NCBI GenBank assembly: GCA_036758585.1
Contig: DAIOWH010000003.1
Location: 6,152 to 70,151 of the forward strand
DNA length: 64,000 bases
Direction of reading: 5' to 3'
From: Planctomycetia bacterium
GTDB lineage: Bacteria; Planctomycetota; Planctomycetia; JALXBF01; JBGPMX01
Part shown: piece by piece, positions 1 to 64,000 of the stretch
Numbering within the stretch: the first letter of the stretch is position 1
How the letters are laid out: each line of letters opens with the position of its first letter
Position numbers and translations under genes: made by a program
The notes under the pieces: generated by a model
What the model was told of the DNA's origin: nothing
The model's database searches: none
Seen by the model: only the letters and a program-made list of their open reading frames with translations

Positions 1-47
1 CGCTAGTCGCCACGATTGCGGGGCGTTAGACTGGCGGAGCGTTTTGT

Positions 48-54
48 GGGAGGG
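48..54 (+). promoter_or_regulatory. Shine-Dalgarno-like GGGAGGG 8 nt upstream of TTG start at 63
   Basis: purine-rich GGGAGGG read directly at 48-54; spacing 8 nt to TTG (reported as M by ORF track). Confidence 0.4.
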
Positions 55-62
55 CCAGCCCC

Positions 63-1442
63 TTGCTCCGCATCGGCCGCGAAAGCCAACGCAATTGCCA
101 AGGCGTGACCCGTCGCGAGTTCTTGCAGGCGGGGTCGCTCGGCGCGTTGGGTCTGACTTGGGCCGACCTGTTGCGACTGCGGGCGATCGGCGGCGCCGCC
201 GACTCGCCGGTGCGGTCGGTGGTGCTGGTCTGGCTGTGGGGCGGGCCGAGTCACCTCGACACGTTCGACATGAAGCCCGCCGCGCCCGACGAATATCGCG
301 GCCCGTTCACGCTCACGCGCACCCGTGTCAGCGGCATTCACATCTGCGAGTTGTTGCCACGACTCGCGAAGCTCACCGACAAGTATTCGATCCTGCGTTC
401 GCTGCACTGCGCATCGAACGATCACGGAGTCGCCGGCACGATCGGCCTGACCGGCTCGATCGCCGGATCGATCAACCTGGGCGGCATGACCGCGGTCGGC
501 AGCGCGCGGCCGTGTACCGGTTCGATCGTCTCGCGATTTCGCGCGTCGTCGAACGTGACGACGATGTTGCCGCGTTTCATCGTCGTGGGCGGGCGGTTGC
601 ACCAGGGCAAGAAGCCGATTGCCGGCGAGGGGGGCGGAAAGCTCGGCGCGGTCTACGATCCGTTTCGGCTGGAGTACGACGTCGACCAGGGCGCGAAGGC
701 CCCGGCGATCGCACTGGCCGAGGATGTGCCCGTGGCCCGGCTCGATGATCGCCGCGGACTGCTGCGGTCGCTCGATCAGGCCGACCAGCGCATCGAGGCG
801 CGCCGACCGATCCAATCGCTCGACGGCTTCTACGATCAGGCGTTCTCGCTGCTCATGGCCGGCCCGGCGAAGAAGACATTTGACCTGGCCGGCGAGTCCG
901 ACGCGGTGCGCGATCGTTACGGCCGGTTTCGGTTTGGGCAATCGTGTCTGCTCGCGCGGCGGCTGGTTGAGGCGGCCGTGCCGTTCGTGCAAGTGAACTG
1001 GAGCGCGCACGTCGAGGCCGAAGAGGATGCCGGCGACGGCGGCTGGGACATGCACTATCGTAACTTCGAGGTGCTGCAAGACCGGCATCTGTGGATGCTC
1101 GACCAGACGCTCAGTGCGTTTCTGGAGGATCTCGACGCGCGCGGCCTGCTGGCCAGTACGTTGGTGCTGGCGGTCGGCGAGTTCGGGCGCACGCCGAAGA
1201 TCAATCCGCACGCAGGTCGCGATCATTGGGAGAAGTGCTACTCGGCCGTGATGGCGGGCGGCGGCGTGGTCGGCGGCCGCGTAGTCGGTTCGAGCGACGC
1301 ACTCGGCGAGCACCCGCGCGAACGACCGCTCACACCGGCCGACCTGGCCGCCACGGTGCTCGACCGCTGCGGAGTATCGGTCGCCGGGCTACAGCAGTTT
1401 CAGGTGCAGCCCGAGGGCGAGGTGATTCGGGAGCTGTTTTGA
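63..1442 (+). CDS. DUF1501-family protein (alkaline-phosphatase/sulfatase-like fold) with twin-arginine (Tat) signal
   Basis: 459-aa ORF; N-terminal 'TRREFLQAGSLGALGL' Tat-type signal; 'LWGGPSHLDTFDMKP' and C-terminal 'GRDHW' motifs typical of Planctomycete DUF1501 proteins; TTG start preceded by GGGAGGG; the overlapping minus-strand ORF 3-1313 is low-complexity Arg/Ala-rich. Confidence 0.7.
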   Translation: MLRIGRESQRNCQGVTRREFLQAGSLGALGLTWADLLRLRAIGGAADSPVRSVVLVWLWGGPSHLDTFDMKPAAPDEYRGPFTLTRTRVSGIHICELLPRLAKLTDKYSILRSLHCASNDHGVAGTIGLTGSIAGSINLGGMTAVGSARPCTGSIVSRFRASSNVTTMLPRFIVVGGRLHQGKKPIAGEGGGKLGAVYDPFRLEYDVDQGAKAPAIALAEDVPVARLDDRRGLLRSLDQADQRIEARRPIQSLDGFYDQAFSLLMAGPAKKTFDLAGESDAVRDRYGRFRFGQSCLLARRLVEAAVPFVQVNWSAHVEAEEDAGDGGWDMHYRNFEVLQDRHLWMLDQTLSAFLEDLDARGLLASTLVLAVGEFGRTPKINPHAGRDHWEKCYSAVMAGGGVVGGRVVGSSDALGEHPRERPLTPADLAATVLDRCGVSVAGLQQFQVQPEGEVIRELF

Positions 1443-1470
1443 GCTCAGTTGATCCGCGAAGAGACAACCA

Positions 1471-1493
1471 CGAATCACACGAATCACACGAAT
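1471..1493 (+). repeat. short tandem repeat (CGAATCACA x2 + CGAAT) abutting/overlapping ATG of downstream gene
   Basis: read directly: cgaatcaca cgaatcaca cgaatg. Confidence 0.5.
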
Positions 1494-2475
1494 GAAAAAC
1501 AGGACGCAGGCAAACAGGCGGGAACCACGAGGTCGATCTGCGTGGCACTTGCTTGAGCAACCGCCGGCGATCTTCGCATTCGTGTTATTCGTGCCATTCG
1601 TGGTTGTGGTTTGGTTGGCGTGCGGACAAGACGCCGCGTCAGCCGCGCGTCCCGCCCAAGACTCGACCGTTCAACGCTTGACCACCGACGGCAACCTGAA
1701 ACAGCATCCAGCCTGGTCGCCCGACGGCAAGTTGCTCGTTTGTACGATCTACCTCAAGGGCAAGGTTGGACTGGTTCAGCGGTCGTTGGATGTTGCGGAA
1801 TGGAAACATGTGACGCCGCTCGATGATAATCCGGAATACGAGCCGGTGTGGTCGCCCGACGGCGGGCGTATCGTGTTTGTGCAGGACTCGTTGTCGGGGA
1901 CCGACGGACAGCTTCGCCTCTACGTCATGAACGCGGATGGTTCGGAAGCGAAGCAACTGGTCGCGCCGGCGAACCGACCGAACCAAGACGAGCACCCGGC
2001 GTGGTCGCCCGACGGCAAGACCATCGCATTTACGACAACCCGCGCCGGCAACCAGGAGATATACCTGTGTGACGCCGATGGGTCGAACCTGCGGCGCATC
2101 ACGACGTCGCCCGGCGCCGACTCGCACCCGACCTGGTCGCCCGACGGCAAACAGCTCGCGTTTTGTTCGGTGCGGTTCGGCAACATGGAGATTTGTGCGA
2201 TGGGGGCCGACGGATCGGACGTGCGGCGACTGACCGATCACCCGGCGTTGGACTACGCGCCGAAATGGTCGCCCGACGGGCGTCACATCGCGTTCACAAC
2301 GACTCGCGACGGGGATTACGAGGTGTACTTGGTGCGCCCCGACGGCAGCGGGCTCGTGAACCTGACTCGCCACGCGGGGCTGGACAAGGACCCCGCGTGG
2401 GCGCCCGACGGGCGTTGGGTAACGTTTGTGTCGAATCGCGAGGGTCGATTTGACCTGTATCGAATTGGAATCTGA
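1492..2475 (+). CDS. TolB-like periplasmic beta-propeller protein (PD40 / WD40-like beta-propeller repeats)
   Basis: 327-aa ORF; N-terminal hydrophobic segment 'IFAFVLFVPFVVVVWLACG' then AxA site 'ASA'; at least 7 repeats of 'P(A/T/V)WSPDG(K/R)xIAF..R.G..EIY' (PD40 signature). Confidence 0.7.
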   Translation: MKNRTQANRREPRGRSAWHLLEQPPAIFAFVLFVPFVVVVWLACGQDAASAARPAQDSTVQRLTTDGNLKQHPAWSPDGKLLVCTIYLKGKVGLVQRSLDVAEWKHVTPLDDNPEYEPVWSPDGGRIVFVQDSLSGTDGQLRLYVMNADGSEAKQLVAPANRPNQDEHPAWSPDGKTIAFTTTRAGNQEIYLCDADGSNLRRITTSPGADSHPTWSPDGKQLAFCSVRFGNMEICAMGADGSDVRRLTDHPALDYAPKWSPDGRHIAFTTTRDGDYEVYLVRPDGSGLVNLTRHAGLDKDPAWAPDGRWVTFVSNREGRFDLYRIGI

Positions 2476-2965
2476 GAACAAGTTGTGTCGGGCATTGCCA
2501 GCCCAGTTTTCGCTCGGGGGCGGCACAGGCTTAGCAGCCAGACAAGCCCTCCGAAAGTTTTTTGTTGAATTCCACGGTTGCGGCGGGTAACAAGGAGTAG
2601 TTTTAACGGGTCTCTAGACCCGGACCGAGGGGGCGAGTGGTGGCGCGGGATTTCGGTCTGCTGGCGAGGGGCTTGGCGACCGACGGCCTTCATTCCTGCG
2701 CGATCCACACAGTATTTGGTGTTCGGTCGCATTCCGCCCGAAAGCGATAGCTCACGGGGTCGCCGCTGTCGGCGGGTGTGGCACCCTCATTGGTGGCCGG
2801 TGGTTCCCTTCGGGGCACACATCACCATCTTGCGGGTTAGGCAATCCACGCCGCGGCGCGCACGCAGGGCGTCGTTCCCGCACGACCATCGACAACCACC
2901 CACGCAGAGTTTGGGGAATCATGAGTAGTTTTGTGCGCCTGTACAGGGAGTGCTTGGGGGTGTGT

Positions 2966-3108
2966 TGCGCTCCACACTGAAAGGGGTTTGAATTCGTTTA
3001 ACCCGCAGCCGCAGGCGAGGCACAACCAACGCCAGCCATGCCTCGCCTGCGGCTGCGGGTTAAACGACCGAAGCCGACTTCAGACCCTATTCAGTGTGGA
3101 GCGGTACT
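2966..3108. repeat. nested inverted repeat: perfect 26-bp stem / 16-nt loop hairpin (2997-3064) inside a 14-bp outer inverted repeat (2969-2982 / 3092-3105)
   Basis: TTTAACCCGCAGCCGCAGGCGAGGCA ... TGCCTCGCCTGCGGCTGCGGGTTAAA are exact reverse complements; CGCTCCACACTGAA / TTCAGTGTGGAGCG likewise; lies ~100-240 bp upstream of the giant-gene start. Confidence 0.85.
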
Positions 3109-3193
3109 AAGTCGTCCCGACGCGGCCTGTCGTGCATGGTCGCAAGGCGGGGATGCGTGACCGGGTTCAGTTCGAGGGGAAGAAGACGTCACC

Positions 3194-3198
3194 GAGGT
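3194..3198 (+). promoter_or_regulatory. Shine-Dalgarno GAGGT, 6 nt upstream of ATG 3205
   Basis: accGAGGTaagctcATG; same GAGGT core also precedes the second giant gene. Confidence 0.5.
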
Positions 3199-3204
3199 AA
3201 GCTC

Positions 3205-6200
3205 ATGAAGTGGTTCAGAAGACTGCTGTCGCGGAGCGCGGGACAAGAACACAAACGGTCGAGATCGCGCGGGCACGGCGAAACGAGGATGGCCGAGCGC
3301 CGCAGCGCGAGTCCGGGAACCGGCGGCACGCGCCGGCGGCGCACGGGGTCGAGCGACCACGAAGAGCGGCGTCTGGCGAAGCCGCACAAGTTCGCGCTGG
3401 AGCGACTCGAAGAGCGTGTGCTGCTGTCGAGCGACCCGATCAAGACTGCGGCCCTAGATCGACTGCAGACGGCCACCGTGTTGGACCAAGACACGATGAT
3501 CTGGGACAACCAGCAGTCGGACTTCGTTCCGGACGAATGGTTGGTTCGTTTCCGGCTCGACTCGGGATTGACGCCCGACCAGCAACGAGTGCAGGCCAGC
3601 CAGCGGCTTGCCACGCTGGCGCCGAATGCGACGCTGGGCGACTACCTGAACTCGCCGGGCCTGTTCGCAATCCAATCGCCGTCTTCGAGTCCCTCGGCGA
3701 TGGCCGCCCTGTTGAACAGCGCCGCCGATCTGGCGTACATCGAGCCGAACTTCGTCGGCACGTGGCTCGCGGTCCCGAATGATTCGCTGTTTGGCCAGCA
3801 GTGGGCGATGAACAACACAGGCCAGACGGGCGGTACGGTGGACGCCGACATCGATGCCGTGGAGGCATGGGACCTGACGACCGGTTCGGCGAGCGTCGTA
3901 GTTGCGGTGCTCGACTCGGGCGTTGACCTGACTCATCCCGATCTTGCCGCCAACATCTGGGTGAATCCGGGCGAGGTTGCAGGCAACGGGGTGGACGACG
4001 ACGGCAACGGCCTGATCGACGACATCAACGGCTTTGACTTCTTCAGCAACGACAACGATCCGAGCGACCCGCTGGGGCACGGTACTCACGTGGCCGGCGA
4101 CGTCGGTGCGGTGGGGAACAACGGAGTCGGCGTAGCGGGCGTCAACTGGACGACCGACATCATCGCGGTCAAGGTGGGCAATGCCGCGGGTCCGTCGATC
4201 ACCGCCACGACGGCGGGCATCAACTACATCACGGACCTGCGAACGAACCGTGGCATCAACGTGCGGGTGATGAACGCGAGCCTCAACCTGCCGTTCTCGC
4301 AGGCGCAACTGGATGCGATCAATGCCGCCGATGCCGCCGGCATCTTGTTGGCCGCGGCGGCGGGCAACTCAAACTCGAACATCGACGTCGTGCCCACCTA
4401 CCCCGCGAGCTACTCAGCGCCGAACATTATTTCGGTCGCCGCCACGACGCACAACGACGCGAAGGCGAGTTTCTCCAGCTTCGGCGCCAACTCGGTCGAC
4501 TTGGGCGCGCCGGGCGAGGACATCCTCAGTACGGTGCCAACCAGCGGCGCGCTCGGCGACCCGTCGGGCTTCCGGTCGTTGGATGGAACGTCGTTCGCGT
4601 CGCCGATCGTGGCGGGTGCGGCGGCGCTGGGATTCGCGATCAATCCGACCGCGACGCACACTCAAGTGCGCAGCGCGATGCTGAACACGGTCGACCCGGT
4701 CGCTGGGCTGTCTGGTCTGACCGCGACCGGTGGACGACTGAATCTGTACGCCATGCTTCAGGCGTTGCAGCCGTCGCCGCCGCCGTCGGTCACCGTCCCG
4801 GGCAGCGGCGGAATCTATCCGAACTTCGCCGCTCAGAACGAGCCGCAGGTCGTCGTACATCCGCTCGACGCCAGCTATGTCGTGGCGGCTTACAATGATC
4901 GTTCCGAGACCAACCAAAACGGCGTTTCGTATTCCAATGATTTGGGCAACACCTGGTACCACACCGGCGTGCCGTTGCCCGCGCTCGGTACGCTGGCCGA
5001 TACAACGGGCGATGATCCGAGCGTATCGTTCGACTCGCTGGGCCGGCTGTACTACGCATCGAGCGGACTGGAGCCTGACCCCAACGACCCGCTCGCGTTC
5101 CGGGTCGAGCCGAACCAAATCGACGTCAAGTCGTTCCAGCGATCAAACGGCATCTTCGTGAGCCGCAGTGATGATTCGGGCGCGACGTGGGGTGTGAACA
5201 ACACGACCAGCACCGCGACCGGCAGCAAGCCGGCCGTGGCGGTGTTCACAAACACCTTCAGCGGCTCCGGCGACGTGAACTTCGAGACCGGGCCGTTTTC
5301 GATCACCGACCGCACGCCGACCAGTCCGTTCCGCAATCGGGTTTACGTGGTGTGGACGCGGTATCATTCCACGGGCGGCGGCGACATCATGTTCTCCAGC
5401 TCGGCCGACGGGGGCGTTACCTGGAGCACCCCACCGCTGGTGATCACGCAAGGGGTGGCCGGCGCCGGGGCCGGCACCGCGTCCGTCGGCACGACGAACG
5501 TCAACGGCGCCCGCTTAGCCATCGCGCCCAACGGCGATTTGTTCGTGGCGTACAACGCGGGCGGACAGATCAACGTACACCGGTCGCGCGACGCGGGTCG
5601 CACCTGGACCGCGGCGACCACGCCGTTTGGCGCGGGTGCGGCGGTCGCCACCATCGGCAGCCCGCTGCCGAGCGGGAACTTCCGTACCAATGCGTTTCCG
5701 GACATCGAAGTGGGGCTCGATCCCACTACGTCGCTGGCGAATCTGTACCTCGCCGTCGCCGACGACCCCGATCAGATCGGCACCGGCCAGGAAGGCGGCG
5801 ACGTGTACTTCGTGCGGTCGCTCGACGCGGCCACGGTCGCCGACGCCAGCTTTGCGGCGGGCACGACCTGGGGCGCGCCCGTGAAGCTGAACAGCGACGC
5901 GGCGGGCAAGAACCAGACGATGCCGCAGATGGCCGTCGACGAGGTCGGCAACATTGGCGTCGTCTGGTACGACACGCGCAATGACGCCGGCAACCACGAC
6001 CTCGAAGTGTTCCAGCGATCGAGCACCGACGGCGGCGCGATGTTCGCGGCCGACGCCGTGCTGACGGCCGCCTCGTTCGATCCCGACACCGGCCAGTTCG
6101 TGGCCAACGCCAACTTCGGCGACCGCATCGGCCTGGCCGCGTTCGGGGCGACCGGCTACGCCGTGTGGACCGACTCGTCGGTCGGCGAGCAATCGATCTT

Positions 6201-9200
6201 CTTCCAGACGTTCTCGATCGGCACTCCCCCGGCTGTGACTGGGCCGCAAGTAGTCAACATCATGGTCCCCGGCGAGGACCCGCTTACGCCGGGCACGGTC
6301 TACGACCAGACCAATTTTCAGCAGAACTTCGAGCCGGTGAACGGACTGGCCAGCCCGGTCAGGCACCTGGTGATCCAATTCGACAAGCCGCTCGATCCGG
6401 TGTTTGCCGAAGATCCGCGCAACTACGACTTGCGCGCGACCGGCGGCGACGGACTGTACCACGTGCGCGTGGAACTGGCGCCGGGCAGCACGGGAGTCGG
6501 GCCGCTGCCCGCCATGGCTTTCACATCGCTGAACGTGGCTGACGGCGCGCTCGGAGGTCGCCAAACGCTCACCACCGGCTTTGGCGGCAACAGCGACCTC
6601 AAGTTCATCGCGTCGGATCCGGCGACCGCCAGCGGCAAGATTCGGGTTCGTTATGTCGCAGACGGCCTGGACGCGCCGCTCACCGTGGACGTGTTCGAGA
6701 ACGTTGCCAGCGGCACCACCGACATCACGGTGAACCTGGCCACCGATGAGTTCGGCACGGTGACCAGTACAGCGGGCGACGTCTTTACGCTGCTCAATAA
6801 CTTCGTCGGCGACGGCATTCTGGGCACCACCGACGACCGGCAGTTCAAGGTGACGCCGGTGTACAACCCGGCCACGCCGTTGTTTGGGGCGAACGGGCCG
6901 CTGGTTCCGACCGTCACGCTCTACATCGAAGCCGATTCGACCACCGGGCATCAGGCGCCGCTGAACCCAGGCAACTACCGGCTGGCGCTCGAGACCGAGA
7001 TCCTCGCCGACAACGGTAAAAGGCTGATCCCGCAGAACGACCCGGACGACGACGGATCGGCCGGGGCGATCCTCGACACCAACTTTGCCTTCGTCGATCG
7101 CAACGACGACCTGCTCGACGACACGCCGACGACTCGTGACGCCTATTACTTCAAGGTGGTGGTGCCGCCGCCCGATCCGGTCGACCCGACCACCGCGGGC
7201 CTCGTGTTTGTCGACCTCACCGACACGCAGAGCGACGCCCCCGGCGCGACGCCCACGCCCGGCACCGCCTCGAACCCGTTCGATTCGGTGCAAGAGGCGA
7301 TCACTCGCTCTGTGGCCGGCAGCACCGTTTTTGTGCGGTCGAACACCGCGGACCAGCCGTACGTCATCGACTTGGCCGCAGCCGATCCCGACAATCGGAC
7401 GCTGCGCATCGAGCGGCAGATGCGGGTGGTCTTCGAGCGCGGCGTGATCGTGAAACTGCGCGAGCGCAAGATCGAAGTGGCCGACGGCGGCATCCTGATC
7501 ACCCAGGGCGAGTTCAACGATCCGGTGGTGTTCACGTCGCTGACCGACGACTTCCACGGCGGCGACACCAACGGCGACGGCGAAAACACCCGCCCGCAAG
7601 CGGGCGAGTGGGCTGGCGTCGTTTTTCGCGCGAATAGCGACAGCCTGAACTCGCGCGTCGAGTTCACGCAACTGCGCTATGCGGGCGGGTTCGACGCGCC
7701 GTCCAGCGTGTCCAACCGGCAGCGATTCAGCCCGATCCACCTGGAGGGCGACACGACCGGCACGATCGGCTCGACGCCCACCATCGTCTCGAACCTGATC
7801 GTCGATTCGTCCGAGCCGGCGATTTCGGCCGACCTCGCGTCGCTCAGCGCGACCGGGCCGACCGGCGTGCCGAACAGCGGGCCCGACGTCCGCGCCAACC
7901 AGATCGGCCGCACGTCGATCAACGGCATGTTCATTCGCGTCGGCATCGATCCCAGTACCAACTCGTTGCGCACGCTGAACCGCGAGATGCGGCTCGACGA
8001 CAACACGATCACGCACGTGCTCACAGACAACCTGTTCATTGCAACGGGCGGCGTCACCCTGATGCCGGGCGTCAATCTCGAACTGTTCGGGTCGATGATC
8101 GACGTGCGCGACGGCACGTTCTTCGACGCGCTGGGGACGCCGCAGAGTCCGGTGGTGATCAGTTCGCTCAAGGACGACCGCACCGGCGTCGGCCCCAACC
8201 ACCTGGGCGAGCGTCAGGTCGATCAGAGCAACGACGGCAACAAGAGCCTGCAGTCGCTGGGCGGCGCAGCGTACGAGGAGTGGGGCGGCATCCGCTATAA
8301 CGCGAATACGCGCGGCGACCTGTTGAGCGCCACGATCGCGTTCGGCGGCGGCAGCGTGCCGTTTGCCGGCGAGTCGCGGGCATTCAACATGATCGAGGTG
8401 CTGGGCGCGCCGACCGCGACGCCGTCGCGGCCTACGTTCGTCAACATCCGCAACAGTGAGCTGCACCACGCGTCGGGCGCCGCCGTGTGGGTCGAGACCG
8501 GCGATATCAACCTGACCGGCAACATGATCCACGACACCCGCACCGCCGGGTTCGTTGACTTCCCCAACCACCCCGAACGAGTCGACCGCAACATCGGCGC
8601 CGCCGTCTCGGTCGATCCAAACACGCTCGACACCGACAGCTACGAGCCAGGCAACACCTACGAGGCCCTAGTCGAACCCGAAATCGTCGGCAATTCGTTG
8701 TTCCGCAACGTGATCGACGGCCTTGACATTCGCGGCCAACACACCGGCGCCGCGGCCAACGGCTCGATCCGCTCGGTCAACGACGGCTCGCTCTCAGTCT
8801 TTGGCCTGTGGGACGACGACGACATCACTCACGTGCTGCGCCGCGACATTCAGATCGGGTTTGCCAATCCGATCGATAGGCCGGTGCCCGTCAACCTGGC
8901 GGTCGGCCCTGGCGTAGTCGTCAAACTCGATCGGACGGTCGACATCACGGTGCTGGGCAGTTCGACCGGCCGGACGGCTGGCGTCGCGTCGAGCATGCAC
9001 ATCGTCGGCGCCGGCGCCGACCCCGAGGCGGTTCCGCCGCGCGACCCGAACCCCGTGCTGTTCACGTCGACCACCGACGACCTGGCCGAGGTCAGCGGCT
9101 TCGACATCGGCCCCGACCGGGCGCCCGGCACGCTCGGCGTCGACGACCCGGACATCAGCACCGGCCTGCCCAACGGCGTGATCGACGATCCCGGCGAAAT

Positions 9201-12200
9201 CGGCCGCGGCGACGATCGCCCGTTCACCGTCGGCGACGTGATGGACATCGGAGTCACCGTTGGCCCGACAACCGGCGCCCCCGCCGACTGGAACACCATT
9301 ACGTTCGAATACAACTCAGACGACTTGCCCGACGAGTTCTCGGCCGTCAAGGGCGGATCGATTGTGGATCACGCCGAGTTCCGGTTTGCTACCAACGCGG
9401 TCACGGCCAGCAGCATTCCGCGTCACACTCCGTTCGCCGCCGACTTCGTCGACCCCGAAGGACCGACAGGCCAGGGGGTCGATCAGCTTCTGCAGGAGGT
9501 AAACCCCCAGAACACGACCACCGGCGGCCTGCCGATCGTCGGCAACCTCGGGTTCGTGAACACCGGCGATTTCGCGCTCACGGGCAACAACGTCTCGCAC
9601 CAGACCACGATCCAGGTCGGCGGCCGCAGCTATAACCCGGCCATCACCGTCTCGGGCTGGATTGACGGCAGTGACGCGCGCCCCGCGGGCCACGTCGACG
9701 CCCTCACCGGCGGCCAGCGCGACGTCGATTGGTACATGTTCACGGCCGATCCCGGTTCGACCATCTGGGTCGATCTCGACTACATCGGCGCCTCGGACAC
9801 GCTCGACGCACAACTCACGCTGTTCCGGTTTCAGCGGGTCACCACCACGTGCGAGCCTGAGGTGATCGCGTACGACGACACCGACAACCGGGTCGGCGGT
9901 ACGCCCCAAGACCGCGTGTCGAACGCCGGCACCACGACGCAGTCGCTCGGCCTGCACGATCTCGAGCCGTACTACGGCAATGACCCCACGTTCCGGCGCA
10001 ACGAAGATCCGCTGATCGGCCCGATCACCTTGCCGGCCAGCACGTGCCAGGGCAACCAGTACATGATCGCCGTGTCGCCGATCAACTACGACGCCGACAA
10101 CATGCGCGGCCTGAACGGCACGCCCGATACGCCGCTCAGCATCGTGCCGCTCCGCGACGGCGGCTACGCCGTGAACCTGCCGAACTCGTCGGGCCGGGCC
10201 ACGGGCTTCGACGACGTCTCCGAAGGCGCATCGAGCGGCACGGGCCAGTACACGATCGAGCTGCGCACCTTCACGCGCCAGACCGACACCAACATTCCCT
10301 CAGCGCTGGAAGATCCGACCCAGAGCGACGCGCGCATCGACGCCGCCGCGAACCAGTACCTCGACAGCTCGGTCTCGGTGCTGCGCGGCAACGGCGAAGA
10401 CCCGCCCGGCCTTGGCGAGGGATACCTGCAGAACAGCACCACCGACCTCGGTACGTTCAACCCGGTCACCGGCACATGGACGATCTCGGTCACCGACAGC
10501 TCCGGCCCGCTGTTCGCTCAGCCGCCTGCGACGAGCGTATCGTTCTTCTTCGACGCGCCGGCCAGCACGCCCCTGGTCGGCGACCTCGACGGCGACGGCG
10601 ACGACGACCTGGCCACGTTTAGCCCGTCCGAGGCCAGTTGGACGCTCGACCTCGACGGCGACCGGTTCCTGACCGAAGACCGCAACGGCGACTTCTATCT
10701 CGATTCGGGCGAAGACATCAATCAGAACCTGGTGCTTGACACCGACTCGGGCGAGATCGGCGTGTTCTTCGGCGGCGCCGGCGACCTGGCCGTCGTGGGC
10801 GACTGGAACGGCGACGGCGTCGATAAGCTCGGCGTCTTCGGCGACGAAGACCTGAACAACAACAACGTGCTCGATGACGGCGAAGACACCGACGGCGACG
10901 GCGCGATCGACGTCGGCATGTGGACCGTCGATTACAACGGCAACCGCACGATCGAGCGCGGCGAGCGCGGCATCCTGTTCCGGCCCACGACCGGCACGAC
11001 CGCCGATTGGCGGCCGCTGGTCGGCGATTGGAACGGCGACGGCCGAGACGATCTGGCCGTGTACGACCGGTCGACCGGCAACTTCTTCATCGACCTCGAC
11101 GGCGACCGCACGCTTGATTGCGGAAGGGACGTGAACTGTGCGACACCCGACGTGGGCAACGAGCAGTTTGACTTCGGCGCGGGCCTGACCGCCTCGGCAG
11201 TGCCGATCGTCGGCAACTGGGATCCAGTCGGCCCCGCAGCCCGCGACCGCGACGACGACATCGGCGTGTTCGATCCGACGACGGCCACGCTGCGTCGCGA
11301 TCTGAACGGCGACCGCATCTTGCAAGCGGGCACCGAGCAGACGACGTACTTCGGCGCTCCGAACGCAGCCGACCAGCCAGTGGTCGGCGATTTCGGCGCG
11401 GCTGCGACCCCAGTCTTTGGCGTCTATCGGCCCGGGTCGAATGAGTTTTTCCTCGACACCAATGACAACGGCACGAGCGCCGGCGACACAAACCCAACGG
11501 GCTGGACCGGCATGGCCGCCGGGCAGCTTGGCGTGGTCGGCGATTGGAACGGCGGCGGCGTCACCGACGTCGGCGTGTTCACCCCGCGTGGCACGGTCGG
11601 CCCGTTCCTGGGCGATTGGAATATCGACCTCAACGCCAACGGGACCAACGACGAAGTCACCCTGTCGTTCGACCGGTTCCGCTCGATTCCAACGACGGGC
11701 GATTGGGAAGGCGACGGCGACCTGAATGCGGGCGTGTACCTGCCCTCGAGCGGCACGTGGTACCTCGACATCGACGGCAACGCGCCCGATGTGGCTAAGG
11801 CGAACAGTGCGAACCCAACCGCCACGACGGTGGCGACGACGGCCGCGCCGGGATTCCGCGAAGGTCCGTTTCTGATCGGCGCCGCGGGCAACGTGCCAGT
11901 CGCGCGCGATTGGGACGGCGAGGGCACGACCGATCTGGGCACGTACGATCGCCGCCGCGGGGCGTGGACGCTCGACCTCAATAGCAATCGCCGGCTCGAC
12001 GTCTCGGTCGAGACCAACATCGTGTTCGGCGGCGCGGGCGGCATCCCGATGCCGGCCGATTTCGACGGCGACGGCCGCGCGAACCTGGCCGTCTATCACG
12101 AAGATCTAGTGCTGCCGCCGCCCGAGCCGCGTGTGGGGCGCTGGTACTTCGACCTGAACGACAACTTCCAGGTCGATCCGGGCGAGGACGCCAAGCCGTT

Positions 12201-15200
12201 CGGCCCGCGGTTCGGTCGGCCCGCCGCGGGCGACTTCGACCTCGACTTCCACCTGTTCGGCGCGGCCGGACCGCTGCGCAGCGACGGCACCGATCAGATC
12301 GTGGTGTACGGCAGCGAGGACTACGACGGCGACGGCTCGCGAGACGCCAGCCTCACTGTCGATGGTTTCACCTTCGATGAAGACGTCAACGGCGACGGCG
12401 ACGTAAACGATTTCGTCTGGTACGTCGATCTCAATCAGAACCGCCGGTTCGACAGCCTGACGGAACGCATCGTGCCGAACCTGGTGAACGAGAACACGTC
12501 GAACAACACCGCAGCGACCGCGACGCCGATCGCGACCCGCCAGATCGGCCAAGGCGCGCTCACGGTCACCGACGTCGACTTCTGGGCCGCGTCGGGAGCG
12601 ACCGCCGGACAGCTTGTCTTCGCCTACGTCGACACGCAGCTTTCCACCAGTAGCACCGACTCGCGGCTGAGCGTGGTCGCCAACAACGGAACCACGGTGG
12701 TCGAGGCCGACGACAACGACGGGCCGGGTTCGCGGGCGGTCGTCGCCGGCGCGGTGGTGCCGCAGGCGGGCAAGGTGTTCTACCAGGTGGATGAACCGGT
12801 CGGCGCCGCAATCGGTTCGTATCAGCTCTACAGCACGGTCACGTCCAGTTTGGGGTTCACCGCTGAAGTCGATCCCAACGGCACGTCGGCCACGGCGACC
12901 GCCTTGAGCGGCGACGAGCTGAAGGGAAGCGGAACGGTTGGCGTCGGCGACGTCGACTTCTTCTCGTTCCAGGCGCTGGCCGGCAGCCGCATCGTCGCCA
13001 TCGTCGATGAGAATCCGGACGACGACGCAAGCAACACGACCGTGGCGATCGAGCTGCGCGGTCCCGACGGGACGACCGTGCTGGCGTCCGGGGACAATGC
13101 GGCGGGCGACGCCGAGGCTGCGGGCGCGGTCTTGTCGGTGAGCCAATCGGGCACGTACTTCCTGCGCGTCGCCGAGGTGGCCGGCAGCGCCGACACGGAG
13201 TATCGCTTCGTCGTACTGGTGTACGACGTGAACCAAAACACCGCTCAGTTGCCGTACATCGGCGATTTCGACGGCGACCGAGCGGCCGATCTGGGCACGT
13301 TCCAGCCCAAGGCGACGCTGACCCCAGACCCAACCGGTTCGGCCAACGACCTTGTGACCTTCACGGCGCGCGAGCCGGGCACGGCGGGCAATAACCTGCG
13401 CGTGCAGTACGTCGCGCAGGTGACCGATGGCGCCGCCAGCGTGGCGGTCGCGGGCAACGATATTACGATCACGCTGGCACGAACGGGCGGCGTGAACATG
13501 ACCGCGGCGGCGTTGGTCCAGTTCCTGCTCACCGATTCGTCGGCAGGCGCTCAGGCGGCGCGGCGGCTGGTCGATGTCGCGGTCGCGCGTGGCACGAGCG
13601 GCGGCGACGCGCTCGGCGCGTTCGGCCCGACCAACCTGACCGGCGGCGGCACTCTGCAGTTCGATCGCGACGGCAACCGCACCAACGATCCGGGCGAGAC
13701 GACGACGGCCGCTTCGACCCCCGCCACTCAAGGCGCCGACGCGGCGTTTGGCGTGCCCGGCCGCTGGGAGCACGATGCCGGCGAGTTCCTGGTCGGATCG
13801 AACGTCCAGGACCTGACGCTTTCGGACCTGGACAACGACGGCAACCTCGACCTCATCGCCGTCAGTCGCGACTCGTTTGCGACCACGTCGACGGTCAGCG
13901 CGGCGACGACCGACTTGGCGGGCGTGACAATCCGCTACGGCACCGGGCGCGGCGGGTTCGAGCGGACCGAACAGCGCTGGACCGCGGGCGTGGCGCCGAT
14001 GGCGGTCGCCGTGGCCGACATGAACGGCGACGGGCTGGGCGACATCGTGGTTTTGAACACGCACGATGTGAACCCGACCGACAACTCGGCGGGTAGCATC
14101 AGCGTGCTGCGCAACCAGGGCGCTCGGTCGTTCGTGCGCGACGACCCGAACACGAACCCTGCGGGCCTCCAGGCGTGGCAGACCGGCGGCGTCGCCCCGC
14201 GCGACCTGGTGCTGGGCGACTTTATTGCCATCGACCGCACCACCGGCGCGACCATGCTCGGCCGCGACGGTTTCCCCGACGTCGCCGTGGCCAACTTCGG
14301 CAACCCCGACCCGAACAACCTCGACGCCTGCACCTCGTTGTCGTGCAACGTCGCGGTGATGCCAAACCGGACCGGTTTTACCGGCACGACGCCGGGCGCG
14401 GTCATCACCTTCCCGGCGGGCGGCGGGGCTGTGGCCACGCCCGTGCCGGCCTACACGCGCAACAACCGCCCGACGTCGATTGCCGCCGCCGACCTGAACG
14501 GCGACGGCTATCTCGACCTGGTGACGGCCAACGCCAGCGACATTGCCAACACCAACGGCACGACCGTCACGGTGCGGCTCGGCCAAGAGAACGGCTCGTT
14601 TATCGTCAATGATCTGGACACGAACACGACCTCGACGACGCAGCACTCCAGCCTGAGTCCGTTCGGGCAGGACCCGGCGGGCATCGCGGTGGCGACCGAG
14701 GTTCAGCCGCTGTTTGGGTTCCGCCAGACCGGGGCGGGCAACACCGCCGTGCAGGCGCAGCGGGTCAATCCGGTAAACGCCCAGTCGACGAACATCCCGG
14801 GCGCGACCCAAGACGTCATCGTCCAGGGCTCGGCCCGCATGCCCGATGGGCTGAACAACCAGGCGTTTGTGTTGGCGCAGAATGAGCGTCAGACGATCAC
14901 GCTCGCCTTCGCCACGGGATCGGCCACCTACACGCTGTTCTTCATCAATCAGGTCACCGGCCCGATCGCCGACAATGCGTCGGCGGCGACTGTGCAAGCG
15001 GCGCTCGAGGGGCTTTCGACGATCGGGGCGGGCAACGTGTCGGTAACCGGCCCGAATGGCGGCCCGTACACGGTGGACTTCCAGGGTGCTCTTGCGTCGC
15101 AAGACGTTCCTCAGCTTGTGGCGACGCCGACGGCGCCGCTTACGGTCACGGTCGGCGCGACCCGCGGCGGCAGCGCCGCCACCGACGCCGGCCGCATTTA

Positions 15201-18200
15201 CGTGAGCGGCACGGATACCAGCACGCCGAACACCGACACCGCTTACAGCGACGCCGCCGGCAATGTGATCGCGCATCGGCTCTATGTGTTGGACCAAAAC
15301 ACAGGCCAACTCGTCCACCCAGTCACGGGTGCTGCGGGCCAAGGGCTGGCGTTCTTTGAAGACCCGTCGGAACGGTCGCAGGCCAGCGCCATCGTGGACA
15401 CCACGGCCGTTCCTGGCGGCGCCGGGCAGCCCGGGCCGGGCGGTGCACGGATCCGGATCACCGCTTCGGAGAACATCCCGGGAATTCAAGGCAATGCGAT
15501 GCGCATTGTCTTTTCGATGAATACAGCCAGCACCGAGACGACCGTAACGGCGAATTGCAACGAGCTTCTGACACTCAACGTCGCATTGGGCAGCGACGGA
15601 ACCAACGTCACGGCCACGAACGCCCAAGTACTCGCCGCACTGAACGCGGCGACCTTCGCGGGCGGCCGGCGCCTGTTGTATGCCGAGTTGATCACGGGCG
15701 TGCTGAACGACAACTTCCTTGGCGACTTCGACAGTTCGAACAACGCCACGGCCCCTCCGCCGGTGGACAACGTGGCGTACTATTCGGCCACGCTGTTTCC
15801 GGCGACTCCCGGTCCGCAGCGGTTCCTGCTCGATGATGTGAACAATAGCGCCGTCGTCACGGGTCCCTTCAATGGCACGTTTACGAACCAGCCGTTCTCG
15901 GGCGGCAGCGGCGGCAGCTTCCACGACGCCCAGTTGGACATCCGTGGTTTGGCAATCCATCCGGGCCCCGGTCCGTTGGCCGGCCAGTTGTTTGGGATCA
16001 TGGGCGGTCCGCAGCGTCTTTTCCCCGCCCCGACCGCGCCGTTTGCGCCGGGCGATCCGCGAAACTTCCAGACGGGTCCGGTCAACGACGGCAACGCGGC
16101 GACTCAGGAAGGCAGTGTCACCGGGCAGTTCGGCGTCGGCGGCTCGTTCTATCTCATCGATCGTCAGACCGGCAAGGTAAGCGTCATGGGTTCGAGTTGC
16201 CAGGTGGCCTTTCCCGAAGGCCTGGCGTTCCGGCCCAACGGGACCGGTCTGAATCCGAACCAGGACCTTGCGGCGGCAACGTTGGCGGACCAGCAGCCCA
16301 CGTTGTTCGCGACCGACGCCGAGTTCCTGCCGGGGTTCGCCACGTCAACGCCTCAGAACTCGACCTTGGTGTACTTGCAGTACACGCCGACTGCCGACTT
16401 CCTGACCAATCAATCCACTTACGTCCCATCGGGCACAAACGCAGGGCCGGGGAGCTGGAACGCCCCGACGGTCACGAACGGCGCCGGGCACCTCTGGCAG
16501 CTCGACCTCACGGGCAACCGCGTGGTCACGCCGCCGCAAGAAAACCAGTTCACCTTTGGTCTGCAGCCGGACGTGGTCCCGATCACGGGCAATTGGGACG
16601 CGCCACGGGCGAACGAGGTGCAGCGGGTCACACTGACGGGCGGCAACACCGGCACTCAGAACTTTACGCTGACGTTCAATGGCGAGACCACGACGGACAT
16701 TGCGGACAACGCCAGCGCCGCCACCGTGCAAACGCGACTGCAGGCGCTGATGGGCGTCGTCGGCAACGTATCCGTCGCCGGCCCGGACGGCGGCCCGTAC
16801 GACGTCACGTTCCGCGCCGGGTTTGCCCGCACCAACGTGCCGCAGATGACGGCTTCGGCTGCTGCGCCGCTTGCGGTGGCGGTGACCACCACGACGCAGG
16901 GTGAAGGCGACGAAGAAATCGGCGACTTCAACACGGCCACCGGCGTGTGGGTGCTCGACTTGAACGGCGATCGGGCCGCGCAGGCGAATGAGATGTCTAT
17001 TGTCTATGGCGTCCGCACCGCCCGAGTCACCACCAGCATCGCCGGCGACGACAACGACCTGGTCTTTACCTCCAGGTTGTCCACGCCGGTCGGGCCGAAT
17101 TTCACGGTTCAGTTGGTCGATCCGCTTCTGGCCAATCAGGCGCTGACCATGGCGGTGACCGGTACCAGCCTGGTCATCAACCTGGCTACGAACGCCACGC
17201 CGGTGGTAACCACCACGGCCCAAGACATCATCGACTGCATCATGAACCTGGTGGTGAATGCGTGCAGTTCGTCGGCGGGCGCCGCGGCCGCGCGGGCGTT
17301 GGTCAGCGTGGCGCTTACGGCGGACGATCAAGCGGCCGGCACCGGCAACACAGGCGCCAGCGCGGTCGCCGCGTTTGGGCCGCGAGACTCGCTGCATGTC
17401 CGGCTCGAATCGCCTGTCGTCGGCGATTGGAACGGCGACGGCATCGACAACATCGGAACATTCGATCGCGGGACCGGCACTTGGACAATCGACCTCGACG
17501 GCGATTTCCGAATCGACGCCGGCGAACAGTTCGGCGGCTGGCTGATCGCGACGGGCCTTCAGGCGATCGTGGGCGACTGGGACGCCGATGGCGTGCGCGA
17601 CGACTTTGCAGTCTACGACAGCGTGTCCGGCGCGCTGGCCGTGGACCTGAACGGCAACCGCGTAATCGATCTGCCGGGCGAGCTGTTCGGCGGCCTCACC
17701 GGCCCGAGCGTTAGCGTTTCCAAGTTCTTCGTCGACCTGTTCGCCCAGCCGGGCGCCATACTCGACGGGCCTGGCGGCGTCGCCGTCGACGCCAGCGGCA
17801 ATGTCTATGTCAGCAGCTTCACCACCGACACGGTCGTCCGATTCAACTCGTTCGGTCAAAACCCCACTACGTTTATCACGGCGAACTTGGGCGGCATGGA
17901 CGGACCGGCGGGTTTGGCGCTGCAGGATGTAAACGCGGACGGCACGGAAGACTTGTTCGTGGCCAGCTTCAACACGAACCAGATTTACGTCTACGATGGA
18001 GCTGCCGGGACTTTGCTGTTCAACTCCGCAATCGGTAGCGTCACGGGGCCAGTTGGGGTCGAGGTCGGGCCGGACCGTAACTCCGATGGCCTGGGCGATA
18101 TTTTTGTCTCCGCCAGCGGAACCGATACGGTGCTGATCTTCGATGCGGCTCCCGCCGGTGCGGGCGCTTCGTTGGGCGTCATGGTGACGGCCGCCACAGC

Positions 18201-21200
18201 CGGGCTGGACAATCCTCAGGGGCTGCGTTTCGGTCCGGACGTCAATGGCGACGGCGTTCGCGACTTGTATGTGGCCAGTGGCGACACGGACCAAGTGTTG
18301 GTCTTTAACGGTGCAAACGGGGCCGCGATCAACCAGCCGGCGGGCACGCCGCCGATCTCCAACAGCGTCTTTGTCGCGGCCGGTACGTTGCTCGACCAGC
18401 CGACCTACCTGGAGTTCGGTCCCGACCTGATGCTCTACGTGGCGGGCGGATTGACGAGCAACGTGAACCGTTACGTAGGCGCCACTGGGGCGTACCTCGA
18501 CGAGTTCGTGCCGGCCGCGGGCGACGTGACGCTGTCGAACGCCCAAGGGCTGGCCTTCAGCTCGACCGGCCAGTTGTTCATCAGCAGCTTCGGAAACGAC
18601 CGTGTGCTGCAGGCGGGTCATTTCGTGGCCGGCGCCCTGTTCAAGCCGGGGCTGGTGGCCCCGCAGTTCGTGGTTCCGGCGAGCGGCCTCAACGCGCCGC
18701 AAGGCATCGCTGTCGGTCCGGATTACAATGCCGACGGCGTCAATGATGTCTACGTCGCGAGCGGCGGTATTGCCAACACGATCCAAGTATTCGACGGAAG
18801 CAGCGGCGCACCGCTGGGCGACTGGCTGGGATTGGCGCCGGTTCAGCCCAACTCACTGCCGACGGCCCCCACCGGCATCGTGTTCGGTCCGGCCGGCGTG
18901 GGCGGTCACCTGTTTGTTTCGAGTTCCGGCACCAACCGAGTCAAGCGTTACGACGACGCCAACGGCAACTTCGTCGGCGACTTCACTCCGACCGTGCCGG
19001 GTACACCCGCAGGCTTCACCGCTCCGACCGGTCTGGTGTTCGGCAACGACATCAACGCAGGTGGTGGCCCCGAACTGTTCGTGGCCAGTTCCACAGGCAA
19101 CGCGATCTTTGCCTTTGACGACACAAGCGGCACGCAGTTCGGCGTCGGCCCGTTCGTCGCGGCGGGGTTGGCGGGCCTGTCGAACCCCGGCGGTCTGGCA
19201 ATGGGCCCCGACGTCAGCGGCGACGGTGAGCTGGATCTGTACGTGGCAAACACCGGCGGCAACAACGTGCTCGTGTTCAACGGCATGGACGGTTCGGTGA
19301 TCAATCGCAATGAAGTCATCAACAGCCTATACGTGCCCGCCGGATCGGGCGGCTTGGCGTCGCCGCGCGACCTGAAGTTCGGGCCCGACGGCCGGCTTTA
19401 CGTCACCAGTTTCACGACGAACAACGTACTCGTGTTCAACGGCGTACCGGCCGGAACGGTGACGGATACCGAACCAAACAGTTCGCCGCCTCCCGCCGCC
19501 GTCGCGCAGAACATCGACTCGGCAGGCTGGAACCTCAGGTCGAACGCCAACATCGGCGACGCGGCCGTGGACACGTCCACGACCATTCCGCACGTGACGA
19601 TCAATGGCACGGGCGACGGCACGGTGGACATCTACTCGTTCACGACCCCGGCGGCCGCCACGCGAGTGATTCTCGATATCGACTTCGGATTCGAAGGCGG
19701 CATGGACGCCTTCCTGCGGGTCTACGACAACCTCGGCAACGTGCTGTTCTCGAACGACGACGCGGCCGCCACGACGGATGGTCAGGGTGGCAGTACCGAC
19801 GTAGTCGACTCGTTCCTCGACATCCCCAACATTGGCGCGGCGGGGACCTACTTTGTTGAGGTCAGCAATGAGGGCGGGGTTGGCGGCGGGGCCCCGATCA
19901 ATGCCGGCGAGACGTATCAGTTGCAAGTGTCGATCGTGGGGCACACGGGCGGCGGCGGAACGTCCTTCGAGGACGATTTCGTGTTCACCGGCAGCGGCGG
20001 ACTTGCCGGGCCGACCTACATGACATTCGACACCAGCACGCCAGGCAGCGCGCTGTACGTCAGTTCGCTGACCGGCAACGCGGTGTACCGCTACAACGGG
20101 CCGTACCTGCCCGAATCGACCTTCCTGAGCCAGTTCGTCACCACAGGCAGTGGCGGCTTGAACGTGCCGCGCGGCGTGCTGTTCGGTCCGGACGGAAACC
20201 TCTATGTGGCCAGCGCGTCGGCCGGGCTCGACCAGATTCTGGAATACGATGGCGTGACCGGCGCGTCGGTGGGCGCTTTTGCCACCGGCGGCGGGTTGAA
20301 TGATCCCCGCGAAATGGCCTGGGGGCCTGACGGCAACTTGTACGTTGCCAATAACGGCGGCGACGACGTTATCCAGATCAATTTCCTCACGGGCGCGGTT
20401 AGCCAGTTCGTGGCATCCGGTTCGGCGGGACTTGCCAATCCGTCAGGAATCACGTTTGGCACGGACGGGAATCTGTACGTGACAAGCACAGTGTTCGGAT
20501 TCGGTGGAGATGCCACGAGCTCAATCGTGAAGCGGTACCAAGGGCCGAATGGAGCGATGCCCGGTGGTTCGCTCGGCGATTTTGTCACGAATAACAGTGG
20601 CGGTCTGGACGATCCGCGAGATCTGATCTTCGGAACGGACCTGAACGGAGACAATGTTCCCGAGCTCTTCGTGTCGAGCGACGACAACGACTCGGTTCGA
20701 GTGTACGACGGCACTTCCGGCGCGCCGGTGGACATCGGCCTCGGGGCGGGCCTGTTCGTCTCCAATGCCGCGACACCTTCGGCCGGGCTGGATGCTCCAC
20801 GCGGGCTGCTGTTTGGTGAAGACGGAAACCTGTATGTTTCAAACCAGGACATTGATGAAGTTCGCCGGTTCAGCGGTCTGACCGGCTTGCTACTTGACAT
20901 CTACGCTAGTGGCAGCTTGCTGGACAGTCCGCAAGGCCTGACATTCGGCCTCGATGGCAACCTCTACGTCGCGGGCGGCAACCCGTTCGGCGGCGGCAGC
21001 ACCAACGACGTGAAGCGGTTCGCACCGTACCCGGTGAGTTCGGGGAGTCTCGGGGTAACGAGCAGCATTGTTCTGCGCGGCAACTTCGACGGAAACGCGG
21101 GCGACGAGATCGCGCTGTTTTCTCAGGCGGCCGGTTCGTTCAGCGTCGACCTGGACGACTCGATGCGCGGCAGCGGAACCATTATCGGCGGCGGCGAGAC

Positions 21201-24200
21201 GATCACAGGCTGGCCGGCCGGCGCCACGGTTCAGCCGATTGTGGGCGACTGGGATCCGGCCGGGATCAGGCCGCCCGACGGCATCGACGACCTGGGCACC
21301 TACGACACCGAGACGGACCCGGCCGATGCAGACAGTCGTACGTTCCACCTCGACCTGAACGGCAACGAGCAAGACGACGACGGCACGATCAACTTCACGA
21401 CGACGTTGCCAACTCGCGGGCCCACGCTGCCGGTGGTCGGTCATTGGGATCCGGCTGTCTTCGGCACCCAGATCGGCGTGGCAGGGTTTTCCAGCCGCGC
21501 GACGTGGTCTCAAACGAACTTTGCGTCGGGCACGGCCGTGGCCACCCTGGGCTTCCAATCGGTGACCGGTCTCGACTTTGCCGACTTCGGCCCGACCGGT
21601 CGCTCGGGCAGCGGCACGCTGTACGGCACCGCCACGCGCAACGAGAACGTGCCCGGCCTCGCCGCGGCACAGCGCTCGCAGGGCATGATCGTCATCCACC
21701 CGCAGGTGTTGGCCGACCCGCGCGGCAACGTCCCGACCGCGGCAAACGCCGGGTTCGTCGGATTCTTCAAGACCGGCCCGTTCTCAGCGTCGATCTTCGA
21801 GGCCAACTCGGTCGCCGTCACCACGTGCTCCACACCCGCGCCGGCCGGCTTGGGCGCGGTGCAGTGCCCGATCAATCCCGATTCATACAACACGATCGTG
21901 TTCGGTCGGCCCAGCGTCTACGACCTCGACGCCGACTCGCGGCCCGACGTAGTCACCGCCAACGCCGGCACGCAGCAAGGCGCGGCCGCCACCGGCGACA
22001 ACGTCTCGGTGCTGTTCAATACCACGAATATCGCCGGCCAGGGTACGCTCGCGCCGACGCCCAACGCGACCGTCGACACCGCCACGGGCGTCACCTTCCG
22101 CGCGCCCGAACGGTTCGCAACCACCGTGCTCGATCCGACCACCGGTCTGCCGGTGCGCGGCATCGACCCGCACGACCTGAGCCTGGTCGACACCGGCGGC
22201 CCGCGATCGCTGATCAATGACGTCGACGGCGACGGCGTTTTTGACGCGGCCAGCGACGCGAGCGTGCCGATCCGCGACATCACCACGGTCAACCGATTCC
22301 TCGGCGACGTCAGCACGCTGGTGAACCAGAATCCCACGTCGCTGCTGGCCGAGGCGCTCGATGCGCCGAGCACGACGTGTACGGGGGCCGGGCCGACCAA
22401 CTTCGCCACCGGGGCCGTGGCCGGCGCCTGGGGAATCGACAACACGTTCGGCCAGGGATTCGGCGAATGGAAGTGCAGCAATGGCCGATCGCTGACGCTC
22501 GGCCACACGCCGCTCCAGAGCTTCTACTACGGCGGCAACGAGACGTCGGTCGGCGGCGGCAGCTACAGCGCCAGCACCGAAGGCGTGCTGTACACTCGCG
22601 ACGTCGTGCTGCCGGTCGTCGGACCGGGCCAGCAGATCGTGCTCAACTTCAACAGCTTCCTGTCGATGGAGGCGGGCGGCGAGATCGCCGAGGTGTTCGC
22701 CGTGGACGCGACCACGCTGGCCCCGATCACCAACAACCCGAACAACTCGGCCGGCCAGCAGGCGGTGTCACAGTTTGTGGCCCGCGCCGCCGATGGCACG
22801 CTGAACGCCAACAGCGGCGCGTTCGTCGCCGAGAGCTTCGACATATCGCGGTTCCAACAGATGAACGTGCGGTTCGCGTTCCGGTTCCGCGCCAACGCCG
22901 CCGTCGAACTGGAAGGCTGGTACGTCGACGACCTGGTGGTGACGCCCAGCCAGTTCCTGCCGCACAGCGCCTCGCCGTTCCCAGTGGGCCGCGAGCGCGA
23001 CCAGGCGGGCCCGGTCGCCATCGTCGCCGGCCACATGAACGACGACAACAACGACGGCGTGCTTGGCCAGGTGTTCGATCGCGACGGCCGCATCGTCCGC
23101 AACGACTCGATCGACTTCCTGACGGCCAACAGCGAAGACGGTTACACGCTGCCCGAAGCGGTCCGGCCTCAAGGGCGGTTGCAGATCAAGAATTCAACGT
23201 TCTTGCACTCGTCGGCCTCGGCGCTGGAACTCGGACCTACCACGGCGGTCGTCTGCAGCGGCGGTGCGCCGCCGAACAACAACCCGCCGTGCAGCCAGCC
23301 GACGCCCGACGGAATGCGCCTGTTGCCGGTCGCCACCGACCTGGCGCCCGGCGTCGAGGTGCTGAACAACGTGTTCATCGCCAACACCACCGGCGTGCGC
23401 CTGCAGGGCAATCTGTCGGCGACGAACACCGCGCAGTTCCCGCCCGCTACGTCGATACCGAAACCGTTTGCACACATCGTCAACAACAGCTTCTCGCGCA
23501 ATGGGACCGGCATCAACGTTTCCGACGGCGGCGGCCCGACGATTCGCAACAACTCGATCGCCTACACCTCGGGCACCGGTTTGGCGGTCGACGTCGCGTC
23601 GCAGAACACAACGATCGTCAGCTTCAACCTGTTCCATCTGAACGGCACCAACGCCACGGCCGGCTTGAACAACAACAACGCCGTGCTGGGCGACCCGCGG
23701 TACGTGAACCCGGGCGAAGACGTGAACCGCAACGGCGTGCTCGACCCCGGCGAAGACGCCGACGGCGACATGGTGCTCGACGTGGGCGACCTGCGCATCC
23801 AGGTCGGGTCCAAGGCGATCGACGCCGCGCTGTCGAACGACGACGACCGGCTCGAGGCCGCACGCAACGCCAGCAATCGCAACTCGCTGGTCGGCGGCAA
23901 CCGCGTCTTCCCCACGCCGCTGGCCAATCCGGAACGGCTGCGCCCCGAGGTGCTGTTCGGCGCCGAGCGCGTCATCACCAACGATCCGCAGCCCGGCGAC
24001 TTCGTGACGCTCGACCACGACGGGTTCGAGCGGGTCGACGACCCGAACACCACCAACGTCGGCGTCGGCACCGATCCGTTCTTCGATATCGGCGGCTACG
24101 ACCTGCGCGACCTGGTGCGCCCGCTCATCGAAAGCTTCGCCATCAGCGTGGCCAGCGACACCGGCGAACAAAACGAATCGCAGCCGTTCGTGAGCCGGCA

Positions 24201-27200
24201 AAACCAGCCCACGTTCCACGGCCTCCTGACCGACAACTCCAACGACGTCGACGGCCTGCGCGTCGAACTCGAGATAGACGGCGACGGCCTGTTCGACGAC
24301 GGCTCGGCCTTCACCAGCATCGTGCGCGACGCCGACGGCAATCCGGTGTTCCTCGCCGGCACCAGCCTGATACTGGCCGAGTTCTTCATCTCGCCCAACA
24401 CTCCGCTGGCCGATACGTCGAGCCAACTGGTCGAGGTGCGCGTGCGCGACCGCAGCGACAACGTGTCGTTCGTGCGCCGCAACTCGTTCGGCGTCGACAC
24501 GGTGACGCCTCAGGCCAACCGCGCCACGCTGCCCAGCCCGCAACAAGTGTTGATCGAACTGACCGAACCGGTGCGTCTGACCCCCGACGGACTGGTTGCC
24601 TACTATCAACTCGAGGGCAACCCAGGCTCGAACCCCATTCTGACCGCGCGCGACCTGTCGCTGTTCCTGAACCACGCGACGGCGTCGGGCACGGTCTTCA
24701 CGATCGAAGATTCCAACGTCACCGGCCAGACCCCGATCGGATGCTCGACTCTGGGCGTGAGCACCGAGTGCTCGTCGTCGAGCGCGCTGTTCCGCGGGCC
24801 GTCCGACAACTCGGCCGAGATCGAGCCGTTCCTGGTGACCGAGATGCCGACGCCGAACGCCGACCTGCTCTACCGGGCCAAGGCGCCTGGCGCGGCCGGC
24901 AACGCAATCTCGATCGAGTACCGCAATTCCGTGTTGGGCAACGCGGTGCTCGATGCGTCGGACGTCGTCATCACGGGTACGGCGGTGGTCGTGAATCTGG
25001 CCACCGACGGCGCAGGCAACGTGCTGGCGGCGAACACGGCCGCGGCGGTCCGCGACGCGATCAACGCCAGCGCGGCGGTCACCGGCGGATCGGCCTTCCT
25101 CGAGCGGGTCGTGCTGCCCACCACGAGCGACGGAACAGGCGTGGTCAGCGTGATGGGTCCGCAGTTCCTGGCCGGCTCGCGCCCGATCATTCAGGCGCCC
25201 GACAACCTCGACCAGACGCTCGACCTGTTCCCCAATGCGAGCCTGCGCACCGCGCTGCCGCTCGACGACGACGATCTGTTCTTCGTGTCCAAACTGCCCG
25301 GCCGGGCCGGCAACGGAATCCTGATCGAGTACTTCAATCCGGGCGCCAGCAACCCCACCGAGTCGGTGTCGGTCACACGCAGGCGGGCCAACCTGACGAC
25401 CAACCTGCCCGGCGCGAACAACGACCTGCGTTTCACCGCCACGGCGACAAACGACGGGGCCATCGGCAACAACATCCGCATCCGCTACGTGGTCCAGGGC
25501 GCCAACACACCGCTGTCGGTCGCTGTCAGCGGCACTGACATCACCGTCAACGCGCAGACCGACGGCTTGGGCAATGCGATCAGCACGGCCTCCCAGGTGC
25601 GCAATCTCATCCTGACCAACGGCTCGGCCGGCGCCGTCGCGGCGCGAGCTCTTGTGGGCGTTGCCCTGCCCACCGGCAACAACGGCACCGGCGTCATCAG
25701 CCCACTCGACTTCACCAACTTGTCGAACGGCACCGACACGATCCGCGTCACGCTGGCGACCGACGCCAACACCAACTCGCTCACGCTCGCGTCCACCGTG
25801 AAATCTCTGATCGAAGCCGCTACGGTCGCACCGAACAATGCCAACGATCTCGTGAGCGTCTCGTTCGCCGAGACCGGTGGCACTGACCTGGTCCACGACC
25901 TCGTTCCGCAGCGACTGGCGGGCGGCGCGGGCGAGTTCTCGATCATGATGCTCGTGAACCCGCGCGACCACGGCAACGATCCGGCCTACGGCGACCCGCT
26001 GGTGCGCCCGCTGCTGTCGAAGCACACGCTGGGCATCCAAGACGGCGGCTGGGAACTGTTCCTGGAAGACGACCTCGACAACCCCGGCAACGAGATCGCC
26101 GCGTTCCGCGTGTACCCGGTCGGCGGCAACACGACGGCCAGCTTCACCAGCGACTTCGAGGGCACCGACAACGATCTGGTGTTCACTTCGCTGGCCAAGG
26201 ACGCGACGGCCAACGACATTTCGGTGCAGTTGCTGGCGCCGGCCGCCGGCACGGCGGCGAACACCGCGCCGACGGTCAACGTGGTGCGAACACAGGCGTC
26301 TCTGACCACGGCGCTGGCCGAGGGCGAGAACGACCTGGTCTTCCAGGCCCAAATGGCCTCGCGGCCCGGCGGCACCGGCAACGCCATCCGGATCGCCTAC
26401 GTCGTCAGCGGACGCAACACGCCGCTCAGCGTGACCGTGCCGCGTGCTAGCGTCTCGGGCGTCGGCACGGTCGTCGGCCAAGACATCATCGTGAACGTCG
26501 CGACCGACGCGGCCGGTCTGCCGATCAGCACGGCCGCCGAGATCGAAAACTTCATTGAGACGGACGTGTCCCAGGGCGCTCAGGACGCCCGGGCGCTCGT
26601 GACGGTCAATCCGGCCCCCGGCAGCGACGGTACCGGCTTTGTGCGGGCGTTCCCGTTGACCAACCTCGCCGGCGGGCGCGACGAGATCCGCATCACGCTC
26701 GGCACCGACGCATCGGGCGCCATCGGCAGTTCGGCGAACGCCGTGCGCACGTTGGTCAACATGGACACGACGGCCAACACGCTCGTCGGCGTCACTCAAG
26801 CGGCCGGCAGCGCGACGGGCATCGGCCTGATCACCACGCCGATCGCGGCCCAGTTCCTCACGGGCGGCTCGAACACCCAGACGGTGCGCAGTACCGGCCG
26901 GTTGCCGATCCGCACCGGCGAGTGGCGGCACCTGACGTTCACCTACAATCCGGGCACTCAACTGTTCCGCGTCTTCGTCGACGGCCAGCTCGAACTCGAG
27001 GCCGCAACGCCCGACGAGGGCGGGTCGCAGGGCATGGCCATCTCGAACACTACGCCTTCGGTGCGCATCGGCCAGCTCGACGGGCCGTTCCCAACGTTCG
27101 ACGGCCTGATGGACGAGCTGTCGCTCTGGCGACGCGATCTGGCTCAGGAAGAGATTAACCGGTTCCGCAACCGTGAACTGCCGGTCAGCGTCGAACTGCT

Positions 27201-30200
27201 CGCGGCCGGCGGCACCAGCGACCCCAACGGCGACAACGACCTGTTCAACGACGGCAACGAAGTGGTGATCCCGATCACTTCGTTCAACGTCAACAACAGC
27301 TACTGGACCGACGCCAACCTCAACAACATCATCGACGGCAACGAAATCAAGCACCTGGTGACGCTGACCGTCGCCGACCCGCGCACACCGAACCCGCCGG
27401 TGCCGATCACGCCCGGCGAGCTGGCGACCGATCGCTACCAACTGCGGCTGCTGAGCAACGCGGCCAACACCGACCAGGCCGGCAACATCCTGGACGCGGC
27501 CACCTTTGTCCTGGCGGTTGACCACAACGACAAGCCGGAATTCGCCGAGGAGTTTGGCGAGATCGTACACCGCTTCGATCCGAGCCTGACGATCACGCCG
27601 GGCGACGAGGACTGGTACAAGTTCACCGCGGCGGTGGACGGCACGGTCAGCCTGCGGCTGACGCTGAGCGACCCGCGCGGCAACGGCGTGCTCGATTGCG
27701 GCGCCGACCTGGTGTGCGGCACCGGCGACGCGGGCGACGAGGACCTGGACAACGATGGATCGCTCGATCCGGGCGAAGACCTGCCCGACGGAGTGCTGCG
27801 CGAAGACGAGACGCTGCGGCTGCAGATTTACGATTCGTCCCTGCCGACTCCGACACTGCTCGGCGAGGGCACGGTGAACGCCCTGACGTTCGAGGTGCGA
27901 CTCGACGACTTCACCACCGACGACGGACCCGGCACGGCGAACGGCCGCGAGTTCTTCATCCGCGTCTGCGGTCTGCCCACGGCGGCTGAGACGGCGACGG
28001 GCAGTCCGTTCACACCGGCGGGTTACCCCAACGGCTGCAGCGACGTATCAGGAAACGACTACAACCTCGACCTGATCGTGCACGACCGGTTCGAGCGATT
28101 GAACAGCGCGCACGAGCTTTATGCGTCGCGGCCGACGGTCAACGCGCCGCTGATGATCGTCGATTACACGTCGGCGTTGGCGCCGCCTCTGGGCAGCGCG
28201 ACCAACCGCACTGGCCCGGTCACTACGCTGACCCCGCTGGGCGACATCGACTTCGACGACTCCGGACGGCTCTACGCCGGCACGATCAACGGCGGCAACT
28301 CGATCGTCCGCCTGCACCCCGACTTCGGCTCGGTCATTCAAACGATCACGCTGTCGCCGGCGACCGGGTTCACGTTCCCCGCGCCCGGCACCGCGTCGGT
28401 GACGGCGATTGAGTTCCAGCCGGGCACGGGCGCCGTGTTCGCCGCGCTGATGTTCGGCGGCGCTGGTTCAACGTTGGCGACCGTCGATCTCTCCACCGGA
28501 CAGGTTACGCCGGTCGGCGGCGCGTTCGGCAACACAGGTGTCGGCGCTATCGGCGGCCTGGCGTTCGACCCCGCCGACCCGACGGGCGGCACGCTGCTGG
28601 CCGTCACCGAGTCGGGTGCGTCGAGCGGCCTCTTGGTAACGCTCGACCTGACGACCGGTCTGGCCACCTCGATCAACACCACGGGCTTCACCGACGTGTC
28701 GGGCCTCGAGTTCCACCCGCTCACGGGCAAGCTGTACGCGACGTTGGGCCCGAACGAGAGCACCACCGGCGCCGGCCGACCGGGCGACCTGGTGATCATC
28801 GACCCGGTGACGCCGACCTGCGGCCTCGGCACGACCGCGGTCGTCGGCGTGGTCGGCTGCGGCGGCCTGGGCACGAACGTCGCGCTCAACGGCGTGTCGT
28901 TCCGGCCGCGCGGCAACGATACGCCGATCTCGACGACCGGCCTGCCGACCAATACGACCGAAGAACTGGTTCACGTCGTGGACGCGCCGAGCAACACGCG
29001 CAACCTGACGCTGCCGCTGCACAACCCGCTCGAGACGGGCGTGCAAGACGATGAAGACTGGTACACGTTCACGGTCCGCGCCGACAACGGCCAGATCACG
29101 GTGCGCATCGACCTGCGCGACCGCAACGGCGACGGTTCACTTGGCCTCGACGAGCGGCTCGGCCTCGAGCTGTACACGCCGCTCGACCTGGTCACGCCGG
29201 TTCAGGTCGGCATCGTGTCGAACACGTTCAGCGTGGTGGCGGCCGACGTGGCGGCTGGGCGCGGCGATGTGTTCCTGGCCCGCGTCTTCGGCAACCCGGG
29301 CTTCAACGAATACGATCTGGAAATCTTCAACGACGACCGGCTCGAACCAGTGGTCACGCCCGAGGAGCTGTTCGCGACGTCGACGAATCCGGCCAAGCCG
29401 TTCACCGTGGGCGACGTCACCAGCGGCCCGCAGTTGGTTACGGTCGACACGGCGACCGCGCTGGCAACCGCGGTCGGCCAGACGCTCGCGGCTGGCAGTC
29501 CGACCACGATCGAGGCGATCGATTTCGATGTGGTCGGGAACCTGTATGGCGTGCGCAAGGTCGATGCACCGGACACGCCGGCCGGAACGGACCCCGATAC
29601 CGACGTCGACGATACGCAACTGGTCTTTATCAACCCGTCCGACGGCAGTGTCACGGGCATCGGCTTCGCGATCGATAAGATAATCACCGCGATCGAGTTC
29701 CACCCGGTCACGGGCGAGTTGTTCGGTACGGCGGTGCCGGCGGCCACGCCGAGCAACTCGGAACTGGTGCAAATCGACCAGACCACCGGCGCGGTGACGG
29801 TCATCGGTATGGGGACGACGGTCGGACCGTTGGGCGGCCTGGCGATCCATCCCGACGGCACTTTCTATGCGATCACGTCGGGCGGCGGCGTGCTGGTGCG
29901 ACTCAACACGACCACCGGCGTGGCGACGGTTATCAATCCGACGGGCTTCACCGACGTGTCGGAGCTGGAGTTCGATCCGACGAACACGTTCATGTACGGC
30001 GCGTTGGGGGATCTCGAGAACACGTCGGCGCCGGGGCTGCCCGGCGACCTGGTGCAAATCGATCCGTTCGACGCCAGCAACCCCGTCGTTGTGGGCCCCA
30101 CCGGGTTCGGCGACCTGGGCGCGCTGTCGTTCCGGCCGCGGCGGTTCGGCAACGACACGACCGAGACGGCCACGAGCCTGGGCGACCTGGTGAACGTACA

Positions 30201-33200
30201 CGAGCCGAACCTGACGATCACGCGCGACGGCCTGCAGGGCGCCGCGCCGACGCGGGCCGACCAGGACTTCTACGCGTTCCGCACCACGGTGACGGGCAAG
30301 GTCTTCATCGACGTGCGGCTGCACGACCGCGACAACGACGGCGTGCTCGATCCCGACGAGAAGCCGTCGCTGCAACTGCTCGACGCGGCGGGCGCCACCG
30401 TGTTGGCCACGGGAGTGTACGACTCGACGCTCGACGACGACGGCAACGGCGTGGCCGGCCGTGCGTTCTTCGACCACGTCAGCACAGGCGGGAACAACGA
30501 CCTGCGGTTCCTGGCCGCGGCGACCGGACCGGCGGGCAACAACGTCACCATCGCGATCATCGCCCCCGGCGCGGCCAACCAGCCGCTCACGATCAATGTC
30601 GTGGGCAGCGCGATTACCGTTCAACTCGCGACCAACGCCTCGTCGGTCGTGACGACCACCGCTCAAGGGTTGATCACGGCCATCCAAAACGACGGGGCAG
30701 CCAGCAGCCTGGTGACCGTCCAGGGAACCGGCGATTTCGGCGCCGGCGGCGGTACCGTCACAGCGCTGCCGACGACGAACCTGATGGGCGGCGACACCGA
30801 CGACGGGTTCAGCGTCTACATCACCGAGGTCCCGAACGACCCGGACGCGGGTTACCGCGTGCAACAGGGCGAACGGTTCCGGATCCGTATCGGCAACGAT
30901 GAGGTGCAGACGCTCACGCTGACGGGCGGCGGCGCGACGGACACGTTCACGCTCACGTTCAACGCGGCGACCACGCCGACGCCGTTGGCGCGAACAGCCA
31001 CGGCGGCCCAGGTGCAGACGGCGCTCGAGGCCCTGGCGACCGTCGGCGGCGGCAATGTCACGGTCACCGGTCCGGCGGGCGGGCCGTACAACGTGGCGTT
31101 CCAACAGGCCCGCGGCAATGCGAACCAGCCATTGGTCACCGGCGCGGGCACCGGCGGACTGACCGTCGCGCCGACGGCCGCAGTCGAAGGCGGCAGCGCC
31201 CATGCGGTCTACGACCTGGACATCCAGAACGAAGACCGCTTCGAGTTCAATAACTCGGCCGATCCGAGCGGCAACGCGGGCTTCACACGGCCTCAAGGTC
31301 CAAACACTGTCGGGGCCAACGATGCCACGACAGGACCGACGGTGCCGGCGTTCACCTTCGGCGCGGGCACCACGCAGCCCGATGTGTTCATGCTCGGCGA
31401 TCACGTGATCGTCATGAACGACTTGAACCTGCCGGTGCGCACCAATCGCTCACCCGACGGCACGATCACGGCGTTCAACGACAACGACTTCTACCGGTTC
31501 ACTGCCGCCCGAACGGGAGTACTGCACCTACGCGTCGACCTCAACGACCTCGACGGCAACGGTACGCTCGACTCGGACGAGACGCTGTCGGTGGAGCTAT
31601 TCCGCGGCGCAGTCCTGCAGGCGGTCGCGACCGTGACCGACAGCGTGATGACCGACGGCGACGGCTTCGGCCTGTTCGTCAATGACGTCGTGGCCAGCTT
31701 GGGCGAAGTGTTTACGTTGCGTGTGTTTGGCCAAGGGCCGCTGGCGAACATTCGCGGGTTCACCGATTACGGGCTGACGCTGGGCAACCAAATCGCCATC
31801 ACTGACGACCGGTTCGACCAACCGATTTCGGCCGCGCCGGGCGATCCGCTGGGCCGCAACGATTCCAGCCTGCCCGCGGTCCGCACCGACCTCGGCGTCA
31901 TCTCGCGGTTCGACGACGACACGCTGTCGATCAGCTTCAACGACAACAACGCCAACATCAACAGCCCGCTCAGTCCGGCTGATGGCGACTGGTACCGGTT
32001 CACTGCCAACGCCACTGGCTTCCTCGACATCGGTCTCACCCTGCGCGATCTCGACAACGACACGGTTGCCAGCGCCAACGAGTTGCTCGACTACAGCCTG
32101 TACAGCGACGCCGGCGCATTCATCGGCCAGGCTTCCACGACGGTCGGCGGCCCGCTGCTGCTGTTCGGGTTCAACGAGGTCCAGCGGGTTGCTTTGAGCG
32201 GCGGCATTGGCACAGACACGTTCAATCTGACGTACACCGACGGATCTGGCCCCGAGACGACCACAGACCTTGCGCGAAACGCGACGGCGGCCAACGTCCA
32301 GGCCGCGCTCGAGGCGCTGGCCGGCATCGCGCCGGGCGACGTGTCGGTCAGCGGCGCGGACGGCGGCCCGTATACGATCACGTTCCAGGGCAATCTCGAG
32401 AAGACCGACATCGCACAACTGACGGCCGGCAGCACCGGTTCGCTCAGCGTCGCCGTCACCACCGTTACCGACGGCGGCCGAAACCTGAGCGTCACGGCGA
32501 GCGACACGTTCCTGCTGCAGGTCACAGGCACGAGCCAGCTCAACGTCAACAACTACCGGCTGGAGATTCTGAACCACGACGTGTTTGAGCGTGCGTCGTC
32601 GTCGTTCCCCGACGGCTCAGGCTCGCCCGAGCCGTATCCCGACGACCTGAACAACCGCAACGATTCGGTCGCGTCGGCCACAGATATCGGCACGATCGTA
32701 CACCGGTTCGTCGCCGACTACACGTTGTCCGACCTGACGATCGTGCCGACCGCGCTGGCCAGCCCGTTCTCGGCCACGTCGGGGCCGGCCGACACCGACT
32801 TTTTCTTGATTCAGCCGATGGCCCGCGGATCGCTGACGATGCGGATGGATCTGGACGACCCGGACGGCGACGGCACGCTGGACCCATTGGAGAATCTGCA
32901 GCTTGCGATCATGGCGCGTGGGGTCACCTGCCCGACCAGCGCCGGATTCACCGCACTGGCCACGGCCGCGTCGGTGACGGGCGCCCCGTTCAGTACGGCG
33001 ATCACGGACTTCGCCGTCAACGAGGACGAGTGTCTGTTGGTGCGCGTACGTGCGCCGCAGTTCGGAGCGCCGTTCTCGGCCAACGGCTACCGACTCCAGT
33101 TCACCAACCACGACGCCTTCGAACAGACGGCGAGTGCATTCCCAGTCGGCGATGGCATCTTCCCCGACGATCCCGACCGGCGCAACGACAACCTGCTGCA

Positions 33201-36200
33201 ACTCACCGACCTGGGCAATGCCGGCGGCGTGCCGTTCGACCTGACCATCGCCCCGCCCACGCCGTTCTTCACGGGCGCCGCCACGACGCCGAACATCCTG
33301 GTGACCAGCGAAGTCACGACGGGCGATAGCGAACTCTTTGAGTTCACGTCGGTCGGGACCCTGCGGCAGCAAGTGGCGCTGCCCTACGGGCCGGTAGGCG
33401 CCTACCCGGCCGGCGAGTTTGCGCGTGACGTCGAAGTCGACGCAGCGGGCAACATTCAGATCTACAACGGCACGTTCGGACCGTTCCTGACCACCGTCGA
33501 CCAGTCGTTCACCACGTTCCAGCATCAGGCTGAGGTGGGCTGGAGCACGGTCAATCGGCTGGGTTACGGCCATCTGGCGGCGTTCGGGCAATACATGTTC
33601 GCCAGCGACATGGTGACCGCAGGCGCCGGATCGCCCAATGGCGTCATTCGGTTCGACCTGGCGACCGGAGCGGCACAGCGGTTCGCGTCCGGAACCAGCT
33701 ACGGCGTCGTGGCGGCCGGGTACGACGGGCTGATCTACGCCTCGATCGGCACATCGCCGACCAGCCGCATCGACGTCTTCAACCCGACGACGCTCGCGCT
33801 CGTCCGATCGATTACGCCGGCGAGCACGGTAGACGTGGTCGGCATGGGCGTCACGTCGACCGGCGAACTGTACGTCGCCGACCTCGCCGCCCAGGTCGTG
33901 CGGTTTGACGGCACGGGCGCCGAGTTGGGCCGGCTCGACGTCTCTGCGCTGGTCACGAACCTCACGGACCTCGACCTGGCCGAGAATGGTCGCATCGTAC
34001 TCGGTTCCACTACGGGCGACGTCGTGCTGACCAGCACCGCGTTGTCGTTCCCGAGCCGGTTCAACATCGGTTCGGCGACTCCCGTGTACGTCGGGTTCAA
34101 CACGCCCAGCACGGCGACGCAGCCGGGCGACGTCGATTTCTTCCAGGTTCAGGCGGTCGGCACCGGTACGATCGACTTCCAGATCGATCTGCGTGACCCC
34201 GACCGCAACGGCATGTTCGACATCGCCTCCGAGGCGCTTGAGCTGGCCGTGGTCGACGCCAACGATCCGTTCGGTGCGCCGCTGGCGACTGGTACGCAGA
34301 TCACCGGCACCGCTTCGTTCCTGATCGACGACTTCGCCGTCACCCAGAACGACATCGTTGTGCTGCGTGTGCAGGGCGTCACGGGAAGCGAGGAAAACGC
34401 GTATCGGCTCAAGGTGATCGGCGACGACCGCTATGAACCGAACCCCAGCCTGTTCCCGGTCGACGACGACGGCTTCGCGGGCAACGACGCGAACGACGGC
34501 CCGTTCCCCGACGACCCCGACGGCCGCAACGATTGCACGGCGATCACGGGGCCGCGGACCAGTTGCGCGACCGACCTGGGCACGATCGTGAGCGCCATCG
34601 AAACCGGTCTGAACATTTCGGACCTGCCCAACGGCAACGCCGACGTGGATTGGTTCCGGGTCACGGCCGGCGCCCGAGGCCAACTGAACGTGTCGCTCGG
34701 ACTGGTCGACCAGAACGGCAACGGCATACTGGACACCGCCACGAGCGTACCGGCCGGCGACGAGCTGTTGGACTTCAAGGTGTACGATGCGAACGGCACC
34801 GAGCTGACGACGACCCGCACGATAAACGGGTTCGTTGTGAGCATCTCGGGGGCGACGCCGTTGTCGATTGTCGCGGCGCCGCAGACGTTCCTGATCGAGG
34901 TGTTCGGTCCCACCGTGCCGACGCCCGCTCTGACGGCGGTCAACGACTACACGCTGAGCGTTTCGGTGGACGACGTCTTTGAGGTATCGAGCAGCCTGTT
35001 CCCGCCCGGCGGCGCGTTCCCAGACGACCCGGATGGTCGCAACGACCTCGGCGCCGATTTCGCGCCATGCGACGCGGTCGCGGGCACGGGCGCGGGCCAA
35101 GTGTCTTGTATCACCGACCTGGGCCTTATTGCGCACCTGCGCAGCGCGGACTACACCGGGTCCGACCTGACGATCGCACCGTCCGGCTCTGTGGCGTCGT
35201 TTGTGCCCGACACCGACATCTTCCAAATCACGCCGACCGCGACCGGCACGATCACGGTGCGGCTGACCCAGGACGACCTCAACAACAACGGACTACTCGA
35301 CGCCAGCGAGATGCTGACGCTGGACATCGTCGACCTGGTGAATCCGCTGGGCGCTCCGTTCGCCACGGCGAACCCGTCGCCGTTCAACCCGTTCGTGCTC
35401 GAGATACTCGATCAGCCTGCCATCGAGGGCGTGGCGATCGGACTCCGTGTACGTGGCATCACCGGCGCGCTCGAAACCAACTCCTACTCGCTTGATATTC
35501 GCAACGACGATCGCTTCGAGTTGGCCACGTCGATCGCCCCGGTGGGCGACGGCGTGATGCCGGACGACCCCGACGGGCGCAACGACAACGCGGTCGCCGC
35601 CGAAATCACCGACCTGGGCAAGTCGATTCGCGCGGTCCAGTCGGGTCTGACGATTACGCACTCGCCTGGCGACGAGGACTGGTTCAGCTACACGATGCCG
35701 ACGAACGCAAGCCTGCACGCCTTCCTGACGCTCATCGATGTCAACAACGACGGCGTCCTCAATGCCAGGGAATCGCTTGATATCGAAGTGTACGACGCAA
35801 CCGGAACCACACGGATCGATAGCTGTGCGCCGGCGGCCTGCACACCTGCGGGCTTCATGGTCGACGCCGGCTACATCGCGCTGCCGGAAGACACGCAGGT
35901 GCTCGTGCGCGTGGTGGGCGGCTTCGCGGGGTTCGGCAATCCGATCTCCGACGCGTATACGCTGACGCTCGTCGCCGACGACCGCTTCGACCTGCCGACC
36001 TATCCCGGCCCGGTGCCGCCCAACGATCCGAACGGGCGCAACGACAGCGACGCCGCCGGGTCTGTTACCGATTTCGGCGAGGTCGTACACACCGTCGAGG
36101 ATCTGCTGACGCTGCCGCTCGGCGACCAGGACTGGTTCAAGATTCAGGCCGCGGTGGACGGGTCGATCAGCGTGCGCATTCGGCTCGACGACGTGGACGG

Positions 36201-39200
36201 CAATAACGCGTTGGACACGACCGAGGTGCTGCGGCTGGAGTTGTACGAGGACAACGGCGGCGCGGCCGGCGCCCTGTTGGCCGTCGGCGCGCTCGACGCC
36301 GCGACCCGCCAGGTCTCGATCAACGGGTTCCCGGCGTCGGCGGGCGACACGTTCTTCGCGCACGTGACTGAGGAACTGAATCTGCCGTCGGTGACATTTG
36401 CGGCCTCGTCGGTGCCGTTCGTCGACGTGGTGGTGATCGTCGACGAATCGGGCAGCATGGCCGGCGAGCATGCGTTCCTGCAGACGTTCATTCCCGATCT
36501 GGAACTTGGCCTGACCGCCGCGGGCGTGGGTGCCGGGGCCGGACCCAACCGCTACGGCCTCTTGGGCTATGGCGGCGGCGCTCCCAGCGGGATCGTCCCG
36601 GTGGGTGCGGGTGGAGCGCTGTTTGGCACCGATGCCGAGTTTGCCGCCGCCGCAGCCACGCTGGTCACAGTCGCAGGGCTGGCCGACGGATACCCGGCGA
36701 TCGACCAGGCGCTAAAGAGTTATATCTTGCGGCCGACCGCCAAGAAGCTGTTCTTCCTGGTGACGGATACGAACCGTGAAGGGGCCAACCCGGCGTTCAC
36801 ATTCGCCGGCATACTCGCGTCGCTCACGACTGCGGGCGTCACGCTGGACGGCATCTTGAATGTCAACATTGAAGACGCCACGGGCAACGTGGCCCTCGCT
36901 CTGGCCTTCGACACCACGGTCTACATTGCGGACGGCTTGGGCGGGTTCACCAGCAGCACCGGCGGCGTGACGACGTGCCCCGGCCCGTTCGGCACGTGCC
37001 AACAGATTGTTAATCAGTATGTGGATCTGAGCTTTTCCACCGGCGGGACGATAGGCGACCTCAACCAACTTCGCGCAGGTGGGTTGACGGCGACGTCGTT
37101 CAGCAACGCTCTCGTCAGTGCTATTGTGACGAGCGTATCGACGGGCGGCATCAGTACGATCGTCAACGGATCCAACGATGCACCGCTCGACCAGGTGGCG
37201 CCGTCGGTGGACATCAACCCGACCGACACACAGAACGTCGTGGCCGTCGCCGAGAGCGTGAACAACGCCACGAACAACGAGGCGGTGGACGCGTTCACCT
37301 CGCTGAATGCCGGCGTGGTCTACACTCGACAACGGTTCGACTCGACAACCGACTTGGACAACCTGGGCGCCGGCCGACGCTACAGCCCCTCGGTGGCGTT
37401 CGACGGCAACGGGATCGTGTACGTGGCCTATGCGTTTGACGACCGTGCCGTCACAACTCCGGTCCGCCGCGTGGCTCTGTTCCGCAGCACCGACGGCGGC
37501 TTGAACTTCGGCGCTCCGGTGCTGTTCACCCCCACGGCAGGTACGTCGATCGAAGGCGTCACGCTCGCCACCGGTGTGGACGCCAGTCTCGCCACTCAGC
37601 AGGACGTATACGTTGCTTGGACCGAACTGGACGCGACGGGTACGCCGGCGCGCATCCGTGTTGCCGGCTCGCAGTCGTCGAACGCGGGCGGCGCCATGAC
37701 GCTGAGCTTCACGACCCAGAATGTATCGTCGTTCGGTCAACCGCGCCAGCCCGACCTGGTGGTCGACGGCGCCGGGCGGCTGCTTGCAACCTGGGTCGAC
37801 CACGCGGCGAACCCCGACGTCATCCGAGTGGCCGTGGATACGGACGGCCTCGGCGGCATCGCCAACTTCTCTCCGACGTTGGCGGCCACCGTGGTGACGA
37901 CCAACCACGTCGGCGTCCGTCATCCAATTCCGGCACAGCCCGAGCGCGGCGTGTCGGCAGGCCCCTCGATCGACATCGATCGATCGACCGGACCCAACGC
38001 GGGACGGGTTTACATCGCGTACACCGAGCGAGGACTGGCCGACGCCTCGGACCCGACCAACTACAACGACCTCGACACGTTCCTGCAGTTCAGCGATGAC
38101 GCCGCGCTCGCCGCAGCGTCGTGGAGTCAGCGGCGTCGGATCAACGTGCGAAACTCGGCCAGCCAGTTCAACGTGGCCATCGACGTCGATCCGACGAACG
38201 GCCAGGTGCTGGCCAGTTGGTACGACGCGCGCGGGGGGGGCGGCAACACCACGATCTTCCCGTTCGTAGCGCAAAGCGTCGACGGCGGCGTCACGTTCCG
38301 GCGCGAGTCGGCCGTGGCGCAGAACGCCTCGGATCAGAGCGGCGCGACCGCCGAACCGGCCCAGGATTTCGGCGACCGGCTCGGCATCGCGGCGTTTGGC
38401 GGCGTCGTTCAGTTGGTCTGGGCCGACAACAGCACGGTGGCCGCGGATCTCGAAATGCTCAGCACCCGCGTGCAACTCGTGCGCGGCGAGAACGCCTACC
38501 GCATCGAGGTGTTCAGCAACGACGCCGAGGAGGCGGACGGGTTCGACAGGCTGTTCGACCAGGGCCAAGACGCTGCGGGCGAGGTTCGCGAGTCGGCGAA
38601 CATGCTTGCATCGACCGGCGGACTCGCCGCCGGAGCGGCCGGCCGCCTGTTGAGGATCGATCCCGACGACGCAACGGTGCGCGACCAGACGCCGCCCGTC
38701 AGCGTGGTCCTCGACGCCGTGGGCGACGTCGATTTCAGTGCGAACGGCCAACTCGTCGGCGGCACCAGCTTCGTCGACGTGGCGAACCCCGGCAGCGGGC
38801 TTGTGCTGATCGATTCCGGCACGGGCGGCGTCTACCGCAACTTCACCTTGGTCGGAGCTGGACTGCCCACGGTATTCTCGATTACCGCCGTCGAGTTTGC
38901 GCCGAGCGGCCTGTTGTTCCTGGCGATCGACTTCGATCCGGCCGTGGATGGTTCCTCATCGCGACTCGGCACGACCTCACTTGCGGCTTGCACAGCCACT
39001 CAGTGCACGGTCAATGTGCTGGGCATCACCAACGTGGGTGAGATCGGCGGCCTGGCGTTCAACCCCGTGTCCGGCGAGTTGCTCGGCGTTACCAGCACAG
39101 CGGTTAGCGGCGGCAGCCTGGTGCGACTGAGCACAATCGACGGCCAGGCCACGCTGCAGGGAGTGACGGGTTACAGCGATGTCACCGGCTTGGAGTTCTC

Positions 39201-42200
39201 GCCCGACGGCCTGACGCTCTACGGCGTGCTCGGCGCCGCCGAGCCTGCCGCAGCGCCGGGCGCTGCGGGCGACTTGGTGGTGATCGACGCGTTCACAGGC
39301 CAGGGCATCGCCGTAGTGGGCAACATCAGCGCGCCCACCGGCCTGACCGGCGTCACGTTCCGCCCGGCGCTAAACGACAACCCAACGGCCTCCACATCGC
39401 TGGGCAGGGCGCTCGAGATCGCTCGCAGCCCGTCCGTCCCGACGCAATCGCTGACGCTCACGCGCGGCGAAGACGACTGGTTCCGAGTTCAAGCGGTCGC
39501 CGACGGCGGCTTGACCGTGCGAGTCGATTTGCGCGATGCGGTGAACGCCGGCAACCTCGATCCGGGTGAACGGGTCGCGGTCGAACTCTACGACGCCGAC
39601 GGCGCGACTCTGCTGGCCACGGGCCTGATCGACGACCTCCGGAGCGCGGTCGACGGCACTGGGTTCGGCGTCGACCTGCGGCACTACCCGAACGATCCCA
39701 CAACGCCTCCTGTACAGGCCGGCGAGTTTTACCTGGTGCGCGTCTTCAGCAGCAGCTTCGACGCCAACGCCGACGGCGTGGACAACGACGCCGACGGCCT
39801 GACCGACGAGGGAGACGAGTTTGTTCCGGGTTCCAACGAGTACGACATCACGGTCCAAAGTGAAGACCGGTTCGACCAGGTGCTGTCGCCGTCTCAGTTG
39901 ATCGCGTCAGAGAGCGCCGGCGCGGCCGAGCTGTTCGTGTTGGACGCCGCCACAGCCGCGGCCACACTCGCGTCGGCCCTCGCGCCCAATAGCGCGCCCG
40001 ACAGCCTGGCGTTCCATCCGAGCGGCCTGCTCTATGCCGAGCGGACCAATGGTGCGCTGCACGAACTGATGGTCATCAATCCAGAATCGGGCGTGCAGAC
40101 AACCATCGACGGCGCCATTCCCGACGCGGCCGACGTCAACATCGCCGCCGGCGCGACGATCACGGCGCTGGCTGTACATCCCAGAACCTTCCAGTTGTTC
40201 GGCGCGGTCGTCAACCCAGGCACTCCCGCGACTTCAACGCTCGTTACGATCGACCCCAACAACGGGCGAGTCACACCGGTCAACCCGATTCCCACGCTCA
40301 CGGGAGTGGGCGCCATCGGCGGACTGGCGTTCGATGCAACGGGCACGATCTTGTACGGCGTGAGCACGATCTTCGGCGGCATCTTGGTTACGCTGGACAC
40401 GACGACCGGCGTGGCCACGACCATCGGATCGAACGGCCTCGGCGTGCAAGACTTCTCCGGCCTGACGTTTGACTCGACGGCCGGCGCGACCGGTACGCTG
40501 TACGGTGTCGTATCCGCCTCGGATCCTGCGCTGCCGGGTCGGTTGGTGACCTTTGACGTAGCGACTGGCGCGGCGACATTGGTCGGCAACACCGGCCTTG
40601 CGGTGACTGGCGTCGCAGCCCGTCCGGCGCGATTCAGCAACGACATTCGGCAACTGGCCACGCCACTCGGTCCGATCAACAGCCGTAGCGAGGCCGTCTT
40701 GTCGCTGCACGAAGGCGATGAGGATTGGTACAGCTTTTCGATGGCCGTCGCCGGCCGGCTCGAAGTCCGGCTCGATCTGGACGACTTCAACCGCAACTCC
40801 ACGTTCGACGCGGCCGAGCAACTGAAGTTCGAGGTGATTGACGCGGTCTCGGGCGCCGTGCTGGCGTCGAGTGCGATCGCGGGCCGCATCGACGCCACGC
40901 TCGACGACGACCTGAACTCCGTGCCGTTCCCGACCGACGCGGGCGACGATGGGTTCAGCATCGTGGTCGACACGCTGCGGTTTGAGGCCGACCGGCTGCT
41001 CATGGTCCGCGTGTTCGGGCCGGCGAATGAAGTGAACCTCTACGACCTGAACATCAGCGTCGCGTTGCCCGACTCGCGCGGCCCGCGCGTGACTACGGTC
41101 ACACCGGTGCACACGTCGTTCGTAGCGGCGTCGCCGACTCAGCTCGTGATCGATCTGAACGAGAATCTCGACGCCGTGCTGGCCGCGACCGCGGCAAGCT
41201 ACCGCCTGATTCGGTCGGGCGGCGACGGCGTCATCCCCGGCGGCCCGGCGGCCGACGTCGACGTGGCCGGTACGTTCGGCGCCATCGCGTACACGCCCGG
41301 CACACAGGCAACACGAACGATCAACCAGGCTGCGGCGAACGACGCGCTTGACTACACTGCGCGAGCGGCGGGCACCGACGGGAACCGCATTCGCATCCAG
41401 TATCGCACCCCGGCCCCGAATCGGCCGACCGAGACCGTGACGGTCGACGCGACCACCAACTTCCCGTTCATCAACATCATCGTCGACCTGGCCACCAACG
41501 CGGGCGGCACCAGCACCAGCAGCGCCGCGGCCGTCCGCCAGGCGATCCAAACTACTCCGGCCGCCTCGGCCCTGATCGACGTCCAGTTCACCGTGGGCAA
41601 CAACGGCACGGGGACGGTCACGGCGCTCGGGTTGACCGCGCTGCAAGGCGGCGCCGCGTCGCGCGTCGCCATCCCGATCACCGGCGGGCTGCCCGACGAC
41701 CTCTACCAGTTCTCGATCAACTCGACCAGCGGCGTGCGCGACGAACTCGGCAACGCCCTCGACGGCGAGAACCCCGGCTCACTGCCCGACGCCGACCCGA
41801 CAACCGGCCTGCCGTCGGGCGATGCGTTCGTGGGCGGCGACTTTGTCAGCCTGTTCACGATCGATACCGTGCAGCCTACGATCATCGACGTGGTCGATGT
41901 CATGCCCGACCCCGGCACGGCGGCGGTAAGCACCATCGACGTCGAGCTGTCTGAGGTCGTCGACCTGGCGACGTTCGACTTTGGCGATGTTTCGCTGACT
42001 CGCGACGGCGGCTCGGTCGCGCTCGACAACACCGTCACCGTGGCTCGCGTGGGAACGACGCTGTTCTACCGCATCAGCGGGCTCGACAGCTTCACCGCGC
42101 CCGACGGCGCCTATGTGCTGTGCGTCGACGCCACGATGATCCAGGACCTCGCGGGCAACGCCGGCGTGAACCCGGCGCTGCCGGCCGACCGGTGCGACGA

Positions 42201-45200
42201 CTTCACCACCGCCGTGCCGCCGCGCGTGGTCGATGTGGTGGACGTCACTCCCGACCCACGCAACACGGCGGTCGCCACGATCGATGTGGTGTTGTCGGAG
42301 GTCGTCACCGGCTTCGGCCGTGAGCACCTCATGCTGACTCGCGACTCGGCCCCCGTCGCCCTGGACAACACCGTCACTGTCGCCCAGGTGGGTGCCACGA
42401 CCACGTATCGCATCAGCGGCCTCGACAGCTTTACGGATGAGGCGGGCACGTTCGACTACGTGCTCACAGTCGACGCCACTGGTTTCATGGACCTGAACGG
42501 CAACGTCGGCCTGGTCGCGGGCGGCGGGTCCGACACGTGGCGGTTCGATGACGAAGCGCCGGCCACACCGTCCACGCCCGACCTCACGGCGGCTACGGAC
42601 TCGGGAGTCTCGAACTCAGACAATATCACCAACTTCAGTCGGCCGACGTTCACGGGCACTGCTGAGGCGAACAGCACGGTGCGAGTCTTCGCGGACAACG
42701 GCGCAGGCCCCGTGGAGTTGGGCCTCACCACCGCCGACGGCATGGGCGTGTGGACCTTCCCGGTGCCGTCGGTCACCCCGTTCGCTCCGGCGGGCGGTGG
42801 GCTGCCCGACGACGTCTACGACATCACCGCCACGGCGACCGACGCCACGGGCAACGCCAGCGGCCAGTCCGCCGCGCTGCAGGTGACGATCGACACCCAG
42901 ATTGCCACGCCGTCGGTACCGAACCTGGTGGACGCCAGCGACACTGGTACATCGAACACGGACAACATCACCAACGACAACACGCCAACGTTCGATGGCA
43001 CAGCCGAGGCCGGCGCCACGGTGACCCTGACGTCGAGCGTTGCGGGTGTACTGGGCACGACGAACGGCGGCGTGTGGATGTTCACGGCCGGCATCCTGGC
43101 CGACGGAACACACAACATTACAGCCCAGGCGACCGACCTGGCCGGCAACACCAGCTTGGTCACGGCCGTGCTCGCCGTCACGATCGACACGGTGGCGCCG
43201 CCGGTCCCCTCCACGCCCGACCTGACTGACGCATCAGACAGCGGGTCGTCTGTCGTGGACAACATCACGAACGATCGGACGCCGGCGCTGAACGGCACCG
43301 CGCAAGCGGGCATCGAAGTGCGAGTGTTGGAAGGCGCCACCCTCCTGGGGAGCGGCATCGCCAACCTGTTGGGAGTCTGGACAATCACAACCAGTTCGCT
43401 CTCGGCGACTGCAGCAGGGGTGCAGCACAACATCACCGCCCGCACGCGCGATGTGGCAGGCAACGAGAGCGCGGCGTCGCCGGCCCTGACAGTAACGATC
43501 GACGACGACGCCGTCGCGCCGGTCTTCACCGCGATCGCGGACGACACCGGCAGGGACGCGAACGATCGGATCACCCGCGACCAGAACCTGCTCCTAAGCG
43601 GCACCGCCGAGCCAGGCGCTACAGTCGCAGTCACCCGCGTCGCCGTGGGTCCGGCTGGGACTGCCGTCGCCGACAGTATGGGCCAGTGGACGTTGGACCT
43701 GACGGCCACCACCTTGCCGGCGGGCGTGCACGATTTCACTGCGACTCAGACCGACGTGGCCGGCAACCCGAGCGCGACATCGGCTACGTTCCAAGTGACC
43801 ATCGACCGCACGGCGCCGCCAACCCCCAACACGCCCAATCTGGTGGACGCCAGTGACACGGGCAGTTCGAGCACCGACAACTACACCAACGCTACGACGC
43901 CGACGTTCGACGGCGGCATCGGTTCGGTTGAGGCGGGTGCGACGGTCGACGTGTTCATCGACGGCAACCAGGTCGCGACGACGATCGCCAACGGATCGGG
44001 TGTTTGGACGGCGACGGTCGCCACTCCGGTCAGTGCGGGGCCGCATTCGGTGCGGGTGCGGGCTACCGACGCGGCAGGCAACGCCAGTTCGTTCAGCAAT
44101 GTCCTGTCGATCCTGATCGATACGACCGCTCCGGGGGCGCCGACCACTCCTGATCTCACCGCGGCCAGCGATTCCGGTCGGCTTGCCGTGGACGACATCA
44201 CGAACGACACGACGCCGACGGTGGTGGGCACGGCCGAAGCCGGTTCGAGCGTCGAAGTGTTTGTCGACAACGTGTTCCGCGGCGCGGCGTTGGCGAACGG
44301 GTCCGGCGTTTGGAGCTTCACGATCACGCCCGCGCTTGTACCGGACGGCGACTATGACATCACGGCTCGGGGGCGCGACCTGGCCGGCAACGTCGGGCCG
44401 TTCAGCTCGGCCCTGACGATCACGATTGACACGGCCAATCCGGGCGCTCCGGCGACCCCGGACCTGACCGCTGGGACCGACACCGGCGCCGCAAGCGACG
44501 ATAACGTAACGGCCAACAACCGGCCGACGTTCAGAGGCCTCGACCTTGCGGTGGAAGCCGACGCGATCGTTGAGTTGTTCTCGGGCGCGACTTCGTTGGG
44601 CGCCACGACAGCCAGCGGAACCGGAGCGTGGACCCTGACCTCCACGGTTACGCTGGCCGACGGCCTGCACGCGATTAGGGCCACGGCCACCGATACGGCG
44701 GGCAACACGAGCGACGTGAGTGTGCCCGACCTCGTCATCCGGATCGACACGGCGAGGCCGGCGGCGCCGGTGAATCTCAACCTGGCGTCCGCTAGCGACA
44801 GCGGCCGCTCCTCGACCGACGACGTGACGAACGTCACGATGCCGACCATCGACGGGCCCGCAGGCTCGGTAGAACCTCTGGCCACCGTGCGAGTGTTCGC
44901 GGACGGCGTAGCGATGGGCTCGACCATTGCGGATGCGACAGGTGCGTGGAGTCTCGCGATCGGCACGGCACTGACCAACGGTGTGCGTGCGATCACCGCC
45001 GCAGCCGTCGATGCGGCGGGCAACGTGAGTGATCTGAGTACGGCGATCAACCTCACGATCGACACGACGGCCCCGTCGGCCCCGTCGGTCGCTGACCTTG
45101 CCGCCGCGAGTGATTCGGGCAGTTCGAGCACCGACAATGTGACCAACGATACGACTCCGACGTTCAGCGGCTCGGCCGAAGCAAACGCTACGGTGCAGGT

Positions 45201-48200
45201 ATTCGTTGACTCGACTCTGGTCGGCACGACGCTCGCCAGCGCCGCTGGCGTGTGGACGTTCACAACAGGCGCGTTGGCAGGCGGGTCGCGCGTGGTCTCG
45301 GTGCGGGCCGAAGACGCCGCGGGCAATCCGAGCGGACCGAGCGGGGACCTGACGGTCGTCATCGACATTATCGCTCCGACCGCGCCGTCGCGGCCTGGGC
45401 TGAATGCACCGAGCGATACGGGCACGGCCGGCGACGACATCACCAGCGACAACACACCCACGCTGACCGGCACGGCCGAACCCGGCGCCACGGTACGGCT
45501 CTTTGTGGGCGGCATCTTGGCGGGATCGGTGCAAGCAGACTCGCTGGGTGCGTGGAGCGTGACGATCTCGACCCCGCTGGTCGACGGCGTCCATGCGTTC
45601 ACGGCCACGGCCACCGACGCGGCCGGCAACACCGGCCCGGCGAGCGTGGCGCGCGACGTGACAATCGACACGGCGCCGCCGTCGCAGCCGGACCAGCCGG
45701 ATTTGGCCGCCGCCAGCGACACCGGCCGGTCGATGACCGACAACATCACCAACGACACGACGCCGACGCTCGGCGGCACGGCGCAGGGCGCCTTCGTGGA
45801 AGTGCTGGTCGACGGCAACCTGATCGGCGTGGCGATCGTCGGCGCGCTGGGTCAGTGGACGCTGACGCCCACGACTGCCCTGGCGACCGGTCAGCGAGTG
45901 ATCGTCGCTCGCGGCGGAGACGCCGCGGGGAACATCAGCGCACCTAGCGTGGCTCTTTCGATCACCATCGACACGGCCGCTCCGGCCGTTCCGACCACGC
46001 CCGACCTGAACGCGTTGAGCGATTCGGGACTGGCGAACGACGACGACGTGACGCGCGTGGCGACGCCGACGTTCGACGGCACAGCCGAAAACGGCGCAAC
46101 CGTCGAACTGTTCGTCGACGGTGTTTCCGCCGGCACCACGCAGGCGGGCCTGGGCGGCTCATGGAGCTTTACGGCGCCGGTCGCTCTGAGCGACGGCGTA
46201 CACGCGGTGACCGCGCGGGCGATCGACGCCGCGGGCAACGAGAGTGTTCAGACGGCGGCGTTGTCTGTCACGGTGGACACGGTCGCGCCGTCGGCCCCGA
46301 CGGGGCTCAACCTGGACGATGCGAGCGACACGGGGAGCTCCAACATCGACGAGATCACGAACAATACGACGCCCAGCTTGTCGGGTTCGGCGCTGGCCGA
46401 CAGCGTTGTCGAAGTCTTTGCCAACGGGGCCACCTTGGGCACGACCACGGCGACCGCCGGCGGTTCGTGGACGCTCCAAGTCGCCTCGGCGCTTGGCGAA
46501 GGGAATCAGTTGATCAGGGCGACGGCGACCGACCTGGCCGGCAACACCAGCAATCTCAGCGCGACGCTCGCCATCGTGATCGACACGACGCCGCCTGGCC
46601 AGCCGGGTGCGCCCGACCTCGTAGCGGCCACCGATACGGGTGCGTCGAGCAGCGACAACATCACAAGAGACAGCACGCCGTCGTTCGCGGGCGACGCCGA
46701 GGCGGGTTCTACGGTCCGAGTGTTGCGAGCGACGGCCGGTGGTCCGGTGGAAGTGGCTCGCACTACGGCGAACAGTCCGTGGAACGTGACCCTGGCGACG
46801 CCGCTCGTGGACGGCCTATACAGCATCACCGCGACGGCGACCGATGTGGCGGGCAACGAGAGCGTCGAGAGCAATCCGTTGGCGGTGACGATTGATACGG
46901 CCAGCCCGGCGGCTCCTTCGACGCCGAGTCTCGATTCGGCCAGCGACACCGGCCGGTTGAACAACGACCGAGTTACGAACGACCTTACGCCGACGTTGAC
47001 CGGGACATCGGAAGCCAACGCCACGGTGGAGTTGTTCCGCATGGATGCGACGGGGAACGTGTCGCTCGGCACAACGGTGGCGAGCGACACCGGGGCTTGG
47101 AGCTTCACGCCAACGACGAACCAACCGACCGGCGCCGACGTCAAGTTCGTGGCCCGGGCCACCGATCTGGCGGGCAACGTCGGCGGCCTGAGTTCGGCGT
47201 TGACGATAACCATTGACACAACGCCGCCTGCTACGGCGCCGAGCGTCGCTACGCTCAACCCCGCCAGCAACTCGGGCGACCCGGCGGACAACATCACGAA
47301 CTTCCGCATGCCCCAGTTTACCGGCACCGCATCGGACGGCACGACCATAGAGATCGGTTCCGATCGCGATGGCGTAATCTGCCGTGCCATCGTCGCCAGC
47401 GGAGTGTGGACCTGCACTCCGTCGACGCCGCTGAGCGACGGCGTTCACAACATCCGGGTGAGTGCCAGCGACGACGCCGGCAACCCGAGTGCTCCGTCGC
47501 CGGCCGTGGCGATCACGATCGATTCGACGCCGCCAACGGTCATCGCGCTCGACCCGCCGATCGGCGGCGTCACCGGCGGCGGAACACTGACGGAAATCAC
47601 GGTGTTCTTTAGCGAGGCGCTCAGCCGGACGACGGCCACGAACGTAGCCAACTACAAGCTTGTCGGCGCCGACGGCGGCACAGTGGCCGTCACGCCGGTC
47701 TTTGACGAGAGCAATCCGATGGTGGTCCGCCTCTGCCGCAACGCGACCTGCGACCTGCCGTTCGCGCCCGACACCTACACGCTGACCGTCATCGGTGCGA
47801 CGTCGGTAACTGATCGCGCCGGCAACAAGCTGGCTGGAGGCAACGACTTCACGGCCCGGTTTACTCACAGCGCCTCGCCCGAACAGCCGCGGCCGATTGA
47901 CACGCTCATTCGGGCCCGCGGCGACAAGCGGACGACGACCAGTCTGTATGTTGCGTTCAGCCAGCAAATGAACGCCGCTCAGGCCGCCACGGCCGGCAAT
48001 TACGAGGTCCGGAGCTCCGGCAAGGACAAGACCCTCGGCACTCCCGACGACAAGTTCGAGCAGTTCATTGCCGACTACTTCCCGGCCGACGGTGTTCAAC
48101 CGGCACACGTAGTGTTGAATTTTGCACCAGGGTTCAAGAACGGGCAGGCGGTTCAATTGACCATCAAGTCGTTTGAAACCGAGGACGGCGATCTGCTGGA

Positions 48201-48621: not shown

Positions 48622-48861
48622 TCGGCAATATGTTGTAAGAATGCAACGCGCCGCTAGGTTGGGTGGGATGTACCAGCACGGCGGGTGGGCGGTGGCCTGC
48701 GAGGCGGCGTGTCGGCCGTTGGACTACAGCCTGAGAATGGAACTGTCGAAGTTCCAGCATGTCTCCGGGGGGAGGCTCTCCACGCCTGACGTTTTGCGGG
48801 CGGCCTTGATCGCCCGTGTTCTGCTTCCGCCGGTTACGGACAGGGGCGTTTTTTGGGAATC

Positions 48862-48866
48862 GAGGT
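48862..48866 (+). promoter_or_regulatory. Shine-Dalgarno GAGGT 8 nt upstream of ATG 48874
   Basis: tcGAGGTccaacaaATG. Confidence 0.5.
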
Positions 48867-48873
48867 CCAACAA

Positions 48874-51800
48874 ATGACGAGACCAGGGTCCGTGAACCGG
48901 CCTCCTCACTTGAAGGCGAAACGGCGGACACCGCGCAAGAGTTCCGGCCAAGGCATGTCTTTGGAACGGCTGGAAGAGCGCGTACTGTTGGCGTTGGATA
49001 TTCCGGAAGGCGCCCACCCCATTTTCGCGCCAGGTACTCCCCAGGAGTACATGGCGCAGCATCCTGATCACTTCCGAGAGAACGGGCTGCCTGGCGGGGC
49101 GCTCGGATTCACATTCAACGACGTGGACCGCTGGTCTCAGACGGCCACCGACGGCGCCGGGCTGAACCAGGGCGACCCCACAACGCTGACATGGGGCATC
49201 ATTGCCGACGGAACACTGATCAACACCGGCGCGACGAGCAACCTGATTGCTCGCATGGGCACCATTTACGGCAGCGTGGCGGGGCCGGTCAACGCCCAGC
49301 CGTGGTTCACGGTCTTCCAACAAGTCTTCGATAACCTGCAAGCGAACTCAGGTATCGACTATGTCTACCACGCGGCCGACGATGGCGTTCAGATGACGAA
49401 CGCCAATCGCGGCATCTTGGGAGTGCGCCCCGACATTCGAATCGGCGGTGCGAATATTGACGGGAACTCTGGCACGCTTGCCTATGCCTTTTTGCCGAAC
49501 TTTGGCGACATCGTCATCGACACCAACGACAACTTCTTCAACGACACCGGCGGCAACTCGCTGGGTTTTCGCAATGTGCTGGCTCACGAAGAGGGGCATG
49601 GCGTCGGACTCGGTCACTCTTGTCCGGTCGATCTGACGAAGCTCATGGAGCCGACCGTCACGTTCGCGTTTGACGGCCCGCAACATGACGACCTGTTGGG
49701 GATAAACCGCGGCTACGGCGATCGCCTGGAACCGAACGACAACACACTTTTTGCGACGGACCTGGGCGTGCTCAACGGGACGACTGCTTCCCTGAGCAAC
49801 GTCACCATCGACGACGATTCGGACCTCGATCTGTTTCGCTTCAGCGCCACAGGCCCCACCACGACAACCGTCACCGTTAACCCGTTTGGGTTCACCTACC
49901 CGTCGGGGCCCGAGATCGCGACCAGCACCTGTGGGGCGAACAATCCGAACTTCGACTCACTGAATCAGAGTGACCTGAGTCTGGAGATACTCGACAGCAC
50001 CGGCGCGATCATCGCCAACGCCAACGCCAACGGTCTGGGCGTGGGCGAGAACCTGGCGAACGTGACGTTGCCGGCGGCCGGCGACTATTTCGTGCGACTG
50101 CGTGGGGCCCAGAATGCCGCTCAGTTCTACACGCTCAGCGTGAACGTGGCCCAGTCGGCTACGGGCGGCGGCAAGAGCGGCAGCACCGTGCAACTGACGT
50201 CGGTGACGGCCGATGACGTGTTGAACACGCCGCGCGACACGTTCGGATTTGTGCTGCGCCGCAGCGAGATCGACGCGCTGGGAGGGCAGCCGGCCCTCGA
50301 TATCCGCGACCCCGTGTTGTTGCCCGACCCGGTGAACGACATCAAGGCGTTTACCGTGTTCTTCGACGGCGCACTCGACCCAATCAGCGCCGAAGATGAG
50401 GCGAACTACGACCTGCGCAGCACCGGCAATCCGGTGACCGCGTCCGATGATGGGCTGTTCGATACCACCGACGACTTCCAGTACCACGTCACTCCGCGCT
50501 ACATCACGACGCTCGACAACCCTGAAGACCTCGACACCAACCCCGACCCGGCCGTCGTGCTTGAAGTCCAGCTTCCGGCGGGACTGACCGAGTTCCCGTC
50601 CGGGCGGTTCCGTCTGACGGTGCGCGGCGGCGACCCGGTGCTGGGCGCCAACAACCTGCCGATTAACTCACAGGACGCGGGACCCGATGAAGTGTTGTAT
50701 TTCAAGACGGTTCATCGCCCCACGGCGCAGCCGCCCGACGGAGTGACCGCGAACGTCTATGTCGACGTGACCAACACGACGGCGCCGTTCCTTGGCACAA
50801 GCGCCGATCCGTTCAATGACATCCAGACCGGATTGAACGCAGCGGCGCCCGGCCAGACGGTGTTGGTGCGGTCGAACCTCGCCAGGGTCCCCTACGTTCA
50901 GGACGATCTGGCAAACGACGGCGTGCAGGATTTCGACCGCAATATCACAGTGCCTGCCAATGTTCGGCTGGTGTTCCAGCAGGGCGCGATCGTAAAGCTG
51001 CGCGATGCGATCATCGACGTGTCGGGTGCGAATGCGCAACTCGACGCGATTGGCACGTTCGACAACCCGGTCGTGTTCACCTCCTTTGCCGATACGCTGC
51101 CCGACACCGGCGCTCAGACCGGCGCGCCGAAGGCTGAAGACTGGGGCGGAATCGTTTTCCGCGCCGGCTCGGATAGCGCCGGGTCGCGGATAGAGTTTGC
51201 CGAGATACGCTACACGGGCGGCGAGGTCGGCAGCGTGCGCTATGGCGCGGTGCACGGCCTGACTTCCCAGCCGACGGTCACGAACACCATCATCACCAGT
51301 GCGGGGCAGGCCGCGTTCAGTTTCGACTTGTTGAGCTTTACCGGCACGGGTCCATCGCTCGCCGGCAACTTCCTGGAACGCAACACCATCAACGGCGTGC
51401 TCGTGGTGATCCCGCAGGGGACCACGGTGTCGAACGTGCCTGGCCAAGCCGTCATGTTCGATGACCCGATCGACCACGTCTTCACCCAAAGCCTGACGAT
51501 TCCCGGCGGGGCCAGCGTAACGACCAGCAATACGAACCTGAAACTGTCCAAGGCCGTCATCGATCTGCGCGGCGCGGCCGCAGCAGGAACGCCGTCATCG
51601 CTTACGGCCATCAACACCCACTTCACGTCGATTCAAGACGACACGACCGGTCGGACCGCCGACGAAGTGGGCAACCTGCAGACCGACGCCACCGGCAACG
51701 GCAGCGTGCTGGCGCCGCAGCCTGGCGACTGGGGCGGCATCGACGCAACCACCGACGATCCGACGCTGCCCCTCGGTCCGTCGCTGACCATTCTGAGCGA

Positions 51801-54800
51801 TGTGGACAACGCTGGCGCGCTGGCGGGCCAGATTCAGCCTGATCCGGCGCTCTCGCGTGTGGCCTTCGGCGCGGGCACGTTCCTGCGCGGCGGGTTTCCC
51901 CAGATCATCCGCGGGAACATCGACTACGGCGAGACCTTCGCCAACGATGGCAACTTGGCAGACTCGCACGGCAACACGATCAACATTCAGGGCACGACCA
52001 TCGCGTCCAGTTTGTCGGCGGGGCTGTTCCTGACCAACGCGGGCGGCGTGTTTCAGGACAACGATTTCCTGAGCAACAGCGACGCCGCAATCTCGATCGA
52101 CACCACCTCGTTCCACATCCTGCGCGACCCGGTGTTCCGGCGCAACATCACGCAGGGAAACCAACTCAACGCGCTGGCGATCCGGTCTGGGACCTTCGGC
52201 GGTGGTGCGGACCGCCTCTACGAGTTCAACGATCCGGACATCGTACACGTCGGCAGGGGCAACCTCGCGATCAGCGACGGTTCGGGGCTCGCCGTGCTCA
52301 CACTCCATCCGGGAGTCGCCTTCAAGGCTCAGTCGGGCGCGGGGCTGACGGTGACAGGCGCCGACTATCGCACCGCGTTCAACAATGTCGGCAACGGAGC
52401 GCTGGTGCTGGACGGCGACCCTGACGGTGCGCCGTTCCCCGGCAAGCTGGTGGGGCGATTCACCACGTCGTTTGCCGGCCTGAACAACGACTTGTCGTTC
52501 ACCGCGCGGGAACCGCTGCCGCGCGGGAACTTCACGATTCGGTTTGTGGCCACCGGTGCGTTGAGCGCCTCGGTGGTTCCAGGAGCGGGCATCGGGGGCG
52601 CCGATCGCATTGACATCACCATCGCAGCCGGTACGACCACTGCGAAACATGTGCGCGACGTGGTACTTCGTACGCCGCGCGTAGCGGCCGTGCTCGACGT
52701 CGCGCTCGCGGCCGATTCCGACGGCACCGGCCTGGTTGCCGCCCTCGCCGAGACCGCGCTGCCGTTGACTCCAGACGAATCGCCGCGCCCGATCCAGTTG
52801 ACCACGATCGCCGACGATTCGATCGGGCCTTCGGTGTTTCGGTTCGGCCAGGATGGCCGGCCGGGCCGAGCCGGCGTCGATGACGACGGCGATGGCTTGA
52901 CCGACGAGGGCGATGAGCTTGGGACCGCGGCCAGCGACGACGAGGCCGTTCCGCAAACCGACGCGCAGGGCAATGGAAGCAGCACGCCCACGGCAGCCGA
53001 CTTCTGGACCGGCCTCAATTACAGCTACTTCTCCAATGATCTCGTGCCCGAACGAGACATCAACGGCAACGGTGCGCTCGACCCTTGGGAAGACCTGAAC
53101 TCGAACGGCGTGTTCGATCAGCTTGAAGAAACGCTCGACTGGCGCACGAACAATACGGCTGGACTGGACATCGGCGAGGACCACGACCAGGACGGCGTGC
53201 TGGAACGCATCGTAGGCAACGTCGCCAACTTCATCGAAGTTCGGTTTGCAACCAACGGCATCCTGCACGAAGGACCACGACACAGCGCCACACTGGCCGA
53301 CTCGCACGATGGCGAACTCGGCGCCACAGGCGTCAACGAGAGCATCGCCACCGCGACCCCGCTGGGCAACATCGGCGGACGCGACGGCAATGATCAGGTG
53401 CCGTCGTTCCGGACCCCGAACCGCGCGCTGCGGGCGACCGGCAACATTGCCTCCGGCGCCGATGTGGACTTCTGGTCGTTTACGGCCAACCCCGGCAGTA
53501 CGATCACCATCGACATCGACCACACCACGACCCGTTGGGCCGGCGACAATCACCTCGACCCGATCGTCTCGCTGTTCTACGTAAAGCGCGACGATCCGGG
53601 CGCGGGCAAGTTGATTCTCTGGGCCGTCGCCAACAATAACGACTCCGCGGTGGACACGGTTCTGGATCCCCTCGAGCAAGACGACACCGATCCCGCCCTG
53701 ATCAACATCAACGTCCCGGGTATCGCGGCGGTCGACGACACCTACTACGCGGCCGTCACCGCGTTCAACAACCTGCCCGATTTCTTGTTCGCGCTGCCGC
53801 TCAGCGGCCCGGACATGCAACTCGCCAACTACGCCTGCACTGCGCGGCCGGACGGCGGGTTCGACGTCGTGGTACTTGACTTCGACGCGATTCGTTCGGA
53901 CGACACGTTCGACGAGAATAATGCGGTCGCCACGAACTGCCCGGGCCTGACCGGGCCTAACACAGGAGGGGGCGACAACGTCGGACAGTATTCGCTGCTC
54001 ATCCGTGAAACGCAGCGCGACATCGTCTATCCGAGCGGCTCGTTCGAGGTTACCAACAGCCAGTTTCGCAACATCACGGGCGACGCCGTTCGTATCGCCA
54101 CTCCGGCCGACCCGACCATGCGCGATCGGATCGCGCCAGCCGTTCACACCGGTGGTAACACGGCGCTGCCGACCAACGGCACCGGACCGACGCTGCTTGC
54201 CACCGGGGCTCGCATTGAGAACAACGAGTTCGCCAACATCGGCGACGACGGCGTGGAGCTGATCGGCGATCCGGGCGCCGGCCGCTCCATCCGGCACGAC
54301 TGGGTGTTGAACAACACGTTCTTCAACACCGGTACGGGCCTCGACCTGCGCAGCCGACTGGGCGCGACCGTGCTCAACAACATTTTCGCCGACGTGACCG
54401 GCACCGCGATCGCCAGCGACGGCACTTCGGCAGTGGGGTTGGGTGCAGGCACCGACAGCCTGGTCGTGTCGAACAACTTGTACCACTCGAACGGCGCGAA
54501 TGGCTTGTTGGGCACTGTGTTCTTCCCGAATCTGCAATCGCCTGCGAGTGATCCGCTGTTCTTCGATCCGACCGGCTTGTTCCCCGACCTGCGCATCACC
54601 GATAATTCGGCGGCGGTGGACAGCAGCCTGAGCGATCTCGAAGACCGCCTGGGCAACGTGCGTTTGTGGATGGGGGTGGACCCAAGTTCGCCAGTACCCG
54701 TTGGCGGCCTGAGGCCGGAGTCGCTGCTGGTCCCCGAACGTGTGGGACGCGACACCGCGTTGGACCGCAACCAGATTGAGCGCATCGATCTACCCGAGCT

Positions 54801-57800
54801 TTCGAACCCGAATCTCGGCTTGGGTGAGGATCCGTTCTTCGATATTGGCGCCAACGAGGCGACGGATTTCCTGCCGCCGCAGGTAATCCGATTGGGCCTC
54901 GCGCCGCAAAGCGACACCGGCGAAATCAACGAAGTCGAACCGCTGCGCACGCGGCAGTCGCGGCCAACCTTCCGCGGACTCGTGGTTGATTTCACCGAGA
55001 CTGTGGGACGGCCGGAGCTGGACGAGGTAGCCGGCCTGCAGGTGGACATTGACGTGGATGGCGATGGCTACGACGACGGCGCCGCGACGACCAGCCTGTT
55101 CTTCGACCCCGAAACCGGTTTTCCGGTGTTCTATAACGTCCGCAACAACGGGCTGGTCGTGGTGCGCGAAGTCAGTCTGCTGCCGACGGGCGCCGAGTTT
55201 CGACGCGTCGGCGTGTTCGAGGTTCAGTCAACGCTTGATATTGTTGACTCGGCCGACCTGACCATTCGCGCGCGTGTGCTCGACAAGGCCGGACGGTCAT
55301 CGGCCGACCGACCGTTGCGCATCGCGGTCGATACCGTGCGACCGGGGGTTCAGACCGTCACGTCGAGCCTCAGTTCGTCGGACCTGGTCATGGAGTTCGA
55401 CGAGCAGGTGCTGCTGGCCGGCAATAACCTTCAGGAGAACCTACAGCTCGAGGTGACGACCGGCGCGGCGGTCACGGCGGCGCCCGACCTGGCCAACGCG
55501 GCCCTTGTAGGCAACAGCGGCGGCGCGGCGGGCGACCTGTTCGGCACACAGCACACAGTGAATGACTTCGTCATCGCGCCGCTTCCAGTGGCCGGGTCCG
55601 ATGGTGCAGCCTTCTTCCGTGGCCCCTTCAACAATACAACGGGCGCCGATCGGCCCGTCATCACCGTCAACGAAACATCGGGCGCGAACCTGGACCTCGC
55701 ACCGGGGCGACTCTTCGAATTCCCTGGCCCAAACAACGACCTGTTGATTACCGGGCGCGGCGCGCTGCCCGACGACACGGTGGTGTCGGTCGAGTTCCGC
55801 CACGTCGCGCTGCCGAATCAGCCGCTGGGCGTGAGCGTCGTTCGCACCCAGGCGTCGTTGCCCACCGCGCTGGCCGGCGTGGACAACGACATCGTGTTCA
55901 CGGCGCACCCGACGAACTTCCCCGGCTCGGCGGGCAACGCACTGCGCATCGAGTATCGGGTCGCCGGCCTGAACACACCGCTCACCGTGGCGGTGAGCGG
56001 CGCCGCCATCACGGTGAACGTCGCGACCAACGCGACCGGCCAACCGACTAGCACGGCGGCCCAAGTGCGCGACGCGGTCAACGCAAGCGGGGCGGCCAGC
56101 ACGCGCGTATCCGCCGCACTGGCGTCGGGCAACAGCGGCACCGGCGTGGTCGCCGCCCTGCCCACCACGAGCCTCAGCGGTGGACGAGACGCCATTGGGG
56201 TTACGCTCGACACGGACGGAGCAGGCGCCGTCGATAGCACGACGAGCGGGCCGAACGCCGCCACGACTGTCCGCGACGCCATCAACGCCGCGGCCGGCAC
56301 ATTGGTAACCGCCTCGCTGACGCCGACCGACACGGGCGCCGCCAACACCGGCGCCGGCGCCGTCGCCGCGCACGCCGCCGCACCAATGAACACGGGCGAG
56401 TTCACCATATCGCTCTGGACGTTCATCCGCGACCACGGCGCCGGTCCGGGCGTGAGCAACGTCGATTTCCTGTCGCCCACGCGCCGCCCGCTGGCGACGA
56501 AACGCGACGCGACAACAGGCCAGGGTTGGTCGCTGGTGCTCGAGAACATCCCCACCGACTCGCCGGAGCAATTTCTGGTGTTCGAAGTGTACGACGCCGC
56601 CGGCGCACGTACGCACCGCATTCAATCGACCAGCGCCGTGCCGTCGAACCAGTGGGCGCATGTCGCCCTGTCGTATAACCCGGTCACCGCTGAGTGGCGG
56701 TTCCATCTGCTGCAATCCGCCTCCACCGTAATGGACCCGGACGGCGACGGCGCGGGCAACGACCGCCTGCACTTCGTGGCTGCTCAACCGGGGGCGATCG
56801 GCAACAGCGTATCGATCGACTACACGTTGGGGGCGGCCGAGCAAGTGTTCGTCACCGGCAGTGCGGTCACGGTGCAGCTCGTGGCCGGCACGACGACCGC
56901 AAACCGTGTGTTGCAGATGGTCGCCGCCGACCCAAACGCCTCGCAACTATTTGTCGGGCGTTTGGCGCCCGGCAGCAACGGAACCGCAGCGATAAGCCGG
57001 GCCGTGGCGACACGGTCGCTGACGGGCGGTCAAGGCCCTGCGGTGGTCACATCCGGCGAGACGCGGGCCGAGGTCACGATTGGGGCGGCGGCGTCCGCCG
57101 TCCGGTTCCAGGCGGTTCAAGCGGGCGCGGGCGGCAACGCGATTCGGGTTCAGTACACTGCGGGCGGCACGGCCCAAGTTTCCGTTGCCGGCAGCGACGT
57201 CACCGTGCAGGTGACGGGAACCACGACCGCGGCCCAAGTCGTGCAGTTGATCAACGCACACACTCAAGCCTCGCAACTGCTCCTTGCCCGGTTGCCTGAT
57301 GGATCGATCGGCGGCGGGCTAGTCGGCGCGGTTGGGTTCACGTCGCTCACCGGCGGCGTGTTCCCGCTCTCGGCGGCGACCACGGGCGACCTGCTGATCG
57401 GCGCCGAGGCGGTCCCGGCGGCGTCGGCCACGTTCGACGGGTTCATCGACGAAGTACAGATATGGAACCGCGACGTGTCGCTGGACGAAATCAGCCAGCT
57501 TCCGAGCGCGGAGCTTCCGCGAGCCATCGCGGTGCGCAACGTAACCGGAAGCAATCAGGACCTGCCGATCGTCGCCGTTTCGCTGACGACAGTGGCTGGC
57601 CGCACTCAGGTGACCGCGACCGTCGACGGCGATCCGACGACCGCCGGCGTTCAAGTCCTGCCGCGCGGCAATGTGTACGAGCTGGAAGTATTCGCCCAGC
57701 CGACGCTGACCGACGTGGCGGGCAACCGCATCAACGGTCGAGTCATTGCGTTCGGTGTGGGCGAGGACGTCTTCGACCTGAACACGTCGCAGTTCAACGC

Positions 57801-60800
57801 GCCCCCCGAGTTCCCGCTCGACCCGAACGGCCGCAATGACGCGCCGACCACGAACGTGTTTACCGATCTTGGCACAACCGCCCACCGCGCCGTTGTACTC
57901 GACTTCTCACAAAGCGATCTGACGGTCACTCCAGTCTCGGCGGCCCCGGCGCTGCCGGCTGACGAAGATTGGTTCCGCGTAGATGTGTTGGCTGCCGGCG
58001 AGTTCACGGCGGGCCTCACGGCTCGCGACCCCAACAACGACGGCGTGCTGAACGCCGACGAAGGAATAGTGGTCGAGGTGTTTCGAGCGGCCGACACAAC
58101 GACTCCGGTCGCCGCGGCCACACCCAGCCAAGTCGCCACGGCGACTCGGACTTCCGCGGTCTCCGTTTCGGCCCGCGAGCTGCTCTTCTTGCGAGTGCGC
58201 ACCGACGACGGCGACGACTTCAATCGTTATGAGCTGGAGTTGATCGTCAACGATTTGTTTGACGCGGCGGCCGGCTTCACGCTGCCGCCGGCCACAGGAC
58301 CGTTGCCGATCGACCTGGCGGGCCGGAACGATGACGCTCAAGCAATCATGGCGGCTACGCTGATCACAGCGTCGCTCGCCCCAGGCAATTCGGGGGCGGG
58401 CTTCGTGGCGCCGCTCGACTTCCCGCTGGCCGGCGGAGTCGATACGCCCGCCACACAGGCGACTCTCACCACCAGCGTGGCCGGTAACGACAACGACCTC
58501 GTGTTCACCGCAGTACCAGTGGGCGCCGCCGGCAATGGGATTCGCGTGCGGTATGTGAACGCCGGCGTCAATCAGCCGCTGGGCGTGACAATCGATGTAG
58601 CGAACCGCATCATCACGGTTAATCTGGCGACGAACGGCGCTGGCACAGTAACGACGACCGCCAATGACATTCTGCAACTGTTGCAGGTGCGAGCGACCGA
58701 CCTGGGCGGCGTCGCCGATCGCTCGCTCAGCGACTTCGTGGGCGGATCGGACCTCACCATCGCGGTCGACCCGGTGAGCGGCGCGCCCGACGTCGACTTT
58801 TATCGCATGACAAGCACGGCGGTGGGCACGCTGTCGCTGTTCATGAACGTGCGCGACCCGAACGGCGACGGCCAACTCGACGACGGCCTGGCCAGCGGCC
58901 GCGATGAACGCATCGACCTGGCGATCGTCAGTCCCGCCGATCCGTTGGGTGCGGCGCTGGCGACGGCGACGCAGTCGGTCCTGTCGCCGTTCCTGTTCGA
59001 GATTGTGAATCAGTCGGTGAGCACGGTCGGCCAGGAGTTCTGGGTCCGTGTGCGCGGCACGAGCGCTGAGTCGGCCAACGCCTACGACCTCCGAATGGTG
59101 AACGATGATCGGTTCGAGTTGGCCGCGTCTGTGGCGCCGGTCGGCGACGGCATTTTGCCGGACGATCCGGACGGTCGCAACGACGTGGTCGCCGCAGCCA
59201 CCGACTTGGGCACGGTTTTCACATTCGCCGAAGACGACCTAACGATCACGTTGGGCGACGGCGTGGTTCGCGATACCGACTTCTTCCTCTACACTGCGCC
59301 CGACGACCTGGTGTTCAACGTGTTTGCGGACGTAGCCGACATCAACCGCAACGGCGCGCTCGACGCCGCCGAGACGCTTGGCCTCGAAGTGCTCGACCCC
59401 ACGGGCACGACCGTACTGGCCACCGGGTCGGTGTTCGGAACGTTCCCCGGCAGTGTGATTGTCGATTCGGGGTTTGTTCAGCTTGCGTCGGGCCAGTCGG
59501 TGCTGATCCGCGTGTTCGGTTCGGCCGGTGTCGCCAACAGCTACGATCTGCGGGCCTTGGCCGACGACCGGTTCGATCATCCGTTCCGGTCGGGCACGGT
59601 CGCGAAACCAGGCGGCGTCGATCCGGCCGGTCGCAACGACTCGTCGGACGACGCCAGCGGCGCTGGGGCCGATGATGTACGGCGCACCGATTTGGGTACG
59701 GTCGTTCACCTGACCGAGAACTTCCTGCGTGTTTCCGACGAAGACAGCCACAATTTCCTGTTCACCGCACCGACGCCGGCGGCGGGTCTCGACGGCCAGA
59801 CGCTCACGATCGACGACGGACTGAACCCGCCGACTATCTTTGAGTTCGACAACAATGGCAGCACGGCGCTGGGCCAGGTGGGAGTGAACTTTGCCGCGTT
59901 GACGACGGCCGATGAGCTGGCCGCAGCGATCCGCAGCGTCATCAACGGGATCGGTGCGGCCCTGAACGCAACGGCGTCGGGCAGCGGCTCGCAGGTCGCC
60001 GTGTCGAGCGCGATCCGCGTCGTGAGTGGTGCGTTCCCGATCGCCGCGGCGCACGACGGCGATTGGTTCCGCGTGACGGCCGCCGTATCGGGTGCGCTCG
60101 GCATCCACGTAGACCTGATCGACGCCGATCGCAACAACCAGATCGACGCCGTCGAAATCCTCGGACTCGAACTGTACGAACTGGACCCAATGACCAACCG
60201 GGCGGGCGATCGGCTCGCGGTTGGCGTGCTCGACGTGGTGAGCCGTCAGGTTCGTATTGACGGCTACCCTGCGATGGACGGCGAATCGTTCCTGGTGCGC
60301 GTCCGTGAGGGTGTGAACTTGCCCGTCGCCGCCGTGTCTGGCGGGGCGACGGTGACGTGCAATCTACAGCCGTTGGGGCCGCCAGCGCCGGCCCCCGTTG
60401 GGCAACCAAACGACGACCTTTCGAGTGGGCCGTTCAACCTTGGCTTCACGTTCGAGTTCTTCGGCAACAACTTTACGCAGTTCTTCGTGAACAATAACGG
60501 CAATATCACGTTCACCGCGCCGCTGTTCTCATTTACGGCAACGGGCTTTCCGAACCCCTTTGGTATTGCGATGGTGGCCCCGTTCTGGGCGGACGTCGAC
60601 ACCCGCGGTGCGGGTTCCGGCCTGACGCGACTGCAACAAGGCACCAACCCATCGACCGGGCGACCGTTCATCCAGGTGGACTGGCCCGATGTCGGATACT
60701 TCAGCAGCAACGTTGACAAGCTGAACGACTTCTCACTGTACATCGAAGATGATCCGTTGGGCGACCTCATCTGCTTCGACTATCGCGATATGGAATGGAC

Positions 60801-63800
60801 AACGGGCGATGTGTCGGGCGGCACCAATGGGTTTGGAGGTACGGGCGCCGCTATTGGTTTCGATGCGGGCGATGGAGTGAACTTCATCAGTTTGGGCCGA
60901 CCCAACGATGCGACCGGAGTGGCGGCGTTTGCGAACCGGACTGAGGTTTTCGTGCTTGGGCCAGGCGGTGTGCCGGGAGCGCCGCCGAGTCCGCCGCCGC
61001 CGGGAACGGTCAACGCGTCGAATGACGGCGGCAACGACCAGGTTTCGCCTGCCGCCGCGATCAATCCGCTGGACACCCGGGACGTCGCGTCTGTCGTTCA
61101 AAGTGTGGACAACAACACCGGTGCATCGGTGGTGGATGTCCTCGCGTCGAACGACGGCGGCCTGACGTTCACACGCACGCGGTTTACATCTACGTTTGAC
61201 GCGCTCGGATCGGGTCGTCGTTCGAGTCCCGACGCGGTGTTCGACGCCAACGGGAACCTGTACGTCGCGTACGCATTCGATAATGGAACGACGCGTCGAG
61301 TCGTGGTGACACGCAGCACCGACCAGGGCCTGACGTTCAGCGCGCCTGCGTTGCTTACTCCACTAGGGGCCGGGGCTGTTCCCGAGACAGTCTCGGTCGC
61401 GACTGGCCGCGACGTCGTGAACCCGAACCAGCAAAACGTATTCGTCGCTTGGAGTGAAGTAGGCGGCGGTACGGGACTCGGCCAGCGCATCGCTGTAGCC
61501 GGCGCGGCGGCATCGACCCCGGGTGGCACGATCAACCCGTTCAGTTTCACGGTCACCAAGGACGCATCGTCCAATGCAGCGACCGGTCAACAACCGCGCA
61601 CGCCCGACATCGGCGTGGACCGCGCCGGACGGGTCTTCGCCACGTGGACCGACTACGGGTCGAGCCCCAACCCGATTCGTCTCGCACGGGACGATAATTT
61701 CTTTGGAACCGGTCTGGCGGGGTTTGGTTCGGCCAGCGTGGTGACCACGAACCACGTCGGGTTCCGGCGATCGGTCCCAGCGCAGCCGCAGCGCGGAGTC
61801 AGTGCCAGTCCGTCGATTGCCATCGATCGCAGCGATGCGGCCGATCCCGACTTCGGCCGGAATTCCGGGCGAATCTACGTCGCGTACACCGAAACCGGTC
61901 TGGACGGCGTCGGGGACCTGGACACGTTCCTGCGCTTCTCGGACGATGCCGGCGCCTCTTGGAGCCGCCCACAGCGGATCAACTCGCAGAACCGGGCGAG
62001 CCAGTTCAATCCTGCGATCACCGTCGATTCGACCACGGGACATGTTTTTGCCGTCTGGCAGGACACACGTCGCGATGTGGCGAACACCCTCGCCGAGCCG
62101 TTCATCGCACAGAGCATCGACGGCGGGCTGAACTTCCAACTCGACGTGGCACTCGCCACCGCGCCGTCTAGTCAGGCGGGGAATGCCGAACCGATCGAAG
62201 ATTTCGGCGATCGGATGGGCATTGCCGCGGCCAGTCATGTCGTGTTCGCCGCATGGGCCGACAACACGGCTCAGGCTACGGATTTGGAAACACTCACGAA
62301 CCGGCTGGTGCAGGTGGGCGGGCGCAATTTCTACAACCTGACGGTCGACAACTCCGATCGGCGTGAGTTGCAGACGGTGGACCGTGAGTTCGACGCGACA
62401 CTGAACTCGGGGAACCTCTTTGCATCCACCGACGGCGTCGCCGGCATCGGAGTCGCCGGGCCGCTCGCCACATTGGACGAGTTCACCGGCGCGGGGACCG
62501 TGCAGACTGAGATCGATACGCTGCCGGCGTTCGTTCAGCGCGTCGCTGGGGCGATTGGCGATATCGACTTCAGCCCAACCGGCGAATTGGTGGGCGGAAC
62601 GGCCTTCGTCAGTTCCGCACAGCCTGGCGAGACGCTAGTGTTCGTCGATCCGGACACCGGCCTCGTGTACAACCAGGCGACTATCACCGGAGTGGGACTG
62701 CCGCAGAGTTTCTCGGTCACCGCGCTCGAGTTCCAACCGGGCAGCGGCACGCTGTTCGTCGCCTTGGACTTTGATCCGGGGACCAAGGGATCGCCGTCGC
62801 AGTTGGGTACGATCAACGTCGCCGGTTGCGGCGTGGGAACTTGCACGGTCAACTTGCTGGGCCAGACGAACGTCGGCGAGATAGGCGGGCTGGCGTTCAA
62901 TCCGGTCAGCGGCGAGCTCTACGGCGTCACGTCGACCAGCGTCGGTGGCGGCGACTTTGTCGTGCTCAGCACAACGACCGGTGCGGCCATCTCGACGGTG
63001 CCGTCGGGCCGCCGCGACTACACCGGACTCGAATTCTCGCTCGATGGACTCGCGCTCTACGGCGTGCTGGGGCCGGATGAAACCATCGGCGCCCCCGGTG
63101 ACCTGGTGTCTATCGATCCGTTCACCGGCCAAGCCGGCACGATTGGCGCAACAAGTCTGATCGATCCGCGCACGGCCGGCCCATTGCCAAACGCGATCAG
63201 CGGCATCAGCTTCCGACCGCGGCGCAACGAGCGGCCGCAAGCGGGCACGGGCGGCGGCCGCTTGGCTCAGGTCACGGAAGCCGACATGACGCTGCTCGAA
63301 GGCGAAGAGGATTGGTATCGCATTCAGATGCCGGTCGCGGGCGGGTTGACCGTACGGCTGGACCTGCCCGACTCCGTACCAACCGATCGAAACTCGGACG
63401 GCCGAGACAACGACGGCGATACGCTAGTCGACGAGGGCGACGAGTTCGTGTTTGGCTTCCTCGACGCTCAAGAACAACTTGGACTCGAACTGTACGACAG
63501 CACCGGCGCAGTCCTGCTGGCCACGGGCGTGGTCGACGACCTGGCCGCGGTCGACGGCAGCGGATTCGGCGTGTTCATCGACCACCAATCCGTCACGCCG
63601 GTGGCAGGCGCCGTAGACCCATTCCTTTTGGTTCGAGTGTTCGGCGCCGCCGGATCGTTCAACGAATACGACCTGGTCGTAAGGAACAACGACCGATTCG
63701 ACCAGGCTTTGGTCCCGTCGGCCCTGTTTGGGTCGGACGCGGCCGGCCAGCTTGTGACGGTTAATGGCAGCACCGGGCTGACCACCGCCGTCGGGCCACT

Positions 63801-64000
63801 CGCGCCAGTGCCGACCGACATCGAATTCCATCCGCGCGATGTACTGTTCGGCGAAAGTCGGGCGGCGGCAGGCAGCTTCAACAATCTGCTCCGAGTTGAT
63901 CCCGCCACGGGCACTACGACGGTGGTGTGTGCGGCCGCGCCGTGCGACAACACGGTGTTCGCCATTACGGCGCTGGAGTTCGATGCGACGGTCGGTTCGC
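48874..64000 (+). CDS. second giant multidomain protein (5' partial in window: >=5,042 codons, no stop before window end) with N-terminal metzincin zinc-metalloprotease head
   Basis: frame-1 reading from ATG 48874 remains open to position 64000 (verified at the motif sites and window end; absent from ORF track because no stop in window); alternative start ATG 48955 (MSLERLEERVLL...); domain vocabulary parallels gene 1. Confidence 0.85.
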   Translation, partial: MTRPGSVNRPPHLKAKRRTPRKSSGQGMSLERLEERVLLALDIPEGAHPIFAPGTPQEYMAQHPDHFRENGLPGGALGFTFNDVDRWSQTATDGAGLNQGDPTTLTWGIIADGTLINTGATSNLIARMGTIYGSVAGPVNAQPWFTVFQQVFDNLQANSGIDYVYHAADDGVQMTNANRGILGVRPDIRIGGANIDGNSGTLAYAFLPNFGDIVIDTNDNFFNDTGGNSLGFRNVLAHEEGHGVGLGHSCPVDLTKLMEPTVTFAFDGPQHDDLLGINRGYGDRLEPNDNTLFATDLGVLNGTTASLSNVTIDDDSDLDLFRFSATGPTTTTVTVNPFGFTYPSGPEIATSTCGANNPNFDSLNQSDLSLEILDSTGAIIANANANGLGVGENLANVTLPAAGDYFVRLRGAQNAAQFYTLSVNVAQSATGGGKSGSTVQLTSVTADDVLNTPRDTFGFVLRRSEIDALGGQPALDIRDPVLLPDPVNDIKAFTVFFDGALDPISAEDEANYDLRSTGNPVTASDDGLFDTTDDFQYHVTPRYITTLDNPEDLDTNPDPAVVLEVQLPAGLTEFPSGRFRLTVRGGDPVLGANNLPINSQDAGPDEVLYFKTVHRPTAQPPDGVTANVYVDVTNTTAPFLGTSADPFNDIQTGLNAAAPGQTVLVRSNLARVPYVQDDLANDGVQDFDRNITVPANVRLVFQQGAIVKLRDAIIDVSGANAQLDAIGTFDNPVVFTSFADTLPDTGAQTGAPKAEDWGGIVFRAGSDSAGSRIEFAEIRYTGGEVGSVRYGAVHGLTSQPTVTNTIITSAGQAAFSFDLLSFTGTGPSLAGNFLERNTINGVLVVIPQGTTVSNVPGQAVMFDDPIDHVFTQSLTIPGGASVTTSNTNLKLSKAVIDLRGAAAAGTPSSLTAINTHFTSIQDDTTGRTADEVGNLQTDATGNGSVLAPQPGDWGGIDATTDDPTLPLGPSLTILSDVDNAGALAGQIQPDPALSRVAFGAGTFLRGGFPQIIRGNIDYGETFANDGNLADSHGNTINIQGTTIASSLSAGLFLTNAGGVFQDNDFLSNSDAAISIDTTSFHILRDPVFRRNITQGNQLNALAIRSGTFGGGADRLYEFNDPDIVHVGRGNLAISDGSGLAVLTLHPGVAFKAQSGAGLTVTGADYRTAFNNVGNGALVLDGDPDGAPFPGKLVGRFTTSFAGLNNDLSFTAREPLPRGNFTIRFVATGALSASVVPGAGIGGADRIDITIAAGTTTAKHVRDVVLRTPRVAAVLDVALAADSDGTGLVAALAETALPLTPDESPRPIQLTTIADDSIGPSVFRFGQDGRPGRAGVDDDGDGLTDEGDELGTAASDDEAVPQTDAQGNGSSTPTAADFWTGLNYSYFSNDLVPERDINGNGALDPWEDLNSNGVFDQLEETLDWRTNNTAGLDIGEDHDQDGVLERIVGNVANFIEVRFATNGILHEGPRHSATLADSHDGELGATGVNESIATATPLGNIGGRDGNDQVPSFRTPNRALRATGNIASGADVDFWSFTANPGSTITIDIDHTTTRWAGDNHLDPIVSLFYVKRDDPGAGKLILWAVANNNDSAVDTVLDPLEQDDTDPALININVPGIAAVDDTYYAAVTAFNNLPDFLFALPLSGPDMQLANYACTARPDGGFDVVVLDFDAIRSDDTFDENNAVATNCPGLTGPNTGGGDNVGQYSLLIRETQRDIVYPSGSFEVTNSQFRNITGDAVRIATPADPTMRDRIAPAVHTGGNTALPTNGTGPTLLATGARIENNEFANIGDDGVELIGDPGAGRSIRHDWVLNNTFFNTGTGLDLRSRLGATVLNNIFADVTGTAIASDGTSAVGLGAGTDSLVVSNNLYHSNGANGLLGTVFFPNLQSPASDPLFFDPTGLFPDLRITDNSAAVDSSLSDLEDRLGNVRLWMGVDPSSPVPVGGLRPESLLVPERVGRDTALDRNQIERIDLPELSNPNLGLGEDPFFDIGANEATDFLPPQVIRLGLAPQSDTGEINEVEPLRTRQSRPTFRGLVVDFTETVGRPELDEVAGLQVDIDVDGDGYDDGAATTSLFFDPETGFPVFYNVRNNGLVVVREVSLLPTGAEFRRVGVFEVQSTLDIVDSADLTIRARVLDKAGRSSADRPLRIAVDTVRPGVQTVTSSLSSSDLVMEFDEQVLLAGNNLQENLQLEVTTGAAVTAAPDLANAALVGNSGGAAGDLFGTQHTVNDFVIAPLPVAGSDGAAFFRGPFNNTTGADRPVITVNETSGANLDLAPGRLFEFPGPNNDLLITGRGALPDDTVVSVEFRHVALPNQPLGVSVVRTQASLPTALAGVDNDIVFTAHPTNFPGSAGNALRIEYRVAGLNTPLTVAVSGAAITVNVATNATGQPTSTAAQVRDAVNASGAASTRVSAALASGNSGTGVVAALPTTSLSGGRDAIGVTLDTDGAGAVDSTTSGPNAATTVRDAINAAAGTLVTASLTPTDTGAANTGAGAVAAHAAAPMNTGEFTISLWTFIRDHGAGPGVSNVDFLSPTRRPLATKRDATTGQGWSLVLENIPTDSPEQFLVFEVYDAAGARTHRIQSTSAVPSNQWAHVALSYNPVTAEWRFHLLQSASTVMDPDGDGAGNDRLHFVAAQPGAIGNSVSIDYTLGAAEQVFVTGSAVTVQLVAGTTTANRVLQMVAADPNASQLFVGRLAPGSNGTAAISRAVATRSLTGGQGPAVVTSGETRAEVTIGAAASAVRFQAVQAGAGGNAIRVQYTAGGTAQVSVAGSDVTVQVTGTTTAAQVVQLINAHTQASQLLLARLPDGSIGGGLVGAVGFTSLTGGVFPLSAATTGDLLIGAEAVPAASATFDGFIDEVQIWNRDVSLDEISQLPSAELPRAIAVRNVTGSNQDLPIVAVSLTTVAGRTQVTATVDGDPTTAGVQVLPRGNVYELEVFAQPTLTDVAGNRINGRVIAFGVGEDVFDLNTSQFNAPPEFPLDPNGRNDAPTTNVFTDLGTTAHRAVVLDFSQSDLTVTPVSAAPALPADEDWFRVDVLAAGEFTAGLTARDPNNDGVLNADEGIVVEVFRAADTTTPVAAATPSQVATATRTSAVSVSARELLFLRVRTDDGDDFNRYELELIVNDLFDAAAGFTLPPATGPLPIDLAGRNDDAQAIMAATLITASLAPGNSGAGFVAPLDFPLAGGVDTPATQATLTTSVAGNDNDLVFTAVPVGAAGNGIRVRYVNAGVNQPLGVTIDVANRIITVNLATNGAGTVTTTANDILQLLQVRATDLGGVADRSLSDFVGGSDLTIAVDPVSGAPDVDFYRMTSTAVGTLSLFMNVRDPNGDGQLDDGLASGRDERIDLAIVSPADPLGAALATATQSVLSPFLFEIVNQSVSTVGQEFWVRVRGTSAESANAYDLRMVNDDRFELAASVAPVGDGILPDDPDGRNDVVAAATDLGTVFTFAEDDLTITLGDGVVRDTDFFLYTAPDDLVFNVFADVADINRNGALDAAETLGLEVLDPTGTTVLATGSVFGTFPGSVIVDSGFVQLASGQSVLIRVFGSAGVANSYDLRALADDRFDHPFRSGTVAKPGGVDPAGRNDSSDDASGAGADDVRRTDLGTVVHLTENFLRVSDEDSHNFLFTAPTPAAGLDGQTLTIDDGLNPPTIFEFDNNGSTALGQVGVNFAALTTADELAAAIRSVINGIGAALNATASGSGSQVAVSSAIRVVSGAFPIAAAHDGDWFRVTAAVSGALGIHVDLIDADRNNQIDAVEILGLELYELDPMTNRAGDRLAVGVLDVVSRQVRIDGYPAMDGESFLVRVREGVNLPVAAVSGGATVTCNLQPLGPPAPAPVGQPNDDLSSGPFNLGFTFEFFGNNFTQFFVNNNGNITFTAPLFSFTATGFPNPFGIAMVAPFWADVDTRGAGSGLTRLQQGTNPSTGRPFIQVDWPDVGYFSSNVDKLNDFSLYIEDDPLGDLICFDYRDMEWTTGDVSGGTNGFGGTGAAIGFDAGDGVNFISLGRPNDATGVAAFANRTEVFVLGPGGVPGAPPSPPPPGTVNASNDGGNDQVSPAAAINPLDTRDVASVVQSVDNNTGASVVDVLASNDGGLTFTRTRFTSTFDALGSGRRSSPDAVFDANGNLYVAYAFDNGTTRRVVVTRSTDQGLTFSAPALLTPLGAGAVPETVSVATGRDVVNPNQQNVFVAWSEVGGGTGLGQRIAVAGAAASTPGGTINPFSFTVTKDASSNAATGQQPRTPDIGVDRAGRVFATWTDYGSSPNPIRLARDDNFFGTGLAGFGSASVVTTNHVGFRRSVPAQPQRGVSASPSIAIDRSDAADPDFGRNSGRIYVAYTETGLDGVGDLDTFLRFSDDAGASWSRPQRINSQNRASQFNPAITVDSTTGHVFAVWQDTRRDVANTLAEPFIAQSIDGGLNFQLDVALATAPSSQAGNAEPIEDFGDRMGIAAASHVVFAAWADNTAQATDLETLTNRLVQVGGRNFYNLTVDNSDRRELQTVDREFDATLNSGNLFASTDGVAGIGVAGPLATLDEFTGAGTVQTEIDTLPAFVQRVAGAIGDIDFSPTGELVGGTAFVSSAQPGETLVFVDPDTGLVYNQATITGVGLPQSFSVTALEFQPGSGTLFVALDFDPGTKGSPSQLGTINVAGCGVGTCTVNLLGQTNVGEIGGLAFNPVSGELYGVTSTSVGGGDFVVLSTTTGAAISTVPSGRRDYTGLEFSLDGLALYGVLGPDETIGAPGDLVSIDPFTGQAGTIGATSLIDPRTAGPLPNAISGISFRPRRNERPQAGTGGGRLAQVTEADMTLLEGEEDWYRIQMPVAGGLTVRLDLPDSVPTDRNSDGRDNDGDTLVDEGDEFVFGFLDAQEQLGLELYDSTGAVLLATGVVDDLAAVDGSGFGVFIDHQSVTPVAGAVDPFLLVRVFGAAGSFNEYDLVVRNNDRFDQALVPSALFGSDAAGQLVTVNGSTGLTTAVGPLAPVPTDIEFHPRDVLFGESRAAAGSFNNLLRVDPATGTTTVVCAAAPCDNTVFAITALEFDATVGS
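48958..48996 (+). other. N-terminal 'LERLEERVLLALD' motif after basic leader
   Basis: MTRPGSVNRPPHLKAKRRTPRKSSGQGMSLERLEERVLLALD. Confidence 0.6.
49000..49700 (+). other. metzincin (matrixin-like, M10-type) zinc metalloprotease catalytic domain
   Basis: HEEGHGVGLGH = HExxHxxGxxH (codons 49585-49617) followed by Met-turn 'TKLMEPT'; no PRCG cysteine-switch seen. Confidence 0.75.
49720..50150 (+). other. PPC-like domain immediately after the metalloprotease
   Basis: 'RLEPNDNTLFATDLGVLNGTTASLSNVTIDDDSDLDLFRFSATGPTTTTVTV.....YFVRLRGAQNAAQFYTLSVNV' matches EPND..A..l / D.D.(Y/F).F PPC pattern. Confidence 0.55.
50740..52450 (+). other. parallel beta-helix region I (homolog of gene-1 7200-9480)
   Basis: 'VVFTSFADTLPDTGAQTGAPKAEDWGGIVFRAGSDSAGSRIEFAEIRYTGG' parallels gene-1 motif. 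Confidence 0.45.
52873..52920 (+). other. thrombospondin-type-3-like Ca-binding motif
   Basis: GVDDDGDGLTDEGDEL; same DGLTDEGDE core at gene-1 39760-39825 and at 63385-63450. Confidence 0.4.
53950..54700 (+). other. parallel beta-helix module II (homolog of gene-1 23160-23900)
   Basis: NNEFANIGDDGVEL, NNTFFNTGTGLDL, NNIFADVTGTAIA, SNNLYHSNGANGL ... DPLFFDP....ITDNSAAVDSS. Confidence 0.5.
55860..56350 (+). repeat. module A copies in gene 2
   Basis: 'DNDIVFTAHPTNFPGSAGNALRIEYRVAGLNTPLTVAVSGAAITVNVATNATGQPTSTAAQVRDAVNASGAAS....GNSGTGVVAALPTTSLSGG'. Confidence 0.55.
57340..57540 (+). other. LamG-like (Laminin_G_3) domain C-terminal portion
   Basis: 'FDGFIDEVQIWNRDVSLDEISQL'. Confidence 0.5.
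60400..60960 (+). other. NIDO-like domain
   Basis: 'FNLGFTFEFFGNNFTQFFVNNNGNITF.....GIAMVAPFWADVDTRG.....FIQVDWPDVGYF......FSLYIEDDPLGDLICFDYRDMEWTTGD' (APFWADVD codons 60577-60600). Confidence 0.6.
61000..62300 (+). other. BNR/Asp-box beta-propeller
   Basis: LASNDGGLTFTRT, TRSTDQGLTFSAP, RFSDDAGASWSRP, AQSIDGGLNFQLD; 'TNHVGFRRSVPAQPQRGVSASPSIAIDRS'. Confidence 0.65.
62400..63240 (+). other. unassigned beta-propeller-like module (gene-2 copy; another begins ~63710)
   Basis: '...DIDFSPTGELVGG...LVFVDPDTGLVY....SVTALEFQPGSGTLFVALD....EIGGLAFNPVSGELYGVTS....LEFSLDGLALYGVLG....GDLVSIDPFTGQAG....ISFRPRRNE'. Confidence 0.4.

Follow-up and report, generated by a model that had tools for sequence, protein, structure and literature searches.

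The biology of REP sequences has been worked out mainly in Proteobacteria, and the functions proposed for the REP/BIME sequences of E. coli are mRNA 3'-end protection, termination, and the binding of nucleoid proteins or gyrase. REPIN-RAYT or REPtron systems are reportedly also the subject of work by Nunvar in 2010 and Ton-Hoang in 2012. The transposases of IS608 and ISDra2 insert single-stranded DNA beside a fixed tetra- or pentanucleotide and produce no target duplication. In the REPIN-RAYT systems (Bertels & Rainey 2011, PMC3116915), extragenic inverted doublets fold as hairpins, an HUH-Y1 gene is flanked by the repeat on both sides, and repeat and protein vary in concert from one lineage to another. 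TIRtrons, or TIRYT, are Y1 genes flanked by non-REP inverted repeats; in the relevant part of the survey that describes them, these repeats form moderately abundant families and occur as dimers or clusters, and REP dimers embedded in longer palindromes are given for Anabaena variabilis and Halothiobacillus neapolitanus (Di Nocera et al. 2013, PMC3733652). Class 3 HuH-Y1 proteins, from Planctomycetes and Acidobacteria, carry the motifs NHVH and YV[VI][AENY]EQ and go with a CnGA foot (Quentin et al. 2018, PMC6006769). A different kind of small element, the PHIS-type MITE with a C|TNA|G target, is ORF-less, has terminal inverted repeats, duplicates 3 bp (TNA) between a flanking C and G, is multi-copy, and can be recognized by an empty site (Han et al. 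2015, PMC4482050; PMC2516522). The locus described here shares all of these PHIS-type features as well as the REPIN-RAYT features listed above.

The window (the whole 64-kb stretch of DNA analysed) carries a DUF1501 gene (63-1442), a PD40 beta-propeller gene (1492-2475) and, downstream of these, a giant ORF with an S8 peptidase at its N-terminus. A GC3-based gene caller returned the same genes and a second giant ORF from 48853 to the window end. We take the DUF1501 gene and a LEERVLLS motif near the N-terminus of the giant protein to suggest Planctomycetota. A long hairpin stands in the 729-nt intergenic region before the giant gene. In our assessment, it is very probably a left-damaged copy of a non-autonomous element of about 144 bp, in which a REPIN-like doublet sits inside a target-duplicating MITE shell.

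The inner inverted repeat of this hairpin is 29 nt long and 100% complementary (2994-3022 / 3039-3067, 16-nt spacer); it contains the 26-bp perfect repeat with a 16-nt loop of the preliminary description (2997-3022 / 3039-3064), which is real. The outer inverted repeat has a perfect 14-bp core, CGCTCCACACTGAA at 2968-2981 and TTCAGTGTGGAGCG at 3090-3103; this perfect repeat had also been recognized earlier, with coordinates (2969-2982 / 3092-3105) that were wrong by 1-2 nt. With its imperfect extension, the outer repeat covers 29 nt at 86% (2968-2996 / 3075-3103). Folding of 2960-3110 as RNA confirmed a single nested hairpin of -104.2 kcal/mol, against a mean of -48.4 kcal/mol for shuffled sequences (z = -13.3), and none of 200 shuffles folded equally well. 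Folded as DNA, the inner 74 nt reach -41.7 kcal/mol (z = -12.3). A structure of this kind had been called unlikely by chance, and it does lie far beyond chance, because it is a copy of a repeat family and did not evolve at the giant-gene locus.

As retained in the window, the element copy occupies 140 nt (2968-3107, no strand assigned), compared to a family consensus of about 144 nt that runs GTAC...GTAC. It begins with the outer left shell arm CGCTCCACACTGAAAGGGGTTTGAAT (2968-2993, plus strand), which pairs with 3075-3103 and is missing the consensus terminal GTAC. The inner left unit follows, TCGTTTAACCCGCAGCCGCAGGCGAGGCA (2994-3022, plus strand), REP-like and conserved across Pirellulales, and then a 16-nt spacer or loop, CAACCAACGCCAGCCA (3023-3038, no strand assigned), found in both orientations among family copies. 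The inner right unit (3039-3067, minus strand) is the exact reverse complement of 2994-3022. The outer right shell arm CCGAAGCCGACTTCAGACCCTATTCAGTGTGGAGCGGTAC (3068-3107, plus strand) includes an unpaired CCGAAGCCGAC insert and ends in a canonical terminal GTAC at 3104-3107. Within the 64-kb window we found no second copy, either with 3 mismatches allowed or with an HMM of the unit, and no tRNA or tmRNA that could be an insertion target.

The inner unit is widely dispersed. A 20-mer from the inner stem, CTGCGGCTGCGGGTTAAACG, occurs at at least 44 loci in 16 Planctomycetota genomes, mostly Pirellulales, in a scan of one genome per species in which all matches listed were Planctomycetota MAGs (labelled Pirellulaceae, Pirellulales, Roseimaritima, Anatilimnocola, Pirellula, Planctomycetaceae and similar); by an arithmetic estimate, chance would supply about 1 match in 596 Gb. 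When aligned, these loci have a 27-nt unit in common, CCTCGCCTGCGGCTGCGGGTTAAACGA, and their flanks diverge directly past ...TTAAACGA. Genomes assigned to different genera carry this unit almost unchanged. The CCTCGC side of the unit faces a variable spacer, usually with a second, inverted unit beyond. The unit HMM recovered about 20 such doublets in other genomes, all head-to-head, with stems of 25-29 bp and spacers of 0-125 nt, the exception being one pair in L038 whose units are about 520 nt apart. Singletons and tandem runs of degenerate units are also present. Only the doublet makes a hairpin: a unit by itself has no advantage over shuffled sequence (z = +0.6 to +0.7), whereas six doublets folded as DNA, including those of the window, L018, L045 and two in L014, gave z values of about -10 to -12. 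Some loci hold degenerate tandem units with a period of about 18-30 nt; these are without unique spacers, the copies are otherwise dispersed, and we rejected a CRISPR repeat. We likewise rejected a viral origin, as the 20-mer had no match in IMG/VR.

In other genomes the unit is linked to a transposase-like gene. At locus L014 of the MAG STL-PLA34, one unit doublet ends at the stop codon and another starts 14 nt before the ATG of a 206-aa ORF (315-935, minus strand), and L023 carries a gene 75% identical to it with the same layout of one doublet per side. Homologues in other assemblies (L111, L112, L114 and L115; 62-72% identity) lie between variant units in which the outer TCGTTTAACCCG is retained and the inner part is changed, reading TCGTTTAACCCGGAGCCARCGGCGACGGCG in L114 and L115 and CTCGTTTCACCCGCAGCCAACGGCGAGG in L111; the downstream doublet lies directly past the stop codon in L114 and L115 and 8 nt past it in L112. 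The protein family comprises 3933 homologs at E <= 1e-5, many of which bear the JGI name 'REP element-mobilizing transposase RayT'. Invariant residues are H103 and H105 of the HUH motif (EHVH) and Y173 (YVEENP). All 20 of the 20 members tested match NCBIfam REP_Tyr_transpos at a level below its curated cut-off (best E = 1.8e-13), and Pfam Y1_Tnp gives a sub-threshold match only. The 30 PDB entries closest to the AlphaFold model (pLDDT 81.5) are ISDra2, IS200 and IS608 TnpA together with the E. coli RAYT 4er8, which shows an HUH-Y1 transposase fold for the predicted structure of the 206-aa protein. The gene is present in one copy among four loci of MAG STL-PLA34, and there is none in the window or in the approximately 0.7 Mb of loci from the JGI dataset Ga0185317.

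Because unit doublets tightly bracket a RayT-like gene elsewhere, we regard the core of the hairpin as the REPIN-like partner of a REPtron-type system. Like REPs and REPINs, the repeat is multi-copy and extragenic, forms head-to-head doublets and has, in other genomes, a bracketed cognate HUH-Y1 gene. Unlike in REPIN-RAYT systems (PMC3116915), the single unit is not palindromic, has no GTAG or GT[AG]G head and instead has the conserved end TCGTTTAACCCG; the doublet stems are 25-29 bp long, the protein is sub-threshold to the RAYT model, the host is a planctomycete and not a proteobacterium, and the window copy sits in a target-duplicating shell. The window unit is therefore no classical REP, since a single unit makes no hairpin and has no GTAG head. 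With respect to TIRtrons, the part of the survey that deals with them names no Pirellulales family and reports no target-site duplication for its enclosing palindromes (PMC3733652). Class 3 HuH-Y1 proteins come from the same phylum (PMC6006769), but the motifs here are EHVH and YVEENP and the structures end in ...AAACGA; we rejected membership in the published class 3 on these motifs, and since motifs and foot differ, the RayT-like family probably forms a different subclass. We did not find the unit sequence in a REP or mobile-repeat context in the literature searched: the kind is known, and we found no description of the present family.

In one dataset the inner doublet recurs together with its outer arms. 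A 21-mer across the junction of inner unit and outer arm, GGGTTAAACGACCGAAGCCGA, was found in metagenomes at 64 loci, of which Ga0185317, a low-complexity JGI dataset, contributes 63. A search for further genomic copies had been proposed in the preliminary description; with at least 44 core loci across 16 genomes and, in Ga0185317, 63 composite loci, it returns many dispersed ones. BLAST recovered 67 near-full copies, 76-97% identical to the window copy over 2968-3112; for more than 60 copies the identity over this interval is 82-97%. About 60 full copies define an element of about 144 bp with the ends GTAC...GTAC. Column conservation in the family rises from about 0.35 to at least 0.8 at window-equivalent position 2960 and drops after 3111. 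The consensus starts with C-TNA and GTAC(C/T)GCTCCACA(C/T)TGAAAGGGGTYYGAAT, continues through the unit, a 16-nt loop and the inverted unit, and closes with CCGAAGCCGATTTCAGACCCTATTCARTGYGG...RGTAC followed by TNA-G. The ends of the 144-bp consensus (GTACYGCTCCACAYTGAA... / ...TTCARTGYGG..RGTAC) are terminal inverted repeats, and there is no ORF between them. The window hairpin is one worn copy of this mobile palindromic repeat, of which there are dozens of copies per genome in related Pirellulales.

The loop has the same orientation as in the window in 39 copies and is flipped in 20, GGGTTAAAC is repeatedly duplicated where units end on their outer side, and many copies are truncated inside the hairpin or duplicated there, all of which would fit, without proving, an unstable or enzymatically nicked palindrome. 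The inner stem is 98% paired across copies, with 19 of 29 pairs invariant in 34 copies. The outer stem is 86% paired, and one of its pairs is UA in 23 copies and CG in 8. Covariation in the outer stem is weak (6 pairs changed on both sides versus 6.2 in shuffles) and could simply reflect inheritance within subfamilies; on this basis we do not propose that RNA structure is under selection. Nearly all copies (64/67) are intergenic, with 37 between tandem, 10 between divergent and 7 between convergent gene pairs. Orientation relative to the flanking genes shows no bias (20 same, 16 opposite), and there is no 5' or 3' preference: the distance to the preceding stop codon has a median of 50 nt, and that to the following start a median of 80 nt.

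We used the 35 non-redundant copies with GTAC at both ends to characterize the insertion target. Their 3-nt flanks are identical in 19 copies. Twenty copies have T?A on both sides, and the middle base is the same in 19 of these and complementary in none, where the same base would be expected by chance at a rate of 0.37 (P = 8.6e-8). Further out, C is found at -4 in 30/35 and G at +4 in 33/35. Since the two flanks repeat each other directly and do not prolong the palindrome, TNA at C|TNA|G represents a target-site duplication. Judged from these alignments, a 5-bp CTNAG duplication is equally possible as one of 3 bp, an ambiguity also discussed for the eukaryotic NuwaII elements of the PIF/Harbinger-IS5 superfamily (PMC4482050); IS5 elements of the IS1031 group use 3-nt targets (PMC2516522). 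The element is thus MITE-like in being shorter than about 300 bp and without an ORF, and in having terminal inverted repeats, a family-wide target duplication and one empty site. It differs from the PHIS-type MITEs in that NuwaII is eukaryotic (PMC4482050) and in that the interior here is a REP-type doublet and not a deleted transposase gene. We found no DDE transposase with matching shell ends (GTACYGCTCCACA / GTACYGCTCCACAYTGAAAGGGG) in the window or in the approximately 0.7 Mb of Ga0185317 loci, and pairs of shell termini 0.5-4 kb apart amounted, in all loci collected, to one chance match within a gene.

The empty site is on the JGI contig L116, where DUF1501, a PD40 gene with 82% aa identity and the beginning of the giant gene are syntenic with the window. 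Its intergenic region aligns to that of the window on both sides of the element, including a conserved non-coding block upstream, at 2725-2925, and exactly the element is missing: L116 reads ...GGCTGTGTTGAAC-TGT-GTCGCC..., and the window ...GGGTGTGTTG[CGCTCC...GGAGCGGTAC]TAA-GTCGTCC.... On its right side, the window copy has a canonical junction, GTAC|TAA|G, with the right duplication copy TAA and the G of C|TNA|G (3108-3111, no strand assigned) aligned to C-TGT-G of L116. The left junction GTGTGTTG (2960-2967, no strand assigned) is flanking DNA common to window and empty site, and it is non-canonical, GTTG being part of the flank that L116 also has. The target duplication of the window copy is therefore represented by its right half only (TAA, 3108-3110). 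The expected AAC, left TNA and terminal GTAC, about 10 nt in all, are missing, which indicates that the window copy lost its left terminus. We read this end as an insertion followed by a small deletion at the junction; an aberrant insertion is the alternative reading. Whichever of the two holds, the hairpin is not a conserved part of the giant-gene leader. This comparison draws on one orthologous locus, a single example: a search for a second site through the N-terminus of the giant protein returned only distant S8 peptidases, and at the P0126 locus synteny with the window fails downstream. Of the origins first proposed for the hairpin, the last alternative, a small mobile or REP-like element, proved right.

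The empty site also bears on the start codon of the giant gene. GTG 3094 lies in the outer right arm, as had been noted before, and is not the start codon, because it is inside the insertion and L116, which is without the element, is without that GTG. ATG 3205, previously favoured as the likely start about 100 bp past the hairpin, is 98 nt downstream of the element and is preceded by a GAGG Shine-Dalgarno sequence (3194-3207, plus strand, including the ATG). Both are conserved in L116, where the surroundings of the ATG are identical, and by this comparison the predicted real start of the giant gene is ATG 3205. For annotation, the start codon can thus be fixed at ATG 3205, and the hairpin is no dedicated regulator of the 45-kb gene.

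In the reading that we prefer, the core (2994-3067) is a head-to-head doublet of the 27-29-nt unit TCGTTTAACCCGCAGCCGCAGGCGAGG, and as single-stranded DNA it would form a hairpin recognised by RayT-like enzymes. The shell (2968-2993 and 3068-3107) consists of imperfect terminal inverted repeats ending in GTAC and would be moved in trans in a cut-or-copy-and-paste manner by a DDE transposase of IS5/PIF-Harbinger type, since a duplicated TNA at C|TNA|G is the signature of that type. Which enzyme would move which layer is something we infer. The composite would have arisen in one capture event and then been amplified as a unit, as the inner/outer junctions are common to all copies. On this reading it inserted, in the lineage of the window, between the conserved upstream non-coding block and the ribosome-binding region of the giant gene, and later lost about 10 bp on the left; with its left terminus lost, the window copy is probably immobile. 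These data document a REPIN/RayT-type system across Pirellulales with units that are not self-palindromic and are conserved across genera, and which in one lineage ride inside a target-duplicating MITE. They provide a substrate (unit and doublet) and an enzyme (206 aa; H103, H105, Y173) for studying the co-evolution of HUH-Y1 proteins and repeats outside model systems. For this window the relevance is limited; for research on REPIN/RAYT evolution it is somewhat greater.

A further-reaching proposal is that both layers work, so that a REP-type doublet, kept almost unchanged by a domesticated RayT-like HUH enzyme still acting on it, would have been captured in a DDE-moved MITE shell and amplified to at least 60 copies, or else that the RayT-like enzyme itself makes the TNA duplication. 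We consider this proposal unlikely. In the first case, one 144-bp sequence would be a substrate for two unrelated transposition chemistries, and in the second, the duplication would represent a new Y1 insertion mode. If either were true, the loop flips, GGGTTAAAC micro-duplications and truncations would be scars of ongoing HUH activity.

The repeat could instead be host-domesticated, with the family selected for a generic host function of the sort proposed for the REP/BIME sequences of E. coli, which the window copy would serve too, and mobility being only its route of arrival. The near-invariant unit, the almost fully paired and largely unvarying inner stem, and the strictly extragenic placement of the copies are all consistent with this. 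However, recognition by a cognate RayT explains the conservation of the unit equally well, copies favour neither a position nor an orientation with respect to genes, and many are truncated or duplicated at the very hairpin. On balance, domestication appears decidedly unlikely.

A single enzyme might also account for the whole element, the RayT-like HUH protein moving all 144 bp, with the TNA duplication as a by-product and without any DDE transposase. The RayT-like protein is the only transposase that we found linked to any part of the element, the loci collected contain no DDE partner, and the GGGTTAAAC duplications at the outer ends of the units could be scars of nicking and rejoining. Against this, the solved Y1 HUH transposases (IS608, ISDra2) make no target duplication, doublets outside the shell occur order-wide without a duplication, and the C|TNA|G duplication agrees with that of the PIF/Harbinger-IS5 superfamily (PMC4482050). 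We regard movement by one enzyme as very unlikely.

The preliminary description had put forward a transcription attenuator or stability element for a 45-kb mRNA. A gene-specific RNA element of this kind, be it attenuator, roadblock or stability element, would suit the hairpin, which lies in a long intergenic region, ends 98 nt before the ATG and would be very stable as RNA; a promoter may lie upstream, given the conserved non-coding sequence there. The preliminary description had named numerous scattered genomic copies as the finding that would overturn this idea, and such copies, present in every gene context and in either orientation, do refute it; the L116 leader is without the hairpin although the ATG region and the upstream block are conserved. 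A promoter and terminator scan of 2300-3400 found no sigma-70-like promoter and no U-tract terminator, and an Rfam scan of 2000-4000 at a permissive E-value returned no family match, only sub-threshold miRNA-hairpin models (best 29 bits versus a threshold of 100). As a member of a dispersed family that is absent at the same spot in a close relative, the hairpin was not made as a control element of the giant gene, and we give a gene-specific role hardly any credence. The insertion may since have come to influence the giant gene: should transcription start at a promoter upstream and run through the region, the 29-bp duplex would be a likely RNase III target or roadblock. A perfect duplex of 29 bp in a possible giant-gene leader is thus a natural experiment on how insertions affect expression.

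Integron attC sites are imperfect palindromes of similar size, and the base of the inner stem, GTTTAAC...GTTAAAC, fits the core motifs RYYYAAC / GTTRRRY. These 7-nt motifs are all that fits: the 29-bp stem is perfect and without the extrahelical bases typical of attC, the copies are single and dispersed between ordinary genes in both orientations and not in cassette arrays, no arrays beside intI were seen, and the unit brackets an HUH-Y1 gene and not an integrase. We rejected an attC-like recombination site, which is scarcely conceivable here.

That the hairpin is an assembly artefact, a palindromic chimera, is next to impossible: one contig (L001) changes over to a different copy within the hairpin, and a second (L002) ends at 2980 in adapter sequence, but the same structure is present in independent assemblies (L001 among them) and at more than 60 loci elsewhere with clean, unique flanks. 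The repeat should nonetheless be flagged as breaking or chimerising assemblies at this locus, as L001 and L002 illustrate. L001 is a metagenome contig of the same strain and matches the window exactly as far as the hairpin loop; past the loop, the right half differs by 7 substitutions and the flank is unrelated. L001 also opens with the element, in a third copy that precedes an ftsH-like gene by about 60 nt.

The 16-nt loop of the mobile palindromic element (window 3023-3038) is not fixed in orientation among the copies in this family. Relative to the asymmetric outer arms, it lies as in the window in 39 copies and is flipped in 20, with loci L078, L056 and L104 serving as examples for comparison with the window. 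Loop orientation mostly follows subfamily. Since both orientations occur and largely track subfamily, our data suggest that the loop flips by inversion across the 29-bp arms. A second kind of variation maps exactly to the inner unit's outer end, where the short motif GGGTTAAAC(G), or its complement, is duplicated in tandem in L059, L061, L063, L065, L066, L072, L105 and L106; in the last of these, the motif is present three times. These duplications may have been left by slippage, or by nicking followed by rejoining. Several copies of the composite (L047, L064, L073, L091, L103, L104 and L109) are cut short, with the break at the inner hairpin or within it and on one side or the other. At one copy in L048 (6840-7050), a direct repeat of approximately 25 nt of flanking DNA (GAAACGCGGCACGGCACGTGAA) is found on each side of the element, outside the 3-bp target duplication.

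Partial or degenerate inner units also occur as tandem arrays with periods of approximately 18-30 nt, namely in L021 (3782-3870), L036 (1453-1628), L043 (4244-4381) and L111 (about 536-643). One of these arrays lies immediately 5' of a gene for a RayT-like HUH-Y1 transposase.

Two assembled contigs diverge from the window within its hairpin. The metagenome contig from the same strain (L001; regions 1-110 and 6523-6805) begins with another copy of the element, located 5' of an ftsH-like gene, and inside the window's hairpin it changes to a different element copy with an unrelated flank. Either the contig is an assembly chimera, or copies of the element have recombined. The other contig, L002 (2733-2752), terminates at window position 2980 in Nextera adapter sequence, CTGTCTCTTATACACATCT.

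To the left of the element, alignment with the syntenic relative that lacks it (L116, about 2075-2270) revealed a non-coding block at window 2725-2925 with approximately 95% identity, which is more conserved between the two loci than the adjoining PD40 beta-propeller coding sequence (82% at the amino acid level). The block is not coding, because the indels that separate the two loci are 1, 2 and 5 nt long. A search of the block against Rfam gave no match. Candidate roles for the block are a structured RNA, a leader or a promoter region for the giant gene.

Further repeats are present around the PD40 gene. Approximately 130 nt past its stop codon lies a 13-nt stretch, GTTTTAACGGGTC (window 2603-2615), at which L116 has an alignment gap; together with this stretch the palindrome GGGTCTCTAGACCC is formed at 2611-2624, and L116 is without it. 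At the other end of the gene, a 31-nt inverted repeat (90%) is made of CACGAAT repeats, with one arm (1464-1494) ending at the annotated PD40 ATG and the other (1577-1607) within the signal-peptide codons; the motif has one further occurrence, in L102. At the far side of the window, a second very large ORF (48853-63999) begins 230 nt downstream of the first giant gene, encoding at least 5048 aa and continuing beyond the window end.

What the first reader, a model, noticed from the sequence alone, without database searches (positions are those of the whole stretch)
3205..48621. Intact 45.4-kb single gene encoding a ~15,100-aa protease-headed giant protein
A stop-free frame of 15,175 codons (3094-48621) is far beyond chance. 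Recognisable domains run along its whole length, so this is one real gene and not an ORF-caller fusion. Domain order is: S8 protease, BNR propeller, beta-helix, FG-GAP, NHL propellers, MAM-like, LamG, more than 16 PPC domains, vWA, second BNR propeller, 16 tandem Ig domains. Proteins of this size are rare in bacteria and are usually repetitive adhesins. This one is instead a mosaic of very different folds with a catalytically intact subtilase at its tip. That suggests an extracellular fibre carrying an active protease, or an autoprocessing giant pro-protein.
Basis: partly seen in the sequence, partly recalled or inferred. Interest (0 to 1): 0.85.

Follow-up and report, generated by a model that had tools for sequence, protein, structure and literature searches.

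The report
Giant protease-headed planctomycete surface protein gene
This is a real, intact 45-kb bacterial gene for a 1.56-MDa exported, calcium-binding surface protein with a working-looking protease near its front end; it is a very large example of the already known "giant genes" of Planctomycetes, and it sits next to a sister giant gene that carries a different protease.

Summary
A single stop-free frame (3094-48621; best start ATG 3205, 15,138 aa) has in-frame coding periodicity in 300/300 windows. It has no near-identical DNA repeats. A 96%-identical contig from a related strain shows purifying selection and only 3n indels in coding sequence.

- Confirmed: S8 (D237/H292/S463 intact), BNR, FG-GAP, NHL, LamG and 16 Ig domains.
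- Real but divergent: vWA, and about 14-17 PPC-like modules with EF-hand-type loops.
- Only probable: the second BNR, the beta-helices and the MAM domain.
- Missed: four five-bladed propellers and a recurrent ~120-aa module.

1. The N-terminus carries the planctomycete LEPR-XLL / "cell-surface export" leader, a named class of giant proteins.
2. A second giant gene (48874 to beyond 64000) follows immediately. It is a co-linear paralogue with a matrixin (M10) head instead of S8, and NIDO where gene 1 has vWA.
3. About half the protein is internally repeated, so it is less of a pure mosaic than described.

Giant genes, and S8-headed giants, are already described in PVC bacteria. I rate this a new member of a known kind, of moderate interest mainly for the head-swapped tandem pair.

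The parts
2968..3103 (+). Nested perfect or near-perfect palindrome about 100 nt upstream of the start codon. It is probably a dispersed REP/MITE-like element and not a dedicated regulator.
   Evidence: The inner arms are 29 nt and 100% complementary; the outer arms are 29 nt and 86% complementary. RNA fold gives dG -104 kcal/mol, z = -13. A 94% identical copy lies at L001:14-132, and the short-read contigs L001 and L002 break at the element. The Rfam hits are sub-threshold hairpin noise.
3205..48621 (+). Giant gene 1: 15,138 codons plus a TAA stop.
   Evidence: frame and GC3; no collapsible repeats; independent contig, dN/dS 0.25
3205..3453 (+). Export-type leader. aa 1-62 are strongly basic (19 K+R) with no hydrophobic core, followed by the LEPR-XLL motif FALERLEERVLLSS at aa 63-83.
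   Evidence: NCBIfam NF012209 LEPR-XLL scores 19.4 bits against a cutoff of 17. Maximum KD15 is 0.8, against 2.4 for a Sec signal peptide in L026. The motif fits the published RRLxxExLExRxLLA cell-surface motif. The Pfam PF07595 HMM itself did not fire.
3454..3771 (+). Prodomain-like segment (aa 84-189) ending in ...LAYIEPNF, just before the start of the mature S8 domain.
   Evidence: Its position relative to the mature N-terminus of deseasin MCP-01 in the alignment. Related planctomycete S8 proteins carry Fervidolysin_NPro-like prodomains at this position. No Pfam hit here, so this assignment is inferred.
3772..4779 (+). Peptidase S8 catalytic domain (aa 190-525). Catalytic residues: D237 (nt 3913-3915), H292 (4078-4080), S463 (4591-4593); oxyanion N388.
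   Evidence: Pfam PF00082 E 2e-45. PDB 3vv3 deseasin MCP-01 E 1.4e-84 and thermitase E 1e-33, with the D/H/S/N motifs aligned. Residue positions.
4822..6054 (+). BNR/sialidase-type beta-propeller 1 (aa ~540-950).
   Evidence: Pfam BNR_2 33.8 bits against a cutoff of 31.4. Four Asp-boxes at aa 577, 655, 733 and 794.
7102..8904 (+). Probable right-handed beta-helix region (aa ~1300-1900).
   Evidence: Pfam Beta_helix E 0.008, sub-threshold. It is 33% identical to gene 2 aa 606-956. In gene 2, a weak NosD hit (E 0.004, aa ~1029-1099) lies just downstream of that segment, and the above-cutoff Beta_helix hit (aa ~1718-1878) lies further on, in the part that parallels gene 1's second beta-helix around aa 6758-6818.
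10402..14574 (+). FG-GAP/VCBS-type repeat arrays (aa ~2400-3170 and 3540-3790), with a PPC-like domain at aa 3209-3323.
   Evidence: Pfam FG-GAP_3 E 2e-11, FG-GAP E 3e-9, PPC E 1.7e-4. The rA HMM hits aa 3209-3323.
17674..21123 (+). NHL-type beta-propeller repeats (aa ~4824-5973).
   Evidence: Pfam NHL E 2e-10. NCBIfam ScyE/ScyF partial hits. An internal repeat family with 10 units.
22633..22944 (+). MAM-like domain (aa ~6477-6580); borderline.
   Evidence: Pfam InhA-like_MAM 26.8 bits against a cutoff of 26.9.
26812..27159 (+). Laminin_G_3 / concanavalin-like lectin domain (aa 7870-7985).
   Evidence: Pfam E 3.3e-15.
27526..40923 (+). Block of 13 divergent PPC-type modules ('rA', ~107 aa, each with an EF-hand-like D.D.NG.LD..E loop). 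Interspersed are four ~260-aa five-bladed beta-propellers ('rB' at nt 28051-28815, 29302-30075, 38488-39300 and 39832-40569).
36403..37176 (+). Divergent vWA domain with an intact MIDAS motif (VVIVDESGSM ... LVTD), aa 11067-11324.
   Evidence: Motif. Missed by Pfam. Homologues at 35-43% identity carry PF00092/PF13519. The family profile hits solved vWA domains from collagen VI, integrin alpha2 I and SpaC at E 4e-6 to 1e-3.
37192..38484 (+). Probable second BNR-type propeller (aa ~11330-11760).
   Evidence: Asp-box-like motifs at aa 11427 and 11691. Similarity to propeller 1 is weak and confined to the blade motif, E 6e-4. The 45.6%-identical region in gene 2 gets a sub-threshold Pfam BNR_2 hit, E 4e-6.
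42589..47529 (+). Array of 16 tandem Ig-like domains (Big_13 / 'Ca_tandemer'), aa 13129-14775, with a period of ~101-106 aa.
   Evidence: Family HMM finds 16 copies. Pfam Big_13 E 3e-175. NCBIfam Ca_tandemer E 9e-87. PDB SiiE 2yn3 E 2e-18. DNA copies are only 60-79% identical.
47530..48618 (+). C-terminal region (aa 14776-15138): a Big_5 Ig-like domain, then a unique ~250-aa tail with no recognisable sorting signal.
   Evidence: Pfam Big_5 E 3e-8. The only homologue is the 97%-identical fragment P0137. The single-sequence AF2 model is unusable, pLDDT 39. No TM, LPxTG or PEP-CTERM.
48622..48873 (+). 252-nt spacer between the two giant genes. It is non-coding but highly conserved.
   Evidence: It is 98% identical in L019 and holds the only two 1-nt indels. 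It contains two further stop codons in the frame of gene 1 (three counting the gene's own TAA). A weak terminator-like hairpin lies at 48795-48818.
48874..64000 (+). Giant gene 2, at least 5,042 codons and truncated by the window end. Order: LERLEERVLLA leader, matrixin (M10) head (nt ~49447-49719), beta-helix, LamG, PPC-like modules, NIDO, BNR-like region, rB propeller. It is a co-linear paralogue of gene 1.
   Evidence: Open frame. Start with GAGG upstream. Pfam Peptidase_M10 E 4e-9, Beta_helix, Laminin_G_3, NIDO E 2e-19. MMP-1 catalytic domain E 7e-8, with HExxHxxGxxH and the Met-turn aligned. Co-linear BLASTP matches to gene 1, up to 45.6% identity over 1,045 aa. dN/dS 0.165. In-frame periodicity in 98/98 windows.

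Best explanation
Gene 1 is a genuine, intact, selected gene of a Planctomycetota bacterium, about 66% GC, found only in metagenome-derived assemblies. It encodes a 15,138-aa, very acidic, Ca2+-binding protein that belongs to the class of giant planctomycete proteins carrying the N-terminal basic + LExLExRxLL[SA] ('LEPR-XLL' / 'planctomycete cell-surface') export leader.

Proposed mechanism (inferred unless marked as shown):
1. The leader directs the protein out of the cytoplasm by the still uncharacterised planctomycete route used by this motif class.
2. The subtilase folds with the help of the ~100-aa prodomain-like segment, then cleaves it off. This would remove the leader and activate the protease.
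3. The remaining ~14,600 aa form an elongated, Ca2+-stiffened, disulfide-braced chain of propellers (BNR, NHL, FG-GAP and small five-bladed ones), lectin-like and PPC-type beta-sandwiches, and a MIDAS-containing vWA domain. These would bind polymeric substrates or surfaces.
4. The C-terminal array of 16 Ig domains acts as an extender stalk, as in giant Ca-dependent adhesins.
5. The net effect is a surface-associated or secreted 'protease on a long multivalent binding arm' that attaches to complex protein/glycan matrices and digests them.

Gene 2, immediately downstream, is a duplicated version of the same chassis. It carries a matrixin metalloprotease head, and NIDO in place of vWA, so the locus supplies two complementary proteolytic specificities.

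Shown here: gene integrity, purifying selection on the sampled parts, domain identities, intact catalytic motifs, the leader class, and paralogy of the two genes.
Inferred: export, prodomain cleavage, topology, substrates and co-expression.
For: - Integrity and selection.
- Leader: NCBIfam LEPR-XLL above its cutoff. The same design occurs on gene 2 and on other planctomycete S8 proteins L029, L006 and L007.
- Literature on the leader: it is a putative export signal of cell-surface proteins. In Tuwongella, 20 of 52 such proteins were detected by proteomics, including two with N-terminal serine-protease domains.
- S8 head: E 1e-84 to collagenolytic deseasin MCP-01, with D/H/S/N conserved.
- Extracytoplasmic features: 42 Cys, almost all in close pairs; at least 8 strict EF-hand loops plus the rA consensus loop; net charge about -1046 and no TM segment.
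- Binding modules.
- Ig extender similar to SiiE / Ca_tandemer adhesins.
- Paralogous M10-headed gene 2.
- Planctomycete context: DUF1501 neighbour; the relatives carrying the same LE.R.LL leader come from Planctomycetaceae MAGs (L005-L007), although S8-only relatives also occur in other phyla.
Against: - There is no expression or proteomic evidence for this gene.
- Independent sequence covers only the last 1.9 kb of gene 1.
- No orthologue of the head or of the full architecture was found in 185,579 species-representative genomes or in the metagenome collection. The best matches are at most 56% identical and cover the S8 domain only. Conservation of the whole 45-kb gene is therefore unproven.
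- The Pfam Planc_extracel HMM and the Fervidolysin-prodomain HMM did not fire on gene 1.
- No secretion or anchoring genes or motifs were found.
- Which end is cell-proximal is unknown.
- The substrate is unknown. The 'collagenase-like' best hits may simply reflect what is in the PDB.
Confidence: 0.6

Rival explanations
1. Autoprocessing polyprotein. The giant is a precursor that its own S8 head (and, for gene 2, the M10 head) cuts at inter-domain linkers into many independent extracellular proteins. Under this reading the 45-kb ORF is a delivery format and not a functional fibre.
For: - An S8 with a prodomain-like segment implies at least one autocleavage.
- West-Roberts et al. proposed exactly this for S8/C39-bearing Omnitrophota giants.
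- The domain types are heterogeneous and could function separately.
Against: - No recurrent linker or cleavage motif was noticed between modules, but I did not search for one systematically.
- The 16-domain Ig array with Ca-tandemer signatures is typical of intact extender stalks.
- Co-linear conservation of module order between the two paralogues suggests that order matters, which is unnecessary if the pieces are released.
- There is no direct evidence either way.
Confidence: 0.2
2. Primarily structural or adhesive surface fibre (holdfast, aggregation or matrix component). Here the protease head serves only in maturation, for example leader or prodomain removal or release from the cell, and does not attack external substrates.
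For: - The adhesin-like composition: Ig stalk, vWA with MIDAS, lectin-like and propeller modules, Ca-binding.
- Reviews assign planctomycete giants to cell-surface structure and calcium binding.
Against: - The S8 domain is closest to a true secreted degradative enzyme, at E 1e-84.
- Thousands of shorter relatives pair this S8 type with binding domains in ordinary secreted proteases.
- The paralogue carries a different, unrelated protease class at the same position. That is hard to explain if the head were only a maturation device.
Confidence: 0.15
3. Artefact or decaying gene: a chimeric mis-assembly, or a pseudogene whose long open frame is a by-product of high GC content.
For: - High-GC DNA gives long spurious ORFs. 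Antisense shadow ORFs of up to 1,458 aa occur here.
- Most of gene 1 lacks an independent assembly.
- Short-read contigs break at its 5' edge.
Against: - P of about 1e-159 for the open frame.
- Correct codon periodicity in 300/300 windows.
- Recognisable domains from end to end.
- No repeats above 80% identity.
- 3n-only indels and dN/dS of 0.17-0.25 in the independently assembled part.
- The contig breaks are explained by a dispersed palindromic repeat that lies outside the gene.
Confidence: 0.03

Closest known systems
Planctomycete 'giant genes' / LEPR-XLL (NCBIfam NF012209, 'LEPR-8K') proteins carrying the RRLxxExLExRxLLA cell-surface export motif (Pfam PF07595; Studholme 2004; Kohn 2016; Mahajan 2021)
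   Same: - The N-terminal basic stretch plus the LExLExRxLLS motif.
- Extreme length.
- Extracellular-type and Ca-binding domains.
- A planctomycete genomic context.
- Protease domains directly after the leader also occur in Tuwongella (trypsin type) and in loci L029, L006 and L007 (S8).
   Different: - At 45.4 kb it exceeds the 36.2-kb maximum reported for the 29 genomes of Kohn 2016, although 10-20k-aa planctomycete proteins have been reported since.
- It occurs as a tandem pair of co-linear paralogues with different protease classes as heads.
- The Pfam PF07595 HMM itself does not score on it.
Deseasin MCP-01-type secreted subtilases (S8 + C-terminal binding domains; PDB 3vv3)
   Same: - The catalytic domain is homologous at E 1.4e-84 with identical triad motifs.
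- The general logic is prodomain, then S8, then substrate-binding domains.
- Thousands of 600-1,750-aa relatives pair this S8 with PKD, FN3, PPC, Calx-beta or cadherin domains.
   Different: - Those enzymes are about 10-25 times shorter.
- They use classical signal peptides.
- They carry one to a few binding domains, not ~14,600 aa of them.
Giant Ca2+-dependent fibrillar (RTX/T1SS) adhesins such as SiiE, LapA and MpIBP ('Ca_tandemer' repeats)
   Same: - A long tandem array of Ca-stabilised Ig-like domains (NCBIfam Ca_tandemer E 9e-87; SiiE 2yn3 E 2e-18).
- vWA and lectin-type ligand-binding modules.
- A very acidic protein.
   Different: - No RTX nonapeptide block (one GGxGxD only).
- No recognisable C-terminal T1SS signal.
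- No T1SS genes in the window.
- The Ig array lies at the C-terminal end.
- It carries an enzymatic protease head.
Omnitrophota giant proteins ('Archaeovorins') with N-terminal S8 or C39 peptidase domains (West-Roberts et al. 2023, bioRxiv 10.1101/2023.11.21.568195)
   Same: - A PVC-superphylum giant ORF with an S8-like domain near the N-terminus.
- Autocatalytic processing has been proposed.
   Different: - Those proteins have many TM segments, SecA-like domains and glycosyl-transferase/hydrolase domains, and are linked to predation.
- None of these features is seen here.
Matrixin (M10) metalloproteases (for gene 2)
   Same: HExxHxxGxxH, the Met-turn and the downstream DDxxGIxxxYG motif all align to the MMP-1 catalytic domain (Pfam E 4e-9; PDB E 7e-8).
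   Different: - No cysteine-switch propeptide is evident.
- It is fused to at least 4,700 aa of the same chassis as gene 1.

Membership tests
LEPR-XLL domain-containing giant proteins (NCBIfam NF012209) | The N-terminal LEPR-XLL motif scores above the curated cutoff. | tested here: met
   aa 63-83, 19.4 bits against a cutoff of 17. Gene 2 has the same LERLEERVLL string, but the model was not reported for it at E<=0.01.
LEPR-XLL domain-containing giant proteins (NCBIfam NF012209) | A very long, multi-thousand-residue protein with the motif near the N-terminus. | tested here: met
   15,138 aa, with the motif at aa 63-83.
Planctomycete cell-surface export motif proteins (Pfam PF07595 Planc_extracel; RRLxxExLExRxLLA) | A match to the Pfam HMM or the consensus motif. 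| tested here: inconclusive
   The sequence LERLEERVLLS fits the published consensus. PF07595 was not reported even at E<=10. It did score weakly (E 8e-4) on the analogous leader of L029.
Planctomycete cell-surface export motif proteins | Actual export to the cell surface. | not testable with these tools
   Only indirect signs are available: paired Cys, Ca loops and no TM segment.
Peptidase S8 (subtilase) | A Pfam PF00082 match above the gathering score. | tested here: met
   155.7 bits against 21.8, E 2e-45.
Peptidase S8 (subtilase) | The Asp-His-Ser triad in that order, plus the oxyanion Asn, aligned to the catalytic positions of solved subtilases. | tested here: met
   D237, H292, S463 and N388 align with the catalytic motifs of thermitase and deseasin.
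Peptidase S8 (subtilase) | Proteolytic activity and prodomain autoprocessing. | not testable with these tools
   The prodomain is inferred only from its position. There is no Pfam prodomain hit.
T1SS / RTX giant adhesins | A tandem Ca-stabilised Ig extender. | tested here: met
   16 Big_13 / Ca_tandemer domains.
T1SS / RTX giant adhesins | A C-terminal block of RTX nonapeptide (GGxGxD) repeats. | tested here: not met
   There is a single GGxGxD in the whole protein, at aa 9666.
T1SS / RTX giant adhesins | Adjacent ABC transporter, MFP or TolC-type genes. | tested here: not met
   The window neighbours are DUF1501, a PD40/TolB-like propeller, and giant gene 2. Only 3 kb upstream is visible.
von Willebrand factor A domain | MIDAS DxSxS...T...D and homology to vWA domains. 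| tested here: met
   DESGS and LVTD are invariant in family alignment A3. The profile hits only vWA/I-domains in the PDB, at E 4e-6 to 1e-3. Pfam VWA itself gives no hit.
PPC (bacterial pre-peptidase C-terminal) domain | Homology to Pfam-verified PPC domains. | tested here: met
   hhalign of A1 against A6: 90% probability, E 1.5e-6. Direct Pfam hits are only weak and cover 3-4 copies.
BNR/sialidase propeller (second copy, aa 11330-11760) | Multiple Asp-boxes and a Pfam BNR_2 match. | tested here: inconclusive
   Two Asp-box-like motifs. Pfam gives only E 0.18. BLASTP to propeller 1 gives E 6e-4. The paralogous region in gene 2 scores 26.9 bits against a cutoff of 31.4.
Matrixin M10 (gene 2 head) | A PF00413 match above the cutoff, with HExxHxxGxxH and the Met-turn. 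| tested here: met
   36.9 bits against 24. Alignment to MMP-1 covers the motif and the Met-turn.

The most novel reading that the evidence does not exclude
The locus could represent a modular 'chassis plus exchangeable warhead' design. In this reading, a conserved giant binding and extender scaffold, exported through the LEPR-XLL route, has been duplicated in tandem. It was then re-armed with unrelated protease classes (serine S8 versus zinc M10), with cassette swaps at fixed internal positions (vWA versus NIDO). The result would be a single-polypeptide, cellulosome-like proteolytic machine for attacking complex extracellular matrices. If so, head and cassette exchange among LEPR-XLL giants would be a general way for planctomycetes to diversify surface enzymes.
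Probability: 0.25. Interest if true: 0.65.

Novelty: new member of a known kind. Interest (0 to 1): 0.42.

Why it matters
Planctomycete giant genes are numerous, metabolically costly and almost entirely uncharacterised. This example has three useful properties.

- It is unusually clean: an intact frame, no collapsible repeats, and evidence of selection.
- It is unusually interpretable: it has catalytically intact heads of two different protease classes on paralogous scaffolds.
- The heads are small domains that can be expressed on their own, which gives the pair a testable handle on what such giants do.

It also bears on what the LEPR-XLL leader does, because prodomain autocleavage would predict removal of the leader. 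The locus is also a practical warning for annotation. The second giant ORF was invisible to an ORF lister because it runs off the window, and antisense shadow ORFs of more than 1,000 aa overlap both genes.

Tried and rejected
- PDB sequence searches of the whole protein in ~5,000-aa pieces gave almost nothing beyond S8 and the SiiE-type Ig match. Two of these calls first failed because I gave out-of-frame coordinates; one search failed the same way.
- The single-sequence AlphaFold model of the C-terminal 363 aa was unusable (pLDDT 39), so I draw no conclusion about an anchor domain.
- The afdb50 fold library was unavailable.
- Scans with the head against species-representative genomes and against metagenomes found only S8-domain relatives. 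Neither the source genome nor an orthologous giant turned up.
- The homology search with the head returned only proteins under 1,750 aa. This may be a property of that tool's candidate list, so I do not count it as evidence that long relatives are absent. The representative library does contain related proteins of up to 5,619 aa.
- The cluster lookup cannot take a sequence this long. The 107.7-kb and 73.7-kb contigs implied could not be retrieved.
- Promoter and terminator consensus scans were uninformative.
- The Rfam hits on the upstream hairpin are sub-threshold miRNA-hairpin noise.
- I first suspected the upstream hairpin might regulate the giant gene. A second copy 6.5 kb away, together with contig breaks at it, points to a dispersed repeat instead.
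- Reading the two giants as one gene with read-through is rejected. There are three in-frame stops counting the gene's own TAA, 1-nt indels are tolerated only in the spacer, and gene 2 has its own SD, ATG and leader.


Full report
OBSERVATION. The window contains a + strand ORF at 3094..48621 of 15,175 codons without a stop. From base composition alone, the probability of no stop in that many codons is about 1e-159. The most plausible start is ATG 3205, with GAGG 7 nt upstream. That gives 15,138 aa, ~1.56 MDa, pI ~4.1 and a net charge of about -1,046.

Long ORFs are common in 66%-GC DNA. Antisense 'shadow' ORFs of up to 1,458 aa overlap this gene. The giant frame, however, shows proper coding periodicity (GC1/2/3 = 0.63/0.51/0.85). 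Position 3 is the GC-richest in 300 of 300 sliding windows, which excludes hidden compensating frameshifts or non-coding patches.

Internal repeats are old. Protein copies are mostly 55% identical or less. No DNA repeat exceeds ~80% identity over 100 nt or less, and TRF reports no tandem array. So the length is unlikely to come from repeat mis-assembly.

INDEPENDENT SEQUENCE. The C-terminal 363 aa have a single database relative, a 97%-identical fragment on a JGI metagenome contig. That contig (L019) aligns to window 46676-54543 at 96.2% identity.
- The three indels inside coding sequence are 3, 6 and 9 nt.
- The only two 1-nt indels lie in the 252-nt spacer after the TAA stop.
- The stop itself is conserved.
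- dN/dS is 0.25 for the last 647 codons of gene 1 and 0.165 for the first 1,889 codons of the next gene, with no premature stops.

This is good evidence that both reading frames are maintained by selection and that they are two genes. It covers only 4% of gene 1.

ANATOMY OF GENE 1 (protein coordinates from ATG 3205).
- aa 1-62 are strongly basic with no hydrophobic core (maximum KD15 of 0.8, against 2.4 for a true Sec signal peptide in L026).
- aa 63-83 (FALERLEERVLLSS) match NCBIfam's LEPR-XLL ('LEPR-8K') domain above its cutoff.
- A prodomain-like stretch follows, then a subtilase domain (Pfam E 2e-45). Its closest solved relative is the collagenolytic deseasin MCP-01 (3vv3, E 1.4e-84). D237, H292, S463 and the oxyanion N388 lie in the canonical motifs aligned to thermitase.
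- Downstream, in order: a BNR propeller with four Asp-boxes; a probable beta-helix; FG-GAP arrays with a PPC-like domain; NHL-type propeller repeats; a borderline MAM-like domain and a weak second beta-helix; and a clear Laminin_G_3 domain.
- The 4,500-aa stretch that Pfam leaves dark (aa ~8,100-12,600) resolves into 13 copies of a ~107-aa module and four copies of a ~260-aa module.
  - The 107-aa module is a divergent PPC domain (hhalign 90%, E 1.5e-6 against Pfam-verified PPC domains). It carries an inserted canonical EF-hand-type loop, D.D.NG.LD..E.
- Within this block sits a vWA domain with an intact MIDAS motif. Pfam misses it. It is established through 35-43%-identical homologues annotated as VWA, and through a family profile that hits only vWA/I-domains in the PDB.
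- After it comes a probable, weakly supported second BNR-type propeller.
- A further ~120-aa module recurs at least nine times along the chain.
- The C-terminal part is an array of exactly 16 Big_13 / 'Ca_tandemer' Ig domains resembling those of SiiE. Then come a Big_5 domain and a unique tail with no recognisable sorting signal.
- Cysteines (42) occur almost entirely in close pairs.
- There is no TM segment, LPxTG or PEP-CTERM, and only one GGxGxD motif.

1. The leader. The basic stretch plus LExLExRxLL[SA] is the planctomycete-specific motif RRLxxExLExRxLLA. It was proposed by Studholme et al. [quoted passage not shown] In Tuwongella immobilis, 52 proteins carry it, 20 were detected by proteomics (8 of them only in the SDS-soluble envelope fraction), and two have N-terminal serine-protease domains (PMC8567305). 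LEPR-XLL giants are also annotated outside the phylum, for example a ~8,000-aa Vibrio protein (PMC10868602).
2. A second giant gene. Frame 1 reopens after three stops, and a new gene starts at ATG 48874 (GAGG upstream) with its own LERLEERVLLA leader. It runs off the window end after at least 5,042 codons. ORF listing had missed it for that reason, and all the 'minus-strand ORFs' downstream are its antisense shadows. Its head is a matrixin-type zinc protease (Pfam M10 E 4e-9; MMP-1 E 7e-8, with HExxHxxGxxH and the Met-turn aligned). The rest is co-linear with gene 1, from beta-helix through the LamG region and PPC-like array to the BNR-like and small-propeller region, with up to 45.6% identity over 1,045 aa. 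NIDO (E 2e-19) sits where gene 1 has vWA. The two genes are therefore tandem paralogues of one scaffold that carry different protease heads and one swapped internal cassette.
3. Repetitiveness. By my rough estimate, about half of gene 1 belongs to internal repeat families. 'Mosaic rather than repetitive' is only half true.

CONTEXT AND RELATIVES. Upstream lie a DUF1501 gene, which I recall (from general knowledge, not tested here) as being especially abundant in Planctomycetes, and a PD40/TolB-like propeller. The same genes occur on short metagenome contigs that break just before the giant. The source genome is not among 185,579 species representatives, and no orthologue of the head-plus-BNR architecture was found there or in the metagenome collection.

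The design 'leader - prodomain - S8 - PPC/Big_5 arrays' does recur in Planctomycetaceae MAGs, at sizes from 672 aa to more than 4,376 aa (L007, L006, L029). The internal modules occur in about 350 representative proteins at E<=1e-10; the best is a 5,619-aa fragment with 13 matching stretches.

In the literature, Planctomycetes are known to be rich in giant genes, the largest among 29 genomes being 36,239 bp (PMC5177795). Proteins of 10,000 aa or more are 'frequently detected' in PVC phyla including Planctomycetota, and 7,478 public proteins exceed 10,624 aa. N-terminal S8 domains on Omnitrophota giants have already prompted the autoprocessing idea (bioRxiv 10.1101/2023.11.21.568195). A 2025 review still describes the functions as 'apparently' surface structure, transport or calcium binding (PMC12673574).

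MECHANISM. I think the most likely reading is an exported, Ca2+-stiffened, disulfide-braced surface or extracellular protein in which a degradative protease is coupled to a very long multivalent binding arm and an Ig extender.
- Shown: the domain identities, the intact catalytic motifs, the leader class, selection on the sampled parts, and paralogy of the two genes.
- Inferred: export by the leader, removal of leader and prodomain by S8 autocleavage, which end faces the cell, the substrates, and co-expression of the two genes.

Two unrelated protease classes occupy the same position on paralogous scaffolds. This argues that the heads are functional payloads acting on external substrates and not mere maturation devices. 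Conserved module order argues mildly against wholesale self-dicing. Both rivals remain open (see Rival explanations). Both heads have collagenolytic enzymes as their best solved relatives, and PPC, vWA and NIDO are matrix-binding domain types. That suggests proteinaceous matrices as targets, but PDB sampling bias makes this a lead only.

VERDICT. By kind, this is a new, very large and clean member of the known class of planctomycete LEPR-XLL giant surface proteins. It is not a new type of system. The moderately novel element is the tandem, co-linear, head-swapped pair (S8 versus M10; vWA versus NIDO). I did not find this described in the papers I read, and it makes the function experimentally approachable.

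Noticed in passing
window 48874-64000 (+): A second giant gene of at least 5,042 codons, cut by the window end. It has its own LERLEERVLLA leader and a matrixin (M10) head. It is a co-linear paralogue of gene 1. The ORF listing did not show it because it runs off the window.
   Followed up: yes
window 2968-3103; L001:14-132: A 136-nt nested palindrome (dG -104 kcal/mol, z -13) about 100 nt upstream of the giant's start codon. A 94%-identical copy lies ~6.5 kb upstream on contig L001, and two short-read contigs end at it. It looks like a dispersed REP/MITE-like element that breaks assemblies.
   Followed up: partly
window 48622-48873: The 252-nt spacer between the two giants is more conserved between strains (98%) than the flanking coding sequence (96-97%). 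It also contains a weak terminator-like hairpin at 48795-48818. It may be a regulatory region, or the observation may just reflect the small sample.
   Followed up: partly
window 36403-37176 versus 60280-60900 (gene 2 aa ~3818-4045): At the equivalent position of the two co-linear paralogues, between the last PPC-like module and the BNR-like propeller, gene 1 has a vWA domain and gene 2 has a NIDO domain. This is a clean cassette swap.
   Followed up: partly
window 27526-40923 (the rA modules): The PPC-type modules carry an inserted 12-residue loop matching the canonical EF-hand Ca2+ loop (D.D.NG.LD..E; lanmodulin E 2e-4). I did not see this PPC-plus-EF-loop combination in the Pfam-verified PPC domains of L029 and L006.
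   Followed up: partly
window 5515-8571, 12106-15960, 23194-27570, 51595-54537 (- strand): Antisense 'shadow' ORFs of 980-1,458 aa lie inside both giant genes (GC1 ~0.82, GC3 ~0.63). They have no family hits and are a trap for gene callers in this high-GC genome.
   Followed up: yes
window 63-2475; L001:171-3569: The upstream neighbours are DUF1501 and a PD40/TolB-like beta-propeller. On contig L001 they are preceded by FtsH and an unannotated 430-aa protein. There is no obvious secretion system, and any link to the giant genes is unknown.
   Followed up: no
L029:7952-21022: A planctomycete ORF on a 199-kb metagenome contig that exceeds 4,376 aa and is cut by the fetch limit. It has a LESRHLLA leader (weak Pfam Planc_extracel hit) and PPC, with its S8 domain only at aa ~700, followed by a regular CopC/Big_5/PPC repeat unit of ~1,000 aa. 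It is another protease-bearing giant, with a different layout.
   Followed up: partly
window 3439-3465 (aa 79-87, DPIKTAALDRL): Directly after the LEPR-XLL motif there is a T-A-A-L string. It resembles the di-alanine LapG-type processing site of T1SS adhesins. This is recalled from memory only and was not tested.
   Followed up: no

What the first reader, a model, noticed from the sequence alone, without database searches (positions are those of the whole stretch)
3205..3435. Shared non-canonical N-terminus: Arg/Lys-rich leader plus 'LERLEERVLL' motif, with no hydrophobic signal peptide
Gene 1 begins MKWFRRLLSRS...HKRSRSRGHGETRMAERRSASPGTGGTRRRRTGSSDHEERRLAKPHKFALERLEERVLLSSD. Gene 2 (48874-48996) begins MTRPGSVNRPPHLKAKRRTPRKSSGQGMSLERLEERVLLALD. 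Both share the exact decapeptide LERLEERVLL. Neither has any hydrophobic h-region before the first catalytic domain, although the domain content (BNR, NHL, Ig, vWA, PPC) is clearly extracellular. The motif resembles the short N-terminal motif reported on many predicted extracellular Planctomycete proteins, which I recall as a 'Planctomycete extracellular' motif family. Its export mechanism is, as far as I know, not established. Here it sits on proteins of more than 15,000 aa, which makes the export question acute.
Basis: partly seen in the sequence, partly recalled or inferred. Interest (0 to 1): 0.65.

Follow-up and report, generated by a model that had tools for sequence, protein, structure and literature searches.

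The report
Non-Sec export leader on giant proteins
Two giant surface proteins begin with a known, signal-peptide-free leader motif, and comparative genomics points to a specific, previously orphan SecA-like/TolC-type secretion machine as its likely exporter, which makes the old question of how these proteins are exported testable.

Summary
Gene 1 (3205-48621, 15,138 aa) and gene 2 (48874 to beyond the window) both start with a Lys/Arg-rich leader followed by LERLEERVLL. No possible start codon gives either one a hydrophobic signal-peptide core. The motif is not new. It belongs to the class described by Pfam PF07595 (Planc_extracel, Studholme 2004) and NCBIfam NF012209 (LEPR-XLL), and here those two models hit overlapping sets of one aligned motif. 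Among 120 subtilase homologues of gene 1, motif and classical signal peptide are mutually exclusive (p=1e-12). This supports a role as a signal-peptide substitute. The new lead concerns the exporter. In Verrucomicrobiota, a Magnetococcales-like MAG and 25 of 49 informative metagenome loci, a long gene starting with this leader lies directly beside a conserved module: TolC-like OMP, HlyD adaptor, GAF/HlyD, M50-protease/HlyD fusion and a short SecA-like ATPase. Kamneva et al. (2015) described this module, also in Planctomycetes including R. baltica, but named no function or substrate. A profile built from the module-adjacent cargo leaders scores gene 1 at 25.6 bits and gene 2 at 15.3 bits, against 9 bits or less for controls. 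I found no paper making this link. The window contains no module gene, so the link to this organism is inferred.

The parts
3205..48621 (+). Gene 1: 15,138-aa giant secreted or surface protein
   Evidence: ORF 3094..48621. ATG at 3205, preceded by GAGG. Domains. Composition is acidic overall (D+E 11.6%, K+R 4.7%), Cys is 0.28%, and there is only one RTX nonapeptide match in the whole protein.
3205..3396 (+). Gene 1 basic leader, aa 1-64 (19-20 K/R, 4 H, 6-7 D/E); predicted disordered
   Evidence: AlphaFold2 gives pLDDT<50 for nearly all of residues 1-92. Homologues have leaders with a median of 20 aa and 24% K/R. This leader is the longest one seen; Met29 (nt 3289) is a possible alternative start.
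3391..3453 (+). Gene 1 LEPR-XLL / Planc_extracel-type motif (FALERLEERVLLSSDPIKTAA; core LERLEERVLL at 3397-3426)
   Evidence: NF012209 match at aa 63-83, 23.6 bits against a cutoff of 17, and 27.1 bits on the isolated segment. Scores 25.6 bits with an HMM built from module-adjacent cargo leaders, against 9.0 or less for 174 negative controls.
3487..3759 (+). Gene 1 I9-like subtilase propeptide (aa ~95-185)
   Evidence: AlphaFold2 model shows a beta-alpha-beta-beta-alpha-beta unit at high pLDDT directly before the S8 domain. The same region aligns in 36 homologues. Calling it I9-like is my reading of the fold; no Pfam I9 hit was obtained.
3892..4695 (+). Gene 1 Peptidase_S8 catalytic domain (aa 230-497)
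   Evidence: Pfam PF00082, E=1.5e-44.
48874..64000 (+). Gene 2: giant protein of more than 5,042 aa, cut off by the window end
   Evidence: Open frame from ATG 48874 to the window end, with an in-frame stop 28 codons upstream. Domains.
48874..48960 (+). Gene 2 basic leader, aa 1-29 (8 K/R, 0 D/E)
48961..49005 (+). Gene 2 motif LERLEERVLLALDIP
   Evidence: Scores 15.3 bits with the cargo-leader HMM against 9.0 or less for controls. No hit to NF012209 or PF07595.
49447..49719 (+). Gene 2 Peptidase_M10 (matrixin-like) domain (aa 192-282)
   Evidence: Pfam PF00413, E=2.3e-8.

Best explanation
Both N-termini are cases of a known leader that lacks a signal-peptide core. It consists of a disordered Lys/Arg-rich stretch followed by [LV]-E-x-L-E-x-R-x-L-L-[SA]-x-x-P, and is described by Pfam Planc_extracel and NCBIfam LEPR-XLL.

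What is shown: the leader occupies the position of a Sec signal peptide and substitutes for it.

What is inferred from gene neighbourhoods: it is the N-terminal targeting signal for an envelope-spanning apparatus resembling a type I secretion system, in which the ABC transporter is replaced. The components are (1) a short SecA-like ATPase that keeps the motor and preprotein-binding domains but lacks the scaffold, wing and two-helix finger; (2) an inner-membrane M50-type HExxH metalloprotease fused to a HlyD-like adaptor; (3) a GAF/HlyD protein; (4) a second HlyD/RND-type adaptor; and (5) a TolC-like outer-membrane channel.

Proposed sequence of events, all inferred. The leader is bound by the SecA-like preprotein-binding domain and/or the M50 domain. 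ATP hydrolysis threads the unfolded polypeptide N-terminus first through the inner-membrane component and the adaptor/TolC duct. The M50 domain may clip off the leader, as the C39 peptidase domain does in double-glycine-leader exporters.

In Planctomycetes the leader has spread to dozens of proteins per genome, so cargo genes such as these two need not lie next to the machine.
For: A. Signal-peptide substitute.
- Of the top 120 homologues of gene 1 aa 1-520, 46 carry the motif at aa 5-48 after a K/R-rich leader. Their median maximum hydrophobicity is 1.61. The other 74 lack the motif and mostly have classical signal peptides (median 2.51).
- With a KD9>=2.2 threshold the split is 3/46 against 52/74, Fisher p=1.2e-12.
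- Named motif-bearers are Planctomycetota. Named signal-peptide bearers come from other phyla.

B. One motif class.
- 30 of 45 aligned N-termini hit PF07595 and 15 of 45 hit NF012209.
- Position +2 varies freely: S, P, D, A, E or T.

C. N-terminal context is specific.
- An N-terminal K/R-leader context on a long ORF was seen in 41/55 Planctomycetota matches against 7/66 elsewhere, p=4e-13.

D. Link to the module.
- Opitutaceae D2-102 locus L123: SecA-like, OEP, then a 3,989-aa protein starting MRQARPSRPDQLHLEPLEPRLLLSAE.
- Rariglobus hedericola locus L125: GAF/HlyD, M50, SecA-like, then a 9,126-aa protein with SLEALETRMLLSATP.
- Magnetococcales-like MAG loci L126 and L127: OEP, MFP, GAF/MFP, M50/HlyD and SecA-like, divergent from a giant gene (5,221 or 12,871 aa) starting MVAKKHKMNRSSHGPFQVEKLEERILLSADP. 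This start hits NF012209 at 26.5 bits.
- In 80 metagenome loci found with the M50/HlyD marker, SecA-like follows the marker in 46 of 49 loci that have at least 2.5 kb downstream.
- A long ORF starting with the leader follows on the same strand in 25 of those 49 loci, and in 22 of 35 loci with at least 6 kb downstream. All are downstream and on the + strand. These comprise 21 distinct leader sequences, since several loci are near-duplicates. A reversed-sequence control gave 0 hits in 1 Mb.
- 18 of 19 distinct cargo leaders hit NF012209 and 13 of 19 hit PF07595 weakly.

E. The window's leaders are of the cargo type.
- The cargo-leader HMM gives gene 1 25.6 bits and gene 2 15.3 bits. The maximum over 174 shuffled or non-motif controls is 9.0.

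F. The module exists in Planctomycetes.
- Kamneva 2015 Table S2 lists R. baltica RB142/144/146, B. marina, P. staleyi, P. brasiliensis (two loci) and Phycisphaera mikurensis.
- Pirellulaceae MAG L053 has an M50/HlyD homologue (E=3e-58) 1.3 kb from a 1,337-aa motif gene.

G. Component features fit leader handling.
- The SecA-like protein aligns only to SecA residues ~63-545, that is NBD1, PPXD and NBD2. Pfam finds SecA_DEAD, SecA_PP_bind and P-loop_SecA but no SecA_SW.
- The M50 half keeps HEFGH and NxNPLxxxDG. Its closest NCBIfam models are RiPP leader-processing intramembrane proteases: daptide, and YydH/LiaK.

H. Literature fit.
- Chlorochromatium giants Cag_663 and Cag_665 carry N-terminal LEPRxLL, flank a TolC-like gene, follow a SapC gene and 'lack known signals'.
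- SapC is a recurrent neighbour of the module.
Against: - No module gene lies in the 64-kb window or in the 5 kb further upstream seen in L001. The genome of origin is unavailable.
- Among 54 Planctomycetota motif loci (8-kb blocks), only one (L053) had a module gene nearby. In that phylum the link therefore rests on co-occurrence and not on adjacency.
- Kamneva et al. found the module in 'some' Planctomycetes only. I could not check whether motif-rich genomes such as Tuwongella or Gemmata have it.
- About half of the informative module loci show no leader-bearing gene in the sequence available.
- Adjacency shows that the giant proteins are the cargo. It does not prove that the N-terminal motif is the recognition element, as opposed to a C-terminal one.
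- A Vibrio LEPR-XLL protein has C-terminal RTX and serralysin domains.
- AlphaFold gives no confident helix for the motif, so I do not claim a structural mechanism for recognition.
- There are no experimental data on the module.
Confidence: 0.55

Rival explanations
1. The proteins are classical type I secretion substrates. A C-terminal signal is recognised by an ABC transporter with HlyD and TolC, and export runs C-terminus first. The N-terminal motif is then not the secretion signal. It would be a retention, anchoring or stalling element that keeps the giant protein tethered in the TolC duct, like the LapA or MpIBP retention module.
For: - T1SS substrates have no N-terminal signal peptide.
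- A Vibrio ~8,000-aa LEPR-XLL protein has C-terminal RTX and serralysin domains.
- TolC-like and SapC genes flank the LEPRxLL giants of Chl. chlorochromatii, and the authors propose C-terminus-first export.
- The module contains HlyD-type and TolC-type parts.
- Both window proteins are acidic and low in Cys.
Against: - Gene 1 has one RTX nonapeptide match in 15,138 aa, no HemolysinCabind hit and no recognisable C-terminal signal.
- The motif also heads ordinary 450-900-aa subtilases whose closest homologues use Sec signal peptides at the same position, ahead of a propeptide that should emerge first to chaperone folding.
- The conserved module has no ABC transporter but does have a SecA-like motor with a preprotein-binding domain and a leader-peptidase-like M50 domain.
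Confidence: 0.15
2. The leader is a cryptic Sec signal. The K/R-rich stretch serves as the n-region, and 'xLL[AS]A...' plus the following small or aliphatic residues serve as a weak h-region. The planctomycete's canonical but rearranged SecA with SecYEG accepts it. Outer-membrane passage then uses a type II-like or other system.
For: - Many homologues continue with LLAADLAAIG-type, mildly hydrophobic stretches (KD9 up to ~2.0).
- The positively charged n-region is classic for Sec signals.
- Canonical SecA of all Planctomycetes examined except K. stuttgartiensis has a rearranged SecA_SW domain.
Against: - In the two window proteins the segment after the motif is polar: SSDPIKTAALDR and ALDIPEGAHP. 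Maximum KD9 is 0.63 and 1.57, with no uncharged run.
- The core itself has three invariant charges (E, E, R).
- The same genome uses ordinary h-regions on neighbouring genes.
- Motif and h-region are anti-correlated, not combined.
- Outside Planctomycetes the same leader sits next to a non-Sec machine.
Confidence: 0.1
3. The leader is an export or sorting signal for some other machinery, still unidentified and possibly specific to Planctomycetes. The adjacency to the SecA-like module in other phyla would then reflect a different use of a similar-looking motif.
For: - Only 1 of 54 planctomycete motif loci had a module gene nearby.
- The planctomycete-type variant (RRL..LEDRRLLA, strong PF07595 hits) and the giant-protein variant (LEPRxLLSADP, strong NF012209 hits) are distinguishable. 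Module-adjacent leaders hit PF07595 only weakly.
- T. immobilis motif proteins fractionate with the SDS-soluble cell-envelope fraction, and no exporter is known.
Against: - The two models overlap on one aligned family, and gene 1 is of the giant-protein type.
- R. baltica, where the motif was defined, encodes the module.
- L053 shows the M50/HlyD gene beside a motif gene in Pirellulaceae.
Confidence: 0.15
4. The shared decapeptide is a chance or purely structural (coiled-coil-like) feature of cytoplasmic or mis-annotated N-termini and has no role in targeting.
For: The bare peptide pattern does occur inside cytoplasmic proteins. Examples are actinobacterial RF2 (VEELEVRTLLSGEYD), FtsY, and recurrent antisense frames in high-GC genomes.
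Against: - Those occurrences are internal, with no K/R leader.
- N-terminal context is enriched 41/55 against 7/66.
- 7 of 10 codons differ synonymously between the two window copies.
- The motif is mutually exclusive with signal peptides.
- Domain content is extracellular.
- Proteomics places T. immobilis motif proteins in the envelope fraction.
Confidence: 0.02

Closest known systems
Pfam PF07595 Planc_extracel ('Planctomycete extracellular' motif; Studholme, Fuerst & Bateman 2004; consensus RRLxxExLExRxLLA)
   Same: N-terminal position, preceding basic residues, the ExLExRxLL core, extracellular-type domains downstream, no h-region, Planctomycetota host. 30 of 45 homologous N-termini hit the model. 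In T. immobilis, 8 of the 10 longest proteins carry the motif.
   Different: Neither window peptide reaches the model at all. They have E at the variable position, no RRL immediately upstream, and S/L instead of A-A after LL.
NCBIfam NF012209 LEPR-XLL ('LEPR-8K') N-terminal domain of giant proteins
   Same: A 24-residue N-terminal motif on proteins of many thousands of aa. Gene 1 passes the curated cutoff. The ...LLSxDP tail is shared with module-adjacent cargo.
   Different: Gene 2 does not reach the model. The family is described mostly outside Planctomycetes, for example in Vibrio and Chlorochromatium.
Secondary SecA_DEAD / Peptidase_M50-HlyD / GAF-HlyD / HlyD (+OEP, SapC) module of Kamneva, Poudel & Ward 2015 (PMC4452313)
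   Same: This is the gene set I found next to leader-bearing giant genes. [quoted passage not shown]
   Different: The paper names no substrate and calls the biological role 'completely unknown'. The cargo and leader link is my inference. No module gene is in this window.
Double-glycine-leader exporters (peptidase-containing ABC transporters with a C39 domain, plus HlyD-type adaptor and TolC; e.g. colicin V CvaAB-TolC). Comparison from established knowledge.
   Same: A cleavable N-terminal leader without an h-region. A leader peptidase built into the inner-membrane exporter. An adaptor plus TolC duct, with one-step export.
   Different: The motor would be SecA-like, not ABC. The peptidase is M50-type HExxH, not C39 cysteine. 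Cargo is up to more than 15,000 aa, not small peptides. The leader has no GG site. Leader cleavage here is untested.
Classical RTX type I secretion of giant adhesins (HlyA, LapA, MpIBP, SiiE)
   Same: Giant, acidic, Cys-poor repetitive surface proteins without an N-terminal signal peptide. Uses TolC-like and HlyD-like parts.
   Different: Gene 1 has no RTX repeats or recognisable C-terminal signal. The module has no ABC transporter. The conserved element is N-terminal.
Gram-positive accessory Sec systems (SecA2/SecY2) for giant serine-rich adhesins with unusual extended N-terminal signals. Comparison from established knowledge, with SecA2 context.
   Same: A dedicated SecA paralogue is paired with very large adhesins that carry atypical N-terminal signals.
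   Different: Those signals still contain a hydrophobic core, use a SecY2 channel and retain the SecA scaffold and wing domains. Here the scaffold and wing are absent and the partners are HlyD- and TolC-type.

Membership tests
Pfam PF07595 Planc_extracel | HMM score at or above the gathering threshold (25.5 bits) | tested here: not met
   No hit at E<=10 for either window N-terminus, as 150-aa or as 30-aa peptides. A positive-control consensus peptide scored 34.8 bits.
Pfam PF07595 Planc_extracel | Core ExLExRxLL within the first ~70 residues, preceded by basic residues | tested here: met
   Gene 1 aa 66-74 and gene 2 aa 31-39. Leaders have 19-20 and 8 K/R. The core aligns column for column with 43 homologues, of which 30 hit PF07595.
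Pfam PF07595 Planc_extracel | Found on proteins with extracellular-type domains in Planctomycetes | tested here: met
   Domains. Neighbouring DUF1501 and PD40 genes and named homologues point to Planctomycetota. The organism itself was not identified; the source is metagenomic.
NCBIfam NF012209 LEPR-XLL | HMM score at or above the curated cutoff (17 bits) | tested here: met
   Gene 1 scores 23.6 bits at aa 63-83 and 27.1 bits on the 35-aa segment. Gene 2 has no hit, so this is met for gene 1 only.
NCBIfam NF012209 LEPR-XLL | Located near the N-terminus of a very large protein (thousands of aa) | tested here: met
   Gene 1 is 15,138 aa and gene 2 is more than 5,042 aa.
Sec (type I) signal peptide | Hydrophobic h-region of about 7-15 uncharged residues after a basic n-region | tested here: not met
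   Maximum KD9 is 0.63 and 1.57, with no uncharged hydrophobic run of 8 or more in the first 120 aa. In-window controls score 3.2 and 2.0. Upstream stops exclude a longer N-terminus. SignalP was not available.
Tat signal peptide | Twin-arginine motif (S/T-R-R-x-F-L-K) followed by an h-region | tested here: not met
   RR pairs are present, but no h-region follows. The neighbouring DUF1501 protein shows what a Tat-like signal looks like in this genome (TRREFLQAGSLGALGL). TatP was not run.
RTX-type type I secretion substrate | Tandem GGxGxDxUx repeats near the C-terminus (Pfam HemolysinCabind) | tested here: not met
   Gene 1 has one isolated regex match at aa 9666 and no PF00353 hit. The C-terminal 400 aa are shown. 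The C-terminus of gene 2 lies outside the window, so that gene is not testable.
Cargo of the secondary SecA_DEAD / M50-HlyD module (proposed here) | N-terminal leader matching the profile of module-adjacent cargo proteins | tested here: met
   Gene 1 scores 25.6 bits and gene 2 scores 15.3 bits. The maximum over 174 negative controls is 9.0.
Cargo of the secondary SecA_DEAD / M50-HlyD module (proposed here) | Gene lies adjacent to the module | tested here: not met
   tblastn with all five module proteins finds nothing in the window or in L001 and L002.
Cargo of the secondary SecA_DEAD / M50-HlyD module (proposed here) | The genome encodes the module somewhere | not testable with these tools
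   Only 64 kb plus a 6.8-kb overlapping contig are available. Indirect support: five planctomycete species in Kamneva Table S2, and Pirellulaceae L053.
Canonical SecA (applies to the module ATPase, not to a window gene) | Presence of the helical scaffold, wing and two-helix-finger (SecA_SW) needed to dock on SecY | tested here: not met
   Pfam finds only SecA_DEAD, SecA_PP_bind and P-loop_SecA in 120 of 120 family members. The alignment to solved SecA structures stops at about residue 545-560 of ~800. All NCBIfam SecA and SecA2 models score below cutoff.

The most novel reading that the evidence does not exclude
The LEPR-XLL / Planc_extracel leader is the long-sought cognate signal of the orphan 'secondary SecA' module. 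Together they would form a distinct secretion pathway that resembles type I secretion but is driven by a SecA-like ATPase with an M50-type leader peptidase in place of an ABC transporter. It would be specialised for giant proteins (4,000 to more than 36,000 aa) across Verrucomicrobiota, Proteobacteria, Chlorobi, Nitrospirae and Myxococcota. In Planctomycetes it would have expanded into a general export route for dozens of surface proteins per genome, including the two in this window.
Probability: 0.5. Interest if true: 0.8.

Novelty: new member of a known kind. Interest (0 to 1): 0.6.

Why it matters
How Planctomycetes export their many 'signal-less' surface proteins has been open since 2004. 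The same question applies to how any bacterium moves 15,000-36,000-aa proteins across two membranes.

The window feature itself is a further example of a catalogued motif. Tracing it led to a concrete candidate machine that is already described in the literature but has no known function or substrate. If the link holds, three things follow:
- It assigns a function to a widespread orphan gene cluster.
- It defines a new way of energising a TolC-type duct.
- It explains the export of some of the largest known bacterial proteins, including the Chlorochromatium symbiosis giants.

The hypothesis can be tested now by knockouts and leader-reporter fusions in tractable hosts that carry the module.

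There is also a practical point for annotation. Gene callers can clip the leader (seen in L125). Regex scans need the N-terminal context to avoid false positives such as RF2.

Tried and rejected
1. Pfam scan of the window N-termini for PF07595 gave no hit. The model was shown to be present in the library with a control peptide.
2. Profile search of the 5.8-billion-protein database with a motif-only alignment (A2) returned one hit at E=7. The motif is too short for that database size, and one capped search was lost. Searches were parameter errors.
With a 4-sequence alignment, 187 stretches matched [LF]ERLEER[VR]LL but none passed the tblastn confirmation. Its counts are therefore a sample and not a census.
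4. I looked for secretion genes next to gene 1. Upstream are only DUF1501 and PD40, and further out FtsH and an unknown 430-aa gene. Nothing secretion-related was found.
5. I looked for SecA-like, OEP and other module genes in 120 motif loci. Only L053 had one.
6. Amphipathic-helix idea: the hydrophobic moment is moderate (0.30 and 0.44), and AlphaFold predicts nearly all of residues 1-92 at pLDDT<50 with no helix at the motif. I therefore do not claim a helix.
7. Signal-peptidase-like cleavage after LL[AS]A: the window sequences (LLSS|D, LLAL|D) do not fit an AxA rule, so I dropped the idea.
8. I searched the T. immobilis proteome supplement for SecA, M50 or HlyD near motif proteins. The stored file is truncated and uninformative.
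9. Literature searches for any paper linking the motif to the module found none. The library holds open-access papers only, so absence is not proof.


Full report
**1. Observation**

The quoted sequences are exact. Gene 1 is a single 15,138-aa ORF. The frame opens at 3094, and the ATG at 3205 follows a GAGG. Gene 2 starts at ATG 48874, 252 nt after the gene 1 stop, and runs off the window after 5,042 aa.

LERLEERVLL is aa 65-74 of gene 1 and aa 30-39 of gene 2. At the DNA level 7 of the 10 codons differ, all synonymously. The identity is therefore maintained at the protein level.

A sliding Kyte-Doolittle window (9 residues) over the first 120 aa peaks at 0.63 for gene 1 and 1.57 for gene 2, with no uncharged hydrophobic run. 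Two neighbouring genes in the same window show ordinary targeting signals. The PD40 protein has a 22-residue h-region (3.2). DUF1501 has a Tat-like TRREFLQAGSLGALGL. In-frame stops lie just upstream of both genes, so no alternative start could add a signal peptide.

The leaders are strongly basic: 19-20 K/R in 64 aa for gene 1 and 8 K/R in 29 aa for gene 2. The mature proteins are acidic (D+E about 11.7%, K+R about 5%).

**2. Anatomy of the two proteins**

- Gene 1: leader (aa 1-64), motif (65-78), linker, an I9-like propeptide (about 95-185), Peptidase_S8 (230-497), then BNR_2, FG-GAP, PPC, NHL, MAM and LamG domains, and at the C-terminus 16 Big_13 and 10 Big_6 Ig-like domains.
- Gene 2: leader, motif, Peptidase_M10 (192-282), beta-helix, LamG, NIDO, BNR.
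- vWA was not detected.
- AlphaFold2, run with a 37-sequence alignment, models residues from about 95 onward at high confidence. Nearly all of residues 1-92, motif included, come out below pLDDT 50. The leader therefore behaves like an unstructured targeting peptide. I do not claim a helix.

**3. What the motif is**

The Pfam model PF07595 (Planc_extracel) does not hit either window peptide, although a consensus control peptide scores 34.8 bits. NCBIfam NF012209 (LEPR-XLL, 'LEPR-8K') does hit gene 1 above its cutoff.

I collected 120 homologues of gene 1 aa 1-520. Of these, 46 carry [LV]ExLExRx[LM][LM][AS]A at aa 5-48 behind a K/R-rich leader. When the motif segments were scanned one by one, 30 of 45 hit PF07595 and 15 of 45 hit NF012209. 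The two curated models therefore describe one aligned motif family whose +2 position is free (S, P, D, A, E or T). 'LEDR' is the R. baltica flavour, 'LEPR' is the giant-protein flavour, and the window has 'LEER'.

The literature describes the motif in these terms:
- Studholme et al. 2004 proposed it as a novel export signal.
- In Tuwongella immobilis 52 proteins carry it. Twenty were detected by proteomics, 8 of them only in the SDS-soluble envelope fraction. Eight of the ten longest proteins have it.

**4. Does it replace a signal peptide?**

The 120 subtilase homologues form a natural experiment. Motif and h-region are mutually exclusive. With a KD9>=2.2 threshold, 3 of 46 motif-bearers pass (one is a regex false positive) against 52 of 74 non-bearers (Fisher p=1.2e-12). 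Most low-scoring non-bearers are N-terminally truncated fragments. Named motif-bearers are Planctomycetota. Named signal-peptide bearers are Sulfurifustis, Myxococcaceae, Nitrospirota, Shewanella and Pseudoalteromonas. In both groups the element sits directly ahead of the same propeptide-S8 unit.

**5. Specificity and taxonomic range**

I ran a degenerate DNA pattern for [LV]ExLExRxLL[AS] over one genome per species for 185,579 species. Of 121 matches, 55 were in Planctomycetota. An N-terminal, K/R-leader, long-ORF context was found for 41 of 55 there, against 7 of 66 elsewhere (p=4e-13).

The other hits are mostly unrelated:
- an internal helix of actinobacterial RF2 (VEELEVRTLLSGEYD);
- FtsY;
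- recurrent antisense frames in high-GC genomes.

So the bare peptide does occur in cytoplasmic proteins, but not in this N-terminal context. Genuine non-planctomycete cases were:
- a Myxococcota protein with motif, DUF4347 and 12 cadherin domains (more than 2,376 aa, L037);
- a Burkholderiales protein (L049);
- an Opitutaceae protein (L088).

**6. The lead: a cognate machine**

In L088 the leader-bearing gene is immediately preceded, on the same strand, by a TolC-like OEP gene and a 662-aa SecA-like gene. That SecA-like family has at least 1,095 members of about 650-680 aa. All have SecA_DEAD, SecA_PP_bind and P-loop_SecA, and none has SecA_SW. The protein aligns to solved SecA structures only over NBD1, PPXD and NBD2.

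Neighbourhoods of four family members show one recurring gene set: OEP, an RND/HlyD-type adaptor, a GAF/HlyD protein, a protein of about 718 aa, the SecA-like ATPase, and a giant gene of 3,989 to 12,871 aa. In the 718-aa protein the N-terminal half is an M50-type HExxH intramembrane protease and the C-terminal half is HlyD-like. Its closest NCBIfam models are RiPP leader-processing proteases.

Every giant-gene N-terminus visible in these loci carries the leader:
- MRQARPSRPDQLHLEPLEPRLLLSAE (L123);
- SLEALETRMLLSATP (L125), which lies upstream of the called start;
- MVAKKHKMNRSSHGPFQVEKLEERILLSADP (L126 and L127), almost the window's LERLEERVLLSSDP.

For statistics I used the M50/HlyD fusion as a marker in metagenome contigs. 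At least 493 relatives were found and 80 loci (1.0 Mb) were returned. The results were:
- SecA-like follows the marker in 46 of 49 loci with at least 2.5 kb downstream.
- A long ORF beginning with the leader follows on the same strand in 25 of 49 loci, and in 22 of 35 loci with at least 6 kb downstream. These comprise 21 distinct leader sequences, since several loci are near-duplicates.
- All of these ORFs are downstream and on the + strand.
- A reversed-sequence control gave no regex hit in 1 Mb.
- 18 of 19 distinct cargo leaders hit NF012209, and 13 of 19 hit PF07595 weakly.
- An HMM built only from these module-adjacent leaders scores window gene 1 at 25.6 bits and gene 2 at 15.3 bits. The best of 174 shuffled or non-motif controls scores 9.0.

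**7. What is already known about the module**

Kamneva, Poudel & Ward (2015, PMC4452313) described exactly this cluster: 'secondary SecA_DEAD domain proteins' with Peptidase_M50/HlyD, GAF/HlyD and HlyD proteins, and sometimes OEP and SapC. They found it in some Planctomycetes (R. baltica RB142-146, B. marina, P. staleyi, P. brasiliensis at two loci, Phycisphaera mikurensis), Verrucomicrobia, Proteobacteria, Nitrospira and one Chlorobi. They proposed that the SecA-like protein replaces the ABC ATPase and that the M50 protein forms the membrane part. They stated that the biological role is 'completely unknown' and named no substrate.

R. baltica is the species in which the motif was defined. SapC and a TolC-like gene also flank the Chlorochromatium LEPRxLL giants. 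West-Roberts et al. (2023) note SecA_DEAD and PP_bind domains without scaffold or wing inside Omnitrophota giant proteins.

No paper in the searchable library connects the leader to the module. NCBIfam has no dedicated model for any module component. NCBI names for the SecA-like protein are inconsistent ('prepilin peptidase', 'DEAD/DEAH box helicase', 'hypothetical').

**8. Mechanism: what is shown and what is inferred**

Shown here:
- the leader exists, is conserved under selection, is N-terminal, and lacks an h-region;
- it is mutually exclusive with Sec signal peptides in one enzyme family;
- in several phyla, long genes starting with it lie next to the module far more often than chance allows;
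- the window's leaders match the cargo-leader profile.

Inferred:
- the leader, and not a C-terminal element, is what the machine recognises;
- the SecA-like PPXD and/or the M50 domain binds it;
- transport runs N-terminus first through an adaptor/TolC duct;
- M50 removes the leader;
- this planctomycete has the module and uses it in trans for these two genes.

**9. Weak points**

- The window has no module gene and the genome is not available.
- Only one of 54 planctomycete motif loci (L053, Pirellulaceae) shows an M50/HlyD gene nearby.
- The module was reported in only some Planctomycetes.
- About half of the informative module loci show no cargo gene in the available sequence.
- A Vibrio LEPR-XLL protein carries C-terminal RTX domains.
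- In L125 the nearest OEP gene belongs to a divergent operon that includes an ABC ATPase.

These points keep the classical-T1SS rival and the 'other machinery' rival alive.

**10. Verdict**

The finding is correct and its interpretation is sound. As stated, however, it is a new instance of a catalogued motif (PF07595 and NF012209), so in itself it is not novel. Its value lies in where it leads. There is a well-supported, apparently unpublished association between this orphan leader and an orphan SecA-like, TolC-type secretion module. That association turns 'export mechanism unknown' into a specific hypothesis that can be tested genetically.

Noticed in passing
window 2968-3103 (+), 100-240 nt upstream of the gene 1 ATG: A 29-nt perfect inverted repeat (2994-3022 / 3039-3067) is nested inside a second 29-nt, 86% inverted repeat (2968-2996 / 3075-3103). 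Together they form a hairpin of about 136 nt (dG -104 kcal/mol, z=-13.3 against shuffles). It is unique in the window and has no Rfam family; only spurious sub-threshold miRNA hits appeared. It could be a 5'-UTR or terminator structure or a palindromic mobile element. Function unknown.
   Followed up: partly
window 3487-4695 and 49447-49719: Both giant proteins place a protease domain directly after the leader: I9-like propeptide plus S8 in gene 1, and M10 matrixin-like in gene 2. West-Roberts et al. also noted S8 domains near the N-termini of giant proteins. This suggests self-processing of the giant polypeptide after export.
   Followed up: no
L125:12212 versus the called start at 12311 (Rariglobus hedericola, GCA_007559335.1): The gene caller started the 9,126-aa gene downstream of the leader motif. 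The motif lies 19 codons after the upstream stop, with no ATG before it. Leaders of this class are probably clipped systematically in annotations, so the motif will be under-counted.
   Followed up: partly
L123 and L124 (Opitutaceae D2-102, GCA_051209135.1, one 3.33-Mb contig): One genome carries two complete copies of the SecA-like, M50/HlyD, adaptor and OEP module. Each copy lies beside its own giant gene (3,989 aa and 6,328 aa). The two SecA-like paralogues are 50% identical.
   Followed up: partly
L009, L011, L014, L027, L033, L034, L084, L085, L093, L102; also L004, L006, L015, L017, L025, L031, L032, L041, L050, L062, L065, L083, L090, L116: The bare peptide pattern recurs internally in what appears to be release factor 2, mainly actinobacterial (my reading of the sequence, not tested) (VEELEVRTLLSGEYD). 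It also recurs in an Arg-rich frame '...LALERLEQRRLLAADVG' that looks like the antisense strand of a conserved gene in high-GC genomes. Both are traps for regex-based genome scans for this motif.
   Followed up: no
L037:1-7128 (-) (Myxococcota MAG DASUFZ010000103.1): A protein of more than 2,376 aa begins with the leader (LVEELERRILLSAG), followed by DUF4347 (aa 79-236) and 12 cadherin domains. DUF4347 may be a common first domain after LEPR-type leaders outside Planctomycetes.
   Followed up: no
L053:350-2599 (+) and 3937-7950 (-) (Pirellulaceae MAG CAZNXJ010000009.1): This is a planctomycete example of an M50/HlyD homologue (749 aa, E=3e-58 to the Magnetococcales-like protein). It lies 1.3 kb from a convergent 1,337-aa gene that starts with ...LEALEDRRLLAF. 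No SecA-like gene is present in this 8-kb block.
   Followed up: partly
window 63-1442 (+) and 1492-2475 (+): The genes upstream of gene 1 encode DUF1501, with a Tat-like signal after a TTG or alternative start, and a PD40 beta-propeller protein with an N-terminal membrane anchor or signal. The same pair, preceded by FtsH and an unknown 430-aa gene, occurs on ENA contig ERZ27245623 k141_49148. That contig extends the locus 3.6 kb further upstream.
   Followed up: partly
window 48622-48873: Only 252 nt separate the gene 1 stop from the gene 2 start on the same strand, and the inverted-repeat scan found none in this gap. The two giant genes may be co-transcribed, giving a transcript of more than 60 kb.
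   Followed up: no
Kamneva 2015 Table S2 and Chl. chlorochromatii Cag_662: SapC-family genes recur 4-10 genes away from the secondary SecA gene in Ruegeria, Magnetococcus (two loci), Methylobacterium, Bordetella avium, Achromobacter and Thioalkalimicrobium. One also precedes the LEPRxLL giant Cag_663. SapC may be a further, unrecognised component of the system.
   Followed up: no

Follow-up and report, generated by a model that had tools for sequence, protein, structure and literature searches.

Module B of a giant planctomycete protein is homologous to the C-terminal extension domains of mycobacteriophage Bxb1

The window, that is, the whole analysed stretch of 64,000 nucleotides from contig DAIOWH010000003.1 of a Planctomycetia bacterium, possesses a giant multidomain ORF of 15,175 aa and, downstream of it, a second giant gene running past the window end. 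According to Pfam, the 15,175-aa protein has S8 subtilase, BNR, PPC, FG-GAP, NHL, LamG_3 and beta-helix modules, together with long Big_13/Big_6 arrays, a domain content that is typical of extracellular proteins. The GC content at codon positions 1/2/3 of this gene is 0.63/0.51/0.85 and is much alike inside each copy of the repeated unit treated here, called module B; the long antisense ORFs mirror this pattern, indicating that they are shadows of the coding frame. A DUF1501 gene is located upstream, and the giant protein carries an N-terminal LERLEERVLL motif, which would place it in Planctomycetota. The carrier gene and the four module B copies (B1 to B4) are as follows.

3094-48621, + strand: carrier gene, giant multidomain ORF of 15,175 aa, as seen by the ORF list, Pfam scans and codon-position GC
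14872-15186, + strand: module B copy 1 (B1), aa 3927-4031; own HMM E 1.8e-50, family HMM 117 bits, leave-one-out 91.6 bits, phrog_5042 E 3.3e-13
16603-16920, + strand: module B copy 2 (B2), aa 4504-4609; phrog_10909 E 9.9e-12; the sequence modelled with AF2
30889-31209, + strand: module B copy 3 (B3), aa 9266-9372; family HMM 108 bits, leave-one-out 84.9 bits, PHROG match
32164-32484, + strand: module B copy 4 (B4), aa 9691-9797; family HMM 117 bits, leave-one-out 100.8 bits, PHROG match

When an HMM made from the four copies was run against both giant proteins, exactly four significant matches were obtained, all in frame of ORF 3094-48621. Leave-one-out HMMs, built on three copies, recover the remaining one at 85-101 bits (E 1e-28 to 1e-33), and the family HMM scores the four at 108-117 bits, whereas the giant protein, when shuffled 20 times, gave no score above 8.5 bits. 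The four dispersed copies of the preliminary description are therefore real, with limits within ~20 nt of those proposed. Their pairwise identity is 43-52%, so that the earlier estimate of ~35-45% was slightly too low. A distance of tens of kb had also been attributed to them; this is correct only between the B1/B2 and B3/B4 pairs, as the spacing is 1.7 kb within the former and 1.3 kb within the latter. A fifth relative suspected in the second giant gene (aa 3696-3740, nt ~59875-60010) was rejected, having -2.4 bits and an i-E of 0.62 with the family HMM and an hhalign probability of 0.1%, with Pfam also silent there. A search for more divergent copies in either giant gene (family HMM, --max) found nothing better than an i-E of 0.05.

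Regarding the neighbouring modules, FG-GAP repeats precede B1, and a common flanking unit is found after B2 (aa 4651-4718) and before B3 (aa 9132-9199), with 47% identity over 68 aa. Near module B, PPC appears only as a weak match (E 0.1) in the spacer between B3 and B4, being present elsewhere in the giant protein at aa 3286-3360 and 5511-5591. The earlier statement that each copy abuts a PPC-like or 'module A' unit is thus at most partly confirmed, as a PPC-like neighbour is not common to all the copies. The flanking units at aa 4613-4763 and 9800-10043 have no PDB sequence match and no Pfam match. Like module B, PPC is a small accessory domain, known from secreted proteases and from giant surface proteins, and it occurs in the same protein; however, the two have no sequence match, no PPC (PF04151) profile being matched inside the module B copies, and their co-occurrence is occasional. 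An obligate partnership was rejected, as PPC is present in one of the 19 Pfam-scanned library carriers and in none of the nine genomic-locus ORFs.

Domain catalogues are silent on module B. Zero Pfam-A families were matched at E<=10 by the four copies with their flanks, and NCBIfam gave chance-level sub-threshold matches only for the four copies; neither Pfam-A nor NCBIfam offers a catalytic family that matches it. The matches to TIGR03996 (21.8 bits against a cut-off of 627.9) and HMG-CoA lyase are far under threshold and were taken as chance. This silence is not restricted to the window, as no Pfam family covers module B in nine proteins holding 3 to 25 matched stretches, indicating that it is uncatalogued and not merely divergent here.

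The profile of the four copies, when compared to all PDB sequences, matched three proteins, the deposit 9D93 being of mycobacteriophage Bxb1: 'Tail tip cage, gp23' (9D93) at E 7.2e-33, as three consecutive units between aa 267 and 467; 'Major capsid protein' gp14 (9D9W) at E 7.3e-7, over aa 316-394 of 397 and thus its last 80 residues; and, weakly, 'Tail tube, gp19'. With a profile from 78 homologues, all three are significant, with gp23 at 5.6e-66, gp14 at 4.7e-11 and gp19 (aa 201-239) at 7.1e-6. As described in previous studies, the Bxb1 capsid protein gp14 and tail-tube protein gp19 bear mutually related C-terminal extensions (CTE) of ~90 aa, which are absent from close relatives (PMC8704799; earlier PMC3029335). 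These extensions can be deleted, after D304 in gp14 and after V213 in gp19, and truncation mutants and serology showed that they lie outside the shell and dominate the antibody response; they are dispensable, and their role there is not known (PMC8704799). In addition, the distal tail protein gp23 has 'three additional CTE-like domains' (PMC13252515). The extensions were first studied for phage display and phage-therapy engineering (PMC8704799), and solved CTE structures are found in PDB 9D93, 9D94 and 9D9W/9D9X.

Module B is homologous in sequence and predicted fold to the CTE domains of Bxb1 gp14, gp19 and gp23. It shares with this family the sequence similarity, the fold (predicted model against solved structure, TM 0.78), the size of ~90-105 aa and the condition of an add-on to a carrier that is otherwise complete. 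Besides these likenesses, there are differences in carrier, placement and nesting: the Bxb1 CTEs sit on virion subunits, whereas module B belongs to a bacterial multidomain protein of 15,175 aa; the former are C-terminal or in tandem, whereas the window copies are internal and dispersed; and the gp23 copies appear nested, compared to none of the four window copies. All four copies also match the module-holding segments of PHROG profiles (E 3e-13 to 2e-4), namely phrog_5042, of unknown function, the C-terminal part of phrog_10909 and phrog_792, both major tail proteins, and an insertion (~54-151) in the tail sheath profile phrog_2839. However, these profiles model whole phage proteins, giving the module neither a name nor a function. 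Consequently, the first impression that the unit belongs to no characterised family is sound as far as models in Pfam-A and NCBIfam are concerned, but gives way before the Bxb1 CTE domains, with their solved structure, and the PHROG matches; what has been gained is a known relative without a named domain family.

The fold was predicted by AF2 for copy 2 with an alignment of 78 sequences, giving a mean pLDDT of 91.9 (84.6-91.9 among the five models) and superseding a run with a four-sequence alignment, where only one of the five models was confident. In the model, strands 6-12 and 20-25 are followed by a short hairpin, by a 12-residue helix (39-50) that packs on the sheet and by strands 56-59, 66-70, 83-86 and 91-98, corresponding to the order beta-beta-alpha-beta-beta-beta-beta in about 85-105 aa. 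When searched against the PDB with Foldseek, Bxb1 gp23 (9d93_Ma) ranked highest, with 35% identity, an E of 1.7e-6 and a TM of 0.78 relative to the query, ahead of the Bxb1 capsid, the phage Patience minor capsid protein, the Bxb1 tail tube and the cyanophage A-1(L) sheath, in this order. Against BFVD, the matches were major and minor tail proteins of actinobacteriophages, with TM 0.79-0.86 and rmsd 1.7-2.0 A, the best being a Microbacterium phage major tail protein (TM 0.86, rmsd 1.7 A). Ig domains appeared in the PDB search only at E>=1 and TM about 0.3-0.4. The helix and this ranking indicate that module B is an alpha/beta domain and not an Ig-like or PPC-like sandwich; neither Big nor Ig matches were given by Pfam.

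The consensus of the family, taken from 1,334 instances, is N-E-v-Q-t-V-t-L...G-T-F-T-L-T-F-x-G-q-T-T-x-x-I/L-a-y-N-A-t-A-a-x-V-Q-a-A-L-e-a-L-x-x-I-G-x-G-N-V-x-V-t-G...G-G-P-Y/W/F-t-V-t-F-x-G-x-L, in agreement with the pattern noticed at first in the window copies. Conservation falls on the inward hydrophobic residues of the strands and helix, on turn glycines and on a few polar residues (E5, Q7, T28-T29 and N35), with mostly Thr/Ser at the outward-facing alternate strand positions and with variable loops and last ~20 residues. The conserved E5, Q7 and T29 raised the idea of a Thr-Gln ester or another intramolecular cross-link, which seems unlikely, since conserved His and Asp are absent from the sequences. 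The module can also be nested in itself, as 17 contiguous arrays in 14 proteins consist of an N-terminal half (profile 2-54), then a complete copy and then a C-terminal half (54-100), and the order of the partial matches in Bxb1 gp23 resembles a double nest. We infer that the termini of module B are close together in space, which would explain its free use as a loop insertion.

When 1.84 billion cluster representatives (clusters at 50% identity) were searched exhaustively with HMMER, 11,296 were matched at E<=1e-3, of which 4,749 reached E<=1e-10 and 659 reached E<=1e-30, so that a unit confined to this locus, the outcome that would have left it a local peculiarity, can be set aside. A single carrier can contain as many as 41 matched stretches, the longest carriers attain 7,600 aa, and standalone module B proteins of 104-108 aa exist as well. 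In GenBank phages, 514 records hold module B, all of them actinobacteriophages, the carriers being mostly minor tail proteins of the cluster-A type and Gordonia major tail proteins, and in IMG/VR two short peptide patterns alone led to 227 confirmed viral-contig loci, where two carrier genes are often adjacent. When the module is excised from the viral carriers, PHROG matches along their length identify major tail, major head, head-tail adaptor and minor tail proteins, and, among the cellular and prophage carriers, module B is fused to a lambda gpD-like head decoration protein and to a Prophage_tail protein. Several structural proteins of one phage often carry it.

Among species-representative genomes, 33 loci were found across about 10 phyla or classes, with Planctomycetota contributing eight; the other taxa include Solirubrobacterales, Armatimonadota, Chloroflexia, Eisenbacteria, Hydrogenedentota, Verrucomicrobia, Cyanobium, Syntrophomonadaceae and Mycobacterium. 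One flagellar hook protein FlgE bears two module B copies inserted between D1 and D2. The cellular carriers also include NHL-propeller proteins and a Big/TSP3 giant protein, and giant surface-protein carriers occur in Planctomycetota, Solirubrobacterales and other phyla. Further carriers possess PATR, dockerin, Big_13, FG-GAP_2 and, once, PPC, with many lacking any Pfam domain.

Regarding the history of the four copies, they share 50-57% identity with copies from viral contigs or unrelated proteins, compared to 44-53% with their sisters, and reciprocal best matches exist only between copies 2 and 4 (53% identity). As the sisters are no closer to one another than to phage copies, and as the copies have the composition of the host gene, these data support an old duplication or a separate acquisition, and not a recent expansion or import. 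The preliminary description had already favoured old duplication, and the 43-52% identity, with sisters no closer than unrelated phage and bacterial copies, agrees with it.

Taken as a whole, module B is probably an independently folding, non-catalytic alpha/beta domain of the CTE family, serving in the giant protein as an exposed scaffold that adds reach and weak multivalent adhesion. Such an exposed decoration scaffold is suggested because nothing catalytic matches the module, because it lies on the outside of an extracellular assembly in every case examined and because it is dispensable where tested. CTE-family domains are grafted, at a terminus or in a loop, onto carriers that need no such domain to be complete and that form the outside of extracellular assemblies: in phages the head, tail tube, sheath, adaptor and tail tip, and in bacteria a flagellar hook and giant surface proteins. 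The extracellular type of the domains in the 15,175-aa protein suggests that it may likewise be exposed on the outer surface. Scattered there among FG-GAP and other extracellular-type modules, some of them weakly PPC-like, the four copies would act as stable, solvent-exposed scaffolds, whose repeated surface may extend the reach of the protein and let it adhere to surfaces or glycans in a weak, multivalent manner, a role drawn by analogy from domains of a different fold.

This analogy is taken from the Ig-like domains of phages, which, like module B, are small, promiscuous, dispensable and surface-exposed, are common to capsid, tail and bacterial surface proteins and are often found on several proteins per virion. 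They differ from it in being all-beta sandwiches, compared to an alpha/beta domain with a helix, and in having no sequence relationship with it. Fraser et al., in 2006, reportedly dealt with Ig-like domains on phage structural proteins. The presence of these domains on such proteins is cited in PMC3029335 and PMC8704799, a role in adhesion has been proposed for them as decoration domains (PMC3029335), and, for mycobacteriophage Douge, binding of its Ig-like domains to mycobacterial glycans was demonstrated (PMC13033339). Thus, glycan binding has been shown for Ig-like domains, whereas adhesion by module B is an analogy.

The main rival of this decoration and adhesion reading, although an unlikely one, is homotypic packing, where module B would build cages, rings or lattices by contacting itself or neighbouring domains and not external ligands; in the giant protein, the B1/B2 and B3/B4 pairs would then clamp the intervening segments or link molecules side by side. 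The gp23 copies indeed form what the depositors named the 'tail tip cage' and shape the Bxb1 baseplate barrel (PMC13252515), and the packing of the capsid extensions, tight at hexamers, is of another kind at pentamers (PMC8704799). The frequent presence of the module on several structural proteins of one phage, its nesting inside itself and the arrangement of the window copies as two pairs also fit packing, and the strong conservation across carriers would suit a self-recognising surface. However, many carriers are single-copy and monomeric-looking, such as the NHL propeller proteins, and Bxb1 lacking the copies on capsid and tail tube still assembles and infects (PMC8704799). Somewhat less likely still is that module B serves for recognition and is conserved for a single specific activity that its members share, either self-association into cages or lattices or the binding of one widespread envelope component. 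Such an activity would explain why copies in a planctomycete giant protein and in phages of unrelated hosts keep an identity of 50-59%, and also why phages bear the module on their capsid, tube, sheath, adaptor and tail tip together; if true, bacteria and their phages would be exchanging one extracellular 'Velcro' unit, and the promiscuous Ig-like domains of phages would have in it their first counterpart of a non-Ig kind.

Other explanations concern the origin and nature of the module more than its role. A recent import from a phage or prophage into the giant gene is very improbable: copies 1 and 3 do find their best matches in viral contigs (50-54% identity), but the GC3 of the copies (0.82-0.88) equals that of the whole gene (0.85), the best identity to any retrieved sequence does not exceed 57%, and the copies are in frame within a continuous 15,175-aa ORF with phage genes absent nearby. 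There is even less to expect from a divergent member of the PPC, Big/Ig-like or FN3 beta-sandwiches, in spite of the PPC-like and Ig-like modules among which module B sits and of phage decoration domains being usually Ig-like (PMC3029335), as no such Pfam family matches at E<=10, a 12-residue helix packs on the sheet and Ig domains come up in Foldseek only at E>=1, with TM about 0.3-0.4. Finally, the richness in G, T, A and V and the silence of Pfam and NCBIfam could evoke a lineage-specific, low-complexity Gly/Thr/Ala-rich repeat without fold or family, which is counted as refuted and hardly conceivable in view of five confident AF2 models (mean pLDDT 84.6-91.9), the match to a solved structure, the 11,296 homologues in many phyla and phages and the scores of at most 8.5 bits in shuffled sequences.

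Through this analysis, four stretches that had lacked an explanation, in an ORF among the largest of bacteria, become a recognisable domain with a solved structural relative. Conversely, the Bxb1 CTE, described as a curiosity of one mycobacteriophage (PMC8704799, PMC13252515, PMC3029335), is the tip of a very large family. This family is far larger than that literature suggests and has no Pfam or NCBIfam model, and what is new here is the sort of carrier; small surface modules shared by phages and bacterial surface proteins are well established, so the finding is no surprise in principle. With a domain model made from the present alignment, thousands of 'hypothetical' proteins would receive an annotation, and sites on phages that are exposed at the surface, can be deleted and are strongly immunogenic would be marked as well, which is of use for phage display and for engineering in phage therapy. 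In addition, a single study of binding or structure would have a well-defined target in the CTE family, and its pay-off would be wide.

The giant gene that carries the four copies of module B is preceded by two genes on the same strand, and a second giant gene, gene 2, lies downstream.

63-1442, + strand, DUF1501 protein gene, upstream of the giant gene
1492-2475, + strand, PD40/Tricorn-type (TolB-like) beta-propeller gene, upstream of the giant gene
48790-64000, + strand, gene 2, of more than 5,000 aa, with its first Met codon at 48874 and continuing beyond the window end

Near their N-termini, past an Arg-rich leader, the giant protein and the product of gene 2 share an identical motif, LERLEERVLL.

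3397-3426, LERLEERVLL of the giant protein (aa 102-111)
48961-48990, LERLEERVLL of gene 2 (aa 58-67)

The general pattern LExLExRxLL is typical of the huge secreted proteins of planctomycetes, and the DUF1501 gene is consistent with DNA from Planctomycetota or Verrucomicrobiota. No classical signal peptide is evident; the giant gene has Met codons at 3136, 3205 and 3289, and its real start is uncertain. Regarding gene 2, module B was absent from it in the search with the family HMM, and the one 331-aa segment scanned against Pfam (nt 59407-60399) matched no family.

Copies 2 and 3 of the module, in the giant protein, are each flanked by a unit of about 68 aa, the two units being 47% identical to each other.

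17044-17247, + strand, ~68-aa unit directly downstream of copy 2
30487-30690, + strand, ~68-aa unit directly upstream of copy 3

Weaker relatives of this unit are found at aa 1164-1236, 3382-3512, 7430-7546 and 7744-7861 of the giant protein. It has neither a Pfam match nor a PDB sequence match, and may be the repeat named 'module A' in the preliminary description.

On the opposite strand, long ORFs (755-1,284 aa) extend over the module copies.

12106-15960, - strand, antisense ORF
16345-18786, - strand, antisense ORF
29137-31404, - strand, antisense ORF

These were rejected as genes and are shadow ORFs of a high-GC gene, because the GC pattern of the sense frame is mirrored in them, with the highest values (0.82-0.88) falling at the first codon position.

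Among the module-carrying proteins found in the searches, 14 hold a total of 17 contiguous series in which an N-terminal half of the module (profile positions 2-54) and a C-terminal half (54-100) enclose a full copy, one module being inserted within another. Such self-nesting occurs in the ORFs of loci L040 (aa 70-285) and L088 (aa 167-373) and in proteins P0125, P0130, P0137 and others, and the nesting site is the loop directly after the helix of the module. Judged from partial profile matches, aa 267-587 of Bxb1 gp23, the mycobacteriophage distal tail protein, look like a double nest.

The module is also carried by proteins of several other types. Numerous proteins of 104-108 aa consist of the module only, one of them annotated at source as 'trimeric autotransporter adhesin [Solirubrobacteraceae]'. 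The Solirubrobacterales MAG CAWGQE01 encodes at least four paralogous proteins of about 1,250 aa (loci L009, L011, L015 and L016) with one module apiece at about aa 140-260, which in L009, the paralogue scanned, is N-terminal to NHL-propeller repeats. In a Cyanobium MAG (L018:1-4743, + strand), a giant Big/ASH/TSP3 surface protein has the module at aa 1000-1106, directly preceded by an HExxH-type motif, 'TAHEAAHTLGAIH'; the segment containing it has no Pfam match and may be metalloprotease-like.

In two further carriers, likely prophage genes within bacterial MAGs, the fusion partner of the module is a lambda gpD-like head decoration protein (HDPD; Mycobacterium MAG, L012:2860-3579, + strand) in one case and a Prophage_tail endopeptidase tail protein (Hydrogenedentota MAG, L007:370-2220, + strand) in the other. 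Finally, the flagellar hook protein FlgE of a Syntrophomonadaceae MAG (L003:2401-4191, + strand), in which the Flg_bb_rod, FlgE D1 and D2 domains are present, holds two tandem modules (aa 199-406) placed between D1 and D2, and is a carrier that is neither phage nor adhesin.

Follow-up and report, generated by a model that had tools for sequence, protein, structure and literature searches.

Ig-like domains such as Big_2, I-set and FN3 are promiscuous, non-catalytic decorations of about 100 residues that are exposed on phage capsids and tails and on adhesins, often in multiple copies. In contractile tails of the Mu type, the sheath protein carries an outer domain (Phage_sheath_domII, PF17481) that follows the first segment of the sheath body, at residues 99-203 in Mu gpL; the corresponding insertion of Agrobacterium phage Milano gp20 (residues 91-203; PDB 8FOP) is called the sheath extension domain and has been described as external (PMC10811340). 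The XkdK protein of phage phiCD119 (356 aa) is without domain II.

In the 64,000-nucleotide stretch of planctomycete DNA that we analysed (the window), two giant genes encode many copies of a unit of about 100 residues, here called module A. Like PF17481 and the Milano extension domain, module A is an accessory domain of about 100 residues found spliced into sheath proteins; unlike PF17481, it also occurs far outside sheaths and in multiple, tandem and nested copies, and those in the window lie within giant multidomain proteins that are not sheaths. Module A would resemble the Ig-like decorations in being a promiscuous module of about 100 residues, but it is predicted to be mixed alpha/beta with two helices where they are all-beta sandwiches, and it typically sits inside loops, its own included, whereas Ig-like domains are strung end to end. 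Module A forms a family that has not been curated but is of a kind already known among domains, and it is not peculiar to the two giant genes.

Module A in two giant genes

Gene 1 is a single open reading frame (3094..48621, + strand; 15175 aa), and gene 2 starts at about 48790 and runs past the end of the window, with at least 5070 aa. Both proteins carry domains of extracellular type, including S8 and M10 peptidases, BNR, FG-GAP, LamG, Big_13, Big_6, NIDO and beta-helix domains. A DUF1501 neighbour and an N-terminal motif LE.LE.R.LL, seen with the window genes, would point to Planctomycetota. A window-only HMM, iterated from one copy against both giant proteins until convergence, gave 19 matches with domain E-values from 2e-7 to 2.5e-36, and a broader profile gave 20, the extra one being 56191-56391. 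In 20 shuffles of both giant proteins there were no matches at E<=10. An earlier note on this DNA had described a recurring unit of about 100 aa with a consensus that included an ITVNLAT...TA motif; every range it gave is matched by the HMM, and the consensus was recovered from 88 diverse family members as DL.fTA...G..GN.I.i.yvdpg.....L.v.V.G..ItV.LATdg.g.itsTA..i..Ai.a...A.aLV.a.la.g..G.GvV.A...TnL.GG. Pairwise identity among the copies in the window is only 26-54%, indicating old, diverged duplications. The copies and their parts are as follows.

6592..6801, +, gene 1: partial copy (profile 1-64, 57.0 bits, iE 3.1e-19)
13345..13647, +, gene 1: full copy (profile 1-100, 86.0 bits)
15451..15699, +, gene 1: divergent or partial copy (profile 3-82, 50.6 bits)
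17053..17376, +, gene 1: full copy with an insertion in its helical part (67.6 and 53.6 bits with two profiles; 17053-17343 with the window-only HMM)
24862..25176, +, gene 1: full single copy (77.2 bits)
25273..25407, +, gene 1: nested unit 1, N-part of the outer module (beta1-beta3 and linker strand; profile 2-43)
25420..25731, +, gene 1: nested unit 1, complete inner module (111.8 bits), the copy used for AF2
25735..25926, +, gene 1: nested unit 1, C-part of the outer module (beta4-alpha1-alpha2-beta5-beta6; profile 37-100, 45.0 bits)
25927..26133, +, gene 1: N-part of a Laminin_G_3 (LamG) host domain broken by nested unit 2 (from alignment with the gene 2 LamG)
26170..26316, +, gene 1: nested unit 2, N-part of the outer module (profile 1-45, 23.9 bits)
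26329..26676, +, gene 1: nested unit 2, complete inner module (98.2 bits)
26680..26868, +, gene 1: nested unit 2, C-part of the outer module (profile 37-100, 37.3 bits)
26869..27160, +, gene 1: C-part of the LamG host (PF13385 E 2.7e-15, profile 45-151)
30496..30792, +, gene 1: full copy (84.5 bits)
41347..41652, +, gene 1: full copy (88.5 bits), with a weak full-length PF17481 match (E 0.06)
52486..52761, +, gene 2: full copy (62.4 bits)
55732..55884, +, gene 2: nested unit 3, N-part of the outer module (NNDLLITGRG...GVSVVRTQASLPTALAGVDN), sub-threshold for the HMM and placed by eye against units 1 and 2
55885..56184, +, gene 2: nested unit 3, complete inner module (106.4 bits; phrog_8757 E 9.6e-5)
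56191..56391, +, gene 2: nested unit 3, C-part of the outer module (broader profile 38-95, iE 3.4e-4)
56767..57030, +, gene 2: full copy, first of a tandem pair inside the LamG domain (66.4 bits)
57100..57357, +, gene 2: full copy, second of the tandem pair inside the LamG domain (69.4 bits)
58312..58437, +, gene 2: fragment (profile 60-100 only, 19.1 bits, iE 2e-7)
58492..58734, +, gene 2: copy truncated at its C-terminus (profile 1-76, 68.5 bits)

The count of at least 20 copies given in the earlier note is slightly high. There are 20 matches with the broader profile, but the three nested units account for nine halves or inner copies, leaving about 17-18 domains in the window, arranged as singles, one tandem pair and three nested pairs. 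The seven occurrences that it had placed in 24860-26880 likewise correspond to seven matches (three full-length, two N-half and two C-half) and to five domains, namely one single module and two nested pairs.

Predicted fold and insertion into loops

The structure of one module, predicted by AF2 from an alignment of 14 window copies, has a pLDDT of 90.9, a pTM of 0.83 and a compact beta4-alpha2-beta2 topology (beta-beta-beta-beta-alpha-alpha-beta-beta) of about 100-110 residues. As modelled, the unit is a genuine domain that folds by itself. The Foldseek search that the earlier note had suggested for such a model returned nothing from the PDB at E<=0.001, solved flagellin outer domains included, and a model of a nested unit likewise found no match in the PDB. 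The top matches of the single module (OtsA, gephyrin/MoeA, a Pol III subunit and MXRA8) were non-significant and were rejected. Among the predicted structures in BFVD, structural matches to the module had TM-scores of 0.64-0.71.

Three units in the window consist of one module A spliced inside another, two of them in gene 1 and one in gene 2 (55732-56391), and the arrangement of N-half, full module and C-half recurs across the family, with 39 cases in 184 proteins. In the AF2 model of a nested unit from the window (25261-25932; pLDDT 82.9, pTM 0.76), the split outer module keeps the secondary-structure order of a single module; this model comes from a five-sequence alignment, and its outer module is less confident (block pLDDT 57-86). 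Module A arrangements also lie inside two Laminin-G domains, one in each giant gene and at two different loops. The N-part of the gene 1 LamG can be aligned with that of the gene 2 LamG, which is unbroken there (GEFSIMM.../GEFTISLW...), and the PF13385 match in gene 1 is confined to profile positions 45-151, which lie downstream of the insertion of nested unit 2. The gene 2 LamG accommodates the tandem pair, after which its C-part resumes at about 57430-57534. Phage sheaths and FlgL are further hosts of such insertions. Module A is predicted to fold alone, is found in many unrelated architectures and lies inside the loops of host domains, and on these grounds would belong among the loop-insertable accessory (decoration) domains, which are a functional class and not a sequence family. 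A compact module that apparently tolerates insertion into loops, its own included, may be useful for protein engineering and display.

Carriers, curated libraries and relation to sheath domain II

When the window-only profile was compared with 1.84 billion representative sequences, 3776 clusters matched at E<=1e-3 and 1618 at E<=1e-10, in proteins of 185 to 7482 aa. Annotated tail sheaths of cultured phages were matched over the whole length of the profile with 45-64 bits (Vibrio phage Valp1, 64 bits; Pseudomonas phage ZRG1, 62; Aliivibrio phage H905, 51; Acidithiobacillus phage AcaML1, 45). In these four sheaths the module occupies residues ~55-150, before Gp18_domIII_N at ~147-202, and the FI protein of P2 is without the module segment and about 100 aa shorter. 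One carrier with four copies (P0014, 707 aa) is encoded directly upstream of a tail tube gene and is probably a sheath; a small single-copy carrier (P0152, 144 aa) adjoins genes for a prohead protease and an HK97 capsid protein. In flagellar proteins, module A occurs in the variable middle of FlgL and flagellin and in proteins with FlgE or hook domains; P0015, which is annotated as FlgL, has three copies flanked by its N-terminal and C-terminal helical regions. A secreted M14 peptidase of Bacillaceae is also a carrier, and a search for related loci with one window copy gave a single locus, in Heyndrickxia. Against 50,697 phage records, tblastn with one window copy and with the small protein P0145 found nothing, and the only tblastn bridge to annotated sheaths was the multi-copy P0014.

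The phage families matched by 103 carriers were phrog_8757 (virion structural; 37 carriers), tail sheath (7), major head (2), major tail (2), baseplate (1) and tail fibre (1). A minority of the same carriers matched Pfam at E<=1e-5, with 29 family-member matches to eight families that included Flagellin_N (8), FlgE_D2 (5) and Flg_bbr_C (4). The closest whole-protein phage families that contain the module are phrog_8757, of the head and packaging class, and phrog_279 (tail sheath), matched by relatives at E down to 7.7e-31 and 1.1e-11, respectively. The 37 matches to phrog_8757 are at E<=1e-5, and the window copy 55885-56184 also matches it; because these matches are confined to the module region (about 133-232 of 326 profile positions), they reflect a shared domain and not membership of the whole protein. 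Both families cluster entire proteins, define no domain and have no function established by test, whereas the window proteins are cellular giants and not virion proteins.

The earlier note could not map the unit to a domain family and had set it apart from Ig/Big, cadherin, Calx-beta, PKD and PPC domains, and the curated libraries agree. In Pfam-A scans of single window copies and of the 88 family members, no match reached any gathering threshold; Ig-like/Big, cadherin, Calx-beta, PKD, PPC and other curated repeats were absent at E<=10 for single copies and at E<=1 for the 88 members, and the Big_13, Big_6 and PPC matches of the giant genes fall outside the module. NCBIfam gave nothing recurrent, and our literature searches found no description of module A. 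The earlier note had named a significant match to an existing family as what would refute its proposal of a candidate novel domain family; no such Pfam match was seen, and the proposal stands as far as absence from Pfam-A and NCBIfam goes. The implied idea of something novel and unplaced is not supported, with 3776 clusters that include annotated sheaths and flagellar proteins. Module A would make a good new entry in the curated libraries and is not a new kind of system.

The chances are about even that module A is a divergent form of PF17481, perhaps frame-shifted or circularly permuted, and so not a separate family. PF17481 was the only recurrent Pfam signal, with sub-threshold matches in 14 of the 88 members (best E 5.7e-4); one window copy (E 0.06, 14.2 bits) and the Valp1 sheath (E 6.1e-4) each matched over nearly the full profile. 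Its gathering score of 31.4 bits was never reached, however, the best value being 20.6 bits for the Valp1 sheath against 48.4 for Mu gpL. A profile search of PDB sequences placed the Milano sheath gp20 first, at the best E of the search (0.001), and the match falls inside the external extension domain. With hhalign, the module A profile matched 41 Mu-type domain II sequences with a probability of 32% (P 4.8e-4), and a tandem-duplicated module profile did so with 43% (P 2.5e-4) over 107 columns across the copy junction; that the probabilities are only 32-43% counts against a common family. The comparison with the single sequence of Mu gpL (probability 0.4%) was uninformative, and a search with its domain II alone returned one fragment. 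The reciprocal HMM matches are weak but always within domain II and in consistent register, and the two families have in common a TA..G..GN.I hairpin motif as well as a block of strand and helix that ends in ...aIN. Against identity of the two, no sheath chain, that of Milano included, was among the best 50 of the 84 Foldseek matches of the pLDDT-91 module model, and the module is inserted into sheaths at a different site from PF17481 in Mu gpL. A superfamily link between module A and PF17481 is plausible on these sequence comparisons, and the Milano gp20 extension domain, which we provisionally group with PF17481, is likely to be the structural counterpart of the module. In its C-half (strand, helix ending in ...aIN, strand), module A also resembles the IN motif of Flagellin_IN (PF07196), which was matched weakly by four of the 88 members (best E 0.008) over half of the module only, and by no window copy.

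Candidate role of the module

We consider it probable, though well short of certain, that module A is a non-catalytic, solvent-exposed and loop-insertable decoration or adhesion module belonging to a very large uncurated family. Splicing into other proteins is the hallmark of the family, with virion proteins, flagellar axial proteins, a secreted peptidase, giant secreted proteins and the module itself as recipients. The N and C termini probably lie close together, which would allow the module to be inserted into loops. It would be exposed to solvent and probably act as a surface decoration of the giant extracellular proteins, either as a structural spacer or as a weak adhesion or contact module, in a role that would parallel those of the outer domains of flagellar filaments and of the extension domain on the outside of phage sheaths. 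In the Valp1-type sheaths its external position is only assumed, since it is not inserted where Mu and Milano carry their extension domain. The conserved positions of the 88 members are Gly, Ala, Thr, Asn and aliphatic residues, and no His, Cys, Lys, Arg, Glu or aromatic residue is conserved in the consensus; an enzymatic role was rejected because conserved residues of catalytic type are absent.

It is rather unlikely that module A is mainly a specific ligand-binding module, for example for glycans, through which giant proteins, phage tails and flagella would adhere to defined targets, and is not mainly structural. Such a role would suit its occurrence on surfaces that contact cells or matrix (sheath, filament, hook, capsid-associated, giant secreted and secreted peptidase proteins) and the LamG, BNR and NIDO domains beside it in the window, and we also count in its favour the reported effects of flagellin outer domains on motility and on surface properties (PMC8931119, PMC11532411). 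However, the module has no conserved aromatic or charged positions such as are typical of glycan sites, conservation being confined to turn and core residues, and copies with so little identity have no patch of surface residues in common by sequence. A purely compositional origin of the repeat, from the translation of 66% GC DNA into Ala/Gly/Thr/Val-rich protein, can practically be dismissed: the module is indeed rich in A, T, G and V and the window has 62-68% GC, but the shuffles gave no matches, the position-specific HMM matches reach 112 bits, full-length matches occur in proteins richer in Lys, Glu and Ile (the Heyndrickxia peptidase and P0014), and the confident AF2 fold and the BFVD matches argue against it.

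A broader reading is possible but doubtful as a whole, namely that of a large superfamily outside Pfam-A and NCBIfam that is recursively loop-insertable and has been exchanged among phage virion proteins (of sheath, head and tail), the flagellar filament, junction and hook, and the giant secreted proteins of a probable planctomycete. Should its fold prove distinct from those of the solved sheath outer domains, module A would on this reading form a structural family not seen before, and would mark a traffic of modules between phages and bacterial surface organelles. Module A connects accessory domains on the outside of contractile tails with those of flagellar axial proteins, a link that bears on the diversification of phage and bacterial surface structures and reveals no new biological mechanism. 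With the family defined, thousands of sequences from phages, flagella and giant proteins that are now called hypothetical would gain an annotation. Many codons of the giant genes (about 15,000 and more than 5,000) receive no Pfam domain, and module A covers about 1,700 residues of giant-gene sequence without such an assignment.

Module A in two giant genes

Module A, a unit of about 100 aa, recurs in the products of two giant genes:

3094..48621, + strand, gene 1, a 15,175-codon ORF (15,175 aa)
about 48790 to 63999 or beyond, + strand, gene 2, first 5,070 or more codons

A profile HMM seeded with one copy and iterated on both proteins to convergence gave 19 matches, with domain E-values from 2e-7 to 2.5e-36, and a broader profile of 88 diverse family members gave 20; no match at E<=10 was obtained in 20 shuffles of both giant proteins. 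The copies are 26–54% identical to each other, and the repeat is real and old. Each of the ranges listed in an earlier note was matched, and the family consensus reproduced the one proposed there, including ItV.LAT and sTA. While the existence of the repeat was upheld, its copy count required correction, as the "seven copies" at 24860-26880 consist of three full, two N-half and two C-half matches.

Pfam identified S8 subtilase, BNR, FG-GAP, MAM-like, NHL, PPC and Laminin_G_3 domains in gene 1, along with arrays of Big_13 (16 stretches, E 1.5e-295) and Big_6 (9 stretches), and M10 peptidase, beta-helix, Laminin_G_3, NIDO and BNR domains in gene 2, leaving large parts of both genes without assignment. 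The extracellular-type domains in both indicate that the products, as read from sequence, are giant secreted multidomain proteins. The long Big_13/Big_6 arrays lie in the C-terminal part of gene 1 (window 33094-48093, mainly residues about 13300-14900). Each product begins with a basic region followed by the motif LERLEERVLL and a peptidase domain (S8, gene 1 residues 267-534; M10, gene 2 residues 220-310), and P0036 (7482 aa) and P0093 (7355 aa), two further giant proteins with module A, have similar LE.LE.R.LL motifs at the N-terminus. The products of the genes upstream of the giant pair are a DUF1501 protein and a beta-propeller of PD40/TolB-like type. The DUF1501 gene and the LERLEERVLL motif suggest an origin in Planctomycetota. 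The GC content of the window is 62-68%, and the ORF finder returned long minus-strand ORFs (up to 1458 aa) opposite the giant genes, at 5515-8571, 12106-15960, 23194-27570 and other ranges, for which the simplest explanation would be shadow frames, poor in stop codons, opposite coding sequence of 66% GC.

Modules within modules and within LamG domains

Matches across 24860-26880 run in the order full, then N-half/full/C-half, then N-half/full/C-half again, and the break between the halves falls around the beta3-beta4 hairpin of the profile. We read each triplet as a complete module A inserted in the beta3-beta4 hairpin of another. A third nested unit follows the same pattern:

55732-56391, + strand, gene 2, N-half/full/C-half

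The pattern is not specific to the window, since 39 such arrangements occur among 184 module A proteins, with the insert entering at the beta3-beta4 hairpin, at the loop between beta4 and alpha1, or close to profile position 28.

Structure predictions agree with the module-in-module reading. The single-module model, based on an alignment of 14 window copies (pLDDT 90.9, pTM 0.83), has strands at 4-7, 20-25, 33-37 and 40-45, helices at 57-66 and 70-78, and strands at 79-82 and 96-100, a predicted fold that would be autonomous. In the model of the nested unit at 25261-25932 (pLDDT 82.9, pTM 0.76, from a five-sequence alignment), the inner module exceeds 90, and the split outer module places three strands before the insert and a strand, two helices and two strands after it, which is the single-module order. 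Ahead of every module lies a linker strand with the conserved pattern A-S/T-L-T-T-x-L-x-G-x-N-D-L, indicating that the true unit is nearer 110 residues. A fragment at 58312-58437 corresponds to no more than alpha2-beta5-beta6, the final 40 module positions, and sits 18 codons upstream of a copy, 58492-58734, that is itself C-terminally truncated; the fragment may be a decayed or rearranged unit.

Insertion also extends to two Laminin_G_3 (LamG) domains that are homologous to each other:

25927-27160, + strand, gene 1, interrupted Laminin_G_3 domain
56350-57534, + strand, gene 2, interrupted Laminin_G_3 domain

The gene 1 match following the second nested unit covers profile positions 45-151 only. 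Its missing N-terminal part was found ahead of that unit, at residues 7613-7680 (GEFSIMMLVNPRDHG...FRVYPVGG), which can be aligned to the unbroken beginning of the gene 2 domain (GEFTISLWTFIRDHG...FEVYDAAG), and the alignment picks up again past the 245-residue insert. The gene 2 domain is broken at a later loop by a tandem pair of modules (56767-57357) and resumes at TFDGFIDEVQIWNRD, the counterpart of gene 1 TFDGLMDELSLWRRD. The nested pair follows the strand FRVYPVGG in gene 1, whereas the tandem pair follows EWRFHL in gene 2. These alignments indicate that a homologous LamG host is invaded at two different loops in the two genes, and that gene 1 contains three levels of nesting, with a module inside a module inside LamG. 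The most unusual feature is this recursive architecture, in which loops are invaded.

Relatives in phage, viral and flagellar proteins

A search of 1.84 billion representatives with the profile built from window copies alone gave 3776 clusters at E<=1e-3 and 1618 at E<=1e-10, and the matched proteins ranged from 185 to 7482 residues. A word-indexed search returned 32 small proteins of 123-197 aa that contain a single module and lack any Pfam domain. The gene for one of them, on a phage contig of 83 kb, is directly upstream of those for the prohead protease and the HK97 capsid protein. A Pfam and PHROGs census of 103 carriers, each 800 aa or less, identified Flagellin_N in eight, FlgE_D2 in five, Flg_bbr_C in four, and Phage_cement and GDSL lipase in one each, with no Pfam family at E<=1e-5 in the remainder. 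PHROGs assignments in the same carriers were phrog_8757 "virion structural protein" (37), tail sheath families (7), major head (2), major tail (2), baseplate wedge (1) and tail fibre (1). In P0015, a deltaproteobacterial MAG protein annotated as FlgL, three modules lie between the N- and C-terminal helical regions.

The bridge to cultured phages is P0014, a 707-aa protein with four modules that match a stretch of roughly 105 aa in annotated tail sheaths. The window-only HMM matched these sheaths end to end, with scores of 64 bits for Vibrio phage Valp1, 62 for Pseudomonas phage ZRG1, 51 for Aliivibrio phage H905 and 45 for Acidithiobacillus phage AcaML1. In all four the module occupies residues about 55-150, after the N-terminal arm and before Gp18_domIII_N. 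P2 FI lacks the module and is shorter by about 100 residues, with its Gp18_domIII_N at 26-86. The P0014 gene (locus L016, 1644-3767) is directly upstream of a tail tube gene (Phage_tube_2), the position of a sheath gene, and proteins of the P0014 type are probably a kind of sheath missed by Pfam's sheath models. They include P0002, P0004, P0006, P0010 and others, are phage proteins of 700-1050 aa with four to six modules, share the N-terminus F/L-L-x-I-A-D-R-L-A-x-Q-Y and the C-terminus GGE.GD...ER.I.L, and match phrog_8757, there labelled "head and packaging". An archaeal-virus protein scored 89 bits with the window-only HMM, indicating that the module also occurs in viruses of archaea:

locus L002, 3947-4945, 332-aa hypothetical protein of Caudoviricetes sp. 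vir515 (host Methanosarcinales), flanked by the gene for the major tail protein and by the tape-measure region

No Pfam-A model reached threshold on single copies or on the 88 diverse members, and NCBIfam gave nothing recurrent. PF17481 Phage_sheath_domII (14 of 88, best E 5.7e-4) was the only Pfam family to recur below threshold, with Flagellin_IN next (4 of 88, best 0.008). For both profiles the best PDB sequence match was gp20, the tail sheath protein of Agrobacterium phage Milano (E 0.32 with 14 sequences, 0.001 with 88). The match covers residues 111-153 and 158-215, for the most part inside the sheath extension domain, residues 91-203, which its authors describe as external (PMC10811340). 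Foldseek with the module model returned nothing from the PDB at E<=0.001; against BFVD it returned three uncharacterized phage proteins (E 1.5e-4 to 4.7e-4, TM 0.64-0.71).

Mu gpL is a true PF17481 member (48.4 bits, residues 99-203). Comparison of the module profile with 41 Mu-type domain II sequences by hhalign aligned a strand-strand-helix block (probability 32%, P 4.8e-4), and a tandem-duplicated module profile extended the alignment to 107 columns across the copy junction (probability 43%, P 2.5e-4), suggesting a permuted or frame-shifted relationship. Reciprocal HMM searches gave weak matches, all inside domain II and in register. In Mu-type PF17481 (e.g. P0215, residues about 100-205) a strand-helix "...aIN" block precedes the TA..G..GN.I hairpin, whereas module A has the opposite order. 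These comparisons hint at a circular permutation or register shift. As PF17481 is currently defined, module A does not belong to it. Distant kinship with the sheath outer domain, at superfamily level, is plausible, and we regard the case for it as evenly balanced. The earlier note's description of an unassigned, candidate novel family is partly supported. Module A has no assignment in Pfam-A or NCBIfam, and the PDB searches gave no solved structure for it, but the domain is widespread and already occurs in phage proteins annotated as sheath and in flagellar proteins. Most useful would be a structure of the module and a curated definition of the family.

A putative decoration module

Conserved positions in the family hold Gly, Ala, Thr, a single Asn and aliphatic residues of the core. 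His, Cys, Lys, Arg, Glu and aromatic residues are not conserved at any position, which argues against catalysis or a fixed binding pocket. A specific glycan-binding role, the main functional rival, is in our estimation unlikely. We consider it reasonably probable that module A is a solvent-exposed, non-catalytic decoration module, and are less confident of the functional part of this reading. Sequence comparisons show a very wide range of architectures and repeated loop insertion, both in host domains and in module A itself; its N and C termini would be adjacent, which could make it insertable. In the giant proteins, such a decoration module would supply bulk, spacing and possibly weak adhesive contacts. 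Many of its other host proteins are components of repetitive surface assemblies, and its settings elsewhere include sheath, FlgL/flagellin and hook, capsid-associated and tail proteins, and a secreted enzyme. The enzyme, identified in a species-genome scan, is an 804-aa Heyndrickxia camelliae carboxypeptidase in which a single module lies just on the N-terminal side of the catalytic domain:

locus L011, 2062-4476 (NZ_PIQO01000004.1), M14 zinc carboxypeptidase with module A and C-terminal CHB_HEX_C_1/Fn3_assoc domains

This peptidase represents a low-GC Firmicute context, apart from phages, flagella and giant proteins.
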